Assembly (NCBI GenBank): GCA_013390745.1
Contig: JACASX010000009.1
Span: forward strand, 1-32,000
DNA: 32,000 bases
Direction of reading: 5' to 3'
Source of the DNA: Marine Group I thaumarchaeote
GTDB taxonomy: Archaea > Thermoproteota > Nitrososphaeria > Nitrososphaerales > Nitrosopumilaceae
In this document: piece by piece, positions 1 to 32,000 of the stretch
Position numbering within the stretch: the first letter of the stretch is position 1
How the letters are laid out: the number at the start of each line of letters is the position of its first letter
Program-made: the position numbers and the translations under genes
Notes under the pieces: generated by a model
Seen by the model: the letters and a program-made list of their open reading frames with translations, nothing else
Told to the model about the DNA's origin: nothing
Databases searched by the model: none

Positions 1-337
1 TAAAATCACCAATGTTAGATATAGAACGACCAAATGCATCATATGGTTCTATATCACCATGAAAGTTTCCTTGAGTTGACGAAATTTTTTGGTGGGATTT
101 TACAGTTCCATCAGAATTTAAGAATAGAATGTATACTGCACCAGTATTATAACCACCATCATGATCATATGGAGAGCCAACAGCAATATCATTAATTCCG
201 TCCCTATTCAAATCACCAATTGAAGCAATTGTGTATCCAAAAACAACCTTTTCTTGTAGAATTAATTTATCTTCACTTTGCGCATTAGCTATTGGAATGA
301 ATATTAACAAAAGGATCAAAATTACTAGAATGTTCAT
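1..337 (-). CDS. Secreted FG-GAP (integrin-alpha-like) repeat protein; N-terminal part only, the gene runs off the window start
   Basis: ATG at 337-335 on the minus strand, open to position 1. It is absent from the ORF track because it is truncated. My translation is MNILVILILLLIFIPIANAQSEDKL...GYTIASIGDLNRDGINDIAVGSPYDHDGGYNTGAVYILF...FGRSISNIGDF. That gives a signal peptide followed by DxNxDGxxD / GAVY strings typical of FG-GAP repeats. Confidence 0.6.
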   Translation of the reverse strand, partial: MNILVILILLLIFIPIANAQSEDKLILQEKVVFGYTIASIGDLNRDGINDIAVGSPYDHDGGYNTGAVYILFLNSDGTVKSHQKISSTQGNFHGDIEPYDAFGRSISNIGDF

Positions 338-410
338 AGAAACAAGCCTTAAAACATCTTAATAATAATTATTCATAATTAATAGTAGAATTTATTAAAA
401 ATTATGAATT

Positions 411-1769
411 ATGAATTCCACGAACCGCCCAAATGTAATATTTTTACTAATTGATGGATTAAGAAAAGATGAAATATTTGATGAGAATAAAACATCAAAA
501 ACACCAAATTTTGATTCTTTAATTAAATCTGGCTCATTTTTTTCAAATGCATTTTCATCTGCCGATGGTACAATTCTTGCATTAAACACAATCTTCAATT
601 CCCTGTTTCCTTTTAATACTGGTGTAAGAGAAAGGAGAATAGTTCTTACAGATAATAATATTTTTAATATTTTTCAAAAAAATAAGTATCATATTTTTGG
701 ACTTGTGCCAGACATGGAAATTTATGAGCCAATCAAAAAGAAGTTTGAAAATAAATTAAATTCGTATGATTGGATTAATGGAAATGAATCACTTGCAACA
801 GGATTAACAAAAAAAATTATAAATATTTTACAATCTAATAATTCCGAACCGTGGATTTCTTATTTTCATATTTTAGATTTACATCCTTTAAGGGAAGGAA
901 AAATTCCTAATGGCATTGAAGAGTTTGAAAGTTCAGATTTCGGCTCAAGTAATTATTCTAAAACAGTATCTAGTATAGATTATTGGTTTGGAAAAATCTT
1001 AGAGTGTGTAGATTTGTCTAATACAATTATTATTTTAACATCAGATCATGGCGAAAAAATCCCGTACAAAGGAAGAACAAACTCAGATATGGAACACCGA
1101 TTGGACAGGACTAAAAAAATTGGAAAAAGCGTTTTGCCAAAAAAAACTCACGAAAAAGCTGGTAAAATGTTATCTAAAATAAGAACTTCAATTAGTAAAC
1201 CTAAAATAATAATAGAAAACCAAGAACTAACAAATTATCAAAAGCGTTCACGGACTCCTTACTTTACACTTTCATTACATGATGAAAATTTACATGTACC
1301 AATACTAATTGTGGGTAAGGGGATTTCACAATACTTGATAAAAAATTTTGTAAGACATGTAGATATTTTACCTACTTTGTGTGATATACTACATTTTGAA
1401 TTGCCTCAAAAAATTAATGGTGTAAGTTTCAAGCCATTACTTGAGCAAAAACAAATCCAGGAAAATATACAATATTTACATACAATGCCTTATGAAAAAC
1501 CTCATCAAGATGATGCGGTAGGAATAAGAACTAACAAATACAAATATTTTCGTTCAGTTCAAAATCCAAATAAAAACGTCCATTTGTATAATTTACAAAA
1601 AGATCCTCATGAAAACCACAATATTTCAGAGAATAATCAGAATGTTGTAAAAGAATTAGAAGAGGAATTATCAAGATTAATTAAAAATCCAATTACGTTT
1701 AATGAAGAGATGTCAGATGAGGATGATAAAAAAATTGAAGAAGAATTGAAAAAAATGGGATATTTATAA
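411..1769 (+). CDS. Alkaline-phosphatase-superfamily (sulfatase-fold) enzyme, cytoplasmic, Thr at the nucleophile position; predicted phospho/phosphono-ester transferase or esterase rather than a sulfatase
   Basis: N-terminal NVIFLLIDGLR metal-binding Asp string and LTSDHGE near the C-terminal part of the core. SSADGTILALNTIFNSLFPFNTG aligns by spacing to the sulfatase C-x-P-x-R...LTGxYP..TG block, with Thr replacing Cys/Ser and no P-x-R. No signal peptide. A 2-nt gap to the next gene indicates an operon. Confidence 0.75.
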   Translation: MNSTNRPNVIFLLIDGLRKDEIFDENKTSKTPNFDSLIKSGSFFSNAFSSADGTILALNTIFNSLFPFNTGVRERRIVLTDNNIFNIFQKNKYHIFGLVPDMEIYEPIKKKFENKLNSYDWINGNESLATGLTKKIINILQSNNSEPWISYFHILDLHPLREGKIPNGIEEFESSDFGSSNYSKTVSSIDYWFGKILECVDLSNTIIILTSDHGEKIPYKGRTNSDMEHRLDRTKKIGKSVLPKKTHEKAGKMLSKIRTSISKPKIIIENQELTNYQKRSRTPYFTLSLHDENLHVPILIVGKGISQYLIKNFVRHVDILPTLCDILHFELPQKINGVSFKPLLEQKQIQENIQYLHTMPYEKPHQDDAVGIRTNKYKYFRSVQNPNKNVHLYNLQKDPHENHNISENNQNVVKELEEELSRLIKNPITFNEEMSDEDDKKIEEELKKMGYL

Positions 1770-1771
1770 TT

Positions 1772-2887
1772 ATGAAAGATTTGAATTTAATATTAATACT
1801 GATAGATTCTGGTCGGCAAGATTATATGATTAAGTCAGAAATGATTGAAAGACTTAGATCAAAATTTTCATTTTTTACAAATGTAATAACATATGCACCG
1901 CATACAATTGCTTCAATGCATGCAATTTTTAGTGGTTGTTATGGAAATAGAACTGGAACGAATAGTTATTGGTCCACGTTTAAATTTAAAAAAAATAAAT
2001 TTAAAACTTTAACAGAATACCTTCATGAATTAGGATTTAAAACATATGCGGACGTACATAGCGATATTGTTTCTCCAAAACAAGGGTTTAATCAATTTAG
2101 AATTTATGATGAGGAAACAGTTGATATAACAACAAGACATTGTGATTTGTTAAATGAGGTTTCTAATGAAGGAGAAAAATTTTTTGTTTATTTACATTAT
2201 AGTAAAATTCATACAGGAATAAAAAATGAGGTTTTGAAAAAATATACCAATTTTAGTGAAGATTATTATAAAAATTTAAAATTAAACGAAAAGAGATATG
2301 AAAGATTATTTCATGAATCTGAAAATTATTTGAATAAAATTTTGGAAACAATTTGTTCATTAGAATTAGAAAAAAATTCTATCATACTAATTATGTCAGA
2401 TCATGGAATTAGTATAGGAGAAAAAATGGGTGAGATTGCATATGGTGCATTTTGTTATGATTATACACTCAAAACTTTCTCATTAATTAAATTTCCAGAA
2501 ATTACGCCAATTCAAATCAATCAACAAATTAGAAGTATAGACATGATGCCAACAATTCTTGATATTCTCGATATTCAAGTGGACAAACAGTTTGATGAAT
2601 TAGATGGGAAAACGTTGATGCCCTTAATATTAGGAAATAACATGGATGAGGAAATTGCATACTCAGAAACAGGTAATCCACTAAATGAAAAAAGACCTCC
2701 TAAGGAACCAAATACCATGTCGGTAAGAACTTCAAAATGGAAATTTATACACAATGCGCATAATAATACTAAAGAACTATATGATTTAGAAAATGATCCC
2801 TCTGAAACAAAAAATCTCTTTGGAACAAACTCGGATATTGAGAATTATTTGTGGGAAAAATTAGAAAACATAAGAAACAATTTTTAA
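1772..2887 (+). CDS. Second alkaline-phosphatase-superfamily (sulfatase-fold) enzyme, cytoplasmic, Thr nucleophile
   Basis: LILILIDSGRQD and IMSDHGISIGE. YAPHTIASMHAIFSGCYGNRTG puts Thr at the nucleophile position, with the same spacing as in the upstream paralog. The layout resembles the NPP-type T-x-x-x-H...G block. There is a 22-nt gap to the MpnS/HEPD gene on the same strand. Confidence 0.75.
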   Translation: MKDLNLILILIDSGRQDYMIKSEMIERLRSKFSFFTNVITYAPHTIASMHAIFSGCYGNRTGTNSYWSTFKFKKNKFKTLTEYLHELGFKTYADVHSDIVSPKQGFNQFRIYDEETVDITTRHCDLLNEVSNEGEKFFVYLHYSKIHTGIKNEVLKKYTNFSEDYYKNLKLNEKRYERLFHESENYLNKILETICSLELEKNSIILIMSDHGISIGEKMGEIAYGAFCYDYTLKTFSLIKFPEITPIQINQQIRSIDMMPTILDILDIQVDKQFDELDGKTLMPLILGNNMDEEIAYSETGNPLNEKRPPKEPNTMSVRTSKWKFIHNAHNNTKELYDLENDPSETKNLFGTNSDIENYLWEKLENIRNNF

Positions 2888-2909
2888 CGACATTTTTTCC
2901 TATTTCTTT

Positions 2910-4301
2910 ATGGTAATCGTTTCTAATACAAAAAACCCTGAATTTGTTAGATTTGGTAATTATTTTTTAGGTATGTTAAATGATCTTAAGCGTAGGCCTG
3001 AAGATGCTGCAAATGAATTGAATATTCCATTAAAAGAAATAATGGATATTATTGACGGTAAAAAAGAGATAACTATAGAAATTATTTCGCGTGCAGTAAA
3101 AATCTGGTCAGTAAATTACAGAGACTTTTTTTTGATACGTGATGATTGCCCTAATGGGATTAAAATTATGCGTAACGAGGACTCGGCAAAGAGTTCACGT
3201 GTAATGGATAGAGGTGGTTTGCCTTACTATGAATATAGAGATACTGTAATGAGTAGTGTTGCATTATTTCGTCCTGAGTGGATTGAAGAACTTTGTATTG
3301 TAGAAGATAACGATCCAAACAATCTTGCAGTACAATGGAATAACGGTCATTTCATGCATCAATTTACATATTTTATTGGAGATGTTAATTATTATTATCG
3401 TGGACCTGATGGTGAAAAAAAAGTTGCCATAATGAATACGGGTGATTCAGTATATGGTACTCCGTTTAGACCACATTCATTTGCTACCAGAAAGGGTGCT
3501 AAAAAAAATGGTCTGATTTTGGCATTAACCTATGGAAATCAACTAGCTGCTGACACTCAACAAGAATTATCTGCTATTGGTGAAGAATTATCATTACCAT
3601 ATTGGCTAGATTTCTCTAGTAGAAAAAATGCTTTTGCGCTTTTATTGAATTTTCATCGTAATTGTGCATCACTAAGCTTCGACGAGCTGGAAAAAAGAAC
3701 CAGTACTAGCAAAGAGAAATTAATTCAATATGAAAATTCTTCTGAAATTCCATCTTATGAGACAATTGTAAGTTTAGCAGCAGCTATGAATGTTAATGCC
3801 AGAGATCTGCTTCCAAATGATGTCATTGAGGATAAAGTTATCGTGCAATATTACAAGGATTCAGCAAAATGGAATTTCCCAGAAACGACTAAGGCATATG
3901 AAATTGTCGAACTTGCACACTCAAGAAATCTACCTTTTTCAAAAGCATTTGAATTTACAACTTTAAAAGAAAATGATTCAAATTCGTTGGAAGAATTAGA
4001 TTTGATGGTAGGACTTCATCAATATGTTTACAATGTTGGAGAAAGCACGATACGTCTAAATTGGAAAATTAACAATAAATCTAATCTTGAAGAACTCAAA
4101 CCAGGTGATTCTGTCTACATTAAACCAAACGTACTGCATAATTTTCGTAATAAGGGTAAATTAATGGTTCTTAGGATTGCTGGACGAGTTGCTGGTGATG
4201 CACAAAGAGAATTATCTTCATTAGACAAAAATGATGCACATAGAGCTATTTCTGAAGTATCAATGTGGTTCGATTCACATGAAAAAACTAACATAAAATA
4301 A
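2910..4301 (+). CDS. 2-hydroxyethylphosphonate-cleaving non-heme Fe oxygenase of the MpnS/HEPD family (methylphosphonate synthase or hydroxyethylphosphonate dioxygenase); product specificity unresolved
   Basis: 463 aa with two HTH-like plus cupin halves. His147-x3-Gln151...His189 has the 2-His-1-Gln spacing I recall for N. maritimus MPnS (H148/Q152/H190). Lys27, Arg101, Tyr107 and Asn144 also sit one residue off the remembered substrate-binding residues. The gene lies beside pepM-ppd-pdh. Confidence 0.8.
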   Translation: MVIVSNTKNPEFVRFGNYFLGMLNDLKRRPEDAANELNIPLKEIMDIIDGKKEITIEIISRAVKIWSVNYRDFFLIRDDCPNGIKIMRNEDSAKSSRVMDRGGLPYYEYRDTVMSSVALFRPEWIEELCIVEDNDPNNLAVQWNNGHFMHQFTYFIGDVNYYYRGPDGEKKVAIMNTGDSVYGTPFRPHSFATRKGAKKNGLILALTYGNQLAADTQQELSAIGEELSLPYWLDFSSRKNAFALLLNFHRNCASLSFDELEKRTSTSKEKLIQYENSSEIPSYETIVSLAAAMNVNARDLLPNDVIEDKVIVQYYKDSAKWNFPETTKAYEIVELAHSRNLPFSKAFEFTTLKENDSNSLEELDLMVGLHQYVYNVGESTIRLNWKINNKSNLEELKPGDSVYIKPNVLHNFRNKGKLMVLRIAGRVAGDAQRELSSLDKNDAHRAISEVSMWFDSHEKTNIK

Positions 4302-4305
4302 GAAG

Positions 4306-5055
4306 TTAATCAACTATTTTTTCTCTTATATTTTCTAAATCTTCAATGGTATCAATTTCAAACCAGACACCATCAACAAAAATAGGATTTACAACTTCAT
4401 TAACTTGAATTAATTCATCTATCATATCGGTGAGGTATGCCTTTTGTAATGAAGGTGCATTATGAAACTCTCCCTGATGGGAAGAATTTAATCTCTCAAA
4501 AATATTGAGAAATTTCTTTGAACCAACATTGTTTAGTTTTATTATTCCTAAAAATTCACCTAATTGATGATTTTCAGTAGGATTCAGATTTTTTTTAATT
4601 TTTATTAGTTTATTTGATTTAATTAATGCTAAATCTGCTTCTGATTTTGGGTGCTGAGTACGATTCTCATATTTTTTTTCCCAGTTTAGATCAATTGCAA
4701 CCCCAATGTCATAAGTTGATTCAATCACCTGTTTCATTATGTTGTTATCAACTATTACATCCCCAAATGAAATCACAACATCATTCTGAAAATGTTTGTT
4801 AGCTGCCATTAAACTTCCTAATTGTTCATGGTCATGAAATTTTTTATCAACAACATATTCAATATTTTTTAATTGAAATTTGTCTTTATTTGGACCAATA
4901 ATTACAATGATCTCTTTAATACCATTATTTCGAAATGTTTCAATTTGTCTTTCAAGAATTGATTTTCCATTTACATCAACTAGTGATTTCGGCAAATCTT
5001 TTGTTATATTTCCTAATCTTGAACCCTCTCCAGCTGAAATAAATATGGCTTTCAT
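4306..5055 (-). CDS. LicC/PntC-like nucleotidyltransferase (probable phosphonate cytidylyltransferase), last gene of the pepM operon
   Basis: N-terminal ISAGEGSRLGNITKDLPKSLVDVNGKSILERQI is a G-x-G-x-R-L NTP-transferase loop. The C-terminal FEIDTIEDLENI resembles the LicC end. There is a 4-nt gap after the ppd beta subunit gene. It is a 249-aa paralog of 21613..22362. Confidence 0.75.
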   Translation of the reverse strand: MKAIFISAGEGSRLGNITKDLPKSLVDVNGKSILERQIETFRNNGIKEIIVIIGPNKDKFQLKNIEYVVDKKFHDHEQLGSLMAANKHFQNDVVISFGDVIVDNNIMKQVIESTYDIGVAIDLNWEKKYENRTQHPKSEADLALIKSNKLIKIKKNLNPTENHQLGEFLGIIKLNNVGSKKFLNIFERLNSSHQGEFHNAPSLQKAYLTDMIDELIQVNEVVNPIFVDGVWFEIDTIEDLENIREKIVD

Positions 5056-5059
5056 ACTA

Positions 5060-5614
5060 TCATTTTTTTAATGAATTCATAAATCTATTTTTAATTTTAG
5101 TCGGCTCTATGTTTATTCGTTTACTGGTAACTCCACCTTTTTGAATTTTAACAATTACCATGATTGGACCAGGAATTGTTTTTATTTTTTGAAAAACATT
5201 TACCAGTTGATTTTTTGTTTTTACCTGAAAAACTCTGTAATTTGTTGATTTAGCAATTTTACCTAATTGAATTTTATTTGTTGCTGTAGGCTGTCCACCT
5301 GTTGATTCATGACTACTATTATCAAAAATTACATGAACAAGATTTTTTGGTTTTGCTGTTCCTATAGTAATTAATGAACCTAGATTCATCAAAATATTTC
5401 CATCTCCATCAAACACAAAAATTCGCTTTTTTGTATTTTTTAATGCAACACCTAAACCAATTGAGGATGCCAATCCCATAGAACCAATCATATAGAAATT
5501 CGAATTCCTATCACAAACTTCAAAAAGATCTCGACTAATGAGACCATTTGCAGATATTACAGGATGATCACCAATTTTTTTAACTACTATGCTAATCGCT
5601 TCTTTTCTAATCAA
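5060..5614 (-). CDS. ppd: Phosphonopyruvate decarboxylase, beta subunit (ThDP diphosphate-binding domain; ComE-like)
   Basis: GSMGLASSIGLG and FDGDGNILMNLGSL...FDNSSHESTGGQ form a ThDP GDG...N motif. It overlaps the alpha subunit gene by 8 nt and lies immediately downstream of pepM. Confidence 0.8.
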   Translation of the reverse strand: MIRKEAISIVVKKIGDHPVISANGLISRDLFEVCDRNSNFYMIGSMGLASSIGLGVALKNTKKRIFVFDGDGNILMNLGSLITIGTAKPKNLVHVIFDNSSHESTGGQPTATNKIQLGKIAKSTNYRVFQVKTKNQLVNVFQKIKTIPGPIMVIVKIQKGGVTSKRINIEPTKIKNRFMNSLKK

Positions 5615-6095
5615 GAAAATCTCTTTTCAAAATTAATGTGCATGGTTTTTTCTCTTTGATCAGTTTTAAGGCCCAATTACAAGATACCTTCCAATTTTTT
5701 TCAGTTAAAATTTTAGATTGCAAAGAAAGTGCTTGAAGCAATTTCGGTTGGATCTTTCCAATTTTAGTGTGCTCGGGGGCATCATTTTCTAGGAAACCTC
5801 TCCAACCAATTAAAAAAATTATTGGTATTTGATATAATTGTACTAAAGATGTAATTGTGCTTAAAGAATTTGCAAACCCCGCATTTTGCATAAATACTAA
5901 AGAATTACTTTGTGATAAACTCATTCCAACAGCAATTCCAATAGCTTCTTCTTCTTTAGTAGTAATAAGAATTTTATTTTTTTTAAATCCTTGATCGATA
6001 AAATGTTTCATTGTTGAATCAGGTACTCCAATAAAATTTTCAATTCCATTATTAAATAAATAATCAAAAATTTGTTTTTGCGTTAATTCTTTCAA
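5607..6095 (-). CDS. ppd: Phosphonopyruvate decarboxylase, alpha subunit (ThDP pyrimidine-binding domain; ComD-like)
   Basis: FIGVPDSTMKHF...TTKEEEAIGIAVGMSL...FMQNAGFANS is a typical ThDP N-terminal domain with a catalytic Glu. It has a 4-nt ATGA-type overlap with pepM. Confidence 0.8.
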   Translation of the reverse strand: MKELTQKQIFDYLFNNGIENFIGVPDSTMKHFIDQGFKKNKILITTKEEEAIGIAVGMSLSQSNSLVFMQNAGFANSLSTITSLVQLYQIPIIFLIGWRGFLENDAPEHTKIGKIQPKLLQALSLQSKILTEKNWKVSCNWALKLIKEKKPCTLILKRDFLD

Positions 6096-6988
6096 GAGAT
6101 GTAGCCTAATTTTCTTAATTTTTCTTCAATATCTTTTTCTTGGGATTTAATATCAAACATTTCTTGTAATTTAAAAATTTCATCCATCGAGGACATTTCG
6201 TTCTGTATCTTGTCCATATTATTAGCATCTTTCATTTTGGTTAACAGATTCGTTAGTGCCTTGTGTGCAGCACGTAATGTTTGATTTGCATAAATAACCA
6301 TTTTGATATTATGAGAAATTAATTCGTCCATCTTTACGGAATAATATGTTGTGGGTATCGCAACCAACGGAGAACTTCCTTTCCAGGATTCTGAAAATTC
6401 AAAAATTTCTTCAGGGGAAATTTTTTTCGAATGAATTAAAATTAAATCAGCACCTGCTTTTTCATATGCATAAGCTCTTTTGAGTGCTTCATCCATACCT
6501 ATCCCTGAAATTAATGCCTCTACACGAGCAATAATCGAGAATGACTTGTTTTGTTTAGCTTCATTGGCAGCTAATATTTTTGCAACAAAATCTTTTTCAG
6601 ATAATAATTGGTTATTACCATTTTTTAACAAACTATTTTGCTTTGGAAATGTTTTATCCTCAATACAAATTCCAGCAATTCCGGCATTTTCATATTTTTT
6701 GACAATATGTCTGACATTATTTGCATCTCCATATCCAGTATCACAATCTGCAATTATAGGTATTTGACAAGATTGAACCATATTCGATGCGGCATCAAAA
6801 AATTCAGTCATAGTTAGGATACTAGCATCGGGTACATTGTGAATTGCAGAAATCGCAAAGCTCCCAGCCCAAACAGCGTCAAAACCATGTGTTTCAACTA
6901 ATTTTGCAGACATTGCATCATAAGCGCCACAGACTTTAACAATTTCTTTTTTTTCTAATAAATTTACTAAATTATCTGATTGATTCAT
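6092..6988 (-). CDS. pepM: Phosphoenolpyruvate phosphomutase (PEP mutase)
   Basis: Isocitrate-lyase/PEP-mutase fold (IIADCDTGYGD). The PepM-discriminating E-D-K-x5-N-S motif is present as CIEDKTFPKQNS, residues 110-119, nt 6632-6661, checked codon by codon. ppd follows immediately downstream. Confidence 0.92.
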   Translation of the reverse strand: MNQSDNLVNLLEKKEIVKVCGAYDAMSAKLVETHGFDAVWAGSFAISAIHNVPDASILTMTEFFDAASNMVQSCQIPIIADCDTGYGDANNVRHIVKKYENAGIAGICIEDKTFPKQNSLLKNGNNQLLSEKDFVAKILAANEAKQNKSFSIIARVEALISGIGMDEALKRAYAYEKAGADLILIHSKKISPEEIFEFSESWKGSSPLVAIPTTYYSVKMDELISHNIKMVIYANQTLRAAHKALTNLLTKMKDANNMDKIQNEMSSMDEIFKLQEMFDIKSQEKDIEEKLRKLGYIS

Positions 6989-7009
6989 GAAAAAAATTAT
7001 AATTGTAAG

Positions 7010-7019
7010 TTATAAAAAA
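7010..7019. promoter_or_regulatory. TATA-like element (ttataaaaaa) in the 51-bp divergent pepM/pdh spacer, centred ~26 nt from both start codons
   Basis: The centre at ~7014 is 26 nt from the pepM start (6988) and 26 nt from the pdh start (7040). This fits archaeal TATA-to-TSS spacing if both mRNAs are leaderless. Confidence 0.3.
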
Positions 7020-7039
7020 CATCCCATCGATTATAATGT

Positions 7040-7972
7040 ATGAAGATTATAAAACAACCAAATAATATAAAATTTGGACTTGGGGCTGCAAAAGATTTTA
7101 GCTGTCCAGAAAAATCGTTAGTGATTACCTCAAAAGGGGCCAGTTCGAGGGGATGGTTAAATTATACAAATCTAGAAAAACAAAAATGCTTTCATGATGT
7201 TGAACCTAATCCATCATTAGATACAGCAAAAAAAATTATTTCGAATTTTAAAGATGCAAATATTGAGTGTGTAATAGGACTTGGAGGTGGAAGCTCGTTA
7301 GATGTTGCAAAGTTTGTGGGACATAAACTAGGAAAGAAAAAAATTCTAATTCCAACTACATTCGGGAGTGGAAGTGAAGTAACAAGAATTGCCGTTTTAA
7401 CGGTTAAAGGTAAAAAAACAAGCTTTCATGATGATGAAATGTTTGCAGATACTGCAATTGTCGATCCACATTTTATTAAAAATTCACCAATGGAAGTAAT
7501 AAAAAACTCAGCTGTTGATGCATGTGCACAATGTACAGAAGGATATGACAGTAAAAATGGAAATGAGTATACAAAATTTTTGTGTAATGCCGCATTTGAC
7601 ATATTGGAAGATGCAATATTAAACGAAAAATATGAAAATTTGCCCATGGGTTCATTAGTTACTGGATTAGGATTTGGAAACTGTTCAACAACATTAGGTC
7701 ATGCATTATCATATGTGTTTTCAAATGAAGGATACAGTCATGGTCATGCTTTATCATTTACAACATTAGCCGCTCATCAATTTAATTCATCAAAATTCAA
7801 AGAAAGATTCGAAAAAATAACTAAAAAATTAGAGTTTGAAAGAATTTATTTAAAACAAGATTTAATGATTGCAGCAAAATCAGTTTTCTCTGATAGAAGA
7901 CATTTAGATAATAATCCTAAAATTGTTTCTAAAGGTGATATTATAGATATTTTAAAGCAATTCAAAATCTGA
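7040..7972 (+). CDS. pdh: Iron-containing (group III) alcohol dehydrogenase, probable phosphonoacetaldehyde reductase producing 2-hydroxyethylphosphonate
   Basis: GLGGGSSLDVAKF and a His-rich metal site (LGHALSYVFSNEGYSHGHALS). The gene is divergent from pepM and supplies the reduction step needed between Ppd and MpnS/HEPD. It is short (310 aa) for the family. Confidence 0.7.
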   Translation: MKIIKQPNNIKFGLGAAKDFSCPEKSLVITSKGASSRGWLNYTNLEKQKCFHDVEPNPSLDTAKKIISNFKDANIECVIGLGGGSSLDVAKFVGHKLGKKKILIPTTFGSGSEVTRIAVLTVKGKKTSFHDDEMFADTAIVDPHFIKNSPMEVIKNSAVDACAQCTEGYDSKNGNEYTKFLCNAAFDILEDAILNEKYENLPMGSLVTGLGFGNCSTTLGHALSYVFSNEGYSHGHALSFTTLAAHQFNSSKFKERFEKITKKLEFERIYLKQDLMIAAKSVFSDRRHLDNNPKIVSKGDIIDILKQFKI

Positions 7973-8126
7973 AATTGATGAAATTTCTATGATTTGAATC
8001 AAAAAAGGAAAATATGGAAGTAACAATTATGCGTAAATATACTGTATAAATTTCAATTTTTGATATTTCTAGTATTAAAAATTTCAGTATTGCTTTTTAG
8101 AAAAGAAAAACATTTCATCAGCAGAA

Positions 8127-8135
8127 TTTATAAAA
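8127..8135 (+). promoter_or_regulatory. TATA-like element (tttataaaa) ~25 nt upstream of the 8156 start
   Basis: Position and composition only. Confidence 0.25.
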
Positions 8136-8155
8136 TTCTTTAATAAAGCGATGTT

Positions 8156-8728
8156 ATGTTTCTGATTTCACAGAATATTGAGTCATATGATGTCCAATTA
8201 CCTGATAATGCAGTATTTCGTATTAATCTTGCATGGTGTAACAATCTAAAAGAATTAGAAAATAAATTAGCAAAAAACAAGAAATCAGAATTTTTTGTTG
8301 ATTTACCTGTTGGAAGGATTAAACCGCCAAATAACAAATATTCGTTAGATGATATGATACCGATTATTGAGGCAAATCCGTGTATAAAGTATCTTGCTGT
8401 ATCAAACGTTGAAAACAAGAATGACTTACAACCATTTCTAGAAAAATTACCAGATTACATCAACATAGTACCAAAAATAGAAAGCCAAAAAGCAGTATTA
8501 AATATTAAAGAGATTTGTGATTCATTAAAAACTGAAAAGAAGATTGTAATGTTAGATCATGATGATTTATTTTCTTCAATAATTCATAATAACGAGGATA
8601 AAAATAAGTTTCAAGAATACATAAAATCGTTAATTGATTTTTGTAATGCGAATAGTATTTCATTATTGAGAACTGTCGGAGTTGCATTTAGTGACGATGA
8701 GAAGAGAACAACACAATATGAGAAATAA
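8156..8728 (+). CDS. 190-aa pyruvate-kinase-barrel-like (PK/HpcH-type) mini-protein; putative PEP/pyruvate plus divalent-metal binding; function unknown
   Basis: Segments line up in order with remembered PK A-domain motifs. FRINLAW matches ARLNFSH. FFVDLPVGRIK matches LLDTKGPEIR. IKYLAVSNV matches IDFIAASFV. IVPKIESQKAVLNIKEI matches IIAKIENxEGVxNIDEI. IVMLDHDDLF matches LMVARGDLG. DFCNANSISLLRTVG matches KKCNxxGKPVITATQ. The B and C domains are absent. Confidence 0.45.
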   Translation: MFLISQNIESYDVQLPDNAVFRINLAWCNNLKELENKLAKNKKSEFFVDLPVGRIKPPNNKYSLDDMIPIIEANPCIKYLAVSNVENKNDLQPFLEKLPDYINIVPKIESQKAVLNIKEICDSLKTEKKIVMLDHDDLFSSIIHNNEDKNKFQEYIKSLIDFCNANSISLLRTVGVAFSDDEKRTTQYEK

Positions 8729-8752
8729 TTTAGAATTTTAATAAGAAATAAC

Positions 8753-10174
8753 ATGAAAAATTTCATTGTCTTCCCGTTTCTATTAGCGTTCTTGCCATCA
8801 TGGCAACTGATCTTGAAAAATTATGACGAATTAATTTTCCAAGACATTCTCATTTCATTAGTCATAATAGCTATATCAGTAATAATTTGGATAGTAATTA
8901 CAAAAATAATTAAAAATGGAAATAAAGCGGCTCTAATTACAGGCGTAGGCGTAGCATTCTTCTTTTACTTTGGTTATATGCAAGATGCATTAAATGGGAT
9001 AATGATTTTCAATATTCCCATAGACAAAACTAGTGTTTTAGTGATAATATCAATAATAATTTTTATCACATCAACAATTTATTTTGTAAAATCAAGAAAG
9101 AATTTTGAATTATCAATAAAAATTGGTAATGTTTTTACAATAACATTAATTCTATTTACTTTAGTACAATTTGTTATACCTGGCGCACTTGCTGAAAAAC
9201 CTAATGTGTATCACATAATACTGGATGAATATACCGATAATGAAATTTTGATGGAGAAATTTAACTATGACAACGAAGAATTCTTCAAATTTCTAAACAA
9301 AAATGGATTTTTCATACCAAGTAAATCATTTTCATCGTTTACATCAACTGATGCTGAATTAAACGTGATATTAAACATGGAATATCCAAAAGAGATAGGA
9401 CGGGCATCCGAAAATTATGATTATCTGAATGATAACAACGCTATGTCAGTATTTTCTGAGCAAAATTATTCACTTATTGAAACAAATTCTATGATGCGCT
9501 GGAAGAATTTTTCAGACGTAGATACGAAACTTTGTTATGATACAACCTTCATCAATTCCGAGTTCTTAGATCAAGTTTTAAGAAAATCAATAATTAAACA
9601 CTTTTTAGAAAAACATCAAGAAAATACACGACGTGACGTAATAAGATGCACATTTCACGAATTGAGTGAAATAGCATCGCAAACCAGCGGACCAAAATAT
9701 GTTTTTTCGCACATATATGTGCCACACCCACCATTCCTTTTTGGTCCAAATGGTGAAAATGTTACACCTGATCATCGTGAGATAAGTGGATTGCAAAGTT
9801 GGGAAAACCCACAAGGATACATAGATCAATTAATTTATGCTACAAATGAAGTAAGTACAGTAATAAAAAATATTATAAAAAATGATCCTAACGCAATAAT
9901 TATTGTGCAGGGAGATACAGGCACATCAACAATGTTTCATTCAGCTCCAACAGAATTCAAAGATGTTTATCAAATCTATTCTATTCTTTATGCAATAAGA
10001 ATTCCAGATGTCAATAACTTGGATGCTATGATACCAGTTAACACGTATAGAATTATTTTCAATAATTATTTTAATATGGATTATGAATATTTAGAACAAC
10101 GCAGCTATATGCTTGATCAAAACAATGTTTGGATAGATATTACAGAAAAATTACACGAATACAGATTTGATTAG
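8753..10174 (+). CDS. Polytopic membrane protein with an extracytoplasmic alkaline-phosphatase-superfamily domain (LtaS/EptA-like architecture), paralog A
   Basis: About 145 aa of hydrophobic helices come first. Then come VYHIILDEYTDNE (metal Asp), SFSSFTSTD (Thr candidates), FSHIYVPHPPFLFGPNGENVTP and IIIVQGDTGTS. It aligns end to end with 18410..20020. Confidence 0.6.
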   Translation: MKNFIVFPFLLAFLPSWQLILKNYDELIFQDILISLVIIAISVIIWIVITKIIKNGNKAALITGVGVAFFFYFGYMQDALNGIMIFNIPIDKTSVLVIISIIIFITSTIYFVKSRKNFELSIKIGNVFTITLILFTLVQFVIPGALAEKPNVYHIILDEYTDNEILMEKFNYDNEEFFKFLNKNGFFIPSKSFSSFTSTDAELNVILNMEYPKEIGRASENYDYLNDNNAMSVFSEQNYSLIETNSMMRWKNFSDVDTKLCYDTTFINSEFLDQVLRKSIIKHFLEKHQENTRRDVIRCTFHELSEIASQTSGPKYVFSHIYVPHPPFLFGPNGENVTPDHREISGLQSWENPQGYIDQLIYATNEVSTVIKNIIKNDPNAIIIVQGDTGTSTMFHSAPTEFKDVYQIYSILYAIRIPDVNNLDAMIPVNTYRIIFNNYFNMDYEYLEQRSYMLDQNNVWIDITEKLHEYRFD

Positions 10175-11613
10175 GCATCTTTGTTATGTAATTCCCTAAT
10201 GTATTGAGCCCCAATTTTTGCTGATTCTCCAATATTATACACTGTTTTTTCACGTATATCTTTGATTAGCTCACCAATATTTTGAGTATTTTTATCTAAA
10301 ATTCTAATAAGATCTAAAATTTCTTCCAAATTATTTGGTGAAATTATGTGACCAATTTTATCTCTAATCGATGTTTCAATTGGTTCTAGTGCAATATCAC
10401 TCCAATTTGTATTTAAGACCTTTTTTGGAACATCAATAAAAATAACTGGGCGTTCAAAAGTAAATGCATATTCTAATGAAATGCCTGACCAATCTGAGAT
10501 CATACACAGAGAATTATTTAACGAATCGAACTTAATGACGCCTGTCTCAAGAACAAAATTAGGATTTTTCCCAAATTTTTTCTTTATTGAATCAATTAAT
10601 TCTGTAGAATCTCTCAATGTTCTTATATGTGGTCTTATCATCACTCTGAAATCTGATTTTAATAAAATATCAATCAGTTTAATTCCGCACTTCTCAAGAA
10701 GATTATCGTCTCCATATGATGGTGCAATTATAATTAAATTCTTAGCATCAGAATTTGTTGCTTGAGCATTTATCTTGTTTTGTAATAATGTGTCTAATCT
10801 GCCATATCCATAATTGATTAATTTTTTTGCTTTCAATCCATATACCTTTTCTGCCTCTCGGATTTCTTTGATTTGATGAGGGCCGACACAAAAAATTGTA
10901 TCGTAGTTATCTATCGCTCCTTTTCTTAGATACGAATGAACGCTATACATTGAATGAAATAAGTAAATGTAGTGAACAGGATATTCATCGGATCTTTTGA
11001 TATGGAATTTGCCTAAATCTGGCATGTCCATTACTAAAATTTTCGCTTTTAATGAAGAAAAGAATTTTGTCCGTGCTGTTCCATCGCCAATATAAAACGG
11101 TAGAATTCTTTGATTTCTGGTAGATAATATTGGATCATCCTTAACTGATGTAACATAACAAATTTGTAAATTCATTTTTTCAGTTAATTCATGAATTAAC
11201 GATTGAAAATGATTCATTGATGCTTTATTTTCAGCATAAAATACGATTGAGCGTTCGTCCTGGCTTAACTGATTAATTTTTTTTAATTCAGCCCATTCTG
11301 AAACAAAACCAGACTCTAAACTATGTTTATCAGTGGATTCTGTTTGCTTTTCTTTAGAAAAACCTCCAGAAAATCTTGTTTTTATTTTAAACCAATATGA
11401 TTTTAAAATCATTGCGCCCGCGGCAACCACACCAGCAAGTAATGTAAGTAAAGCACTTCCGGTAACCGGATCAATGTAAGCATATACATCTAAAACAAAA
11501 AACTGATGAAATGTTAATAATATTGCAACAAAAGGAATCAATTTTCTATATTTTATGTGGCTAAATCGATCCATCTCATTAGTAAATTCTTGAACAAAAA
11601 ATGGGATTTTCAT
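10171..11613 (-). CDS. TagF-like CDP-alcohol phosphotransferase family protein (Glyphos_transf-like) with an N-terminal hairpin membrane anchor, paralog A
   Basis: IIIAPSYGDD matches YAPTWR. MIRPHIRT matches K-x-HP. MISDWSGISLEYAFTFERPVIFIDVP matches ITDYSSvfFDfaxxdKPiIFy. The N-terminus has two TM helices flanking AYAYIDPVTGS. Stop codons overlap convergently with 8753..10174. Confidence 0.6.
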   Translation of the reverse strand: MKIPFFVQEFTNEMDRFSHIKYRKLIPFVAILLTFHQFFVLDVYAYIDPVTGSALLTLLAGVVAAGAMILKSYWFKIKTRFSGGFSKEKQTESTDKHSLESGFVSEWAELKKINQLSQDERSIVFYAENKASMNHFQSLIHELTEKMNLQICYVTSVKDDPILSTRNQRILPFYIGDGTARTKFFSSLKAKILVMDMPDLGKFHIKRSDEYPVHYIYLFHSMYSVHSYLRKGAIDNYDTIFCVGPHQIKEIREAEKVYGLKAKKLINYGYGRLDTLLQNKINAQATNSDAKNLIIIAPSYGDDNLLEKCGIKLIDILLKSDFRVMIRPHIRTLRDSTELIDSIKKKFGKNPNFVLETGVIKFDSLNNSLCMISDWSGISLEYAFTFERPVIFIDVPKKVLNTNWSDIALEPIETSIRDKIGHIISPNNLEEILDLIRILDKNTQNIGELIKDIREKTVYNIGESAKIGAQYIRELHNKDA

Positions 11614-11673
11614 ATGCTTTCTTTAAATAATTCTATTGAGTTTATACATTAGTCTTCCTACAAATTGCTTAAA

Positions 11674-12741
11674 TTATTTTTTTACGTGTGAATTTAGTAT
11701 TCGAATAAATTTTTTTGCCGCAACTTCCCAACTATATGTTTCTTCAATAAACTTTTTACCTTCATTACCCATTTGTTCTGATAATTTTTTATCTGCAAGC
11801 AATAATTTTATTTTTTCAATTAGTTGTTTGTGATTACCTTTTTCTACCAAAAATCCTGTTACACCATCTTTCATCATATCTGGATTTCCACCAACATTAG
11901 TTGCAATAACTGCCCTTTTCATTAATTGGGCCTCTTTAAGAGACAGTGGAGATAAATCCATTCCTGTTATTAACGCATAGATATCAATCTCACTCAAAAA
12001 CTCTCTAACTTTATCTGGATATTCTAGTTTTCCTAACCAATGAAAGTTTTCATATTTTTCTAATTCTGTAAGTATTCTTTCTTCAAACGGTCCATGTCCT
12101 ACCCAATAAAATTGCACGTCAGGTAATTTTTCTAAAACCTTTTTCAAAATCAACATCTCTGATGTTTTACCCCACCAATTTGCATATTGGACTAATCCCA
12201 CGCATGGATGTTTCAATTTCATTCCATTTACTTTATACCATCGGGTTGCATCTACTCCTTCAAAAAAAACGTCTGTTTTTTGGTTTGGTACATGTTCATT
12301 AGTGATTTTTTCTAAATATTTACAAATAGGCAAGATTATTTTTGCCTCACTAAAAATCCTTTTTGCAATTTGATCCCATTTCTGAATAGCAATATTTTTT
12401 GGAAATGATTTGTATATTGTTTTTTTATACCAAGCAAGTTCTGACCAATAATGTCCTCGCAGAAGTACAAAAAGCGGTATGTTTTTTTCTAACGCAGCAA
12501 TTCCAAAATGTTTTTGTCTATCTATAAAAATTGCATCAGGTTTGAAATCTTCGATCAGTTTATTGAATCGTTTTTTAGTTTGAAACCAATTTATTATTTT
12601 TCTACTTGGAAAACCATCACAGTAATCTGTATCAAGAACTAGTTTAGTCTCCACACCCAACTCATTTAATTTATTTGAGAATTCTTTTAAGTGGAAAAAA
12701 AACGAACTTGAACCTCCGATTAAAAGTTTCAATTTTATCAC
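11674..12741 (-). CDS. GT-B fold glycosyltransferase (GT4-like), paralog A
   Basis: C-terminal LSLKEAQLMKRAVIATNVGGNPDMMKDGVTGFLVE is a typical GT4 nucleotide-sugar binding block. It is a paralog of 17204..18277, sharing HPCVGLVQ, KKTIYKS and IPLFxLLRG. Confidence 0.75.
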   Translation of the reverse strand: MIKLKLLIGGSSSFFFHLKEFSNKLNELGVETKLVLDTDYCDGFPSRKIINWFQTKKRFNKLIEDFKPDAIFIDRQKHFGIAALEKNIPLFVLLRGHYWSELAWYKKTIYKSFPKNIAIQKWDQIAKRIFSEAKIILPICKYLEKITNEHVPNQKTDVFFEGVDATRWYKVNGMKLKHPCVGLVQYANWWGKTSEMLILKKVLEKLPDVQFYWVGHGPFEERILTELEKYENFHWLGKLEYPDKVREFLSEIDIYALITGMDLSPLSLKEAQLMKRAVIATNVGGNPDMMKDGVTGFLVEKGNHKQLIEKIKLLLADKKLSEQMGNEGKKFIEETYSWEVAAKKFIRILNSHVKK

Positions 12742-12747
12742 AAATCC

Positions 12748-13668
12748 CTATATCTCATTAAATTTTTTTGAAGAAATTATGTCTTTTATCCAGTCTACTA
12801 ACATAACTGATGGTTCCCAACCAATCTTTTTTTTAATTAAATCAATATTTGCCTTTGTTTGATGAACATCACCATCTAGTGCGGATCCAAAAATAGGTTC
12901 AATATTTAATCCAGAACATTCTATCATAGTTTTAGCTAAATCCAGTATGGTTATCGTTGTATTTGTTCCAACATTAAAAAATTCATGAGTAATATTACTA
13001 TTCATTGACATAATGTTAGCGTCTACTACATCACTAACATGTACAAAATCTCTGAATTGTGTTCCATCACCATTGATCTTTGGTGGTAATTTATCCCTAA
13101 TACATTCTAAAAATAATTTTAAGACCCCAGCATATTCTTTTGATTGTCCTTTTCCAAATACGTTGAAATAACGTAATCCTATCACACTTACTCCCATCTT
13201 AGAATATTTAATCGCTAATTCTTCCTTTTTCAGTTTTGTTTCTGCATATGGGTTAATTGGATTTTTTCCATCTGATTCTTTAATTGGAATTCTAATTGGG
13301 TTGCCATAAACACTTGAAGAACTTGCATAAACAACCTTAAAACCATATTTTTTAGATAATTTCAAAATATTTTCTGTTCCGTTTACATTAACATTATGAT
13401 ACTTGCCAGGTTCATCAAAGGAATCTTGTACTGATGCAAGTGCAGCTTGATGAAATACTCCATCCGCATCCTTTGTTATATCTTCAAGCAGATCTATATC
13501 TAAAATATCACCTTTAACAAAATTAATTTTGTCTATTACTGATTCCAAATTTTTCTTCTTTCCTGTATTCATATTATCTATTACTGTAACAACGTCACCA
13601 CATTCTACTATCTTTTTTGTTATATGACTTCCGATAAAACCAGCTCCACCAGTTACAACATATTTCAT
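12748..13668 (-). CDS. NAD-dependent nucleotide-sugar epimerase (SDR; UDP-glucose or UDP-glucuronate 4-epimerase type)
   Basis: VTGGAGFIGSH, ASSSSVYG and YAETK (YxxxK). There is a 1-nt TAATG overlap with the upstream dehydrogenase gene. Confidence 0.85.
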   Translation of the reverse strand: MKYVVTGGAGFIGSHITKKIVECGDVVTVIDNMNTGKKKNLESVIDKINFVKGDILDIDLLEDITKDADGVFHQAALASVQDSFDEPGKYHNVNVNGTENILKLSKKYGFKVVYASSSSVYGNPIRIPIKESDGKNPINPYAETKLKKEELAIKYSKMGVSVIGLRYFNVFGKGQSKEYAGVLKLFLECIRDKLPPKINGDGTQFRDFVHVSDVVDANIMSMNSNITHEFFNVGTNTTITILDLAKTMIECSGLNIEPIFGSALDGDVHQTKANIDLIKKKIGWEPSVMLVDWIKDIISSKKFNEI

Positions 13669-14984
13669 TATATTTTTCCTATTCCTATTGCATGATATTC
13701 AGCCTGTAATTTCTTTTCCACTAAAATTCGTCTACAGTCTATAACAAATTTTTTGTTCATGTATTTTATTGAACTGTTGTTAAGTTTTTCAAATTGCTTC
13801 CAATGAGTCATCAATATTGCACATTGACTTTTGTTTAATGCTTCAGTGGCTGATCTTGCATAAATGATTTTTTCTCCAAAAACATCCTTAGTATTTTTCA
13901 TTGCTTTCGGATCATAAATTGTAATTCTAGATTTCTTTTTCAAAAGTTTTTTTATTAATTCTATTGCTATTGAATCTCTAATATCGTCCGTGTTAGGCTT
14001 GAATGCAGTACCCAAAACAGTAATTTGTTTTAATGCAAGCGTTCCTAATGTTTTTTCTATTAGCGAAACTATATTTTGTATTTGTTTTTGATTAATTTTC
14101 TCAACTGCATTTAGGAGAGTTGGATTAATTCCTATTGTATCGGCAAAATTTATCAACGCTTTCATATCTTTTGGTAGACATGAGCCGCCATATCCTGGTC
14201 CTGCGTTTAGAAACAATGCTCCAATTCTAGGATCCAAACCTATTGTTTTTGCAATATCATCTATGTTAGCGCCTGGTGTATTTTGGCATATGTTAGATAG
14301 TTGATTAATAAAACTAATTTTTGTTGCTAGGAATGAATTGTTTGCATATTTTATCATCTCAGCAGTTTGATGATTCGTGATTACAATTGAAACATTTGGA
14401 TGTAATTTAGAAAAGAAACTTTTTGCTTTTTTCATGAATTTGGTTTGATAGCCTCCTAAAACTATCACATGAGGAAATTTTGTATCCCTAATCGCACTAC
14501 TTTCCTGTAAAAATTCGGGATTTGAAATGAGGCCAAATTCTTTTCCTGCTTTTTTACCAGATCTTTTTTCTAAAATTGGTAAAATGACATTTTGCATAGT
14601 ACCTGGAATAACTGTGCTTTTTATGAGAACGATTGGATTCTTTTTAGTTTTTGCAAGAATTATGCCAATAGACGTTACCGCTTTTTTAATCATTGATAGT
14701 TCTATTGCACCATTTGATTTTTGAGGCGTTCCTACAGCAACAAAAATCATATCACAATCTTTAATCAACGAAAAATCGTCAGTAATAATTAATTTCTTTT
14801 TTAATCCAATTTTTAATATTCTTTCTAAATCTGGTTCAAAGAATGGTGATACTCCATTACGAATTTTTTTGCATTTTTCAGCATCAACGTCTATCCCAAC
14901 AACATTCTTTCCTTTTGATGCTAATACAGAGCCAAAAGATAAACCAACGAATCCTAAACCGATTATTCCAATTTTCATATCCAA
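13668..14984 (-). CDS. ugd: UDP-glucose/GDP-mannose family 6-dehydrogenase (probable UDP-glucose 6-dehydrogenase)
   Basis: N-terminal IGLGFVGLS Rossmann loop and the catalytic-Cys string GPGYGGSCLPKD. At 438 aa the length is typical. Confidence 0.85.
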   Translation of the reverse strand: MDMKIGIIGLGFVGLSFGSVLASKGKNVVGIDVDAEKCKKIRNGVSPFFEPDLERILKIGLKKKLIITDDFSLIKDCDMIFVAVGTPQKSNGAIELSMIKKAVTSIGIILAKTKKNPIVLIKSTVIPGTMQNVILPILEKRSGKKAGKEFGLISNPEFLQESSAIRDTKFPHVIVLGGYQTKFMKKAKSFFSKLHPNVSIVITNHQTAEMIKYANNSFLATKISFINQLSNICQNTPGANIDDIAKTIGLDPRIGALFLNAGPGYGGSCLPKDMKALINFADTIGINPTLLNAVEKINQKQIQNIVSLIEKTLGTLALKQITVLGTAFKPNTDDIRDSIAIELIKKLLKKKSRITIYDPKAMKNTKDVFGEKIIYARSATEALNKSQCAILMTHWKQFEKLNNSSIKYMNKKFVIDCRRILVEKKLQAEYHAIGIGKI

Positions 14985-15007
14985 ACAAACTTACTAGATG
15001 TTAAAAA

Positions 15008-15892
15008 TTATGCTATTTTATACGAAGTTTCTAGAGCATGCTTGTAGGTCTTAGCTGTTCCAATATCAATTTCAATTTCATTTGATTTGATAGGAATGGC
15101 AACTACTTTTTCTCCTCGTTCAATTAGATTTTGTATAGCATCAGTTAATTGTAATTCATTATTCTTATCTGGTTTTATGTTTTTAAGAGATTCAAATATT
15201 TTTGGTTTGAAAAAGTAAATTGGTAACAAACCTAAATTAGATTTCGGTTTAGTAGGTTTTTCTTCAACTTTTTCAACCAAATAGACTGATGATGAAATAT
15301 TTTTTACCTGTGGAACTCCATATCTTTTAGGATCTTTTATTTTTTTACAAAGAAGTACGGCTGCTATAGAAGGATCATCTTTTGCAGTTTTTATTAATCT
15401 TAAAACTGGATGTTTGGATCCACCTATGATGGAAACATCTCCACCATGCACAATAAAATTATCATTTCCAATATATCTCTCAGCTCGTTTTACGGCATCA
15501 CCGAATCCCAACGGCTTGTTTTGGTTTGTCCATATAAGATGTGACTTTTCTAATCTTTTATAGAAGTTCGACATCAATGCGTTGTTCTTTTTAGATAATT
15601 CATTAAGATAAGTTTCGTCTGGCGTAAAATGATCTTTAATTGATCTTTTTTCTCTACCTACTACAAAGCAGTAGTCTCTTATACCTATACCATATAGCTG
15701 TTCAAAAATAAATTGAAGTAAGGGAATAACAATCAGGTTGTTGTTGTATATTTTAGAAAAAATAGGCATCATTTCTTTGGGAAGCTCCTTAGTTATAGGA
15801 AGAAGTCTAGTGCCTTTTCCAGCAGCAGTTATAACCGATTTAATCACAAAAATCACCTTAACTTTATTATCTCTGTTTTTAAATTTTAACAC
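15008..15892 (-). CDS. Sugar-1-phosphate nucleotidyltransferase (GalU-like UTP-glucose-1-phosphate uridylyltransferase)
   Basis: ITAAGKGTRLLPITKELPKEMMP matches the GalU-type loop. The track start is GTG at 15892. An internal GTG at 15847 would give MIKSVITAAGKG, which looks more like a canonical N-terminus. Confidence 0.75.
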   Translation of the reverse strand: MLKFKNRDNKVKVIFVIKSVITAAGKGTRLLPITKELPKEMMPIFSKIYNNNLIVIPLLQFIFEQLYGIGIRDYCFVVGREKRSIKDHFTPDETYLNELSKKNNALMSNFYKRLEKSHLIWTNQNKPLGFGDAVKRAERYIGNDNFIVHGGDVSIIGGSKHPVLRLIKTAKDDPSIAAVLLCKKIKDPKRYGVPQVKNISSSVYLVEKVEEKPTKPKSNLGLLPIYFFKPKIFESLKNIKPDKNNELQLTDAIQNLIERGEKVVAIPIKSNEIEIDIGTAKTYKHALETSYKIA

Positions 15893-15938
15893 TCATTACT
15901 ATCGAATAATATTATACTTGTGATGGGAAAAATTAGAA

Positions 15939-17153
15939 TTGGCTATCCTAGTAAACCCAACTGCAATTTGTAACATTCTTACATTAAGATATAATCCTGA
16001 AATCAAACCACTTCTACCAATAAAAACATGGAAGGATTTTCAACCTGATAATGCAGTTATCTCAATTGAACACATAGAAAATACAATTTCAGGCTTACTC
16101 AAACAAAAAATTGAATCTAACAAAATAAAAAAAATTTCTATTGCACTAAGTGGAGGAATGGATTCTACTTTAATTTTAGCAATATTAAGAAAACTATTTC
16201 CGGATATTGAAATTGAAGCTATAACAATAAAATTTGCTAAAAGCACTGACGAATCATCTGTAGCCGCAAAAATTGCAGAAAATTTTGAAGCAAATCATCA
16301 TATAGTTTATCTTGAAAATTATCTAGAAGAACTTCCGAAAGCCATAAGTATAGTTAACATGCCATTTTGGGACCTACATTGGTATCATGTGGCAAAAAAA
16401 TCTCAATCACTGTCTAAATATCTAGCATCGGGTGATGGTGGAGATGAGTTATTTGGTGGTTATACCTTCAGATACGAGAAATTTCTTTCCCTTACAACAC
16501 AAAATTCTACTCCTCAGGAAAAAGTTAAGGCATATTTACAATGCCATGAACGTGATAGAGTTCCAGATCAGGAAGAACTTTTTGACACAAAAGCAAAATT
16601 CACATGGGATGCTATCTATAATGTACTATTACCCTATTTTGATAACTCATTATCATCTTTAGAACAGGTTTTTCTGGCTGATTACAACGGAAAACTTCTG
16701 TATAATTTCAATCCAGTCAATACACGAATATTAAATCATTTTCAAATAGAAAGTATCAATCCATTGTTATCAGATAATATCATTTCGTTTGCTACTCATA
16801 TTTCTGATATACAAAAATATGATCAGAATAAAAATTTAGGTAAATTACCCTTGCGAGAATTACTCAAAAAATACAATGCAATATCATTTGTTCCTGATCA
16901 AAAATTAGGTTTTAACGTTGACACAAAAAATCTTTGGGAATCATATGGAAAGTCTATCTGTACAAAATATCTACTAGATTCTTCTATTGTTAATGATGGA
17001 TGGATTAACAAAAAATGGATAACAAATTACATTAATCGTGATGATTTGGATATACGATACATCAACAAATTTCTAGGGCTGCTAGCATTCGAGATATGGT
17101 ATAGATTGTTCGTGACAAGAGATATGAACGAAAATGAAAAATTACAAGTATGA
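15939..17153 (+). CDS. Asparagine-synthetase-like amidoligase (synthetase/PP-loop domain only, no glutaminase domain)
   Basis: SGGMDSTL PP-loop at aa 71-78 and a GDGGDELFGGY block. There is no N-terminal Cys2 glutaminase domain. The start is TTG, because the first in-frame ATG falls inside the PP-loop, so a non-ATG start is required. Confidence 0.7.
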   Translation: MAILVNPTAICNILTLRYNPEIKPLLPIKTWKDFQPDNAVISIEHIENTISGLLKQKIESNKIKKISIALSGGMDSTLILAILRKLFPDIEIEAITIKFAKSTDESSVAAKIAENFEANHHIVYLENYLEELPKAISIVNMPFWDLHWYHVAKKSQSLSKYLASGDGGDELFGGYTFRYEKFLSLTTQNSTPQEKVKAYLQCHERDRVPDQEELFDTKAKFTWDAIYNVLLPYFDNSLSSLEQVFLADYNGKLLYNFNPVNTRILNHFQIESINPLLSDNIISFATHISDIQKYDQNKNLGKLPLRELLKKYNAISFVPDQKLGFNVDTKNLWESYGKSICTKYLLDSSIVNDGWINKKWITNYINRDDLDIRYINKFLGLLAFEIWYRLFVTRDMNENEKLQV

Positions 17154-17203
17154 TTTAACTTGAAATTGCTAATTACAAGTGACAAACAAGATTTCATATA
17201 ATT

Positions 17204-18277
17204 TTATTTATAATGATATTTTTCTAGTATATCTGAAAATTCTTTGGCAAGAAATTCCCATGAATAATTCGTCTTAACATTTTCCTCTGCTTTAGCAGTG
17301 ATTTTTTTGACAAGATCTGGTTTAGAAAGGAGATCGTTGATTAAATGTACAATTTGATCACTATCTCCTAAATTAACTAAAAATCCTGTCTCTCCATCTA
17401 TTACTATTTCAGGTATTCCACCAATATTAGACGCGATTACAGGTTTTTTCATTAACATAGATTCTATAATACTCTGACCTAATCCTTCTAAACCTGATAA
17501 TAACAAGTAAACATCTAGCGACGAAAAAAATTTTTTTATTTCATTTGGATATTCCAAATTACCCATCCAAACAAAATTCTCAAATTTTTTTAGTTTATGA
17601 ATAATTTTATCCCTGTAAATGCCATCACCTGCAAGATAAAATGTCACATTTGGTAACTTTCTCATCACATCTTGTAATGTATTCAACTCTCTTGTCTTGC
17701 CCCATATGTTAAATCCTTGAACAAGTCCAACACATGGATGAATTAATTTTTGGTTATCTACTTGAACCCAATCTGACGCATTTCTTCCATCAACAGATAA
17801 TACTTCGATTTTATTTTTAGAATATCTCTTTCGAACTTCATTTTTTAAATATTCAGAAATAGGCAAAATCATAGAAGATTCTTTAAAAATTCTCTCTGCT
17901 AATTTTTGATTTTTCAAAACAGAGAAAAATTTTAACGATGATTTGTAAATTGTTTTCTTTGCCCATTCTAATTCTTCCCAATAATTTCCTCTAAGTAAAA
18001 GAAACAAAGGAATTTTTTTATCAAGAAAAATTTTTCCTAATCTTGAGATGTGATCTAATAGCACTATATCTGGTTCAAAAGTGTTTAATAGAATTTTTAA
18101 TTTTCTGTTTGTGGTAATTTTCTTTTTCAAATTTAAACTTAAAGATTTTTCGAGAAAATCTATATCTATTATAACTTTACTTTCTATTCCAAATTTTTCT
18201 AGTTCATATGAAAAGTGTTTTAAATGAATTAGTCTTGATTTGCTTCCAACAATTAAGATTTTCATATTGGTTTTCAA
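17204..18277 (-). CDS. GT-B fold glycosyltransferase (GT4-like), paralog B
   Basis: IIESMLMKKPVIASNIGGIPEIVIDGETGFLV. It aligns over its full length with 11674..12741. Confidence 0.75.
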   Translation of the reverse strand: MKTNMKILIVGSKSRLIHLKHFSYELEKFGIESKVIIDIDFLEKSLSLNLKKKITTNRKLKILLNTFEPDIVLLDHISRLGKIFLDKKIPLFLLLRGNYWEELEWAKKTIYKSSLKFFSVLKNQKLAERIFKESSMILPISEYLKNEVRKRYSKNKIEVLSVDGRNASDWVQVDNQKLIHPCVGLVQGFNIWGKTRELNTLQDVMRKLPNVTFYLAGDGIYRDKIIHKLKKFENFVWMGNLEYPNEIKKFFSSLDVYLLLSGLEGLGQSIIESMLMKKPVIASNIGGIPEIVIDGETGFLVNLGDSDQIVHLINDLLSKPDLVKKITAKAEENVKTNYSWEFLAKEFSDILEKYHYK

Positions 18278-18409
18278 CTAGCTAATTACAGAAATATTAT
18301 TTTATTATAATTTCTACTTAATTAGATACTTCATTAATACGTCAAAATTTATGAGGCTAGAATAGCATATCTTATAGGTTCATCTGAAAAGTGAATTTAA
18401 GGATAAATA

Positions 18410-20020
18410 TTGCTAAAATTGAATATTATTCATCCATTTTTAGTTGCATTTTTTCCAATTTTAATCATTTATTCACAAAATGTGGGAAGGATTGAAATTG
18501 AAGAATTAGTTCTCCCAACAATTGTAATTGTTGGACCTGCAATAGGGCTTTATTATTTTTTGAAATCAATTTTAAAAAACGAAAATAAATCTGCAATAAT
18601 AGTAACACTAATTCTTGTAATATTATTTTCATATGGTCACATTTACTATTTGTTAAACGATGTTATGATAGATGAGTTTGATATAGGTAGGAATAGATAT
18701 CTAATTCCAGTATTTGGATTATCATTAGGTATTGGTATATTTTTTACAATTAAAATAAAAACAGCATTAGACAATGCAACAACTATTTTGAATGTAATTT
18801 CGGTGACTTTAATTTTAGTTGCGGCAGGAAATATTGGATTAGTACTAATAGACACCACTAGTTGTGAAAACTGTGCTACTTATGAAGGAAATATAGCGCA
18901 AGAATTGTTTTATGATAGGATTGATTTTTCATCTTATTTTGAGCCTCATGAATTTTCATTATCTGAAGAAAAGCCACCTGATGTCTATTATCTTATCGTA
19001 GATGAATATGGAAGAAATGATGCATTGTTAGAATATAACAATTTTGATAATAGTGAATTTACAAATTTTCTTACTCAGAAAGGATTTCACGTTGCAAAAA
19101 ATAGTTTTTCAAATTATCCAACGAGTATGCAATCAATTACTTCTACAATGAATATGAGATACATTAATTTTTTATCTGATGAAGTGGGCGAAAAAGCAAG
19201 AAACTACAAGCCACTGAATGAAAAGACATATGGACTTTTGCCTAATAATCAAGTAATAAAAAATTTTAAAGATATGGGATATAAGATGATTAATTTTAAT
19301 ACATTTTTAACACATCAGCATGAATTACCATTAGCAGATTTAGGTCTATGTAATAGAGGAGCCAATTTGCTTGATAACAAATTATTTGATACAATTTCAC
19401 GTACCACTATTTTTGGTTATTTTGTTGAAAGGTTATGGGAAGATGAAATGAGAAAATCTACGATGTGTGCATTTGAAGAATTTTCATCCGTAGAGGAAAA
19501 TTTTGAAGAACCTGTTTTTGTGTGGGTACACATTGCGATTCCACATGCCCCATACATTTTTGGCCCAAATGGAGAACCAATAACTCCTGGAACACCACTA
19601 TTACTTACAGCTAATCCGGAACACAGAGTTAGTGGTTGGGATGAAAAGCAACAATACATTCAGCAAGTTCAATTTAGCAATAAAATGATGAAAAAAATTG
19701 TAAATGAGATTTTATCTAAAGAAAAACCTGCAATCATAATCTTTCAAAGTGATCATGGTACAGCATGGGATGTTAACTGGTTTGAACCATCTAAAGATGA
19801 TGCTTGGGAAAGATTAAAAATTTTCAATGCAATATATTTTCCAGATGAAGAAAAACGAAAAATGTTAGAGGATGATCGTACGGCAGTTAACACATTTAGG
19901 ATAGTATTTAATTCCTATTTCGGAAGTAATTATGAGATGTTAGAAGATAAAATGTACTGGGGATGGAGCAAGAAACCATACTATTTTGAGGAAGTAACTA
20001 GTTACTTGTTAGAAAAATAA
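18410..20020 (+). CDS. Polytopic membrane protein with an extracytoplasmic alkaline-phosphatase-superfamily domain, paralog B (canonical DHG metal motif retained)
   Basis: N-terminal helices, then VYYLIVDEYGRND, SNYPTSMQSITS, VWVHIAIPHAPYIFGPNGEPITP and IIFQSDHGTAW. TTG start. Confidence 0.6.
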   Translation: MLKLNIIHPFLVAFFPILIIYSQNVGRIEIEELVLPTIVIVGPAIGLYYFLKSILKNENKSAIIVTLILVILFSYGHIYYLLNDVMIDEFDIGRNRYLIPVFGLSLGIGIFFTIKIKTALDNATTILNVISVTLILVAAGNIGLVLIDTTSCENCATYEGNIAQELFYDRIDFSSYFEPHEFSLSEEKPPDVYYLIVDEYGRNDALLEYNNFDNSEFTNFLTQKGFHVAKNSFSNYPTSMQSITSTMNMRYINFLSDEVGEKARNYKPLNEKTYGLLPNNQVIKNFKDMGYKMINFNTFLTHQHELPLADLGLCNRGANLLDNKLFDTISRTTIFGYFVERLWEDEMRKSTMCAFEEFSSVEENFEEPVFVWVHIAIPHAPYIFGPNGEPITPGTPLLLTANPEHRVSGWDEKQQYIQQVQFSNKMMKKIVNEILSKEKPAIIIFQSDHGTAWDVNWFEPSKDDAWERLKIFNAIYFPDEEKRKMLEDDRTAVNTFRIVFNSYFGSNYEMLEDKMYWGWSKKPYYFEEVTSYLLEK

Positions 20021-20063
20021 ATAACTGCTAAAGATTGATAAATATGGGAAAACTGGCTATAAT

Positions 20064-20270
20064 ATGCATACTAAATACGGATTCACATTCTTTTTAGCAT
20101 CTGTTTTTATCTTTTCACAGTTTTTTATTTCTAATGCCTATGCATACATCGATCCAGGTAGTGTGAGTGTAGCTTTTGCATTAATTGTTGGTGTACTAGT
20201 AGGGGCTGGCATGACAATAAAACTTTACTGGATAAAATTAAAAAATAAATTATCGAGGAAAACTGATTAA
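20064..20270 (+). CDS. 68-aa stand-alone hairpin membrane-anchor peptide, homologous to the N-terminus of the TagF-like protein at 10171..11613
   Basis: FFLASVFIFSQFFISNAYAYIDPGSVSVAFALIVGVLVGAGMTIKLYWIKLK aligns with FVAILLTFHQFFVLDVYAYIDPVTGSALLTLLAGVVAAGAMILKSYWFKIK. Confidence 0.55.
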   Translation: MHTKYGFTFFLASVFIFSQFFISNAYAYIDPGSVSVAFALIVGVLVGAGMTIKLYWIKLKNKLSRKTD

Positions 20271-20351
20271 TTTACCTCAAACATATGCTGACCTTAGAGG
20301 TTAGAATTTTTGCATAACAATACAAATTAACATTAAGGCTAATGCAAAAAT

Positions 20352-21548
20352 ATGAAAATCACCAAATCGATTTTTGGTAAAGAAGGGAACGATATCGACA
20401 AATTTAATGAATTGGATTTGGATGAACGTTCAATCGTTTTCTATTCGGAAAGTTCAGTTATCTTGTATCCATATGTTGAGGAAATAATTAGGGAGCTCCA
20501 AAATAGAGATCAAAAAATTTGTTATTTAACCTCAAGCAAACATGATCCCATTCTCAAAAACGAGAGTAAAAACATCAAAGTTTTTTACATTGGTGACTCT
20601 GAAATTGAAAAAATGAAATTTTTTTTAAGATTAAAGGCAAAGGTGTTAATTATGACCATGCCTGATTTAGGAAGTTACCATATTAAGCGTTCAAAAATAT
20701 TCCCAGTTCATTACATTTACACTTTTCATTCAATGAATAGTACGCATATGGATGGTACTAATTACGTCAGGACTTCTCTCTTTCGAAAGAGTACACTTGA
20801 CCAGTTTGATAGTATATTTTGTGTAGGGAAATACCAAGTTCAAGAAATTCGTGCCACTGAAGAGTTGTATAACCTTAACAAAAAAAATTTGGTTGAATGC
20901 GGATATGGGTTATTAGACAAATTAATCAGATTAAGATCTTCATCTGCACAACAAAATTTTCTGTCACAAAATAATAAAAAAAAGGTTCTAATTGCACCTT
21001 CATGGGGAAAACAAAATTTATTGGAATCTGTGGGCATAGAATTAGTAAAAATTTTACTTGATGCTGGTTATCATGTTACAATTAGACCACATCCTATGAC
21101 CATTAAAAAATCACCCAAGGTAGTAAAACAAATTAAGGAAAAATTTGAGAAAAATCCAGATTTTGATTTAGATACAAATGTATCCTCTCTTGAACAATTG
21201 TTGTCTAGTTATGCACTGATTACAGATTGGTCAGGAATTGGTTATGAATATGCATTCGTTTGCGAAAGACCTGTGATTTATGTTGAGGTTCTAAAAAAAG
21301 CTCGTAATAAAGAATATGAAAAAATTGGGCTTGAACAATTTGAAATTAGTATTAGAGATAAAATAGGCGAAATTGTTTCTATTCAAAATATAGAAAACAT
21401 ACCAGAACGCATCGAATTTTTGTATGCTCATATCAACGATTTTGAAAATAAAATCCAGAAAATTCGGAATGATGCAATTTTCAATATTGGAGAATCTGGA
21501 AAAGTAACTGCTAATGAGATTATTAGAATAATTAATGAAAAAGCATAA
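20352..21548 (+). CDS. TagF-like CDP-alcohol phosphotransferase catalytic domain, paralog B, lacking its own membrane anchor
   Basis: DERSIVFY, MPDLGSYHIKRS, FPVHYIYTFHSM, LIAPSWGKQN, IRPHPMT and ITDWSGIGYEYAFVCERPVIYVEV are all colinear with residues ~115-480 of 10171..11613. Confidence 0.6.
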   Translation: MKITKSIFGKEGNDIDKFNELDLDERSIVFYSESSVILYPYVEEIIRELQNRDQKICYLTSSKHDPILKNESKNIKVFYIGDSEIEKMKFFLRLKAKVLIMTMPDLGSYHIKRSKIFPVHYIYTFHSMNSTHMDGTNYVRTSLFRKSTLDQFDSIFCVGKYQVQEIRATEELYNLNKKNLVECGYGLLDKLIRLRSSSAQQNFLSQNNKKKVLIAPSWGKQNLLESVGIELVKILLDAGYHVTIRPHPMTIKKSPKVVKQIKEKFEKNPDFDLDTNVSSLEQLLSSYALITDWSGIGYEYAFVCERPVIYVEVLKKARNKEYEKIGLEQFEISIRDKIGEIVSIQNIENIPERIEFLYAHINDFENKIQKIRNDAIFNIGESGKVTANEIIRIINEKA

Positions 21549-21580
21549 GCAAAATAGCTTGTGATAAATTTGTTCTAACA

Positions 21581-21588
21581 TTATATTA
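21581..21588 (+). promoter_or_regulatory. TATA-like element (ttatatta) ~28 nt upstream of the 21613 start
   Basis: Position and composition only. It would give the nucleotidyltransferase/oxygenase/radical-SAM operon its own promoter. Confidence 0.25.
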
Positions 21589-21612
21589 TGGCCAGTTAAT
21601 GTCATAAATTAC

Positions 21613-22362
21613 ATGCGTGTGATAATTCTAGCTGCTGGGGCAGGTTTACGATTAGGTCAACACATAAAAGATATTCCAAAAGCGCTTTTAGATCTAAATG
21701 GGAAATCTATTTTGGAAAGACAAATTTCATTATTAAGACAACATGGAATAAATGAAATTTTTGTTGTTACTGGATATCAACGAGAAAAACATACATTGAA
21801 AGATATTGAATATATTTTCAATCCAAGATATGCTGAAACTGAACAACTTGCTAGTATGATGGTAGCAAGAACAAAAATTTCTGATGATGTTTTAGTCATT
21901 TTTGGTGATATTGTATTTGACGGTCAAATCCTTCAACAAATTTTAGCCTCCAATGATGATATTGCTATGGCGATTGATTTGAATTGGGAAAAATCCTATA
22001 ATGATGGTCTGTGCAATAGCCATCCATTAGATGAACCAGTTTTGATTAATCAGAAAAAAGTCCTACGAATTTCCTATAAGCAAACTGACACCATGATAGA
22101 AAATCAAACAGTTGGAGAATTCTTAGGTGTAATCAAATTATCTGCAAATGGTTCAAGAACTATAATTAAAAAATACGAAGAGTTGGAAAAGTCACATGTT
22201 GGGAGATTCCATGACGCGAATTCATTAGAAAAAGCAAAACTAGCTGACATTTTACAAGAATTAATTGATTCTAAAATTGAAATTTCCTTTATACCTGTTA
22301 ATGGAAAATGGTGTGAAATTGATACACCCAAGGATTTAGAAAGGGCTAGAAAAAATTTTTAA
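21613..22362 (+). CDS. LicC/PntC-like nucleotidyltransferase, paralog B
   Basis: ILAAGAGLRLGQHIKDIPKALLDLNGKSILERQI, AIDLNWEK, GEFLGVIKL and CEIDTPKDLE. It has the same length (249 aa) and is colinear with 4306..5055. Confidence 0.75.
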   Translation: MRVIILAAGAGLRLGQHIKDIPKALLDLNGKSILERQISLLRQHGINEIFVVTGYQREKHTLKDIEYIFNPRYAETEQLASMMVARTKISDDVLVIFGDIVFDGQILQQILASNDDIAMAIDLNWEKSYNDGLCNSHPLDEPVLINQKKVLRISYKQTDTMIENQTVGEFLGVIKLSANGSRTIIKKYEELEKSHVGRFHDANSLEKAKLADILQELIDSKIEISFIPVNGKWCEIDTPKDLERARKNF

Positions 22363-22376
22363 AATATTGATATTGA

Positions 22377-23321
22377 ATGATAGAAACTCTTGATAAAATT
22401 ATAGCGGATGAACATCTGGGATGGGACAAGACATTAACGGATCAAAAACAACAATTTGTCGTTCAACTTGATTCTAAAATAATTGAAGATCTTGTTAAGC
22501 GAAGAAACGAATTAGATAAGCTTAATGAAATTGATTTGCCACTTTTAAAGAATAAGATACTTGACTTTAGAAAGGAAATACTGCTTGATGGGGTTGGTTT
22601 GTTTATAATAGATGGTACTTGCTTGAAAAAATTTTCGTTGAAAGAAAAAATATCAATTTATACATTAATTACGAAAATTTTGGGTGAATTAATAATTCAA
22701 AATACACAGCAAGAAAAAATTGTGGAGATAAAAGATGTAGGAAAATCAATGAAAACTGGCGGGAGATATCACGAAACAAAAGAAGGCGGATCACATCATA
22801 CTGATAGCCCACAATGGAAGAATGTGCCTGATTATTTGGGTCTTTTTTGTGTTCGTAATGCAAAAAAAGGTGGGACAAATTTATTTTTGAGTGCTTACAC
22901 AATTCATAACAGAATTTTCAAAGAAAGGAAGGATTTGCTTCACACATTTTATGAAAAATTTCACTTTGATAAAAGAGGAGAATTCAAAGACGGAGAATCT
23001 CCAACAGTTTTTGAACCAATTTTCGAATTCAAAGATGAAAGATTACACTTTCGATATCTTCGAAATTATATTGATGCAGGTCATGATATTCAAAATGAAC
23101 CGCTATCTCAAAATCAAAAAGAAGCCTTAACTTATCTAGACAATTTAATGCGGAGGGATGAGATGATAATGAGATATGATCTGAAACCCGATGATATGGT
23201 TTTTTCAGATAATCACCGGGTTGTTCATGGCAGAATAGCATTTGACGACTATGATGATGAAAATTTAAAGAGGTTAATGTTGAGAACTTGGATTAAGGAT
23301 AAAATGTATGAAAAAAACTAG
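22377..23321 (+). CDS. Fe(II)/2-oxoglutarate-dependent oxygenase (TauD/clavaminate-synthase-like)
   Basis: H141-T-D143 facial-triad start (nt 22797-22805, checked). PDYLGLFCVRNAKKGGTNLF is like the CAS/AsnO/VioC PDYLxLxCLR block. The distal DNHRVVHGRIAF supplies His plus Arg. Confidence 0.7.
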   Translation: MIETLDKIIADEHLGWDKTLTDQKQQFVVQLDSKIIEDLVKRRNELDKLNEIDLPLLKNKILDFRKEILLDGVGLFIIDGTCLKKFSLKEKISIYTLITKILGELIIQNTQQEKIVEIKDVGKSMKTGGRYHETKEGGSHHTDSPQWKNVPDYLGLFCVRNAKKGGTNLFLSAYTIHNRIFKERKDLLHTFYEKFHFDKRGEFKDGESPTVFEPIFEFKDERLHFRYLRNYIDAGHDIQNEPLSQNQKEALTYLDNLMRRDEMIMRYDLKPDDMVFSDNHRVVHGRIAFDDYDDENLKRLMLRTWIKDKMYEKN

Positions 23322-25386
23322 ACCATTAAAAATTTACCTTGCTGATCTTACCTACATTACTGTTACACTTGCCACTGAAGCATTTCCATTAAATGTAGGT
23401 TATATTGCTAGTTACTGTAAAAAATTATTTGGCAATGATGTTGAAATAACATTATTCAAATACATAGACGAAATTGATAAGGCAGTAAATGAAAATCCTC
23501 CTGACATTTTAGGTTTAAGTAATTACTGTTGGTCTCATAATGTTAGTTACGAAATTTTTAAAATGTGTAAAAAAACTAATCCTAATGTAGTTACTATCTG
23601 GGGGGGTCCAAATTTTCCTATCGATTTTCCTTCACAAAAAAAATTCATGGAACATTACAAAGAAGTTGACATTTATGTTCCAACTGAAGGTGAAACTGGT
23701 TTCTCTAATGTTGTTAAGAAAGTTTTAGAATCAAATTCAATAGATGAAGTTAAACAACAAATTACACAAAGTCCAATTGATGGTTGTATCTCTAGAAATG
23801 AACAAGGACAAATTCAATATACTATTCCAACAGTACGAATATCATCTCTTGATGAAATTCCATCTCCTTATCTAAATGGAATGATGGATAAATTTTTTGA
23901 TGGTAAATTAACTCCTATGTTACAAACTAATCGTGGATGTCCATTTCACTGTACGTTTTGTACTGATGGTAGAGACGAAGTAAACAAAGTAAATAATTTT
24001 AGTACTGCACGTGTTCAATCTGAGATTCAGTATATTGCTGAACATATCCCAAAAAACACACATAGTCTTCATATTAGTGATTTAAACTTCGGAATGTATC
24101 CTCGTGATATAGAAATTTGTGAATCGTTGGTAAAAATTCAAGAAGAATTTGATTATCCGAAATATATTAAATGTACTACTGGTAAAAATCAAAAAGATAA
24201 AATCATTAAAGCTATTAAGAAATTAAACAGTTCTTTGCGTGTTACAATGTCAGTTCAGTCTCTTGATTCTAATGTATTAAATAATATTCGAAGAGATAAT
24301 ATCAGCGTAGATCATATGCTTGCATTATATCCTGCAATAAAAGAGGCAGAATTACAAACTACTTCTGAAGTAATTCTAGGATTACCTGGAGAAACTTATT
24401 CTAATCATATACAGACTTTGCGTGATCTAATTCGAGCTAAAATGGATGAAATTGTGGTTCATACATGTATGCTTCTTGATGGTTCTGAAATGAATTTACC
24501 GGAAGAACGAAAGAAGTGGGGTATGAAAACTAAATTTAGGGTACTTCAGAGAGATTTCGCTGAATTAAGTTCTGGAAAAAAAGTGATTGAATATGAAGAA
24601 GTTGTAGTAAGTTCAAACACGATGACTTTTGAAGAATATATCAATTTGCGTAATCTAGCGTTTATCATTTTTGTCACAAATCAAGGCATTGTTTTTGACG
24701 CAGTTCAAAAATTATTACGTGAGCAAGATATTGATGTGTTTGATCTCTATTACAGAATGCTAACTAACAAAAAAAATTCTCCAGAAAATACTCAAAAAGT
24801 CATAGAGCAATTCAAACAAGCAACTATTGATGAATTATGGGATTCGCCACGAGAATTGTTAGAAAATTTTCGAAAAGATTTTGAATATAAAAAATTACTA
24901 AATGGAGAAGCTGGAACTAATGTACTTTATCATCACAAAGCTATGGTAATATCTGAATATATGGATGATTGGACAGAGTATGTAATAGAATCTGCTCATA
25001 CGGTACTTAAAAATTCAAATAACTATAATGATGAATTAGAAAAACAATTTGAAACTGTTGCAAATTACTGTAGGGGATTATCTCATAATGTTTTGGGTCA
25101 AGATCGTCTAGATACTAATCCTGAATATGAATTTGAATACAACATTCCATCTTGGTTATCACCTAAAACTAATCTCAAACTAGATAATTTCAAATTAGAT
25201 ACAAAATTAAAAATTTCATTTCAATTGGATAATGAACAATTTAGGATGGTACAAGATAATATTGATGTCTATGGACATTCAAGCATTGGTAAAAGTAAAA
25301 CTTTGAAAATGCTACCTAATCAGAAATTATGGAGACACCCACTTGTTACCTCAAATCACACAACATACCTATGTTGGGACGAATAA
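23308..25386 (+). CDS. Radical SAM enzyme with an N-terminal B12-binding-like Rossmann domain (class-B-like), 692 aa
   Basis: CPFHCTFC gives CxxxCxxC (C211/C215/C218, nt 23938-23961, checked). It is preceded by a ~200-aa domain with DILGLSNYCWSH...VVTIWGGP, typical of B12-rSAM N-termini. There is no C-terminal Cys-rich SPASM-like region. It overlaps the oxygenase gene by 14 nt. Confidence 0.7.
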   Translation: MKKTRPLKIYLADLTYITVTLATEAFPLNVGYIASYCKKLFGNDVEITLFKYIDEIDKAVNENPPDILGLSNYCWSHNVSYEIFKMCKKTNPNVVTIWGGPNFPIDFPSQKKFMEHYKEVDIYVPTEGETGFSNVVKKVLESNSIDEVKQQITQSPIDGCISRNEQGQIQYTIPTVRISSLDEIPSPYLNGMMDKFFDGKLTPMLQTNRGCPFHCTFCTDGRDEVNKVNNFSTARVQSEIQYIAEHIPKNTHSLHISDLNFGMYPRDIEICESLVKIQEEFDYPKYIKCTTGKNQKDKIIKAIKKLNSSLRVTMSVQSLDSNVLNNIRRDNISVDHMLALYPAIKEAELQTTSEVILGLPGETYSNHIQTLRDLIRAKMDEIVVHTCMLLDGSEMNLPEERKKWGMKTKFRVLQRDFAELSSGKKVIEYEEVVVSSNTMTFEEYINLRNLAFIIFVTNQGIVFDAVQKLLREQDIDVFDLYYRMLTNKKNSPENTQKVIEQFKQATIDELWDSPRELLENFRKDFEYKKLLNGEAGTNVLYHHKAMVISEYMDDWTEYVIESAHTVLKNSNNYNDELEKQFETVANYCRGLSHNVLGQDRLDTNPEYEFEYNIPSWLSPKTNLKLDNFKLDTKLKISFQLDNEQFRMVQDNIDVYGHSSIGKSKTLKMLPNQKLWRHPLVTSNHTTYLCWDE

Positions 25387-25503
25387 TTGCAAAGGATTTT
25401 ACAGTTAAAGTTGAGAAACATTTGAATTTATCCTAAGAATTTTCTATAAATGGTTGATTAATTAATACAATGTCTTTTATTCTATTAATCTAATTTTTTT
25501 CCA

Positions 25504-26523
25504 ATGAAGATACTATTAATTTCACCAACATCTGGTGGTATTGGTGGAATAGCACAACACGTAGATGGACTGTCACAATTTTTAATCGGAGTAGGTCATG
25601 AAGTTGATGTTATATCATCTGCAAATACATTTACCATACCAATTAAACGTCTAAAAAATCCAAGTTTTATGTTTTCATCGTTTTTAAAAACTAAATTAAT
25701 GAAGAAACATGATATTGTTCATGCTCATCACATTGCTGGCGCCCTAGCTATGAAAAATGTTTCCTGTAAAAAAATATTATCTATTCATGGTATTTATTCA
25801 AAAAATATAGCCCAACTTTATGGTAAAACTACCGCAAACATATCAAAAAAATATGAAAAGACAGTATTAAATTGGGCAGACGGTATTACTGTTATTTCCA
25901 AAGAGGGATATAATTATTACACTGAAATGGGATTTAATGTTGTCCAAATTCCAAATTCTATCGATCTTAATATTATTCCAAAAAAATCTACCAAACAATT
26001 TGAAAATCAAATAATTTTTGCAGGGCGTTTGTCTAAAGAGAAAGGAATTGAAATTCTGCTTGAAACTGCAACACATCTACCAGATAACTATCATCTTCTT
26101 ATTGCTGGATCGGGTCCGCTGGAAGAAAAAGTTCGAAATTTAGCTGATAAAAAAATAAATGTGCATTATTTAGGTTATCAATCAAAACAAAATTTGCTTT
26201 CTCTTATACGAGGATCAGATTTACTCATTCAACCATCTTTGGAAGAAGGAATCAGTTCCACACTTCTAGAAGCAATGGCATGTGGTACGTGTATTTTAGC
26301 TAGTAATATAGAAGGAATCAGTGAGATAGTTGAAAATAATAAAAATGGATTACTTGTGGAGCCGAATAACAGAGAGAAATTATTAAACAAAATTCTATAT
26401 TTGTTGCCAAAAAAAGAAAAAAGATTGAGGATGGCTAACGAAGGACTTGAAATAGTTAAAAAATATGATTGGAAAAAAGTTGGAAAACTTTATCTCAATT
26501 TTTATGAATCTCTTCTAAATTAA
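25504..26523 (+). CDS. GT4 family glycosyltransferase
   Basis: FAGRLSKEKGIE and EEGISSTLLEAMACGTCILASNIEGISEIVENNKNGLLVEP, a classic GT4 E-x7-E region. Confidence 0.85.
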   Translation: MKILLISPTSGGIGGIAQHVDGLSQFLIGVGHEVDVISSANTFTIPIKRLKNPSFMFSSFLKTKLMKKHDIVHAHHIAGALAMKNVSCKKILSIHGIYSKNIAQLYGKTTANISKKYEKTVLNWADGITVISKEGYNYYTEMGFNVVQIPNSIDLNIIPKKSTKQFENQIIFAGRLSKEKGIEILLETATHLPDNYHLLIAGSGPLEEKVRNLADKKINVHYLGYQSKQNLLSLIRGSDLLIQPSLEEGISSTLLEAMACGTCILASNIEGISEIVENNKNGLLVEPNNREKLLNKILYLLPKKEKRLRMANEGLEIVKKYDWKKVGKLYLNFYESLLN

Positions 26524-26584
26524 CAAAGTGTGTTACTCAAATTCTATAAAAAGAGTATTAAGATGGCAAAATTGAGTTAGCTCA

Positions 26585-28975
26585 TTGCAGTTAGATAAAG
26601 GATTAGTTAAGGTTGAAAAGTCATCGCATTATGGACGCTATCTGCTAATAATTGGAATACTTGCTCTTTCCTTTTCATTATCTGTCGTGATGCGAGCACA
26701 GCCTCTAGAATATGGTTTTGAATTAAATGAGTATGACCCATTTTTCAATTACAGGGCAACTCAGTTTATGACAGAGAATGGTTTGCCAGCATATTTGGAA
26801 TGGAATGACGACTTGTCGTGGCATCCACATGGAAGGGATATTTCAACCACTTCACAAGTAATGCTTCATATTACTACTGCAACGCTTTACCAAATTTTTG
26901 GTATGGGTTCCAGCCTGTATGATTTTACCATATTGTTCCCATTGGTTGTTGGCTCACTTACTACAATTGTTATTTTTGCATTGGTTAGAACAATTGGAGG
27001 CACAACAGCTGGACTTTTTGCTTCGCTCTTCTTTGCCGTCTCTCCTATAATCATTATGAGAGGCTCAATAGGCTGGTTCAAGTCTGAGCCGCTGGGTCTT
27101 TTTTACGGATTGTTAGCTGTTTATCTCCTTATTAGCGGCATCAAATCAGACAAAGGAAAGGTATCTATCGCAAAGATTGTAGGAAGTGGTATCTTTCTGG
27201 CCTTTGGTCTTACTTCATGGGGAGGCATCCAGTTTTTCATATTACCAATAGGACTTTTTTTCTTAGCATTACCATTCCTAAGAAAAGATAACAAGTTCAT
27301 CGTATTGACTTCTGTTATTTTCACATCTACACTAGTTTTGGTAACTATACTATTTGACTTATTGAAAGCTATTGGATTACCAGTAGAAACTTTAGCTGGG
27401 GATTTACTAAGCCTAAATGCGCTTTTCATGATTGGATGCACTGGATTTCTGGTAGCGTATGTCATAATCAGGGTGATATTGAAAAAAGTACAGTTACGTA
27501 GTGGTCTCGCACTCTTAAGCGGTACCATAATAGCTGGAATTGCTATAGTCTCTTCAGGCATGGATATCGTTACTTTGCCGTCTTTTAGGTATCTTAATGC
27601 CGCAAACCCCCTTTTGATTACAACTAACATGCTTACAGATTCTGTATCTGAGCATGCAACATCAACCATCGATATTTCATTTTACTTCTTCTCAGTTTTG
27701 ATGGTCTTTGCAGGACTAGGAGCTTGGTTGCTCTTCCAAAAAAAAGTAAACCGTTCTTTGCAAATTAAAGGCGAAATGGCTGCATTTGCTCTCATAATAG
27801 GATTTCTTGGAATCTATTTCAGCTCTGCATTTGTAAGATTGGAAGTATTTGGTTCAATCTCAGTTATAATATTATCATCTATAGGCATATCAATTCTAAT
27901 ATCAAAAATCCTAAAAGATGGACATAAACCTGCAAGTGCTGTAACTAAAATTTCTTTTCTGGCTATAATTGTAGCCTTGTTAATGGTACCAATGGCTTAT
28001 CCTGAAGAATTTAACTGGTCAAATAACAACGTTGGATTACCTATTACCATACTGAATAGCGGTACTCAGTTTAATGTGTCCACAAATGATTGGGCTGATG
28101 CCATGCAGTGGTTAAGGGAAAATACTCCTAAAGATGCCGTTATTGCATCATGGTGGGATTATGGATACTGGATTTCCACTCTTGGTGAAAGAAAAACTTT
28201 AGCTGATAATTCAACACTATTAGATTGGCAGATTAGAAAAATAGCAGCTACGTATATGAGCACGCCGGAAGATGCTTGGCGAATTTTAACGAGTGATGTA
28301 GATACTGATGTAAGTTCATACTATGTAACTTTACCAGCTGATGTTACTAATCCAACTAAACCTACAAATGACATTTATGATGAGAAGCAAAATAAGCTCG
28401 ATCAATTCAAAAATTGGAAAGATGATCCTACAATAGAAAAAATATACGGTCCTGAAATAGCTGAAAAATATCCCACGTTGTTTGATTATTGGGAACAAGA
28501 AGTGTATGTTCTTTCACCAGTAATTACTGGTCTAGATGCTGACTATGTTATAATAAATCTTGCAGCGGAGAAACTGAGTGCAGAAAACATAATGGATTTG
28601 TATGTACTTAAACAAAAAGGCGGTGATGAAAGTAAGGCTTTTTGGTTTCTTAAAATAGCGGATTTGCGTATTTTGGATTATTATAATCCAGAACTATCGG
28701 GTTACAGTGATAAATTCTGGGATGAAACACTTTTAGGAAAATTAATACCATTTACACATATAGTATATGTAGACACTATTAATCCTGAAATTCAATCAGA
28801 AACTTTCAAGCCAGGTTACACTTCAATCTATGTTAAAAATATCAAGTTTCCAATGAATGGAGACGGTCCATTTCAATTGGTATATGTTCCTCCATCATTT
28901 GAGATGGATGCACCTGGTCCACTGACTGGTCCTCTAATTTACAAAATAAACAAAGAGTATAACCCAAATCAATAA
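26585..28975 (+). CDS. aglB: Archaeal oligosaccharyltransferase AglB (STT3 family)
   Basis: About 13 N-terminal TM helices with an NEYDPFF first-loop acidic motif. WWDYGYW lies at nt 28151-28171, followed by TLADNSTLLDWQIRKIAATYMS, which resembles the eukaryote-type DNNTWNNxHI..VG.AM block. The track start is TTG and the true start is uncertain. Confidence 0.9.
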   Translation: MQLDKGLVKVEKSSHYGRYLLIIGILALSFSLSVVMRAQPLEYGFELNEYDPFFNYRATQFMTENGLPAYLEWNDDLSWHPHGRDISTTSQVMLHITTATLYQIFGMGSSLYDFTILFPLVVGSLTTIVIFALVRTIGGTTAGLFASLFFAVSPIIIMRGSIGWFKSEPLGLFYGLLAVYLLISGIKSDKGKVSIAKIVGSGIFLAFGLTSWGGIQFFILPIGLFFLALPFLRKDNKFIVLTSVIFTSTLVLVTILFDLLKAIGLPVETLAGDLLSLNALFMIGCTGFLVAYVIIRVILKKVQLRSGLALLSGTIIAGIAIVSSGMDIVTLPSFRYLNAANPLLITTNMLTDSVSEHATSTIDISFYFFSVLMVFAGLGAWLLFQKKVNRSLQIKGEMAAFALIIGFLGIYFSSAFVRLEVFGSISVIILSSIGISILISKILKDGHKPASAVTKISFLAIIVALLMVPMAYPEEFNWSNNNVGLPITILNSGTQFNVSTNDWADAMQWLRENTPKDAVIASWWDYGYWISTLGERKTLADNSTLLDWQIRKIAATYMSTPEDAWRILTSDVDTDVSSYYVTLPADVTNPTKPTNDIYDEKQNKLDQFKNWKDDPTIEKIYGPEIAEKYPTLFDYWEQEVYVLSPVITGLDADYVIINLAAEKLSAENIMDLYVLKQKGGDESKAFWFLKIADLRILDYYNPELSGYSDKFWDETLLGKLIPFTHIVYVDTINPEIQSETFKPGYTSIYVKNIKFPMNGDGPFQLVYVPPSFEMDAPGPLTGPLIYKINKEYNPNQ

Positions 28976-28992
28976 TTGGTAAAAACTAAATA

Positions 28993-30189
28993 TTATTTTT
29001 TATACTTTTCCGCTTCTTCGGATCCACCGGTAGCAGTTCCTTTACTATAAGAATGAGCACCTGCACCAGCGAGTTCTCCATTCTGTACAATTAGGTATTG
29101 GGCTCTAATTGGTGTATCATCAAAGAAGCATTCCAATATTTCTCTCGTACCGGCGGCATATCTTGCCTGCGCTGATAATGATGTGCCTGAAGTGTGTGGT
29201 GTCATGCCATGATTTGGCATAGTTCTCCAGACGTGATCGTTAGGTGCTGGCTGAGGAAACCAAACATCTCCCGCGTACCCGCTTAACTGTCCAGATTTTA
29301 AAGCGTCTGCAATTGCTTCTCTATTACAAATTTTTCCTCTAGCAGTATTAATAAGATAAGCACCTTTTTTCATCTTGCTAATTAATTCCTTATCAAACAT
29401 ATTTTCTGTTTCTGGATGTAATGGGCAGTTAATTGTAACCACATCGCACACAGCAACCATTGATTCCACAGATTCGTGGAACGTTAAATCTAATTCTTTT
29501 TCAACCGATTCAGGTAATCTGTGTCTGTCAAAATAATGCAAATGAGTTTCAAAAGGTTTCAATTTTCTTAAAGCAGCTAATCCTATTCTACCTGCTGCTA
29601 CGGTACCTATGTGCATACCTTCTACATCATAGGAACGTTGTACAGCATCAGCAATATTCCAACCACCTGATTTTGCAATTGCGTGTTGATTATGATAATC
29701 TCTAACCATAGATAAAATCATCATAACAATATGTTCAGATACAGAAATTGAATTGCAATATGTAACTTCGACGACATCGACTTTGTTGTCCATTGCGGCC
29801 TGTAAATCAACATGATCTGAGCCAATACCCGCTGTAATTGCTAATTTTAAATTTTTTGCTTTTTCTATTAGTTCTCTTGTTAAATAGAATGGCCAAAACG
29901 GTTGTGATATTACAACATCAGCATCAACTATTTCTTTAGCAGCGACTGAATTATCACCATCTTTATCAGACGTAACTACTAATGTATGCTCTCTTTCTTC
30001 TAAAAATTTTCTTAATCCTAATTCACCAGAAACACAACCAAGTAATTCGCCTGGTGTGAAGTCAATTGCTTTTGGTGTTGGCAGCGTCATACCATCTGGA
30101 TAGTTTTTTAATTCTGGTAGTTCGCTTAATGGATAGTTCTTCGGCATTCCGTCTTTGGGATCATCATACAATACACATAGTATTTTCAT
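28993..30189 (-). CDS. fdh: NAD+-dependent formate dehydrogenase (metal-independent, D-2-hydroxyacid dehydrogenase superfamily)
   Basis: KILCVLYDDPKDGMPKNY, DADVVISQPFWPFYLT, GTVAAGRIGLA, INTARG, GMTPHTSGTSLSAQARYAAGTREILECFF and the GGSEEAEKYKK tail closely match the Pseudomonas sp. 101-type FDH sequence as I remember it. Confidence 0.9.
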   Translation of the reverse strand: MKILCVLYDDPKDGMPKNYPLSELPELKNYPDGMTLPTPKAIDFTPGELLGCVSGELGLRKFLEEREHTLVVTSDKDGDNSVAAKEIVDADVVISQPFWPFYLTRELIEKAKNLKLAITAGIGSDHVDLQAAMDNKVDVVEVTYCNSISVSEHIVMMILSMVRDYHNQHAIAKSGGWNIADAVQRSYDVEGMHIGTVAAGRIGLAALRKLKPFETHLHYFDRHRLPESVEKELDLTFHESVESMVAVCDVVTINCPLHPETENMFDKELISKMKKGAYLINTARGKICNREAIADALKSGQLSGYAGDVWFPQPAPNDHVWRTMPNHGMTPHTSGTSLSAQARYAAGTREILECFFDDTPIRAQYLIVQNGELAGAGAHSYSKGTATGGSEEAEKYKK

Positions 30190-30195
30190 AATTTA

Positions 30196-30201
30196 CTCCT
30201 C
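30196..30201 (-). promoter_or_regulatory. Shine-Dalgarno-like GAGGAG 6 nt upstream of the fdh ATG, inside the 36-nt tes-fdh spacer
   Basis: Plus strand ctcctc at 30196-30201. It is complementary to the conserved CCUCC 3' end of 16S rRNA. This suggests fdh is an internal cistron co-transcribed with tes. Confidence 0.35.
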
Positions 30202-30225
30202 TTCTTTTTATCGTTAGGTTACTAA

Positions 30226-31893
30226 TTACGTAGTTGCCTGTTGTGCATCATGAAACATCTGACTCTTGGCACAACCTGAGGCAAGATCGTCTCCTGCACC
30301 CCTTCTCATAAGACCTCTGTAAAGTCCATCTTCTAGTTTTTCACCTTGTTGTTCTTCCCATTCCTCGACGGTAATGGAATATTTCTTTTGGATTCTATCT
30401 CTATACCACTCTGGAATTACATTAAATGCACAGAAAGGAATGACTCTAAGGTCTGGTGTAGTGTAATGTATGTCACATCTCTGTAATCTTTCAAGGTCTT
30501 CATTATACTTGTCCTGGAAGTGCATCATACCTAAGAATAGTCCTTTGACATGGAAGCCACCAACTGCATCAAATGATCTTTTCATTAGTATAGTGCTAAA
30601 CATTTTCGCCAAATCTAGACCGGCTGGCTGTTTACTCTTATCAATGAAACCTTTCAGTTTTCTTACTACTTCTAGCATTGTAAAGTACTTGTTAGCACCA
30701 GAACGAATGTCTTCTGATTTGTCCTCAAACAATTCAAGCATTCCTTGAAGGTCACAGAACCGTGTCATAGGGACAAATTTCTTTGTATCTGCATCTTCAA
30801 AGACATATGTGCCTGCACCACAAGCAAAATGAATTGATAATTCATACTTTGGTTTACTTGAAAACGCCTCAATCACGTTTGTAAGTGGCATACAGCTTGG
30901 TACAGGATACCAATCATCAACTGTCACCTGACCTTGTGTTTGTTCCTCAATTCTTTGTATACAATCAGGAACGGTGATCCTATACTTTTCTCTTTCAGTT
31001 TTTCCCATCCTTCCAGTCAACGATACTGGTTGGAAGTTTACCGCGTGTACAACATCCATGTTCTTTTGTGCATATCTAATAATGCCACCAAGCTCATGAT
31101 CGTTGATTGATTTAATTACAGTTGGAACAAAGACTACAGTAGTTCCAGTTTTTCTACAAGTATCTAGTGCATATGGGATTTCCCAGTGGTTTTTTGGATT
31201 GGTTCTAGCTGTTACACCATCAAAACTAAGATAAAGATTATTACATCCCGCCATTCTCACGTCACGACCTGCTTCTGGATCCAATGCATGACGTATTCCG
31301 TTGGTATTCATTTGTATATGATCAACATGTTCTTCCTTCATTATCTTGATCAAATCAGTGATATCTTCTCTTAGCATTGGTTCACCGCCAGTAATCTGCA
31401 TAGAGTTTCCAGGAATTGGCCTTTCAGCTCTAAGTGTTTTCATCATAGCGCGTACTTGATCTTGAGTTGGTTCATACATGTATGCACCTTCAAGACCTTT
31501 CTTTACATAAAAGAAACAATACCAACATGTTAGATCACATCTGTTTGTAACTATAATATTTGCAAGTCCGCTGTGAGAAAGGTGATTGGTACAAAGTCCA
31601 CAATTGTTTGGACAAGAACATTTGTCCTCCATCATAACGTTTGGTGCGTGGGCTCCTTTTCCATCAACCCAATAAGTACTGAATTTCTTGTACATATCAT
31701 AGGAGCCGAAATATAGCTCTTCACATTCTCCGTGTGTTGGACAAATCTTTGACATGAAGACTTGATCATCTCTTTCAAATACTTCAGCATCTAGAATCAT
31801 ATTACAATCAGGACAAATGCTTTGAGTAAAACGAATAGTAGACTTTTTGCTTAATGATTTAGTCGATTGATTGGAAATCTGAATTAATGCCAT
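30226..31893 (-). CDS. tes: Radical SAM tetraether lipid synthase homolog (Tes / GDGT-MAS family, MJ0619-like)
   Basis: N-terminal zinc-ribbon CPDC...CPTHG, an extra Cys cluster CSCPNNCGLC, and radical SAM CDLTCWYC (C119/C123/C126, nt 31516-31539). The 555-aa length and layout fit the family. Confidence 0.7.
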   Translation of the reverse strand: MALIQISNQSTKSLSKKSTIRFTQSICPDCNMILDAEVFERDDQVFMSKICPTHGECEELYFGSYDMYKKFSTYWVDGKGAHAPNVMMEDKCSCPNNCGLCTNHLSHSGLANIIVTNRCDLTCWYCFFYVKKGLEGAYMYEPTQDQVRAMMKTLRAERPIPGNSMQITGGEPMLREDITDLIKIMKEEHVDHIQMNTNGIRHALDPEAGRDVRMAGCNNLYLSFDGVTARTNPKNHWEIPYALDTCRKTGTTVVFVPTVIKSINDHELGGIIRYAQKNMDVVHAVNFQPVSLTGRMGKTEREKYRITVPDCIQRIEEQTQGQVTVDDWYPVPSCMPLTNVIEAFSSKPKYELSIHFACGAGTYVFEDADTKKFVPMTRFCDLQGMLELFEDKSEDIRSGANKYFTMLEVVRKLKGFIDKSKQPAGLDLAKMFSTILMKRSFDAVGGFHVKGLFLGMMHFQDKYNEDLERLQRCDIHYTTPDLRVIPFCAFNVIPEWYRDRIQKKYSITVEEWEEQQGEKLEDGLYRGLMRRGAGDDLASGCAKSQMFHDAQQATT

Positions 31894-31919
31894 TACTACT
31901 ATTTTTTTTTTAAAATTAG

Positions 31920-31926
31920 TATATAA
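31920..31926 (-). promoter_or_regulatory. TATA-like element (ttatata on the minus strand) 27-33 nt upstream of the tes start codon
   Basis: Position and composition only. Consistent with a leaderless tes transcript. Confidence 0.3.
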
Positions 31927-32000
31927 TGACTTTCATACTTTACCCCGTGAAATAGTAGGATAATTTATAGAGTGTGTGACAACAAGTAAAGCGAGTAATG

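What the first reader, a model, noticed from the sequence alone, without database searches (positions are those of the whole stretch)
411..28975. A ~26-kb phosphonoglycan island: phosphonate synthesis, nucleotide activation, candidate transferases, glycan assembly and the N-glycosylation OST in one locus
Every step needed to make a C-P compound, activate it as a nucleotide conjugate and hang it on a surface glycan has a candidate gene here.
- Synthesis: pepM/ppd/pdh/MpnS-HEPD.
- Activation: two LicC-like nucleotidyltransferases.
- Transfer or trimming: two TagF-like transferases and four Thr-nucleophile alkaline-phosphatase-fold proteins, two cytoplasmic and two membrane-anchored with outward-facing domains.
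- Glycan assembly: three GT4s, UDP-uronic acid genes and aglB.

Only the first four enzymes were characterised in the N. maritimus work on methylphosphonate. To my knowledge the acceptor, the activating enzyme and the transferases remain unassigned. Those are the undescribed parts of the system.
Basis: partly seen in the sequence, partly recalled or inferred. Interest (0 to 1): 0.85.

Follow-up and report, generated by a model that had tools for sequence, protein, structure and literature searches.

The report
Archaeal surface-sugar island making phosphonates
A marine ammonia-oxidising archaeon carries a variable cell-surface sugar island that makes carbon-phosphorus compounds and probably attaches them to surface glycans, and its key enzyme carries the sequence marks of a hydroxymethylphosphonate maker rather than the methane-precursor methylphosphonate synthase it is usually annotated as.

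Summary

The general idea is already published as a hypothesis (Metcalf 2012 as cited in Lockwood 2022; Rice 2019; Acker 2022). That idea is a phosphonate esterified to a surface glycan after nucleotide activation.

New here:
1. TagF-like transferases, LicC/PntC-like nucleotidyltransferases and 5-TM sulfatase-fold proteins travel with ppd/pdh/pepM in dozens of rearranged metagenomic islands. A nucleotidyltransferase is present on 31 of 36 TagF-bearing contigs of at least 5 kb.
2. These three kinds of gene occur in the window as two paralogous sets, which suggests two different phosphonate head groups.
3. The MpnS homologue has Tyr/Gly where MPnS has Phe162/Ile184. That is the published HEPD class II signature. 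103 of its 120 closest relatives share it, in a clade nested inside true MPnS.

So this abundant marine 'mpnS' lineage may make hydroxymethylphosphonate, not methylphosphonate. All chemistry is inferred. I rate it a new variant of a known kind.

The parts
1..337 (-). 5' part of a secreted FG-GAP-repeat protein gene running off the window. It is left-flank surface protein, not part of the pathway.
   Evidence: The translation has a signal-peptide-like N-terminus and FG-GAP-like repeats. FG-GAP genes lie at the same place in L029.
411..1769 (+). Soluble AP/sulfatase-fold protein 1 (sulf1). A Thr sits at the nucleophile position, so it is not a formylglycine sulfatase.
   Evidence: PF00884 scores 89.7 bits. 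No TM segment. It aligns to sulf2 with Thr on Thr.
1772..2887 (+). Soluble AP/sulfatase-fold protein 2 (sulf2). It is the accessory gene most constantly next to thaumarchaeal mpnS.
   Evidence: PF00884 scores 78.5 bits. The sulfatase Cys aligns to Thr45 and the motif Arg to Met. It is present beside mpnS in 10 of the Nitrosopumilaceae-type loci.
2910..4301 (+). MPnS-family non-haem iron dioxygenase with the HEPD class II second-sphere signature (His147, Gln151, Tyr161, Gly183, His189). The predicted product is hydroxymethylphosphonate.
   Evidence: 6B9S E=3e-163; alignment. Markers from Lockwood Table S2. Clade survey. Tree.
4306..5055 (-). LicC/PntC-like nucleotidyltransferase NT1. Proposed to form the CMP-phosphonate.
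   Evidence: PF12804 and PF00483. 45% identical to NT2.
5060..5614 (-). Phosphonopyruvate decarboxylase, beta (TPP C-terminal) subunit.
   Evidence: TIGR03297 scores 184 bits over model positions 171-358.
5607..6095 (-). Phosphonopyruvate decarboxylase, alpha (TPP N-terminal) subunit.
   Evidence: TIGR03297 scores 99 bits over model positions 1-155.
6092..6988 (-). PEP mutase (pepM).
   Evidence: PF13714 scores 195.8 bits. TIGR02320 scores 292.7 bits, below the 319.55 cutoff. The motif EDKTFPKQNS is present.
7040..7972 (+). Fe-dependent alcohol dehydrogenase (pdh/phpC), converting phosphonoacetaldehyde to HEP.
   Evidence: PF00465 scores 100.6 bits. The 310-aa length is conserved in relatives.
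8156..8728 (+). orf190: a 190-aa pyruvate-kinase/HpcH-like barrel protein of unknown role. It is conserved upstream of the orf473/TagF1 genes.
   Evidence: One search found 2723 homologues. AF2 pLDDT 77. Foldseek top hits are pyruvate kinase A domains. PK-like Arg/Asn/Asp/Lys/Glu/Asp positions are invariant. Synteny is shown.
8753..10174 (+). orf473: 5-TM membrane protein with a sulfatase-fold C-terminal domain. It is a paralogue of 18410-20020. The DH motif reads DT.
   Evidence: BLASTP E=2e-62. TM segments. No Pfam hit of its own.
10171..11613 (-). TagF1: TagF-family phosphotransferase with an N-terminal membrane anchor.
   Evidence: PF04464 scores 28.2 bits against a 22.1 cutoff. TM segments at residues 25-73. 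45% identical to TagF2.
11674..12741 (-). GT4 glycosyltransferase a.
   Evidence: PF00534 scores 76 bits.
12748..13668 (-). NAD-dependent sugar-nucleotide epimerase/dehydratase.
   Evidence: PF01370 scores 190 bits.
13668..14984 (-). UDP-glucose/GDP-mannose 6-dehydrogenase family enzyme (uronic acid supply).
   Evidence: All three UDPG_MGDP_dh domains are present.
15008..15892 (-). GalU-like sugar-1-phosphate nucleotidyltransferase.
   Evidence: TIGR01099 scores 169.8 bits, below cutoff. PF00483 also matches.
15939..17153 (+). AsnB-like synthetase domain without a glutaminase domain. In other islands it is the commonest left neighbour of TagF2.
   Evidence: PF00733 scores 116.5 bits. Present on 14 of 36 TagF contigs of at least 5 kb.
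17204..18277 (-). GT4 glycosyltransferase b.
   Evidence: PF00534 scores 86.9 bits.
18410..20020 (+). sulf3_TM: 5-TM membrane protein with a C-terminal sulfatase-fold domain. The domain is predicted to face outward.
   Evidence: PF00884 scores 33.5 bits at residues 192-474. TM segments. The family profile hits sulfatase 6S21 at E=8e-5. The outward orientation is inferred from TM number and loop charges only.
20064..20270 (+). 68-aa two-helix membrane ORF, conserved directly after sulf3_TM homologues.
   Evidence: A 68-aa gene is called at the same position in L037, L039 and L040.
20352..21548 (+). TagF2: soluble TagF-family phosphotransferase. Proposed to transfer the phosphonyl group from a CMP-phosphonate to a glycan hydroxyl.
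   Evidence: PF04464 scores 52.3 bits. The family profile hits TarL 8VA1 at E=3.7e-6, with the HP and DxS..E motifs aligned.
21613..22362 (+). LicC/PntC-like nucleotidyltransferase NT2.
   Evidence: PF12804 scores 66 bits. PDB hits: LicC 1JYK at 2.7e-13 and PntC fusion 6PD1 at 5.9e-10.
22377..23321 (+). TauD-family Fe/2-oxoglutarate dioxygenase, FrbJ-like. A candidate phosphonate hydroxylase.
   Evidence: PF02668 scores 104 bits. PDB hits: FrbJ 5EQN at 1.7e-25 and TmpA 6NPB at 2e-4. It follows TagF2-NT2 on 16 of 36 contigs of at least 5 kb.
23308..25386 (+). Cobalamin-dependent radical-SAM methyltransferase (class B, C-methylase type).
   Evidence: B12-binding and Radical_SAM domains. KedN5 family 208 bits against PhpK 53 bits. 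TokK 7KDX at 2e-43.
25504..26523 (+). GT4 glycosyltransferase c.
   Evidence: PF00534 scores 135.9 bits.
26585..28975 (+). AglB/STT3 oligosaccharyltransferase.
   Evidence: PF02516 scores 81.7 bits. WWDYG at residue 523. Homologues of 72-79% identity lie between tes and the glycan genes in L071 and L080, and a partial 78% match heads L073, which does not reach tes.
30226..31893 (-). Tes (GDGT tetraether synthase). A conserved core gene that marks the right border of the variable island.
   Evidence: NF045702 scores 686 bits. Variable glycan genes follow tes in four other strains.

Best explanation
This is one version of the strain-variable cell-surface glycosylation island of marine ammonia-oxidising archaea. 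It is bounded on the right by the core gene tes and is equipped to decorate a surface glycan with phosphonate esters.

Shown by sequence:
- A complete route from PEP to 2-hydroxyethylphosphonate (pepM, split ppd, pdh).
- An MPnS-family dioxygenase.
- Two LicC/PntC-type nucleotidyltransferases.
- Two TagF-family transferases.
- Two soluble and two 5-TM sulfatase-fold proteins that lack the sulfatase formylglycine motif.
- A FrbJ-like dioxygenase and a class B radical-SAM C-methylase.
- Uronic-acid and GT4 genes, and AglB.

Inferred mechanism:
1. HEP is the branch point.
2. Branch 1: the dioxygenase converts HEP to hydroxymethylphosphonate. Its Tyr161/Gly183 state is the HEPD class II state rather than the MPnS Phe/Ile state.
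3. Branch 2: NT2 makes CMP-HEP, which the FrbJ-like hydroxylase and/or the B12 methylase tailor. The precedent is Fom3, which methylates HEP-CMP.
4. Each branch has its own set: NT1 + TagF1 + orf473 (with orf190), and NT2 + TagF2 + sulf3_TM (with the 68-aa ORF).
5. The nucleotidyltransferase forms a CMP-phosphonate. This is a CDP-alcohol analogue in which the phosphonate takes the place of the beta-phosphate.
6. The TagF-like enzyme transfers the phosphonyl group to a hydroxyl of a lipid-linked uronic-acid-containing glycan and releases CMP, as TagF/TarL do with CDP-glycerol or CDP-ribitol.
7. The glycan is flipped and put on surface protein by AglB, or stays as a polysaccharide.
8. The outward-facing sulfatase-fold membrane proteins transfer or trim phosphonyl groups outside the cell.

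The island is a recombination mosaic whose head-group chemistry differs between strains.
For: **Gene identities.**

**Paralogous sets.** NT1/NT2 are 45% identical, TagF1/TagF2 45%, and orf473/sulf3_TM 27% over their full length.

**Linkage.** I scanned metagenomes with a TagF1/TagF2 profile and obtained 80 loci at 45-99% identity.
- Contigs of at least 5 kb (36): a LicC-like gene on 31, a 5-TM AP-fold gene on 20, a core phosphonate gene on 16.
- Contigs of at least 8 kb (18): all 18 carry at least one phosphonate-linked gene.
- Gene order differs between contigs, so linkage is kept through rearrangement.
- TagF-like genes lie directly upstream of mpnS-like genes of both marker types (L098, L103, L106 and L113, L115, L118).
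- TagF-like genes also sit in bacterial mpnS clusters of SAR202 and Myxococcota MAGs. One of these also has a 5-TM AP-fold homologue.
- Islands at the tes border without pepM have none of these genes.

**HEPD-type signature.**

**Precedents.** PntC makes CMP-AEP (PMC6697681). Fom3 methylates HEP-CMP (PMC8158854). FrbJ belongs to the FR-900098 phosphonate pathway (one search gives the hit; its role is from my own knowledge).

**Island character.** GC is 28-31% in the island against 36-38% in the flank. A 95-97% identical left block sits next to a 65-79% identical ppd-pepM-pdh block in L029. Gene content after tes is variable. The glycosylation flexible island of AOA is published.
Against: - No step has biochemical support here. 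No phosphonate has been reported on an AOA N-glycan; a 2025 glycoproteomic paper on two AOA does not mention phosphonates.
- Coastal Nitrosopumilus mpnS loci have three soluble sulfatase-fold genes but no TagF-like gene within 10 kb. In those genomes the transferase is something else, possibly the sulfatase-fold proteins.
- Only half of the long TagF contigs show a core phosphonate gene, because the contigs are shorter than the island. Absence in whole genomes could not be tested.
- The Tyr/Gly rule rests on mutating one HEPD into an MPnS (Born 2017, from memory; the paper could not be read). It has not been tested on this clade.
- AglB is linked only by position and has a higher GC (about 35%).
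- The assignment of the two sets to the two branches is a guess from gene order.
- The AF2 model of sulf3_TM failed (pLDDT 34). Its resemblance to LtaS/EptA is architectural only, and the profile search finds sulfatases, not LtaS/EptA.
Confidence: 0.6

Rival explanations
1. The sulfatase-fold (AP superfamily) proteins are the real phosphonyl transferases, not the TagF-like enzymes. Soluble ones would act in the cytoplasm and 5-TM ones outside, through a covalent Thr-phosphonyl intermediate as in phosphoethanolamine transferases. The TagF-like enzymes would then build an ordinary polyol-phosphate polymer or linker in the same glycan.
For: - sulf2-like genes are the most constant neighbours of mpnS and NT in all Nitrosopumilaceae loci. 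Coastal Nitrosopumilus loci have three of them and no TagF-like gene within 10 kb.
- A Thr replaces the sulfatase Cys.
- The 5-TM plus AP-domain architecture matches LtaS/EptA-type transferases (the architecture comparison is from my own knowledge).
Against: - No CDP-glycerol or CDP-ribitol synthesis genes (TagD/TarI/TarJ type) are present in the window. The only small nucleotidyltransferases next to the TagF-like genes are the LicC/PntC-like ones.
- TagF-like genes sit directly beside mpnS-like genes in many contigs.
- orf473 and several of its relatives lack the His of the DH metal motif.
Confidence: 0.2
2. The dioxygenase is a genuine methylphosphonate synthase despite Tyr161/Gly183, and the island makes methylphosphonate esters exactly as proposed for N. 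maritimus.
For: - It is about 65% identical to crystallised NmMPnS. That figure is read by eye from the alignment and was not computed. By comparison, tblastn best-segment identity to other Nitrosopumilaceae MPnS is 55-60%.
- The His/Gln/His iron ligands are conserved.
- It nests inside the MPnS clade.
- Sources annotate close relatives as methylphosphonate synthase.
- Qin 2020 treats the deep marine lineages as mpnS.
Against: - Across 150 family representatives, positions 161 and 183 occur almost only as Phe+Ile (95) or Tyr+Gly (26).
- The window clade has switched both together: 103 of 120 relatives are Tyr+Gly.
- Published curation criteria file H-Q-Y-G-H as hepD.
- A third nearby residue also matches HEPD (DSVxG).
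Confidence: 0.35
3. The phosphonate genes and the glycan genes are merely neighbours in a recombination hotspot. The phosphonate ends up as a lipid head group or a free or secreted small molecule, not on a glycan or glycoprotein.
For: - The island is a mosaic with several transcription units on both strands.
- Some relatives have the core cluster flanked directly by housekeeping genes (L030).
- The tailoring enzymes (B12 rSAM, FrbJ-like) are typical of small-molecule phosphonate antibiotic pathways.
- TagF1 and the AP-fold proteins are membrane-bound.
Against: - No CDP-alcohol phosphatidyltransferase, peptide ligase or export genes typical of phosphonolipid or antibiotic clusters were detected.
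- Phosphonate genes are interleaved with GT4, UGDH and epimerase genes in every long contig examined.
- TagF-family enzymes act on glycan or polyol acceptors.
- Cell-associated MPn esters were reported for N. maritimus (as cited).
Confidence: 0.15

Closest known systems
N. maritimus methylphosphonate cluster (Metcalf et al. 2012, as described in Lockwood 2022 and Qin 2020)
   Same: It has the same core and order as window 411-7972: sulfatase-like genes, mpnS homologue, nucleotidyltransferase, split ppd, pepM, pdh. It carries the same proposed outcome, a phosphonate ester on an exopolysaccharide.
   Different: - The window enzyme has Tyr/Gly instead of Phe162/Ile184.
- The window adds TagF-like genes, 5-TM AP-fold genes, a second nucleotidyltransferase, a FrbJ-like dioxygenase and a B12 methylase.
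- Coastal Nitrosopumilus loci instead sit beside NeuB/CMP-sugar genes and have no TagF-like gene within 10 kb.
Class II HEPD (Streptomyces albus SaHEPD, PDB 6B9R)
   Same: The 2-His-1-Gln ligands plus Tyr and Gly at the two second-sphere positions, and the local DSVxG motif.
   Different: - phmmer scores SaHEPD far below NmMPnS (273.7 against 547 bits).
- The window protein is only 33-42% identical to classical Tyr/Gly family representatives.
- The window protein branches inside the MPnS radiation, so the signature is a secondary acquisition.
- Activity is untested.
Bacterial phosphonyl tailoring (Pnt) pathway: PntC/LicC cytidylyltransferase plus LicD-like transferase (Rice et al. 2019)
   Same: Nucleotide activation of a phosphonate by a LicC-family enzyme, followed by transfer to cell-surface glycans. 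NT2's second-best solved relative is the PntC fusion 6PD1.
   Different: - The substrate there is 2-aminoethylphosphonate, and no aminotransferase is present here.
- The transferase candidate there is LicD-like; here it is TagF-family.
- The host there is bacterial, here archaeal.
Wall teichoic acid synthesis: TagD/TarI cytidylyltransferase plus TagF/TarL polymerase
   Same: A small cytidylyltransferase gene next to a PF04464 transferase. The family profile aligns to TarL 8VA1 across the HP and DxS..E donor-site motifs. The proposed chemistry is the same, transfer of the distal phosph(on)ate ester with release of CMP.
   Different: - No glycerol-3-phosphate or ribitol-5-phosphate pathway genes are present.
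- The nucleotidyltransferase is LicC-type, not TagD-type.
- The host is an archaeon.
- Identity to solved TagF enzymes is too low for single-sequence detection.
- The donor and polymerase behaviour are unknown.
Fosfomycin (Streptomyces) and FR-900098 pathways: tailoring of CMP-bound phosphonates (Fom1 CyTase/Fom3; FrbH/FrbJ)
   Same: A nucleotidyltransferase, a cobalamin radical-SAM C-methylase and a FrbJ-like dioxygenase are encoded side by side (21613-25386). Fom3 acts on HEP-CMP, and FrbJ is the best solved relative of the dioxygenase.
   Different: - Here the module ends in a TagF-like transferase instead of a CMP hydrolase. The tailored phosphonate is therefore probably kept as an ester on a polymer.
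- The methylase's best solved relatives are TokK and CysS. Its relation to Fom3 itself was not tested.
Phosphonoglycoprotein hypothesis for Prochlorococcus SB / SAR11 (Acker et al. 2022) and the AOA glycosylation flexible genomic island (Suarez-Moo et al. 2024)
   Same: pepM lies near an oligosaccharyltransferase in a strain-variable island.
   Different: - Those are bacterial O-OST-like domains, or AOA islands described without phosphonate genes.
- Here an archaeal AglB and a full tailoring and transfer set lie in one contig.

Membership tests
Methylphosphonate synthase (MPnS) | 2-His-1-Gln iron ligands (H148, Q152, H190 in NmMPnS numbering) | tested here: met
   H147, Q151 and H189 align to them.
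Methylphosphonate synthase (MPnS) | Phe162 and Ile/Val184 holding the Gln in place (Lockwood 2022 Table S2, after Born 2017) | tested here: not met
   Tyr161 and Gly183 sit at those columns. 103 of the 120 closest relatives are the same.
Methylphosphonate synthase (MPnS) | Product is methylphosphonate + CO2 from HEP | not testable with these tools
   An enzyme assay is needed.
HEPD class II | H148, Q152, Y162, G184, H190 signature | tested here: met
   The signature is HQYGH.
HEPD class II | Groups with characterised class II HEPDs in phylogeny | tested here: not met
   In an NJ tree the window clade is sister to Nitrosopumilaceae Phe/Ile MPnS and separate from the classical Tyr/Gly clade (no bootstrap). 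Identity to those representatives is 33-42%.
PEP mutase | EDK(X)5NS catalytic motif and a ppd gene adjacent (criterion of Acker 2022) | tested here: met
   EDKTFPKQNS is present and ppd is adjacent. The criterion is quoted.
PEP mutase | NCBIfam TIGR02320 equivalog cutoff (319.55 bits) | tested here: not met
   The score is 292.7 bits. It is the best-scoring family, ahead of phosphonopyruvate hydrolase at 238.6 bits.
LicC/PntC-type cytidylyltransferase | NTP_transf_3/NTP_transferase fold with LicC or PntC as closest characterised relatives | tested here: met
   Pfam hits. LicC 1JYK at 2.7e-13 and PntC fusion 6PD1 at 5.9e-10 for NT2. NT1 is 45% identical to NT2.
LicC/PntC-type cytidylyltransferase | Uses CTP and a phosphonate substrate | not testable with these tools
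   The nucleotide and the substrate are unknown.
TagF family (CDP-glycerol:poly(glycerophosphate) glycerophosphotransferase, PF04464) | Score above Pfam's gathering threshold (22.1 bits) | tested here: met
   TagF2 scores 52.3 bits and TagF1 28.2 bits.
TagF family (CDP-glycerol:poly(glycerophosphate) glycerophosphotransferase, PF04464) | Conserved donor-site motifs (His of the HP motif; D-x-S ... E) shared with a solved member | tested here: met
   The profile of 10 relatives hits TarL 8VA1 at E=3.7e-6 and aligns RPHP to MHPF and DWSG..EYA to DYSS..EYA. H247, D292, S294 and E299 are invariant.
TagF family (CDP-glycerol:poly(glycerophosphate) glycerophosphotransferase, PF04464) | Donor is CDP-glycerol or CDP-ribitol | tested here: inconclusive
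   No CDP-glycerol or CDP-ribitol synthesis genes are in the window. The constant partner is a LicC-like gene, on 31 of 36 contigs. The donor itself was not determined.
Formylglycine sulfatases (PF00884 sensu stricto) | C/S-x-P-x-R motif for formylglycine | tested here: not met
   In sulf2, Thr45 aligns to the Cys and Met to the Arg. sulf1 aligns Thr on Thr. The domain itself scores above the Pfam cutoff for sulf1, sulf2 and sulf3_TM.
LtaS/EptA-type membrane AP-fold transferases | N-terminal 5-TM module plus an extracytoplasmic AP-fold domain | tested here: met
   The hydropathy scan gives about 5 TM segments before the domain in both orf473 and sulf3_TM. The Sulfatase domain lies at residues 192-474.
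LtaS/EptA-type membrane AP-fold transferases | Sequence or structural similarity to LtaS/EptA, and Thr nucleophile with Glu/Asp/His metal site | tested here: inconclusive
   The profile search hits only sulfatases (6S21 at 7.8e-5). The AF2 model is unusable (pLDDT 34). The DH motif is present in sulf3_TM but reads DT in orf473.
AglB/STT3 oligosaccharyltransferase | STT3 domain and WWDYG motif | tested here: met
   PF02516 scores 81.7 bits. WWDYG is at residue 523.
Class B (cobalamin) radical-SAM methyltransferase | B12-binding domain followed by a radical-SAM domain; C-methylase rather than P-methylase | tested here: met
   PF02310 + PF04055. KedN5 C-methylase family at 208 bits against PhpK P-methylase at 53 bits, both below cutoffs. 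TokK at 2e-43.

The most novel reading that the evidence does not exclude
An abundant marine thaumarchaeal lineage annotated as 'methylphosphonate synthase' has secondarily switched both specificity-determining residues (Phe to Tyr, Ile to Gly). It would then make hydroxymethylphosphonate instead of methylphosphonate.

Its islands mix and match head-group enzymes: MPnS-type, HEPD-type, FrbJ-like hydroxylase and B12 methylase. Each comes with dedicated LicC-like, TagF-like and 5-TM AP-fold sets, so neighbouring strains would display different phosphonate esters on their surface glycans.

Because HMP and HEP carry a free hydroxyl, the TagF-like enzymes could even build short teichoic-acid-like poly(phosphonate) chains.

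If true, gene-count estimates of archaeal methylphosphonate supply, and hence of aerobic methane, would be too high for that lineage.
Probability: 0.4. Interest if true: 0.85.

Novelty: new variant of a known kind. Interest (0 to 1): 0.66.

Why it matters
[quoted passage not shown] Methylphosphonate is the accepted precursor of methane in oxygenated sea water.

Marine ammonia-oxidising archaea are counted as a main methylphosphonate source from the abundance of 'mpnS' reads. Qin 2020 extends this to deep water.

**The marker result.** If the Tyr/Gly clade found here makes hydroxymethylphosphonate, those counts mix two chemistries. Part of the inferred methane precursor supply would disappear.

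**The attachment step.** This is the unsolved half of phosphonate biology. The recurrent LicC-like + TagF-like + 5-TM sulfatase-fold module gives concrete, clonable candidates for the activating and transferring enzymes, and it differs from the LicD-type candidates proposed in bacteria.

**Strain diversity.** The strain-to-strain swapping of head-group enzymes suggests that phosphonates are part of surface diversity, as in a serotype. That would fit a role in virus or grazer avoidance.

Tried and rejected
- **Primary papers.** I tried to read Born et al. 2017 and Metcalf et al. 2012 directly. Neither is held. The marker rule is therefore taken from Lockwood 2022 Table S2 and from my memory of Born 2017.
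- **Literature on the marker residues.** A text search for the residue names found nothing.
- **Single-sequence PDB searches.** TagF2 and sulf3_TM gave no useful hits. Profiles were needed.
- **Structure of sulf3_TM.** AF2 from a two-sequence alignment failed (pLDDT 34). No structural comparison with LtaS/EptA was possible, and I do not claim that fold relationship.
- **tRNA and Rfam scans.** Nothing was found, so there is no tRNA-type integration signal.
- **First MAFFT run on 151 representatives.** It timed out and was repeated with faster settings.
- **Is the MpnS-like gene a rare oddity?** It is a singleton at 90% clustering. I rejected this reading because one search shows dozens of 90-97% identical relatives.
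- **Is AglB just a core flanking gene?** In four other strains the genes after tes are different and AglB is not there. L071 and L080 keep tes-AglB-glycan genes-TagF2. AglB therefore belongs to the variable region, but its functional link to the phosphonate stays unproven.
- **Is the radical-SAM enzyme a P-methyltransferase (PhpK-like)?** I rejected this as the first choice, because the C-methylase family scores four times higher.

Full report
**1. What is in the window.**

The window comes from a contig of 49,793 bp of a 'Marine Group I thaumarchaeote' MAG. Its proteins are NCBI NWK05490 to NWK05514. The right end carries the tetraether lipid synthase Tes (686 bits), a thaumarchaeal core gene.

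From 411 to 28975 there are 25 genes on both strands, in at least seven blocks of alternating orientation. GC is 28-31% there and 36-38% from about 26 kb onwards.

- two soluble sulfatase-fold proteins;
- an MPnS/HEPD homologue;
- two small nucleotidyltransferases;
- a split phosphonopyruvate decarboxylase;
- PEP mutase, with the catalytic motif EDKTFPKQNS;
- an iron alcohol dehydrogenase;
- two PF04464 (TagF-family) proteins, both above the gathering score;
- three GT4 glycosyltransferases;
- GalU-like, UDP-sugar dehydrogenase and epimerase genes;
- AglB with WWDYG.

- a TauD-family dioxygenase (22377-23321);
- a cobalamin radical-SAM methylase (23308-25386);
- an AsnB-like synthetase domain (15939-17153);
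- a 190-aa protein (8156-8728);
- a 68-aa membrane ORF (20064-20270).

**2. The 'sulfatases' are not sulfatases.**

In the alignment of sulf2 to a solved sulfatase, the formylglycine Cys aligns to Thr45 and the motif Arg to Met. sulf1 aligns a Thr on that Thr.

The protein at 18410-20020 has about five N-terminal membrane helices followed by a Sulfatase-family domain. The protein at 8753-10174 has no Pfam hit, but it is a full-length paralogue of the former (27% identity, E=2e-62).

So 'two cytoplasmic and two membrane-anchored AP-fold proteins' is right. Three limits apply:
- The outward orientation is only inferred from helix number and loop charge.
- The nucleophile in the membrane pair is not securely assigned.
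- orf473 has DT where its paralogue has the DH metal motif.

A family profile reaches only sulfatases in the PDB (E=8e-5), not LtaS or EptA. The structure prediction failed (pLDDT 34).

**3. The activation and transfer genes come in pairs.**

| Pair | Identity |
|---|---|
| NT1 / NT2 | 45% |
| TagF1 / TagF2 | 45% |
| orf473 / sulf3_TM | 27%, full length |

TagF1 has an extra N-terminal membrane anchor.

NT2's best solved relatives are LicC (CTP:phosphocholine cytidylyltransferase, 2.7e-13) and the PntC-aminotransferase fusion 6PD1 (5.9e-10). That fusion cytidylylates 2-aminoethylphosphonate (Rice et al. 2019).

A profile of ten TagF-like relatives hits the ribitol-phosphate polymerase TarL (8VA1, E=3.7e-6). 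The HP and DxS..E motifs align.

The dioxygenase next to NT2 is most similar to FrbJ of the FR-900098 phosphonate pathway (5EQN, 1.7e-25), and more weakly to the phosphonate hydroxylase TmpA.

The radical-SAM enzyme is a class B C-methylase. It scores 208 bits against the KedN5 family and 53 bits against the PhpK P-methylase family, and hits TokK at 2e-43. The published precedent is Fom3, which methylates cytidylyl-HEP rather than free HEP (PMC8158854).

The block TagF2-NT2-dioxygenase-methylase therefore looks like a tailoring line for a CMP-bound phosphonate. It ends in a transferase instead of a hydrolase.

**4. Do these genes really belong with the phosphonate genes?**

A metagenome scan with the TagF1/TagF2 alignment returned 80 loci at 45-99% identity. 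I searched them with all window proteins.

| Neighbour on TagF-bearing contigs | Contigs of at least 5 kb (n=36) | Contigs of at least 8 kb (n=18) |
|---|---|---|
| LicC-like nucleotidyltransferase | 31 | 16 |
| 5-TM AP-fold gene | 20 | 10 |
| FrbJ-like dioxygenase | 16 | 9 |
| Core phosphonate gene (pepM, ppd, pdh or mpnS-like) | 16 | 9 |
| At least one phosphonate-linked gene | 34 | 18 |

The order of genes differs widely among these contigs and among the longer ones read with Pfam labels. Examples:
- UGDH-AsnB-AP-fold-NT-TagF-...-pdh-GT4-kinase-orf190-orf473-TagF1-...-pepM-ppd;
- sulfatase-TauD-sulfatase-NT-ppd-pdh-...-pepM-GT4-AP-fold-...-TagF2-NT2-B12 methylase.

Linkage that survives such shuffling argues for a shared function.

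Further points in favour:
- TagF-like genes lie immediately upstream of mpnS-like genes in at least ten contigs.
- TagF-like genes also occur in the mpnS clusters of SAR202 and Myxococcota MAGs. One of these also has a 5-TM AP-fold homologue.
- In the other direction, four islands that start at the same tes border but carry no pepM have no TagF, NT or AP-fold homologues.

Limits:
- Contigs are shorter than the island, and whole-genome absence could not be scored.
- In coastal Nitrosopumilus-type genomes the mpnS cluster has three soluble sulfatase-fold genes, sits next to NeuB/CMP-sugar genes, and has no TagF-like gene within 10 kb.
- TagF-like enzymes therefore cannot be the universal transferase. 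The soluble sulfatase-fold proteins, the most constant companions of mpnS and NT, remain serious candidates.

**5. The fourth enzyme is not a standard MPnS.**

Against the crystallised N. maritimus MPnS the window protein scores E=3e-163, and the iron ligands His/Gln/His are kept. But Phe162 is Tyr and Ile184 is Gly.

Lockwood et al. 2022 (Table S2), following Born et al. 2017, use these criteria:
- MpnS: H148, Q152, F162, I/V184, H190.
- HepD: H148, A/Q152, I/Y162, E/G184, H190.

The window protein is H-Q-Y-G-H, which is HEPD class II by these criteria.

From memory, Born et al. showed that S. albus HEPD (Tyr163, Gly184) becomes an MPnS when these two residues are changed to Phe and Ile. I could not read that paper.

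The pattern is not a sequencing oddity:

| Set surveyed | Result |
|---|---|
| 120 closest proteins in the large collection (72-100% identity) | 103 H-Q-Y-G-H, 8 F/G, 8 F/Q, 1 F/I |
| 28 relatives in the species-representative genomes (43-60% identity) | all have Ile at 184; none has Gly |
| 150 representatives of the whole family | 95 Phe+Ile, 26 Tyr+Gly, almost nothing else |

In the family-wide set these are the only two perfectly discriminating columns. The window's nearest representatives (44-58% identity) are all Phe+Ile, and the classical Tyr+Gly group is only 33-42% identical.

In a neighbour-joining tree the window clade is sister to the Nitrosopumilaceae Phe/Ile enzymes, inside the MPnS radiation and far from the classical HEPD II clade (no bootstrap).

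The simplest reading is a secondary, coordinated switch of both residues within an MPnS lineage. Further toggling occurs inside the clade. I put the chance that the main product is hydroxymethylphosphonate at roughly 0.5-0.6.

This matters for three reasons:
- Qin et al. 2020 describe most deep marine thaumarchaeal mpnS sequences as new lineages and infer methylphosphonate, and hence methane, production at depth.
- Lockwood et al. report marine hepD only from Pelagibacterales and one Prochlorococcus.
- JGI labels members of this clade 'methylphosphonate synthase'.

I did not establish the depth distribution of this clade.

**6. Island character.**

The left block (sulf1 to NT1) is 95-97% identical to contig L029. 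In that same contig the adjoining ppd-pepM-pdh block is only 65-79% identical. That is a recombination mosaic.

In other strains the mpnS-like gene is absent, and a TauD gene sits between the two sulfatase-like genes (L037). In L030 the core cluster is directly flanked by housekeeping genes.

Downstream of tes, different strains carry different glycan genes. One of them carries an SlaA-like S-layer gene. L071 and L080 keep the window's order: tes, AglB, glycan genes, TagF2. L073 shows the same order from AglB on but does not reach tes.

This matches the published 'glycosylation flexible genomic island' of marine AOA (Suarez-Moo et al. 2024). AglB is thus part of the variable region here, but its functional tie to the phosphonate is positional only.

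A 2025 N-glycoproteomic study of two AOA does not mention phosphonates.

**7. Most likely mechanism (inferred).**

1. PEP goes to phosphonopyruvate, then phosphonoacetaldehyde, then HEP.
2. HEP is either cleaved by the dioxygenase (to HMP, or MPn if the marker rule fails) or cytidylylated and tailored.
3. LicC/PntC-like enzymes form CMP-phosphonates.
4. TagF-like enzymes transfer the phosphonyl group to a glycan hydroxyl and release CMP, by analogy with CDP-glycerol or CDP-ribitol use.
5. The glycan contains uronic acids, possibly amidated by the AsnB-like enzyme, and is assembled by the GT4s.
6. AglB or an unknown route exports it.
7. The outward-facing AP-fold proteins transfer or trim phosphonyl groups.

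The two paralogous sets suggest two head groups.

Rivals:
- The AP-fold proteins are the true transferases (0.2).
- The enzyme is a normal MPnS (0.35 for that sub-question).
- The phosphonate goes to lipid or to a free molecule (0.15).

**8. What is known and what is new.**

Known as hypothesis:
- phosphonate esters on an exopolysaccharide in N. maritimus, with nucleotidyltransferase and sulfatase genes noted;
- nucleotide activation in bacteria;
- phosphonoglycoproteins and pepM-OST co-location in marine bacteria;
- AOA glycosylation islands.

Literature searches found no paper linking TagF-family enzymes to phosphonates, and none assigning the archaeal activating or transferring enzymes.

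New here:
- the recurrent LicC-like + TagF-like + 5-TM AP-fold module;
- its duplication within one island;
- the tailoring enzymes;
- the mosaic swapping of head-group enzymes;
- the HEPD-type signature of a large 'mpnS' clade.

I file it as a new variant of a known kind and give it an interest of about 0.66. It is still well above ordinary, because the marker result bears on a much-cited biogeochemical inference and the module gives testable enzyme candidates.

Noticed in passing
window 8156-8728 (+): orf190 is a 190-aa protein with 2723 homologues, nearly all of 180-197 aa. Its AF2 model (pLDDT 77) matches pyruvate kinase A-domain barrels and citrate-lyase-beta/HpcH proteins. PK-like active-site positions are invariant (R22, N24, D49, R54, K56, K107, E109, D134, D137). 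It has no nucleotide-binding lid. It is conserved just upstream of orf473/TagF1, and in other islands it follows an APS-kinase-like gene. Its role is unknown; it may be a PEP- or phosphonopyruvate-binding enzyme.
   Followed up: partly
window 20064-20270 (+): A 68-aa ORF with two hydrophobic helices lies right after the 5-TM sulfatase-fold gene. A 68-aa gene is called at the same position in three related contigs (L037, L039, L040). It is probably a small membrane subunit.
   Followed up: partly
Proteins P0176, P0182, P0196-P0205 and locus L064:about 2600-4000: Inside the window's MpnS-like clade, some members have Phe/Gly or Phe/Gln at the two marker positions, and one 84%-identical member (P0171) has the MPnS state Phe/Ile. 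Three SAR202/Chloroflexi relatives (L019, L021, L022) have Tyr/Ile. These mixed states are not covered by the published two-class rule.
   Followed up: partly
L029 versus window 411-7972: sulf1, sulf2, the mpnS-like gene and NT1 are 95-97% identical between the two contigs. The adjacent ppd, pepM and pdh are only 65-79% identical. This points to a recombination breakpoint between NT1 and ppd.
   Followed up: no
window 8753-10174; loci L087, L113, L121: One subtype of the 5-TM sulfatase-fold family has D-T-G instead of the D-H-G metal-binding motif. It is either a catalytically altered form or a non-enzymatic partner of the D-H subtype.
   Followed up: no
window 15939-17153 (+) and loci L055, L057, L063, L070-L073: An AsnB-like synthetase domain without a glutaminase domain is the commonest gene directly upstream of TagF2 in other islands. 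It may amidate a uronic acid, but a role in phosphonate chemistry is not excluded.
   Followed up: no
L033/L034 8765-9277; L126 7269-7778: A small APS-kinase-like P-loop kinase lies between pdh/GT4 and orf190 in several related islands and is absent from the window. A kinase paired with a PK-like protein could indicate a second, phosphorylation-based way of activating a phosphonate.
   Followed up: no
L004 1286-9912: In a complete Nitrosopumilus MAG chromosome, the Phe/Ile-type mpnS cluster sits beside several genes: NeuB (nonulosonic acid synthase), a CMP-sugar cytidylyltransferase, a Capsule_synth-family protein, a TylF methyltransferase and three soluble sulfatase-fold genes. This suggests a nonulosonic-acid glycan as the acceptor there.
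   Followed up: partly
window 1-337 (-): The start of a secreted FG-GAP-repeat protein gene runs off the left end. FG-GAP genes occupy the same position in L029, so the variable surface region continues beyond the window.
   Followed up: no
L041 14517-19235: In another strain a 1572-aa SlaA-like S-layer protein gene lies about 3 kb from tes, within the variable region. This places an S-layer gene in the same hotspot as the island studied here.
   Followed up: no

What the first reader, a model, noticed from the sequence alone, without database searches (positions are those of the whole stretch)
2910..7972. Complete PEP -> 2-hydroxyethylphosphonate -> C1-phosphonate pathway in two divergent, translationally coupled operons
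pepM carries the discriminating EDKx5NS motif (nt 6632-6661). pepM, ppd-alpha, ppd-beta and the nucleotidyltransferase overlap or are separated by 4 nt or less, so they form one operon. pdh is divergent across a 51-bp spacer.

The MpnS/HEPD gene converges on the operon end with only 4 nt between stop codons. It is itself the third gene of an operon that begins with the two AP-fold genes.

This matches the pathway logic established for methylphosphonate synthesis in N. maritimus (Metcalf et al. 2012, from memory). Methylphosphonate is the proposed source of aerobic marine methane.
Basis: partly seen in the sequence, partly recalled or inferred. Interest (0 to 1): 0.8.

Follow-up and report, generated by a model that had tools for sequence, protein, structure and literature searches.

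The report
Archaeal phosphonate cluster with HEPD-type oxygenase
This is the known marine-archaeal gene cluster for making a one-carbon phosphonate from phosphoenolpyruvate, but its last enzyme carries the two residues that specify hydroxymethylphosphonate rather than methylphosphonate, the methane precursor.

Summary
The window comes from an uncultured marine Nitrosopumilaceae archaeon (Marine Group I). The locus is the counterpart of the Nitrosopumilus maritimus methylphosphonate cluster: PepM, split Ppd alpha/beta, Fe-alcohol dehydrogenase (Pdh), a LicC-like cytidylyltransferase, two alkaline-phosphatase-fold proteins and an MPnS/HEPD-family oxygenase.

The refinement concerns the oxygenase (2910-4301).
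- Its best solved relative is N. maritimus MPnS (E = 3e-163), and it keeps the His/Gln/His iron triad.
- The two glutamine-adjacent residues published as required for methylphosphonate synthesis (Phe162, Ile184) are Tyr161 and Gly183 here. That is the class II HEPD state.
- This state marks a monophyletic marine clade of 66-100% identity, conserved through synonymous codon turnover.
- The clade sits among Phe/Ile thaumarchaeal MPnS sequences.
- It is absent from 185,579 GTDB species representatives.
- It made up about 10% of thaumarchaeal-type contigs in a truncated metagenome scan.

The predicted product is therefore hydroxymethylphosphonate plus formate, probably CMP-activated and attached to surface glycans. 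This is inferred from sequence, not shown. A true MPnS remains a serious rival.

The parts
411..1769 (+). AP-superfamily (sulfatase-fold) protein 1, 452 aa, soluble
   Evidence: Pfam Sulfatase 2.8e-25 and SGSH_C. No C/S-x-P-x-R formylglycine motif and no TM segment. A homologue sits in Nitrosopumilaceae phosphonate clusters at 30-43% identity.
1772..2887 (+). AP-superfamily (sulfatase-fold) protein 2, 371 aa. Thr replaces the formylglycine Cys, so it is probably a phospho(no)-ester transferase or hydrolase rather than a sulfatase.
   Evidence: Pfam Sulfatase 7e-22. In the alignment to sulfatase 6hr5, query Thr falls on the catalytic Cys and Met on the Arg. It is 54-60% identical to the sulf2 gene beside mpnS in all Nitrosopumilaceae loci.
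2910..4301 (+). MPnS/HEPD-family non-haem Fe(II) oxygenase, 463 aa. MPnS-lineage backbone with the class II HEPD determinant residues.
   Evidence: PDB hits: NmMPnS 6b9s 3.3e-163, SaHEPD 6b9r 2.6e-80, HppE 3.3e-09. 100% identical to NCBI 'hypothetical protein HX833_05300 [Marine Group I thaumarchaeote]'.
3348..3362 (+). Iron ligands His147 (CAT 3348-3350) and Gln151 (CAA 3360-3362). These correspond to Nm His148 and Gln152.
   Evidence: Ungapped alignment to 6b9s; codons read; invariant in alignments A1 and A2.
3390..3392 (+). Tyr161 (TAT). The equivalent position is Phe162 in MPnS and Tyr163 in S. albus HEPD.
   Evidence: Markers taken from Lockwood 2022 Table S2. TAT and TAC are both used within the clade.
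3450..3458 (+). Val181-Tyr182-Gly183 (GTA TAT GGT). Gly183 corresponds to Ile184 in MPnS and Gly184 in HEPD. Val181 co-varies with the Tyr/Gly state.
   Evidence: All four Gly codons and three Val codons occur across the clade.
3474..3476 (+). Iron ligand His189 (CAT), corresponding to Nm His190
4306..5055 (-). LicC-like nucleotidyltransferase, 249 aa. Presumed phosphonate cytidylyltransferase.
   Evidence: Pfam NTP_transf_3 3.9e-12. Best solved relative is CTP:phosphocholine cytidylyltransferase LicC 1jyk, 2.9e-14. Last gene of the pepM operon and syntenic in relatives.
5060..5614 (-). Phosphonopyruvate decarboxylase beta subunit, 184 aa
   Evidence: TIGR03297 3.6e-54 over profile positions 171-358. 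ThDP motif GDG-x26-N at residue 70.
5607..6095 (-). Phosphonopyruvate decarboxylase alpha subunit, 162 aa
   Evidence: TIGR03297 2.1e-28 over profile positions 1-155; Pfam TPP_enzyme_N.
6092..6988 (-). PEP mutase (PepM), 298 aa. The EDKTFPKQNS motif lies at nt 6632-6661.
   Evidence: Pfam PEP_mutase 1.1e-57. TIGR02320 2.2e-87 at 292.7 bits, against a cut-off of 319.55. Motif. Best PDB hits are PEP mutases 5unc (4.5e-72) and 1m1b.
6989..7039 (.). 51-bp A+T-rich divergent spacer between pepM and pdh, with TTATAA / ATTATAAT TATA-like boxes
   Evidence: Sequence read. Promoter function is inferred; no archaeal promoter tool was available.
7040..7972 (+). Phosphonoacetaldehyde reductase candidate (Pdh/PhpC-type Fe-ADH), a short form of 310 aa
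   Evidence: Pfam Fe-ADH 9.6e-29. TIGR03405 2.3e-25, far below its cut-off. 59-68% identical to the pdh beside pepM in Nitrosopumilaceae loci. About 30 residues are missing after the GGGS loop, and the DxxxH motif reads DxxxQ.
8156..8728 (+). Conserved 190-aa minimal PEP/pyruvate-superfamily barrel downstream of pdh; role unknown
   Evidence: Weak HpcH_HpaI and pyruvate-kinase hits. 2723 homologues (E <= 0.001); the best 120 listed are 77-91% identical. AF2 pLDDT 76; Foldseek best matches are the pyruvate kinase barrel and citramalyl-CoA lyase. A homologue also follows pdh in L091.
8753..10174 (+). Membrane-anchored AP-superfamily paralogue, 473 aa. Candidate phospho(no)transferase.
   Evidence: 4-5 N-terminal hydrophobic segments. 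The C-terminal HIYVPHPP...GDTGT resembles the 18410-20020 protein.
10171..11613 (-). TagF-like CDP-alcohol phosphotransferase, 480 aa. Candidate transferase of the CMP-activated phosphonate.
   Evidence: Pfam Glyphos_transf 1.2e-06. TagF-like/NT pairs recur around cupin genes in L086 and L087.

Best explanation
The locus is the Marine Group I thaumarchaeal phosphonoglycan cluster, orthologous to the N. maritimus methylphosphonate cluster.

Proposed pathway:
1. PepM converts PEP to phosphonopyruvate.
2. The split ThDP enzyme Ppd alpha/beta decarboxylates it to phosphonoacetaldehyde.
3. The Fe-ADH Pdh reduces that to 2-hydroxyethylphosphonate (2-HEP).
4. The oxygenase at 2910-4301 cleaves the C1-C2 bond of 2-HEP with O2 at a His147/Gln151/His189 Fe(II) site.

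The positions flanking the iron-binding Gln are Tyr161 and Gly183 (with Val181), not Phe and Ile. This is the arrangement of class II HEPD. By the published rationale as I recall it, the Gln is free to move in that arrangement, and the methylphosphonate radical is hydroxylated rather than quenched by formate. I therefore predict that the enzyme releases hydroxymethylphosphonate plus formate, not methylphosphonate plus CO2.

Downstream, the LicC-like nucleotidyltransferase would activate the product as a CMP conjugate. Thr-type AP-fold and/or TagF-like transferases in the surrounding N-glycan / surface-polysaccharide island would then esterify it to cell-surface glycans.

What is shown and what is inferred:
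- Shown here: gene identities, motifs, synteny, the residue states, their conservation and their phylogenetic position.
- Inferred: the product, the CMP activation and the glycan acceptor.
For: Pathway genes and motifs.

Orthology: the gene set and order match Nitrosopumilus, Nitrosopelagicus, Nitrosotenuis and Nitrosarchaeum loci at 44-70% identity for every protein.

Residue states:
- The region from His148 to His190 aligns without gaps to NmMPnS. It gives H-Q-Y-G-H, against H-Q-F-I-H in MPnS and H-Q-Y-G-H in SaHEPD.
- Published markers are MPnS = H148 Q152 F162 I/V184 H190 and HEPD = H148 A/Q152 I/Y162 E/G184 H190 (Lockwood 2022 Table S2).
- Phe and Ile are described as 'required for methylphosphonate synthesis' (PMC11978286 citing Born 2017).

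The state is selected, not a sequencing error:
- 103 of the 120 closest database proteins are H-Q-Y-G-H.
- The clade is monophyletic in 100/100 and 200/200 bootstraps.
- Tyr, Val and Gly are kept through TAT/TAC, GTA/GTT/GTG and all four GGN codons.
- A third position (Val182 in Nm numbering) also matches the HEPD group: 74% of Tyr/Gly representatives against 2% of Phe/Ile ones. All 20 actinomycete Tyr/Gly loci have it.

The enzyme is otherwise intact. Residues K27, R28, R101, Y109 and N144, which I take from memory to be the 2-HEP site, are conserved.

Activation and transfer: the NT's nearest solved relative is LicC. TagF-like, GT1/GT4, UDP-sugar enzymes and AglB fill the rest of the window.

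Hydroxymethylphosphonate is reported as enriched in marine high-molecular-weight DOM (Sosa 2019, PMC6581173).
Against: - No assay exists for any member of this clade.
- As far as I recall, the only experimental test of the marker pair was in the other direction: SaHEPD Y163F/G184I gains MPnS activity. I could not read that paper.
- The backbone is MPnS-like: 54-58% identity to Phe/Ile enzymes against 36% to SaHEPD. Second-shell residues might hold the Gln in place despite Tyr/Gly.
- The gene context is that of MPn-producing relatives. No HMP-specific downstream enzymes, such as PhpE/PhpJ-like ones, lie next to it.
- JGI names several clade members 'methylphosphonate synthase', although that is homology-based.
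- The AF2 model was too poor to examine the active site.
Confidence: 0.55

Rival explanations
1. The oxygenase is a genuine methylphosphonate synthase, as in N. maritimus. The Tyr/Gly pair is tolerated in this scaffold, and the cluster decorates glycans with methylphosphonate.
For: The best solved relative by far is NmMPnS (3.3e-163). Quartet bootstraps place the query with NmMPnS against SaHEPD-type sequences in 445-500 of 500 replicates for most quartets. The cluster is syntenic with MPn-type clusters. JGI labels clade members as methylphosphonate synthase.
Against: Both published MPnS-defining residues are absent. Three active-site positions have converged on the HEPD state and are held by purifying selection, which is hard to explain if the chemistry were unchanged. 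All 53 Phe/Ile loci from GTDB, including every archaeal one, keep F and I strictly.
Confidence: 0.3
2. The enzyme gives a mixture (HMP and MPn) or another oxidation product of 2-HEP or of a CMP-/glycan-bound hydroxyalkylphosphonate. The Tyr/Gly, Phe/Gly and Phe/Gln variants would then be steps in diversifying surface phosphonates.
For: A subclade nested inside the Tyr/Gly clade has Phe/Gly or Phe/Gln, together with M150Q and F153V. SAR202 sequences are Tyr/Ile hybrids. The island carries further tailoring enzymes: an FrbJ-like dioxygenase, a B12 radical-SAM methyltransferase, and repeated NT/TagF pairs.
Against: Mixed states are rare compared with the two coupled states: Phe/Ile 95 and Tyr/Gly 25 of 150 representatives. 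The 2-HEP-binding residues are conserved. No evidence for an alternative substrate was found.
Confidence: 0.12
3. The oxygenase gene is decaying or non-catalytic, for example acting as an HTH regulator, and the cluster stops at 2-HEP.
For: Pfam reports HTH_19/HTH_3 hits at residues 242-301. 2-HEP esters are known in marine DOM (PMC8942020).
Against: The reading frame is intact. All iron ligands and many other columns are invariant across 66-100% identical relatives, with synonymous turnover at the key codons. From my own knowledge, the HTH-like helical domains are a normal part of the HEPD/MPnS fold.
Confidence: 0.03

Closest known systems
Nitrosopumilus maritimus methylphosphonate cluster and MPnS (PDB 6b9s/6b9t; Metcalf 2012, Born 2017)
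   Same: Same gene set: PepM, split Ppd, Pdh, NT, sulfatase-fold proteins and the oxygenase. Same archaeal family. The oxygenase is about 55% identical with the same His/Gln/His triad and length. It sits in a surface-glycan context.
   Different: The Gln-adjacent residues are Tyr161/Gly183 (plus Val181) instead of Phe162/Ile184 (Met182). The order of sulf2 and the oxygenase is swapped: sulf1-sulf2-cupin here, against sulf1-cupin-sulf2 in other Nitrosopumilaceae. The predicted product differs.
Class II HEPD, Streptomyces albus (PDB 6b9r)
   Same: The same five marker residues, H-Q-Y-G-H, and the same Val before the Tyr/Trp-Gly (SVYG here, SVWG there). Same substrate and fold family.
   Different: Only 36% identical. 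The actinomycete Tyr/Gly sequences form a separate clade. They occur in secondary-metabolite clusters, not in a surface-glycan island. The Tyr/Gly state here appears to have arisen independently within the MPnS radiation.
Class I HEPD (PhpD, S. viridochromogenes) and HppE (Fom4)
   Same: Same cupin superfamily. Class I HEPD catalyses the same 2-HEP to HMP reaction.
   Different: Class I uses a 2-His-1-Glu triad: Ala at position 152 and Glu at 184 in Lockwood's table. The query has Gln and Gly there. HppE is a single-cupin protein of about 190 aa and matches only weakly (3.3e-09).
CMP-activated phosphonate and phosphocholine decoration systems (LicC/LicD, PntC) and TagF-type teichoic acid transferases
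   Same: A LicC-like nucleotidyltransferase is encoded in the pepM operon. TagF-like transferases are nearby.
   Different: No LicD homologue was seen. The transferase candidates are TagF-like and Thr-type AP-fold proteins, and their substrates are untested.

Membership tests
PEP mutase (PepM) | Active-site motif EDKx5NS, with Asn rather than the Thr of phosphonopyruvate hydrolase | tested here: met
   EDKTFPKQNS at residues 110-119. Marker table.
PEP mutase (PepM) | Scores best against the PepM model and clears its curated cut-off | tested here: inconclusive
   TIGR02320 is the best hit (292.7 bits, 2.2e-87) but falls below its cut-off of 319.55. Phosphonopyruvate hydrolase scores 238.6, PrpB 170.8 and CPEP mutase 127.3. 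The best PDB hits are PEP mutases.
PEP mutase (PepM) | Adjacent phosphonopyruvate decarboxylase to pull the unfavourable equilibrium | tested here: met
   ppdA overlaps the pepM stop by 4 nt.
Phosphonopyruvate decarboxylase (Ppd) | ThDP enzyme with a GDG-x(24-27)-N(N) cofactor motif; best match to the Ppd model | tested here: met
   GDG-x26-N in the beta subunit. TIGR03297 is the top hit for both halves, although sulfopyruvate decarboxylase models score almost as well. Context decides in favour of Ppd.
Phosphonoacetaldehyde reductase (Pdh/PhpC) | Fe-ADH fold with metal ligands Asp/His/His (D199, H268, H282 in Lockwood's table) | tested here: met
   Asp, and the His residues of GHALSY and SHGHA, align with the ligands of 3zdr. 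The extra His of the DxxxH motif is Gln.
Phosphonoacetaldehyde reductase (Pdh/PhpC) | Clears the curated equivalog model for phosphonate-associated Fe-ADH | tested here: not met
   TIGR03405 scores 89 bits against a cut-off of 423.7. The assignment rests on synteny with pdh in relatives at 59-68% identity.
Methylphosphonate synthase (MPnS) | 2-His-1-Gln iron triad (H148, Q152, H190) | tested here: met
   H147, Q151 and H189.
Methylphosphonate synthase (MPnS) | Phe at position 162 next to the Gln | tested here: not met
   Tyr161. Marker.
Methylphosphonate synthase (MPnS) | Ile (or Val) at position 184 next to the Gln | tested here: not met
   Gly183.
Methylphosphonate synthase (MPnS) | Converts 2-HEP to methylphosphonate plus CO2 | not testable with these tools
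   Needs an enzyme assay.
HEPD class II | H148, Q152, Y162, G184, H190 | tested here: met
   H-Q-Y-G-H, identical to SaHEPD 6b9r. Val182 is also shared.
HEPD class II | Groups phylogenetically with characterised class II HEPDs | tested here: not met
   36% identity to SaHEPD against 54-58% to Phe/Ile enzymes. Quartets place it with NmMPnS. The NJ tree places the clade among thaumarchaeal Phe/Ile sequences.
HEPD class II | Converts 2-HEP to hydroxymethylphosphonate plus formate | not testable with these tools
   Needs an enzyme assay.
HEPD class I | 2-His-1-Glu triad (Glu at the position equivalent to 184, Ala at 152) | tested here: not met
   Gly183 and Gln151. Table.
Formylglycine sulfatases (for 411-1769 and 1772-2887) | C/S-x-P/A-x-R formylglycine motif | tested here: not met
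   The motif is absent from both proteins. In the 1772-2887 protein, Thr lies at the Cys position and Met at the Arg position.

The most novel reading that the evidence does not exclude
A widespread, uncultured lineage of marine ammonia-oxidising archaea has converted its methylphosphonate synthase into a hydroxyethylphosphonate dioxygenase. It did so by changing the same Gln-adjacent residues that were swapped experimentally in the opposite direction. This would be a natural, independent MPnS-to-HEPD switch.

These archaea would then decorate their surface glycans with hydroxymethylphosphonate. That would make them a previously unrecognised source of the HMPn found in marine high-molecular-weight DOM, and part of the 'archaeal mpnS' signal in ocean metagenomes would not represent methane-precursor synthesis.

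The Phe/Gly and Phe/Gln variants nested in the clade, and the NT/TagF/FrbJ-like/B12-rSAM module in the same island, would be further steps in diversifying surface phosphonates.
Probability: 0.45. Interest if true: 0.68.

Novelty: new variant of a known kind. Interest (0 to 1): 0.55.

Why it matters
Methylphosphonate made by MPnS is the accepted precursor of methane formed in oxygenated seawater. Global estimates of that potential count mpnS homologues in metagenomes, and a large mesopelagic share is assigned to Thaumarchaeota (Lockwood 2022; PMC12916788).

If this clade makes hydroxymethylphosphonate instead, three things follow:
- Roughly a tenth of thaumarchaeal-type 'mpnS' contigs, on a truncated sample, do not feed the methane pathway. 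From general chemistry, HMPn would give methanol by C-P lyase. By PhnY/PhnZ it gives formate (Sosa 2019).
- The HMPn detected in marine DOM gains an archaeal source. One survey found marine hepD only in Pelagibacterales and one Prochlorococcus.
- Nature supplies the reciprocal of the engineered HEPD-to-MPnS switch, with apparent single-step variants. This is a compact system for testing how two residues steer a radical reaction.

Practically, homology-only annotation of MPnS should be replaced by marker-aware calls.

Tried and rejected
- Primary papers. Born 2017 and Metcalf 2012 are not held. The marker definitions therefore come from Lockwood 2022 Table S2 and PMC11978286. The mechanistic rationale and the direction of the published mutagenesis are from my memory.
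- AlphaFold2 of the oxygenase. The alignment contained only sequences >=71% identical and gave pLDDT 46.5. The model was discarded and no fold search was run on it.
- Family-wide NJ tree. Backbone nodes are weak, at 5-47%, so I do not claim an exact sister group. I rely on clade monophyly, identity levels and quartet bootstraps. One quartet (Q,Nm | P0135,P0128) was only 274/500, and the N-terminal half carries some HEPD-like signal. I attribute that signal to the converged active-site positions.
- An Ile-to-Val-to-Gly intermediate lineage. Phe/Val sequences exist (L133, L143), but they group with Nitrosopelagicus L007 and not next to the Tyr/Gly clade.
- Genus assignment through the tetraether lipid synthase gene. 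The nearest named relative is 88% identical and labelled only 'Nitrosopumilaceae archaeon'. The genus is unresolved.
- The serA-like 2-hydroxyacid dehydrogenase at 28993-30189 as a PhpE-like HMP dehydrogenase. I considered this and set it aside. The gene lies 25 kb away in the higher-GC core region next to Tes. It was not tested further.
- Sigma-70 promoter and terminator scan. Not run, because the organism is an archaeon.
- tRNA and Rfam scans of the window found nothing.

Full report
**1. Observation**

The ORF map matches the finding exactly:
- 411-1769(+) and 1772-2887(+): sulfatase / alkaline-phosphatase (AP) fold proteins
- 2910-4301(+): cupin protein
- 4306-5055(-): nucleotidyltransferase (NT)
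- 5060-5614(-) and 5607-6095(-): ThDP enzyme halves
- 6092-6988(-): PEP-mutase family protein
- 7040-7972(+): Fe-alcohol dehydrogenase

Spacing is as stated. pepM/ppdA overlap by 4 nt, ppdA/ppdB by 8 nt, and 4 nt separate ppdB from NT. The pepM-pdh spacer is 51 bp, and 4 nt lie between the convergent stop codons of the cupin gene and NT. PepM residues 110-119 read EDKTFPKQNS, which falls on nt 6632-6661.

Family assignments are unambiguous:
- PepM scores best against PEP mutase (TIGR02320, 2.2e-87), ahead of phosphonopyruvate hydrolase, PrpB and carboxy-PEP mutase. Its nearest solved structures are PEP mutases.
- Ppd beta carries the GDG-x26-N ThDP motif.
- Pdh is a short Fe-ADH. It lacks about 30 residues after the GGGS loop and has DxxxQ in place of DxxxH. 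It is 59-68% identical to the pdh next to pepM in related archaeal loci.

Strictly there are three transcription units rather than two.

**2. Source and context**

The cupin protein is 100% identical to an NCBI 'hypothetical protein' from a Marine Group I thaumarchaeote MAG. The tetraether lipid synthase at the right end of the window has an 88% relative labelled Nitrosopumilaceae.

The cluster lies in a low-GC (27-31%) surface-glycan island. The island holds TagF-like transferases, GT1/GT4 glycosyltransferases, UDP-glucose dehydrogenase, an epimerase, further nucleotidyltransferases and the oligosaccharyltransferase AglB.

A scan of 185,579 GTDB species representatives recovered the same cluster in Nitrosopumilus, Nitrosopelagicus, Nitrosotenuis and Nitrosarchaeum. 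Every protein there is 44-70% identical to the window's. The locus is therefore the counterpart of the N. maritimus methylphosphonate cluster. One rearrangement stands out: the order is sulf1-sulf2-cupin here and sulf1-cupin-sulf2 in the relatives.

**3. The oxygenase**

Against solved structures the best match is N. maritimus MPnS (6b9s, 3.3e-163). S. albus HEPD follows (6b9r, 2.6e-80), then HppE. The alignment from His148 to His190 has no gaps.
- The iron ligands are conserved: His147, Gln151 and His189.
- The two Gln-adjacent positions are Tyr161 and Gly183. NmMPnS has Phe162 and Ile184 there; SaHEPD has Tyr163 and Gly184.

Two papers give these positions as the discriminators:
- Lockwood 2022 Table S2 lists MPnS as H148/Q152/F162/I-or-V184/H190 and HEPD as H148/A-or-Q152/I-or-Y162/E-or-G184/H190.
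- PMC11978286 calls Phe and Ile 'required for methylphosphonate synthesis', citing Born 2017.

By these criteria the protein fails the MPnS test on two defining residues and passes the class II HEPD test on all five.

**4. Is the residue state real and selected?**

- Of the 120 closest proteins in the 5.8-billion-sequence collection (>=71% identity), 103 are H-Q-Y-G-H. Eight are H-Q-F-G-H and eight H-Q-F-Q-H. One is a Phe/Ile chimera whose N-terminal half is 89% identical to a Phe/Ile lineage and whose C-terminal half is 100% identical to a clade member.
- Metagenome contigs extend the clade down to 66% identity.
- The clade is monophyletic in 100/100 and 200/200 bootstraps.
- Across its members Tyr is encoded by TAT or TAC, Val181 by GTA, GTT or GTG, and Gly183 by all four GGN codons. 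The amino acids are therefore held by purifying selection.
- Clade members keep the full pepM-ppd-NT neighbourhood.

**5. Where did it come from?**

- Among 150 representatives of the whole family at 50% clustering, 95 are Phe/Ile and 25 are Tyr/Gly.
- The 13 representatives nearest the query (44-58% identity) are all Phe/Ile. Every other full-length Tyr/Gly representative is at most 42% identical to the query.
- All 53 Phe/Ile loci retrieved from GTDB include every archaeal and SAR11 locus. All 20 Tyr/Gly loci are actinomycete.
- Quartet bootstraps put the query with NmMPnS rather than with SaHEPD-type sequences in 445-500 of 500 replicates. One quartet gave only 274.
- Exactly four alignment columns are shared by the query clade and the HEPD group but not by Phe/Ile sequences: positions 162, 182 and 184 and, more weakly, 103.

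The simplest reading is an independent, convergent acquisition of the HEPD active-site state within the thaumarchaeal MPnS radiation. The exact sister group is not resolved, because backbone support is low.

**6. Mechanism proposed**

PepM, Ppd and Pdh make 2-HEP. The oxygenase cleaves it.

From memory of Born 2017, Phe and Ile pin the iron-bound Gln in MPnS. Formate then stays positioned to donate a hydrogen atom to the methylphosphonate radical, giving MPn plus CO2. With Tyr and Gly the Gln can move, and the radical is hydroxylated instead, giving HMP plus formate. I therefore predict hydroxymethylphosphonate as the product (confidence about 0.55).

The NT's nearest solved relative is the phosphocholine cytidylyltransferase LicC, so CMP activation is likely.

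The 'sulfatases' lack the formylglycine motif, and the second has Thr at the catalytic Cys position. From my own knowledge, Thr is the nucleophile in AP-superfamily phosphotransferases and phosphodiesterases. Together with the TagF-like proteins, these are the candidate transferases to glycans. All of this downstream part is inference.

**7. Rivals**

- A true MPnS remains plausible (0.3). The scaffold is MPnS-like, no clade member has been assayed, and to my knowledge the marker pair was validated only in the HEPD-to-MPnS direction.
- A mixed or different product has probability about 0.12. Nested Phe/Gly and Phe/Gln variants and SAR202 Tyr/Ile hybrids suggest it.
- A dead or regulatory protein (0.03) is contradicted by the conservation.

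**8. What is known, and novelty**

The pathway itself has been known since 2012. What I did not find in the searchable literature is a thaumarchaeal HEPD-type enzyme.
- Lockwood 2022 states that marine hepD sequences derive from Pelagibacterales plus one Prochlorococcus, and lists Thaumarchaeota under mpnS.
- Searches combining hydroxymethylphosphonate or HepD with Thaumarchaeota or archaea returned nothing further.
- JGI labels clade members 'methylphosphonate synthase'.
- No GTDB species representative has a relative above 60% identity.

The clade is therefore a minority, near 10%, and not the main archaeal form.

Sosa 2019 reports HMPn, alongside MPn, as enriched in marine high-molecular-weight DOM, and shows it is oxidised to formate without methane.

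One caveat remains. I could not read Born 2017, which may already show such sequences.

**9. Verdict**

The methylphosphonate and methane implication is not supported by the defining residues. The locus is a new variant of a known system. It is of moderate interest and directly testable by one enzyme assay.

Noticed in passing
window 20352-25386: A second possible phosphonate-tailoring module with four genes: a TagF-like transferase (20352-21548), a 45% paralogue of the cluster's LicC-like NT (21613-22362), a TauD-family dioxygenase (22377-23321) and a B12-binding radical-SAM C-methyltransferase of the KedN5/TokK/CysS type (23308-25386). The dioxygenase's best solved relative is the phosphonate hydroxylase FrbJ (5eqn, 1.7e-25; TmpA also hits). 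The arrangement recalls cytidylyl-2-HEP methylation by Fom3. It could yield hydroxylated or methylated (hydroxypropyl) phosphonates from the same 2-HEP pool.
   Followed up: partly
L086 1423-11886 and L087 (contigs carrying the Phe/Gln variant P0098): The Phe/Gln oxygenase variant is surrounded by three or four repeated NT + TagF-like pairs and a TauD gene. No pepM or ppd lies within 13.5 kb. This suggests modular 'activate-and-transfer' cassettes for several phosphonates.
   Followed up: partly
P0069, P0075, P0076, P0079-P0081, P0087, P0093 (Phe/Gly); P0089-P0092, P0095-P0098 (Phe/Gln): A subclade nested inside the Tyr/Gly clade (99% bootstrap with P0068) has reverted Tyr to Phe while keeping Gly or gaining Gln at position 184. 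It also has M150Q and F153V next to the iron ligands. These are natural 'single-mutant' states of unknown product.
   Followed up: partly
L023, L026, L027 (Chloroflexota / SAR202 genomes); L104: SAR202-type homologues carry a Tyr162/Ile184 hybrid (VNYYY...SCYITPF). This matches neither the published MPnS signature nor the HEPD signature.
   Followed up: no
window 411-2887, 8753-10174, 18410-20020: All four sulfatase-fold proteins lack the formylglycine motif. The 1772-2887 protein has Thr at the Cys position. Two of them (8753-10174 and 18410-20020) have multi-pass N-terminal membrane domains like LtaS/EptA. 'Sulfatase' is probably a misnomer for phospho(no)transferases or esterases.
   Followed up: partly
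window 8156-8728: A 190-aa ORF after pdh has 2723 homologues (E <= 0.001); the best 120 listed, mostly from ENA and JGI metagenome assemblies, are 77-91% identical. It folds (pLDDT 76) as a minimal pyruvate-kinase / citrate-lyase-beta-like barrel. A homologue also follows pdh in a Phe/Ile lineage (L091). Its role in phosphonate metabolism is unknown.
   Followed up: partly
L091 6426-8480, L132, L164: In the P0122-type Phe/Ile lineage, ppdA is followed directly by a divergent pdh, with no pepM between them or elsewhere on a 13-kb contig. The same contigs share TauD, NT and TagF genes 80-85% identical to the window's, yet the oxygenase is only 59% identical. The core phosphonate cassette seems to be exchanged as a divergent allele within a shared island.
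   Followed up: partly
P0064 and P0063 (database proteins): These are chimeric oxygenases. The N-terminal 215 residues of P0064 are 89% identical to a Phe/Ile lineage (P0122), and its C-terminal 253 residues are 100% identical to a Tyr/Gly clade member. P0063 has a foreign first ~105 residues. Either recombination between co-occurring alleles or assembly chimeras could explain this.
   Followed up: partly
L083 842-2558, L084: In a 73% Tyr/Gly clade member, a sulfotransferase and a fibrillarin-like methyltransferase lie immediately upstream of sulf2 and the oxygenase.
   Followed up: no
window 7040-7972: The Pdh is unusually short: 310 aa against roughly 350-390 for typical Fe-ADHs. It has a deletion after the GGGS NAD-binding loop, and the DxxxH motif reads DxxxQ.
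   Followed up: partly
window 26000-32000: GC content rises from 27-31% to 34-38% at about 26 kb. This marks the edge of the low-GC glycan island. AglB lies at 26585-28975, a 2-hydroxyacid dehydrogenase at 28993-30189 and tetraether lipid synthase Tes at 30226-31893. The closest Tes cluster (98% identity) has 2666 member sequences, so the host lineage is abundant.
   Followed up: partly
window 1-337 (- strand): The N-terminus of a secreted FG-GAP/VCBS-like repeat protein (signal peptide MNILVILILLLIFIPIANA) runs off the left end of the window. It is divergent from the first AP-fold gene.
   Followed up: no

What the first reader, a model, noticed from the sequence alone, without database searches (positions are those of the whole stretch)
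3348..3476. The MpnS-like oxygenase carries HEPD-type specificity markers (Tyr161/Gly183) rather than the Phe/Ile pair I recall for true methylphosphonate synthases
The sequence shows His147 (3348-3350), Gln151 (3360-3362) and His189 (3474-3476). That is exactly the spacing of the 2-His-1-Gln triad I recall for N. maritimus MPnS (H148/Q152/H190). Lys27, Arg101, Tyr107 and Asn144 are likewise offset by one from the remembered substrate-binding residues.

As I recall Born et al. 2017, MPnS chemistry requires the Gln to be pinned by Phe162 and Ile184. The 2-His-1-Gln HEPD of Streptomyces albus has Tyr and Gly there and makes hydroxymethylphosphonate plus formate. A Y->F/G->I swap converts it to an MPnS.

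Here the equivalent positions are Tyr161 (tat, 3390-3392) and Gly183 (ggt, 3456-3458). If the spacing-based alignment holds, this organism may make hydroxymethylphosphonate plus formate rather than methylphosphonate plus CO2. That would change what the island contributes to the marine methane paradox.
Basis: partly seen in the sequence, partly recalled or inferred. Interest (0 to 1): 0.7.

Follow-up and report, generated by a model that had tools for sequence, protein, structure and literature searches.

The report
Archaeal methylphosphonate synthase with HEPD-type switch
A marine archaeon's copy of the enzyme thought to make methylphosphonate (a precursor of ocean methane) carries the two residues that in a related enzyme redirect the reaction to hydroxymethylphosphonate plus formate. 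A whole conserved lineage of such genes is currently counted as methylphosphonate synthases.

Summary
ORF 2910-4301 (463 aa; NCBI NWK05490.1, Marine Group I thaumarchaeote) aligns without gaps across the catalytic cupin to N. maritimus MPnS (6B9S) and S. albus HEPD (6B9R). His147/Gln151/His189 form the 2-His-1-Gln triad. The two Gln-adjacent specificity positions are Tyr161/Gly183 (HEPD type), not Phe/Ile (MPnS type).

It is not an error. More than 100 metagenomic relatives (60-100% identity) keep Tyr/Gly, with synonymous codon variation and dN/dS of about 0.12.

The gene is the positional ortholog of thaumarchaeal mpnS, in the same sulfatase-oxygenase-NTP-transferase-ppd-pepM-ADH cassette. 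Its clade nests among Phe/Ile sequences, far from S. albus-type HEPDs. This is one of three independent Phe/Ile-to-Tyr/Gly switches in the family. The two sites change on the same branch 8 times (0.37 expected). Val181 and Gly102 also converge on the HEPD state. Arg187 is unique to the clade.

Best reading (about 0.55): an MPnS ortholog that now works like a class II HEPD, making hydroxymethylphosphonate plus formate for glycan decoration. About 1 in 10 sampled thaumarchaeal-type contigs are this type, and JGI labels such proteins MPnS. The product is untested.

The parts
2910..4301 (+). 463-aa bi-cupin/HTH oxygenase, positional ortholog of thaumarchaeal MPnS with HEPD-type switch residues (NCBI NWK05490.1, annotated 'hypothetical protein')
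3348..3350 (+). His147, first Fe ligand (= MPnS His148)
   Evidence: invariant in 84-sequence family alignment
3360..3362 (+). Gln151, the Gln of the 2-His-1-Gln triad (= MPnS Gln152)
3474..3476 (+). His189, second His ligand (= MPnS His190)
3390..3392 (+). Tyr161 at the position of MPnS Phe162 / SaHEPD Tyr163 (specificity marker 1)
3456..3458 (+). Gly183 at the position of MPnS Ile184 / SaHEPD Gly184 (specificity marker 2)
3450..3452 (+). Val181, on the same beta-strand as Gly183. Val in 33/38 Tyr/Gly sequences; Met (99) or Asn (26) in about 141 Phe/Ile sequences. A third convergent site.
3468..3470 (+). Arg187, in the turn between the Gly183 strand and the His189 strand. Invariant in the thaumarchaeal Tyr/Gly clade (20/20) and absent from the aligned Phe/Ile and other Tyr/Gly sequences. 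Two more distant 50%-cluster representatives do carry Arg here (P0216 Phe/Ile, P0174 His/Thr).
3213..3215 (+). Gly102, next to the substrate-binding Arg101. Ala in thaumarchaeal Phe/Ile enzymes, Gly in most HEPD-II.
2988..2990 (+). Lys27 (= MPnS Lys28), a 2-HEP phosphonate-binding residue. Arg101 (3210-3212), Tyr107 (3228-3230) and Asn144 (3339-3341) are likewise conserved.
411..2887 (+). Two sulfatase/alkaline-phosphatase-superfamily genes (411-1769, 1772-2887) that precede the oxygenase, as in Nitrosopumilaceae MPn cassettes
4306..5055 (-). MobA-like NTP transferase, presumed to activate the phosphonate product as a nucleotide conjugate. The least conserved cassette gene apart from the first sulfatase-like gene (45-52% identity to Phe/Ile loci).
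5060..6095 (-). Phosphonopyruvate decarboxylase, two subunits (TPP_enzyme_C 5060-5614, TPP_enzyme_N 5607-6095)
6092..6988 (-). PEP phosphomutase (PepM)
   Evidence: PF13714, E 1e-57
7040..7972 (+). Fe-alcohol dehydrogenase (phosphonoacetaldehyde reductase, makes 2-HEP)
28993..30189 (-). NAD-dependent formate dehydrogenase of bacterial type, a possible sink for formate released by HEPD-type chemistry. The link is circumstantial.

Best explanation
ORF 2910-4301 is the ortholog of thaumarchaeal methylphosphonate synthase in a diverged Marine Group I lineage. That lineage has convergently acquired the second-sphere residues of class II (2-His-1-Gln) hydroxyethylphosphonate dioxygenases.

Shown here: the fold, the Fe ligands (His147, Gln151, His189) and the 2-HEP-binding residues (Lys27, Arg101, Tyr107, Asn144) are those of MPnS. 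PepM, Ppd and the Fe-ADH next door supply 2-HEP.

Inferred from the published mechanism: O2 activation and C1-C2 scission give a methylphosphonate radical, Fe(III)-OH and formate, as in both enzymes. In MPnS, Phe162 and Ile184 pin the Gln, so formate stays placed to donate its hydrogen, giving methylphosphonate plus CO2. Here Gly183 (with Val181 on the same strand) removes that packing, and Tyr161 offers a hydrogen bond to a displaced Gln151, as in S. albus HEPD. The radical would then rebound on Fe-OH, giving hydroxymethylphosphonate (HMP) plus free formate.

Also inferred: the adjacent NTP transferase and the sulfatase-like and glycerophosphotransferase-like enzymes would attach the product to a surface glycan, as proposed for MPn in N. 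maritimus. The formate could be oxidised by the NAD-dependent formate dehydrogenase at 28993-30189, returning the NADH spent by the Fe-ADH.
For: - Marker identity: gapless alignment to 6b9s and 6b9r puts Tyr/Gly at the Phe162/Ile184 positions. The marker definitions are corroborated by PMC9381506 Table S2.
- Real and selected: 103 of the 120 nearest 90%-clusters are Tyr/Gly. 11 of 120 metagenome stretches are Tyr/Gly, all with the motif GDSVYGTPFRPH, down to 60% identity. dN/dS is 0.11-0.13 at dS up to 1.5, with TAT/TAC and GGT/GGA variants.
- Orthology: the cassette sulf-sulf-OXY-NTPt-PpdB-PpdA-PepM-FeADH is syntenic with Nitrosopumilaceae Phe/Ile loci. The oxygenase (55-60% identity) diverges like its neighbours (45-71%).
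- Convergence: the clade is monophyletic (89% bootstrap with marker columns masked) and nested among Phe/Ile sequences away from all other Tyr/Gly sequences (100%). SaHEPD falls in the distant Tyr/Gly clade and NmMPnS in the Phe/Ile Nitrosopumilaceae clade.
- Coupled switch: across 388 branches there are 11 changes at site 161 and 13 at site 183, with 8 on the same branch (0.37 expected, hypergeometric P about 2e-11). Phe/Ile to Tyr/Gly happened 3 times and the reverse twice.
- Further convergence: of 30 clade-defining substitutions, those that match the HEPD-II majority and are rare in Phe/Ile enzymes are Gly102, Tyr161, Val181 and Gly183. All sit in active-site motifs.
- Point substitutions, not a gene-conversion tract: the stretch between the markers stays MPnS-like.
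- A formate dehydrogenase lies in the same contig (669 bits against a cut-off of 329).
Against: - No enzyme of this clade has been assayed.
- The Phe/Ile versus Tyr/Gly rule was demonstrated by mutagenesis only in S. albus HEPD (towards MPnS). I could not read Born et al. 2017 to check single-mutant or reverse-direction data.
- Overall the protein is much closer to MPnS (about 54% identity, TM 0.95-0.97) than to SaHEPD (34%, TM 0.89-0.93).
- Arg187, invariant in the clade and absent from the aligned members of both known classes (apart from two distant representatives), sits in the turn next to His189. It could re-pin Gln151 or hold formate, restoring MPnS-like chemistry.
- The gene context is the MPn-type glycan-decoration cassette, with no HMP dehydrogenase or other HMP-specific tailoring enzyme.
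- The formate dehydrogenase is 25 kb away. Its lineage cluster is far more abundant than the oxygenase clusters (1391 members against at most 122). It keeps its Tes-FDH-STT3 position in a contig with no phosphonate genes within 10 kb. It is therefore probably a lineage trait and not a dedicated partner.
Confidence: 0.55

Rival explanations
1. It is still a methylphosphonate synthase. In this scaffold other residues (for example the clade-specific Arg187) keep Gln151 or formate in place, so Tyr/Gly does not change the product.
For: It is the positional ortholog of N. maritimus mpnS in an otherwise identical cassette. About 54% identity and TM 0.95-0.97 to 6b9t. All ligand and substrate residues are conserved. 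JGI annotates clade members as methylphosphonate synthase. Arg187 is a clade-specific addition next to the metal site.
Against: Both defining second-sphere residues of MPnS are replaced. The replacement is exactly the HEPD-II pair, plus Val181 and Gly102. The two sites switch together repeatedly across the family, which is hard to explain if the pair were functionally neutral. The pair has been held for dS above 1.3.
Confidence: 0.25
2. It is a third kind of active site (Tyr/Gly/Arg) with mixed or new output. It might make both MPn and HMP, or act on a modified substrate supplied by the island's other tailoring enzymes (TauD-type hydroxylase, B12 radical-SAM methylase).
For: Arg187 is invariant in the clade and found in neither known class among the aligned sequences. 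A nested subclade has moved on to Phe/Gly and Phe/Gln with further changes at residues 149, 152, 181 and 182, showing that the site is still evolving. The island encodes a second NTP transferase, a TauD-family dioxygenase and a B12 rSAM C-methyltransferase. From memory, the class I HEPD E176H variant (PDB 4yar, listed) gives mixed HMP/MPn, so product partitioning in this family is easily tuned.
Against: The 2-HEP-binding residues are all unchanged, and the 2-HEP supply genes are immediately adjacent. Nothing points to a different substrate.
Confidence: 0.15
3. Artefact or decaying gene: a sequencing or assembly error, or a pseudogene drifting after loss of function.
For: One clade member (P0064) is a chimera of two types, so assembly or recombination artefacts do occur in these data.
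Against: The same sequence was recovered from independent runs (L029, L030). More than 100 clusters from ENA, JGI, NCBI and Tara share the residues. The ORFs are intact, dN/dS is 0.11-0.13 and the marker codons show synonymous variation.
Confidence: 0.02

Closest known systems
Methylphosphonate synthase MPnS of Nitrosopumilus maritimus (PDB 6B9S/6B9T; EC 1.13.11.73)
   Same: Same fold (TM 0.95-0.97, rmsd 1.1-1.3 A). Same 2-His-1-Gln triad and 2-HEP-binding residues. Same gene cassette and position. Same phylogenetic neighbourhood.
   Different: Phe162 to Tyr, Ile184 to Gly, Met182 to Val, Ala103 to Gly and Thr188 to Arg (MPnS numbering). The two residues that define MPnS chemistry are not present.
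Class II (2-His-1-Gln) 2-hydroxyethylphosphonate dioxygenase of Streptomyces albus (PDB 6B9R; EC 1.13.11.72)
   Same: Identical triad. Identical Tyr/Gly pair. Similar local motif GDSV[YW]G..PF.PHS. Gly after the substrate Arg.
   Different: Only about 34% identical and in a distant clade, so the similarity at the switch is convergent. SaHEPD-type enzymes have Ala or Ser where this clade has Arg187. The context is actinomycete natural-product clusters rather than an archaeal glycan island.
Marine HepD of SAR11 / Prochlorococcus (Lockwood et al. 2022, PMC9381506)
   Same: Marine, proposed to make HMP for cell-surface conjugates.
   Different: Bacterial. That survey reports all marine hepD as Pelagibacterales plus one Prochlorococcus and lists Thaumarchaeota only under MpnS. 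The thaumarchaeal Tyr/Gly lineage is not mentioned.
Class I HEPD PhpD of S. viridochromogenes (PDB 3G7D/3GBF) and HppE (PDB 1ZZ8, 5U55)
   Same: Same cupin superfamily and 2-HEP-type phosphonate substrates.
   Different: Class I HEPD is 17-18% identical (TM about 0.72-0.80) and uses a 2-His-1-Glu triad, with the Glu at the Gly183-equivalent position. HppE matches only one cupin domain.

Membership tests
Methylphosphonate synthase (MPnS, EC 1.13.11.73) | Homology and bi-cupin fold of N. maritimus MPnS | tested here: met
   phmmer E 3e-163 to 6b9s. AF2 model pLDDT 95. TM 0.95-0.97 to 6b9t.
Methylphosphonate synthase (MPnS, EC 1.13.11.73) | 2-His-1-Gln iron triad (H148/Q152/H190) | tested here: met
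   His147/Gln151/His189, gapless alignment. Invariant in the family alignment.
Methylphosphonate synthase (MPnS, EC 1.13.11.73) | Gln pinned by Phe162 and Ile/Val184 (sequence marker used by Born 2017 and Lockwood 2022) | tested here: not met
   Tyr161 and Gly183 occupy these positions. Marker definition from PMC9381506 Table S2.
Methylphosphonate synthase (MPnS, EC 1.13.11.73) | Genomic context with pepM, ppd, pdh and glycan-decoration genes, as in N. maritimus | tested here: met
   Syntenic cassette with Nitrosopumilaceae loci.
Methylphosphonate synthase (MPnS, EC 1.13.11.73) | Converts 2-HEP to methylphosphonate plus CO2 | not testable with these tools
   Needs an enzyme assay.
Class II HEPD (2-His-1-Gln, S. 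albus type, EC 1.13.11.72) | 2-His-1-Gln triad with Tyr163 and Gly184 next to the Gln | tested here: met
   Also Val181, as in 13/18 HEPD-II representatives.
Class II HEPD (2-His-1-Gln, S. albus type, EC 1.13.11.72) | Descent from the S. albus-type HEPD clade | tested here: not met
   Nested among Phe/Ile sequences away from all other Tyr/Gly sequences in 100% of bootstraps. SaHEPD groups with P0151/P0197/P0172. 34% identity.
Class II HEPD (2-His-1-Gln, S. albus type, EC 1.13.11.72) | Converts 2-HEP to hydroxymethylphosphonate plus formate | not testable with these tools
   Needs an enzyme assay. A formate dehydrogenase in the window is only circumstantial.
Class I HEPD (2-His-1-Glu, PhpD type) | Glu ligand at the position equivalent to MPnS Ile184; Ala at the Gln152 position | tested here: not met
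   Gly183 and Gln151. Only 17-18% identity to 3g7d/3gbf.

The most novel reading that the evidence does not exclude
An old, conserved lineage of marine ammonia-oxidising archaea has flipped the MPnS-to-HEPD product switch in nature. These cells would then decorate their surface glycans with hydroxymethylphosphonate instead of methylphosphonate. That would make them a source of the HMPn seen in marine high-molecular-weight DOM, and roughly a tenth of thaumarchaeal 'mpnS' genes would feed formate/methanol-yielding rather than methane-yielding phosphonate turnover. A horizontally acquired bacterial NAD-formate dehydrogenase would recycle the released formate into the NADH the pathway consumes. 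Alternatively, the Tyr/Gly/Arg site is a third, undescribed product-control solution in this enzyme family.
Probability: 0.35. Interest if true: 0.8.

Novelty: new variant of a known kind. Interest (0 to 1): 0.62.

Why it matters
Thaumarchaeal mpnS is used as the marker for methylphosphonate, and hence aerobic methane potential. Qin et al. 2020 (PMC7490402) infer MPn production in the deep ocean from divergent thaumarchaeal 'mpnS' lineages. Lockwood et al. 2022 report mpnS rising to 7.7% of the mesopelagic community.

If the Tyr/Gly lineage makes HMP, part of that signal does not lead to methane. HMPn is oxidised by PhnY/PhnZ-type pathways to formate plus phosphate (PMC6581173). C-P lyase would presumably give methanol.

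It would also supply an archaeal source for the HMPn reported in marine HMW DOM. The only marine hepD carriers reported so far are SAR11 and one Prochlorococcus.

For enzymology, the clade is a natural replicate of the engineered S. albus switch in the opposite direction, with intermediate forms (Phe/Gly, Phe/Gln, Tyr/Ile) available in metagenomes. All of this is directly testable with one recombinant protein.

Tried and rejected
- Born et al. 2017 could not be read (DOI and PMC5901744 not held). Statements about its mutagenesis rest on my memory of the abstract. The marker residues themselves are corroborated through Lockwood's Table S2.
- Searching Lockwood's supplements for thaumarchaeal class II hepD entries found nothing, but the big tables are truncated.
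- The first AlphaFold run, on a shallow alignment of close relatives, failed (pLDDT 52). The second, on 84 diverse sequences, was confident.
- I first reasoned that residues 181/183/187/189 lie on one face of a single strand. DSSP on the good model shows 180-183 and 189-194 as separate strands joined by the turn TPFRP, so the orientation of Arg187 is undetermined and I dropped that argument.
- P0064 looked like a Phe/Ile member of the window clade at 85% identity. It is a chimera: residues 1 to about 200 are P0122-type, the rest window-type.
- The GTDB species-representative scan found no Tyr/Gly thaumarchaeal genome, only Phe/Ile and SAR202 Tyr/Ile. Finer taxonomy of the clade (for example WCB) could not be settled.
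- Co-occurrence of the formate dehydrogenase with the Tyr/Gly type could not be tested, because flanks are limited to 10 kb and the FDH is 25 kb away. L033 shows the FDH beside STT3/Tes without phosphonate genes within 10 kb.
- Gene conversion from an HEPD-II gene is rejected, because the sequence between and around the markers stays MPnS-like.
Full report
**What is there**

The finding lies in ORF 2910-4301 (+), 463 aa. The protein is identical to NCBI NWK05490.1, 'hypothetical protein HX833_05300 [Marine Group I thaumarchaeote]'. The same gene was recovered from two independent sequencing runs.

**Alignment to solved structures**

phmmer against all PDB sequences returns three families:
- N. 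maritimus MPnS (6b9s/6b9t, E 3e-163)
- S. albus HEPD (6b9r, E 3e-80)
- HppE (E 3e-9)

Through the catalytic cupin the alignment is gapless with a constant +1 offset:
- window: HFMHQFTYFIGDVNYYY...GDSVYGTPFRPH
- MPnS: HFMHQFTYFIGEVNFYY...GDSMYITPFTPH
- SaHEPD: HLLYQFTYFVGPVNYYF...GDSVWGLPFAPH

The triad is His147/Gln151/His189 and the substrate-binding residues are conserved. The two Gln-adjacent positions carry Tyr and Gly as in SaHEPD, not Phe and Ile as in MPnS.

A second AlphaFold model, built on 84 diverse homologs, is confident (pLDDT 95, pTM 0.92). It superposes on 6b9t at TM 0.95-0.97 (rmsd 1.1-1.3 A, 53-54% identity) and on 6b9r at TM 0.89-0.93 (34% identity).

I could not read Born et al. 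2017. Lockwood et al. 2022 use exactly these markers: mpnS = H148 Q152 F162 I/V184 H190; hepD = H148 A/Q152 I/Y162 E/G184 H190 (PMC9381506, Table S2).

**Not an error, not decay**

The database search found 1,928 family members. The 120 best are all 71-100% identical to the window protein. Among them, 103 are Tyr/Gly, 8 Phe/Gly, 8 Phe/Gln and 1 Phe/Ile, and all keep the ligands and substrate residues. The single Phe/Ile case (P0064) is a chimera: its first 200 or so residues are about 90% identical to a different Phe/Ile type (P0122), and the rest is about 98% identical to the window.

Codon-level comparison with relatives at 91% and 73% identity gives dN/dS 0.11-0.13 at dS 0.37-1.5. This matches a pair of Phe/Ile orthologs (0.14). 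The marker codons vary synonymously (TAT/TAC, GGT/GGA).

**Orthology**

The neighbours are two sulfatase-family genes, an NTP transferase, both Ppd subunits, PepM and an Fe-alcohol dehydrogenase. The same cassette in the same order flanks Phe/Ile homologs in Nitrosopumilus, Nitrosotenuis, Nitrosarchaeum and other Nitrosopumilaceae genomes. Per-gene identities are 45-71% for most cassette genes and lower (27-35%) for the first sulfatase-like gene. The oxygenase, at 55-60%, is no outlier. All 24 non-SAR202 genome representatives are Phe/Ile and three SAR202 genomes are Tyr/Ile.

**Phylogeny and the switch**

Among full-length 50%-cluster representatives of the whole family, 77 are Phe/Ile and 20 Tyr/Gly, with few mixed states.

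NJ trees place the window clade among Phe/Ile sequences and away from every other Tyr/Gly sequence in 100% of bootstraps. I then added 120 metagenome stretches, including Tyr/Gly members only 60-67% identical to the window, and masked columns 102, 161, 181 and 183. The thaumarchaeal Tyr/Gly(+Phe/Gly, Phe/Gln) clade is monophyletic at 89%, and still nested at 100%. SaHEPD belongs to the distant large Tyr/Gly clade. NmMPnS belongs to the Phe/Ile Nitrosopumilaceae clade.

Parsimony on that tree gives 11 changes at site 161 and 13 at site 183 over 388 branches. Eight fall on the same branch (0.37 expected; P about 2e-11). Phe/Ile to Tyr/Gly happened three times independently and the reverse twice. 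The pair thus behaves as a coupled functional unit, and the window's lineage is one independent flip of it.

**Other changes at the active site**

The clade has 30 substitutions fixed relative to thaumarchaeal Phe/Ile enzymes. Those that match the HEPD-II majority and are rare in Phe/Ile enzymes are Gly102 (next to Arg101), Tyr161, Val181 and Gly183. Val181 tracks Tyr/Gly family-wide: 33/38, against Met or Asn in Phe/Ile.

Arg187 is invariant in the clade (20/20) and absent from the aligned Phe/Ile and other Tyr/Gly sequences, although two distant representatives carry Arg there (P0216, P0174). In the model it lies in the five-residue turn (TPFRP) between strand 180-183 and strand 189-194. Its orientation cannot be read with the tools available.

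The sequence between the markers stays MPnS-like, so these are point substitutions and not a conversion tract.

**Most likely mechanism**

Shown: the MPnS scaffold, iron site and 2-HEP site; the 2-HEP supply next door; HEPD-type second sphere.

Inferred: after C-C scission, Gly183/Val181 leave room for Gln151 to move and Tyr161 can hydrogen-bond it. Formate is then no longer held for hydrogen donation, and the methylphosphonate radical rebounds on Fe-OH. The products would be hydroxymethylphosphonate plus formate. The NTP transferase and the sulfatase-like and glycerophosphotransferase-like enzymes would attach the product to a glycan. I put this at about 0.55.

Rivals:
- Still an MPnS, with Arg187 or other residues compensating: 0.25.
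- A third, mixed or new output: 0.15.
- Artefact or pseudogene: 0.02, refuted.

**Formate dehydrogenase**

ORF 28993-30189 (-) is an NAD-dependent formate dehydrogenase (NF005750, 669 bits against a cut-off of 329). It lies between the archaeal AglB/STT3 and tetraether synthase Tes. Its closest named relatives are bacterial, at 84-86% identity (Methylophaga, Porticoccaceae, Pelagibacteraceae). Unnamed metagenome clusters match at 89-98%, one of them with 1,391 members. The Tes-FDH-STT3 arrangement recurs in another sample.

It could oxidise HEPD-derived formate and repay the NADH used by the Fe-ADH. However, it is 25 kb from the oxygenase and looks like a lineage trait, so I count it only as circumstantial.

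**How common**

Of these, about 98 are Phe/Ile, 11 Tyr/Gly, 5 Phe/Val and 3 Tyr/Ile. This is an arbitrary and not abundance-weighted sample, so 'about one in ten' is rough. JGI names several clade members 'methylphosphonate synthase'.

Loci with P0122-type Phe/Ile enzymes share accessory island genes with the window at 80-85% identity (glycerophosphotransferases, second NTP transferase, TauD, a 190-aa ORF), although the oxygenases are only 58-59% identical. Together with the P0064 chimera, this suggests that both oxygenase types circulate in related pelagic populations.

**Comparison with the literature**

- Qin et al. 2020 describe divergent deep-marine thaumarchaeal 'mpnS' lineages and infer MPn, and methane, production at depth.
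- Lockwood et al. 2022 list Thaumarchaeota only under MpnS and report marine hepD only from SAR11 and one Prochlorococcus.
- Sosa et al. 2019 state that HMPn occurs in marine HMW DOM and is oxidised to formate plus phosphate.

I found no paper noting HEPD-type markers in thaumarchaeal enzymes. The library is incomplete and does not hold Born et al.

**Verdict**

This is a new variant of a known enzyme kind, with real consequences for how 'mpnS' gene counts are read. It is testable with one recombinant protein.

Noticed in passing
window 28993-30189 (-): NAD-dependent formate dehydrogenase (669 bits against a cut-off of 329) between archaeal AglB/STT3 and Tes. It is 84-86% identical to Methylophaga, Porticoccaceae and Pelagibacteraceae enzymes, so it was probably acquired from bacteria. 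The lineage's own cluster is very abundant (1,391 members). The same Tes-FDH-STT3 synteny is seen in L033.
   Followed up: partly
window 20352-25386 (+): A second phosphonate-tailoring-like module: Glyphos_transf, a second MobA-like NTP transferase, a TauD-family Fe/2OG dioxygenase (weakly like TmpA/BBOX C-hydroxylases) and a 692-aa B12-binding radical SAM of the KedN5 C-methyltransferase type. This resembles the cytidylyl-2-HEP/Fom3 logic of fosfomycin and could produce hydroxylated or methylated phosphonate head groups. The TauD, NTP transferase and Glyphos_transf are 80-85% identical to genes beside P0122-type Phe/Ile MPnS (L042, L092, L136).
   Followed up: partly
P0064 (relative of window 2910-4301): Chimeric oxygenase. 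Residues 1 to about 200 are about 90% identical to the P0122 Phe/Ile type. Residues from about 200 to 468 are about 98% identical to the window protein. It is either a natural recombinant swapping the catalytic cupin or a co-assembly artefact (cluster of 6 sequences).
   Followed up: partly
P0069/P0075/P0087 (Phe/Gly) and P0089-P0098 (Phe/Gln); loci L031, L032: A subclade nested inside the Tyr/Gly clade has reverted Tyr to Phe, and in part changed Gly to Gln. That Gln sits at the position of the Glu ligand of class I HEPD. The subclade also carries M149Q, F152V, V181N and Y182S. In L031 the gene has no pepM/ppd within 13 kb and sits among three NTP-transferase/Glyphos_transf pairs and a TauD.
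   Followed up: partly
L019, L021, L022, L052, L083, L153: SAR202/Chloroflexota homologs carry the mixed state Tyr/Ile (GDSCYITPF). This is a natural single-site intermediate whose product is unknown.
   Followed up: no
L073, L080, L102, L121, L158; P0123: Nitrosopelagicus-like homologs are 700-770 aa: the MPnS-like part is fused to an N-terminal extension of about 250-300 aa. Several have Phe/Val instead of Phe/Ile.
   Followed up: no
window 8156-8728 and 8753-10174 (+): A 190-aa ORF and a 473-aa multi-pass membrane ORF right after the phosphonate cassette match no Pfam or NCBIfam family. The 190-aa ORF recurs at 81% identity beside P0122-type MPnS (L093, L129).
   Followed up: no
window 3468-3470 (Arg187): Arg in the TPFRP turn next to the His189 ligand is invariant in the thaumarchaeal Tyr/Gly, Phe/Gly and Phe/Gln sequences. 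It is essentially absent elsewhere in the family: Val, Thr or Ile in MPnS-type, Ala or Ser in HEPD-II, with rare exceptions (P0216, P0174). Its role is unexplained.
   Followed up: partly
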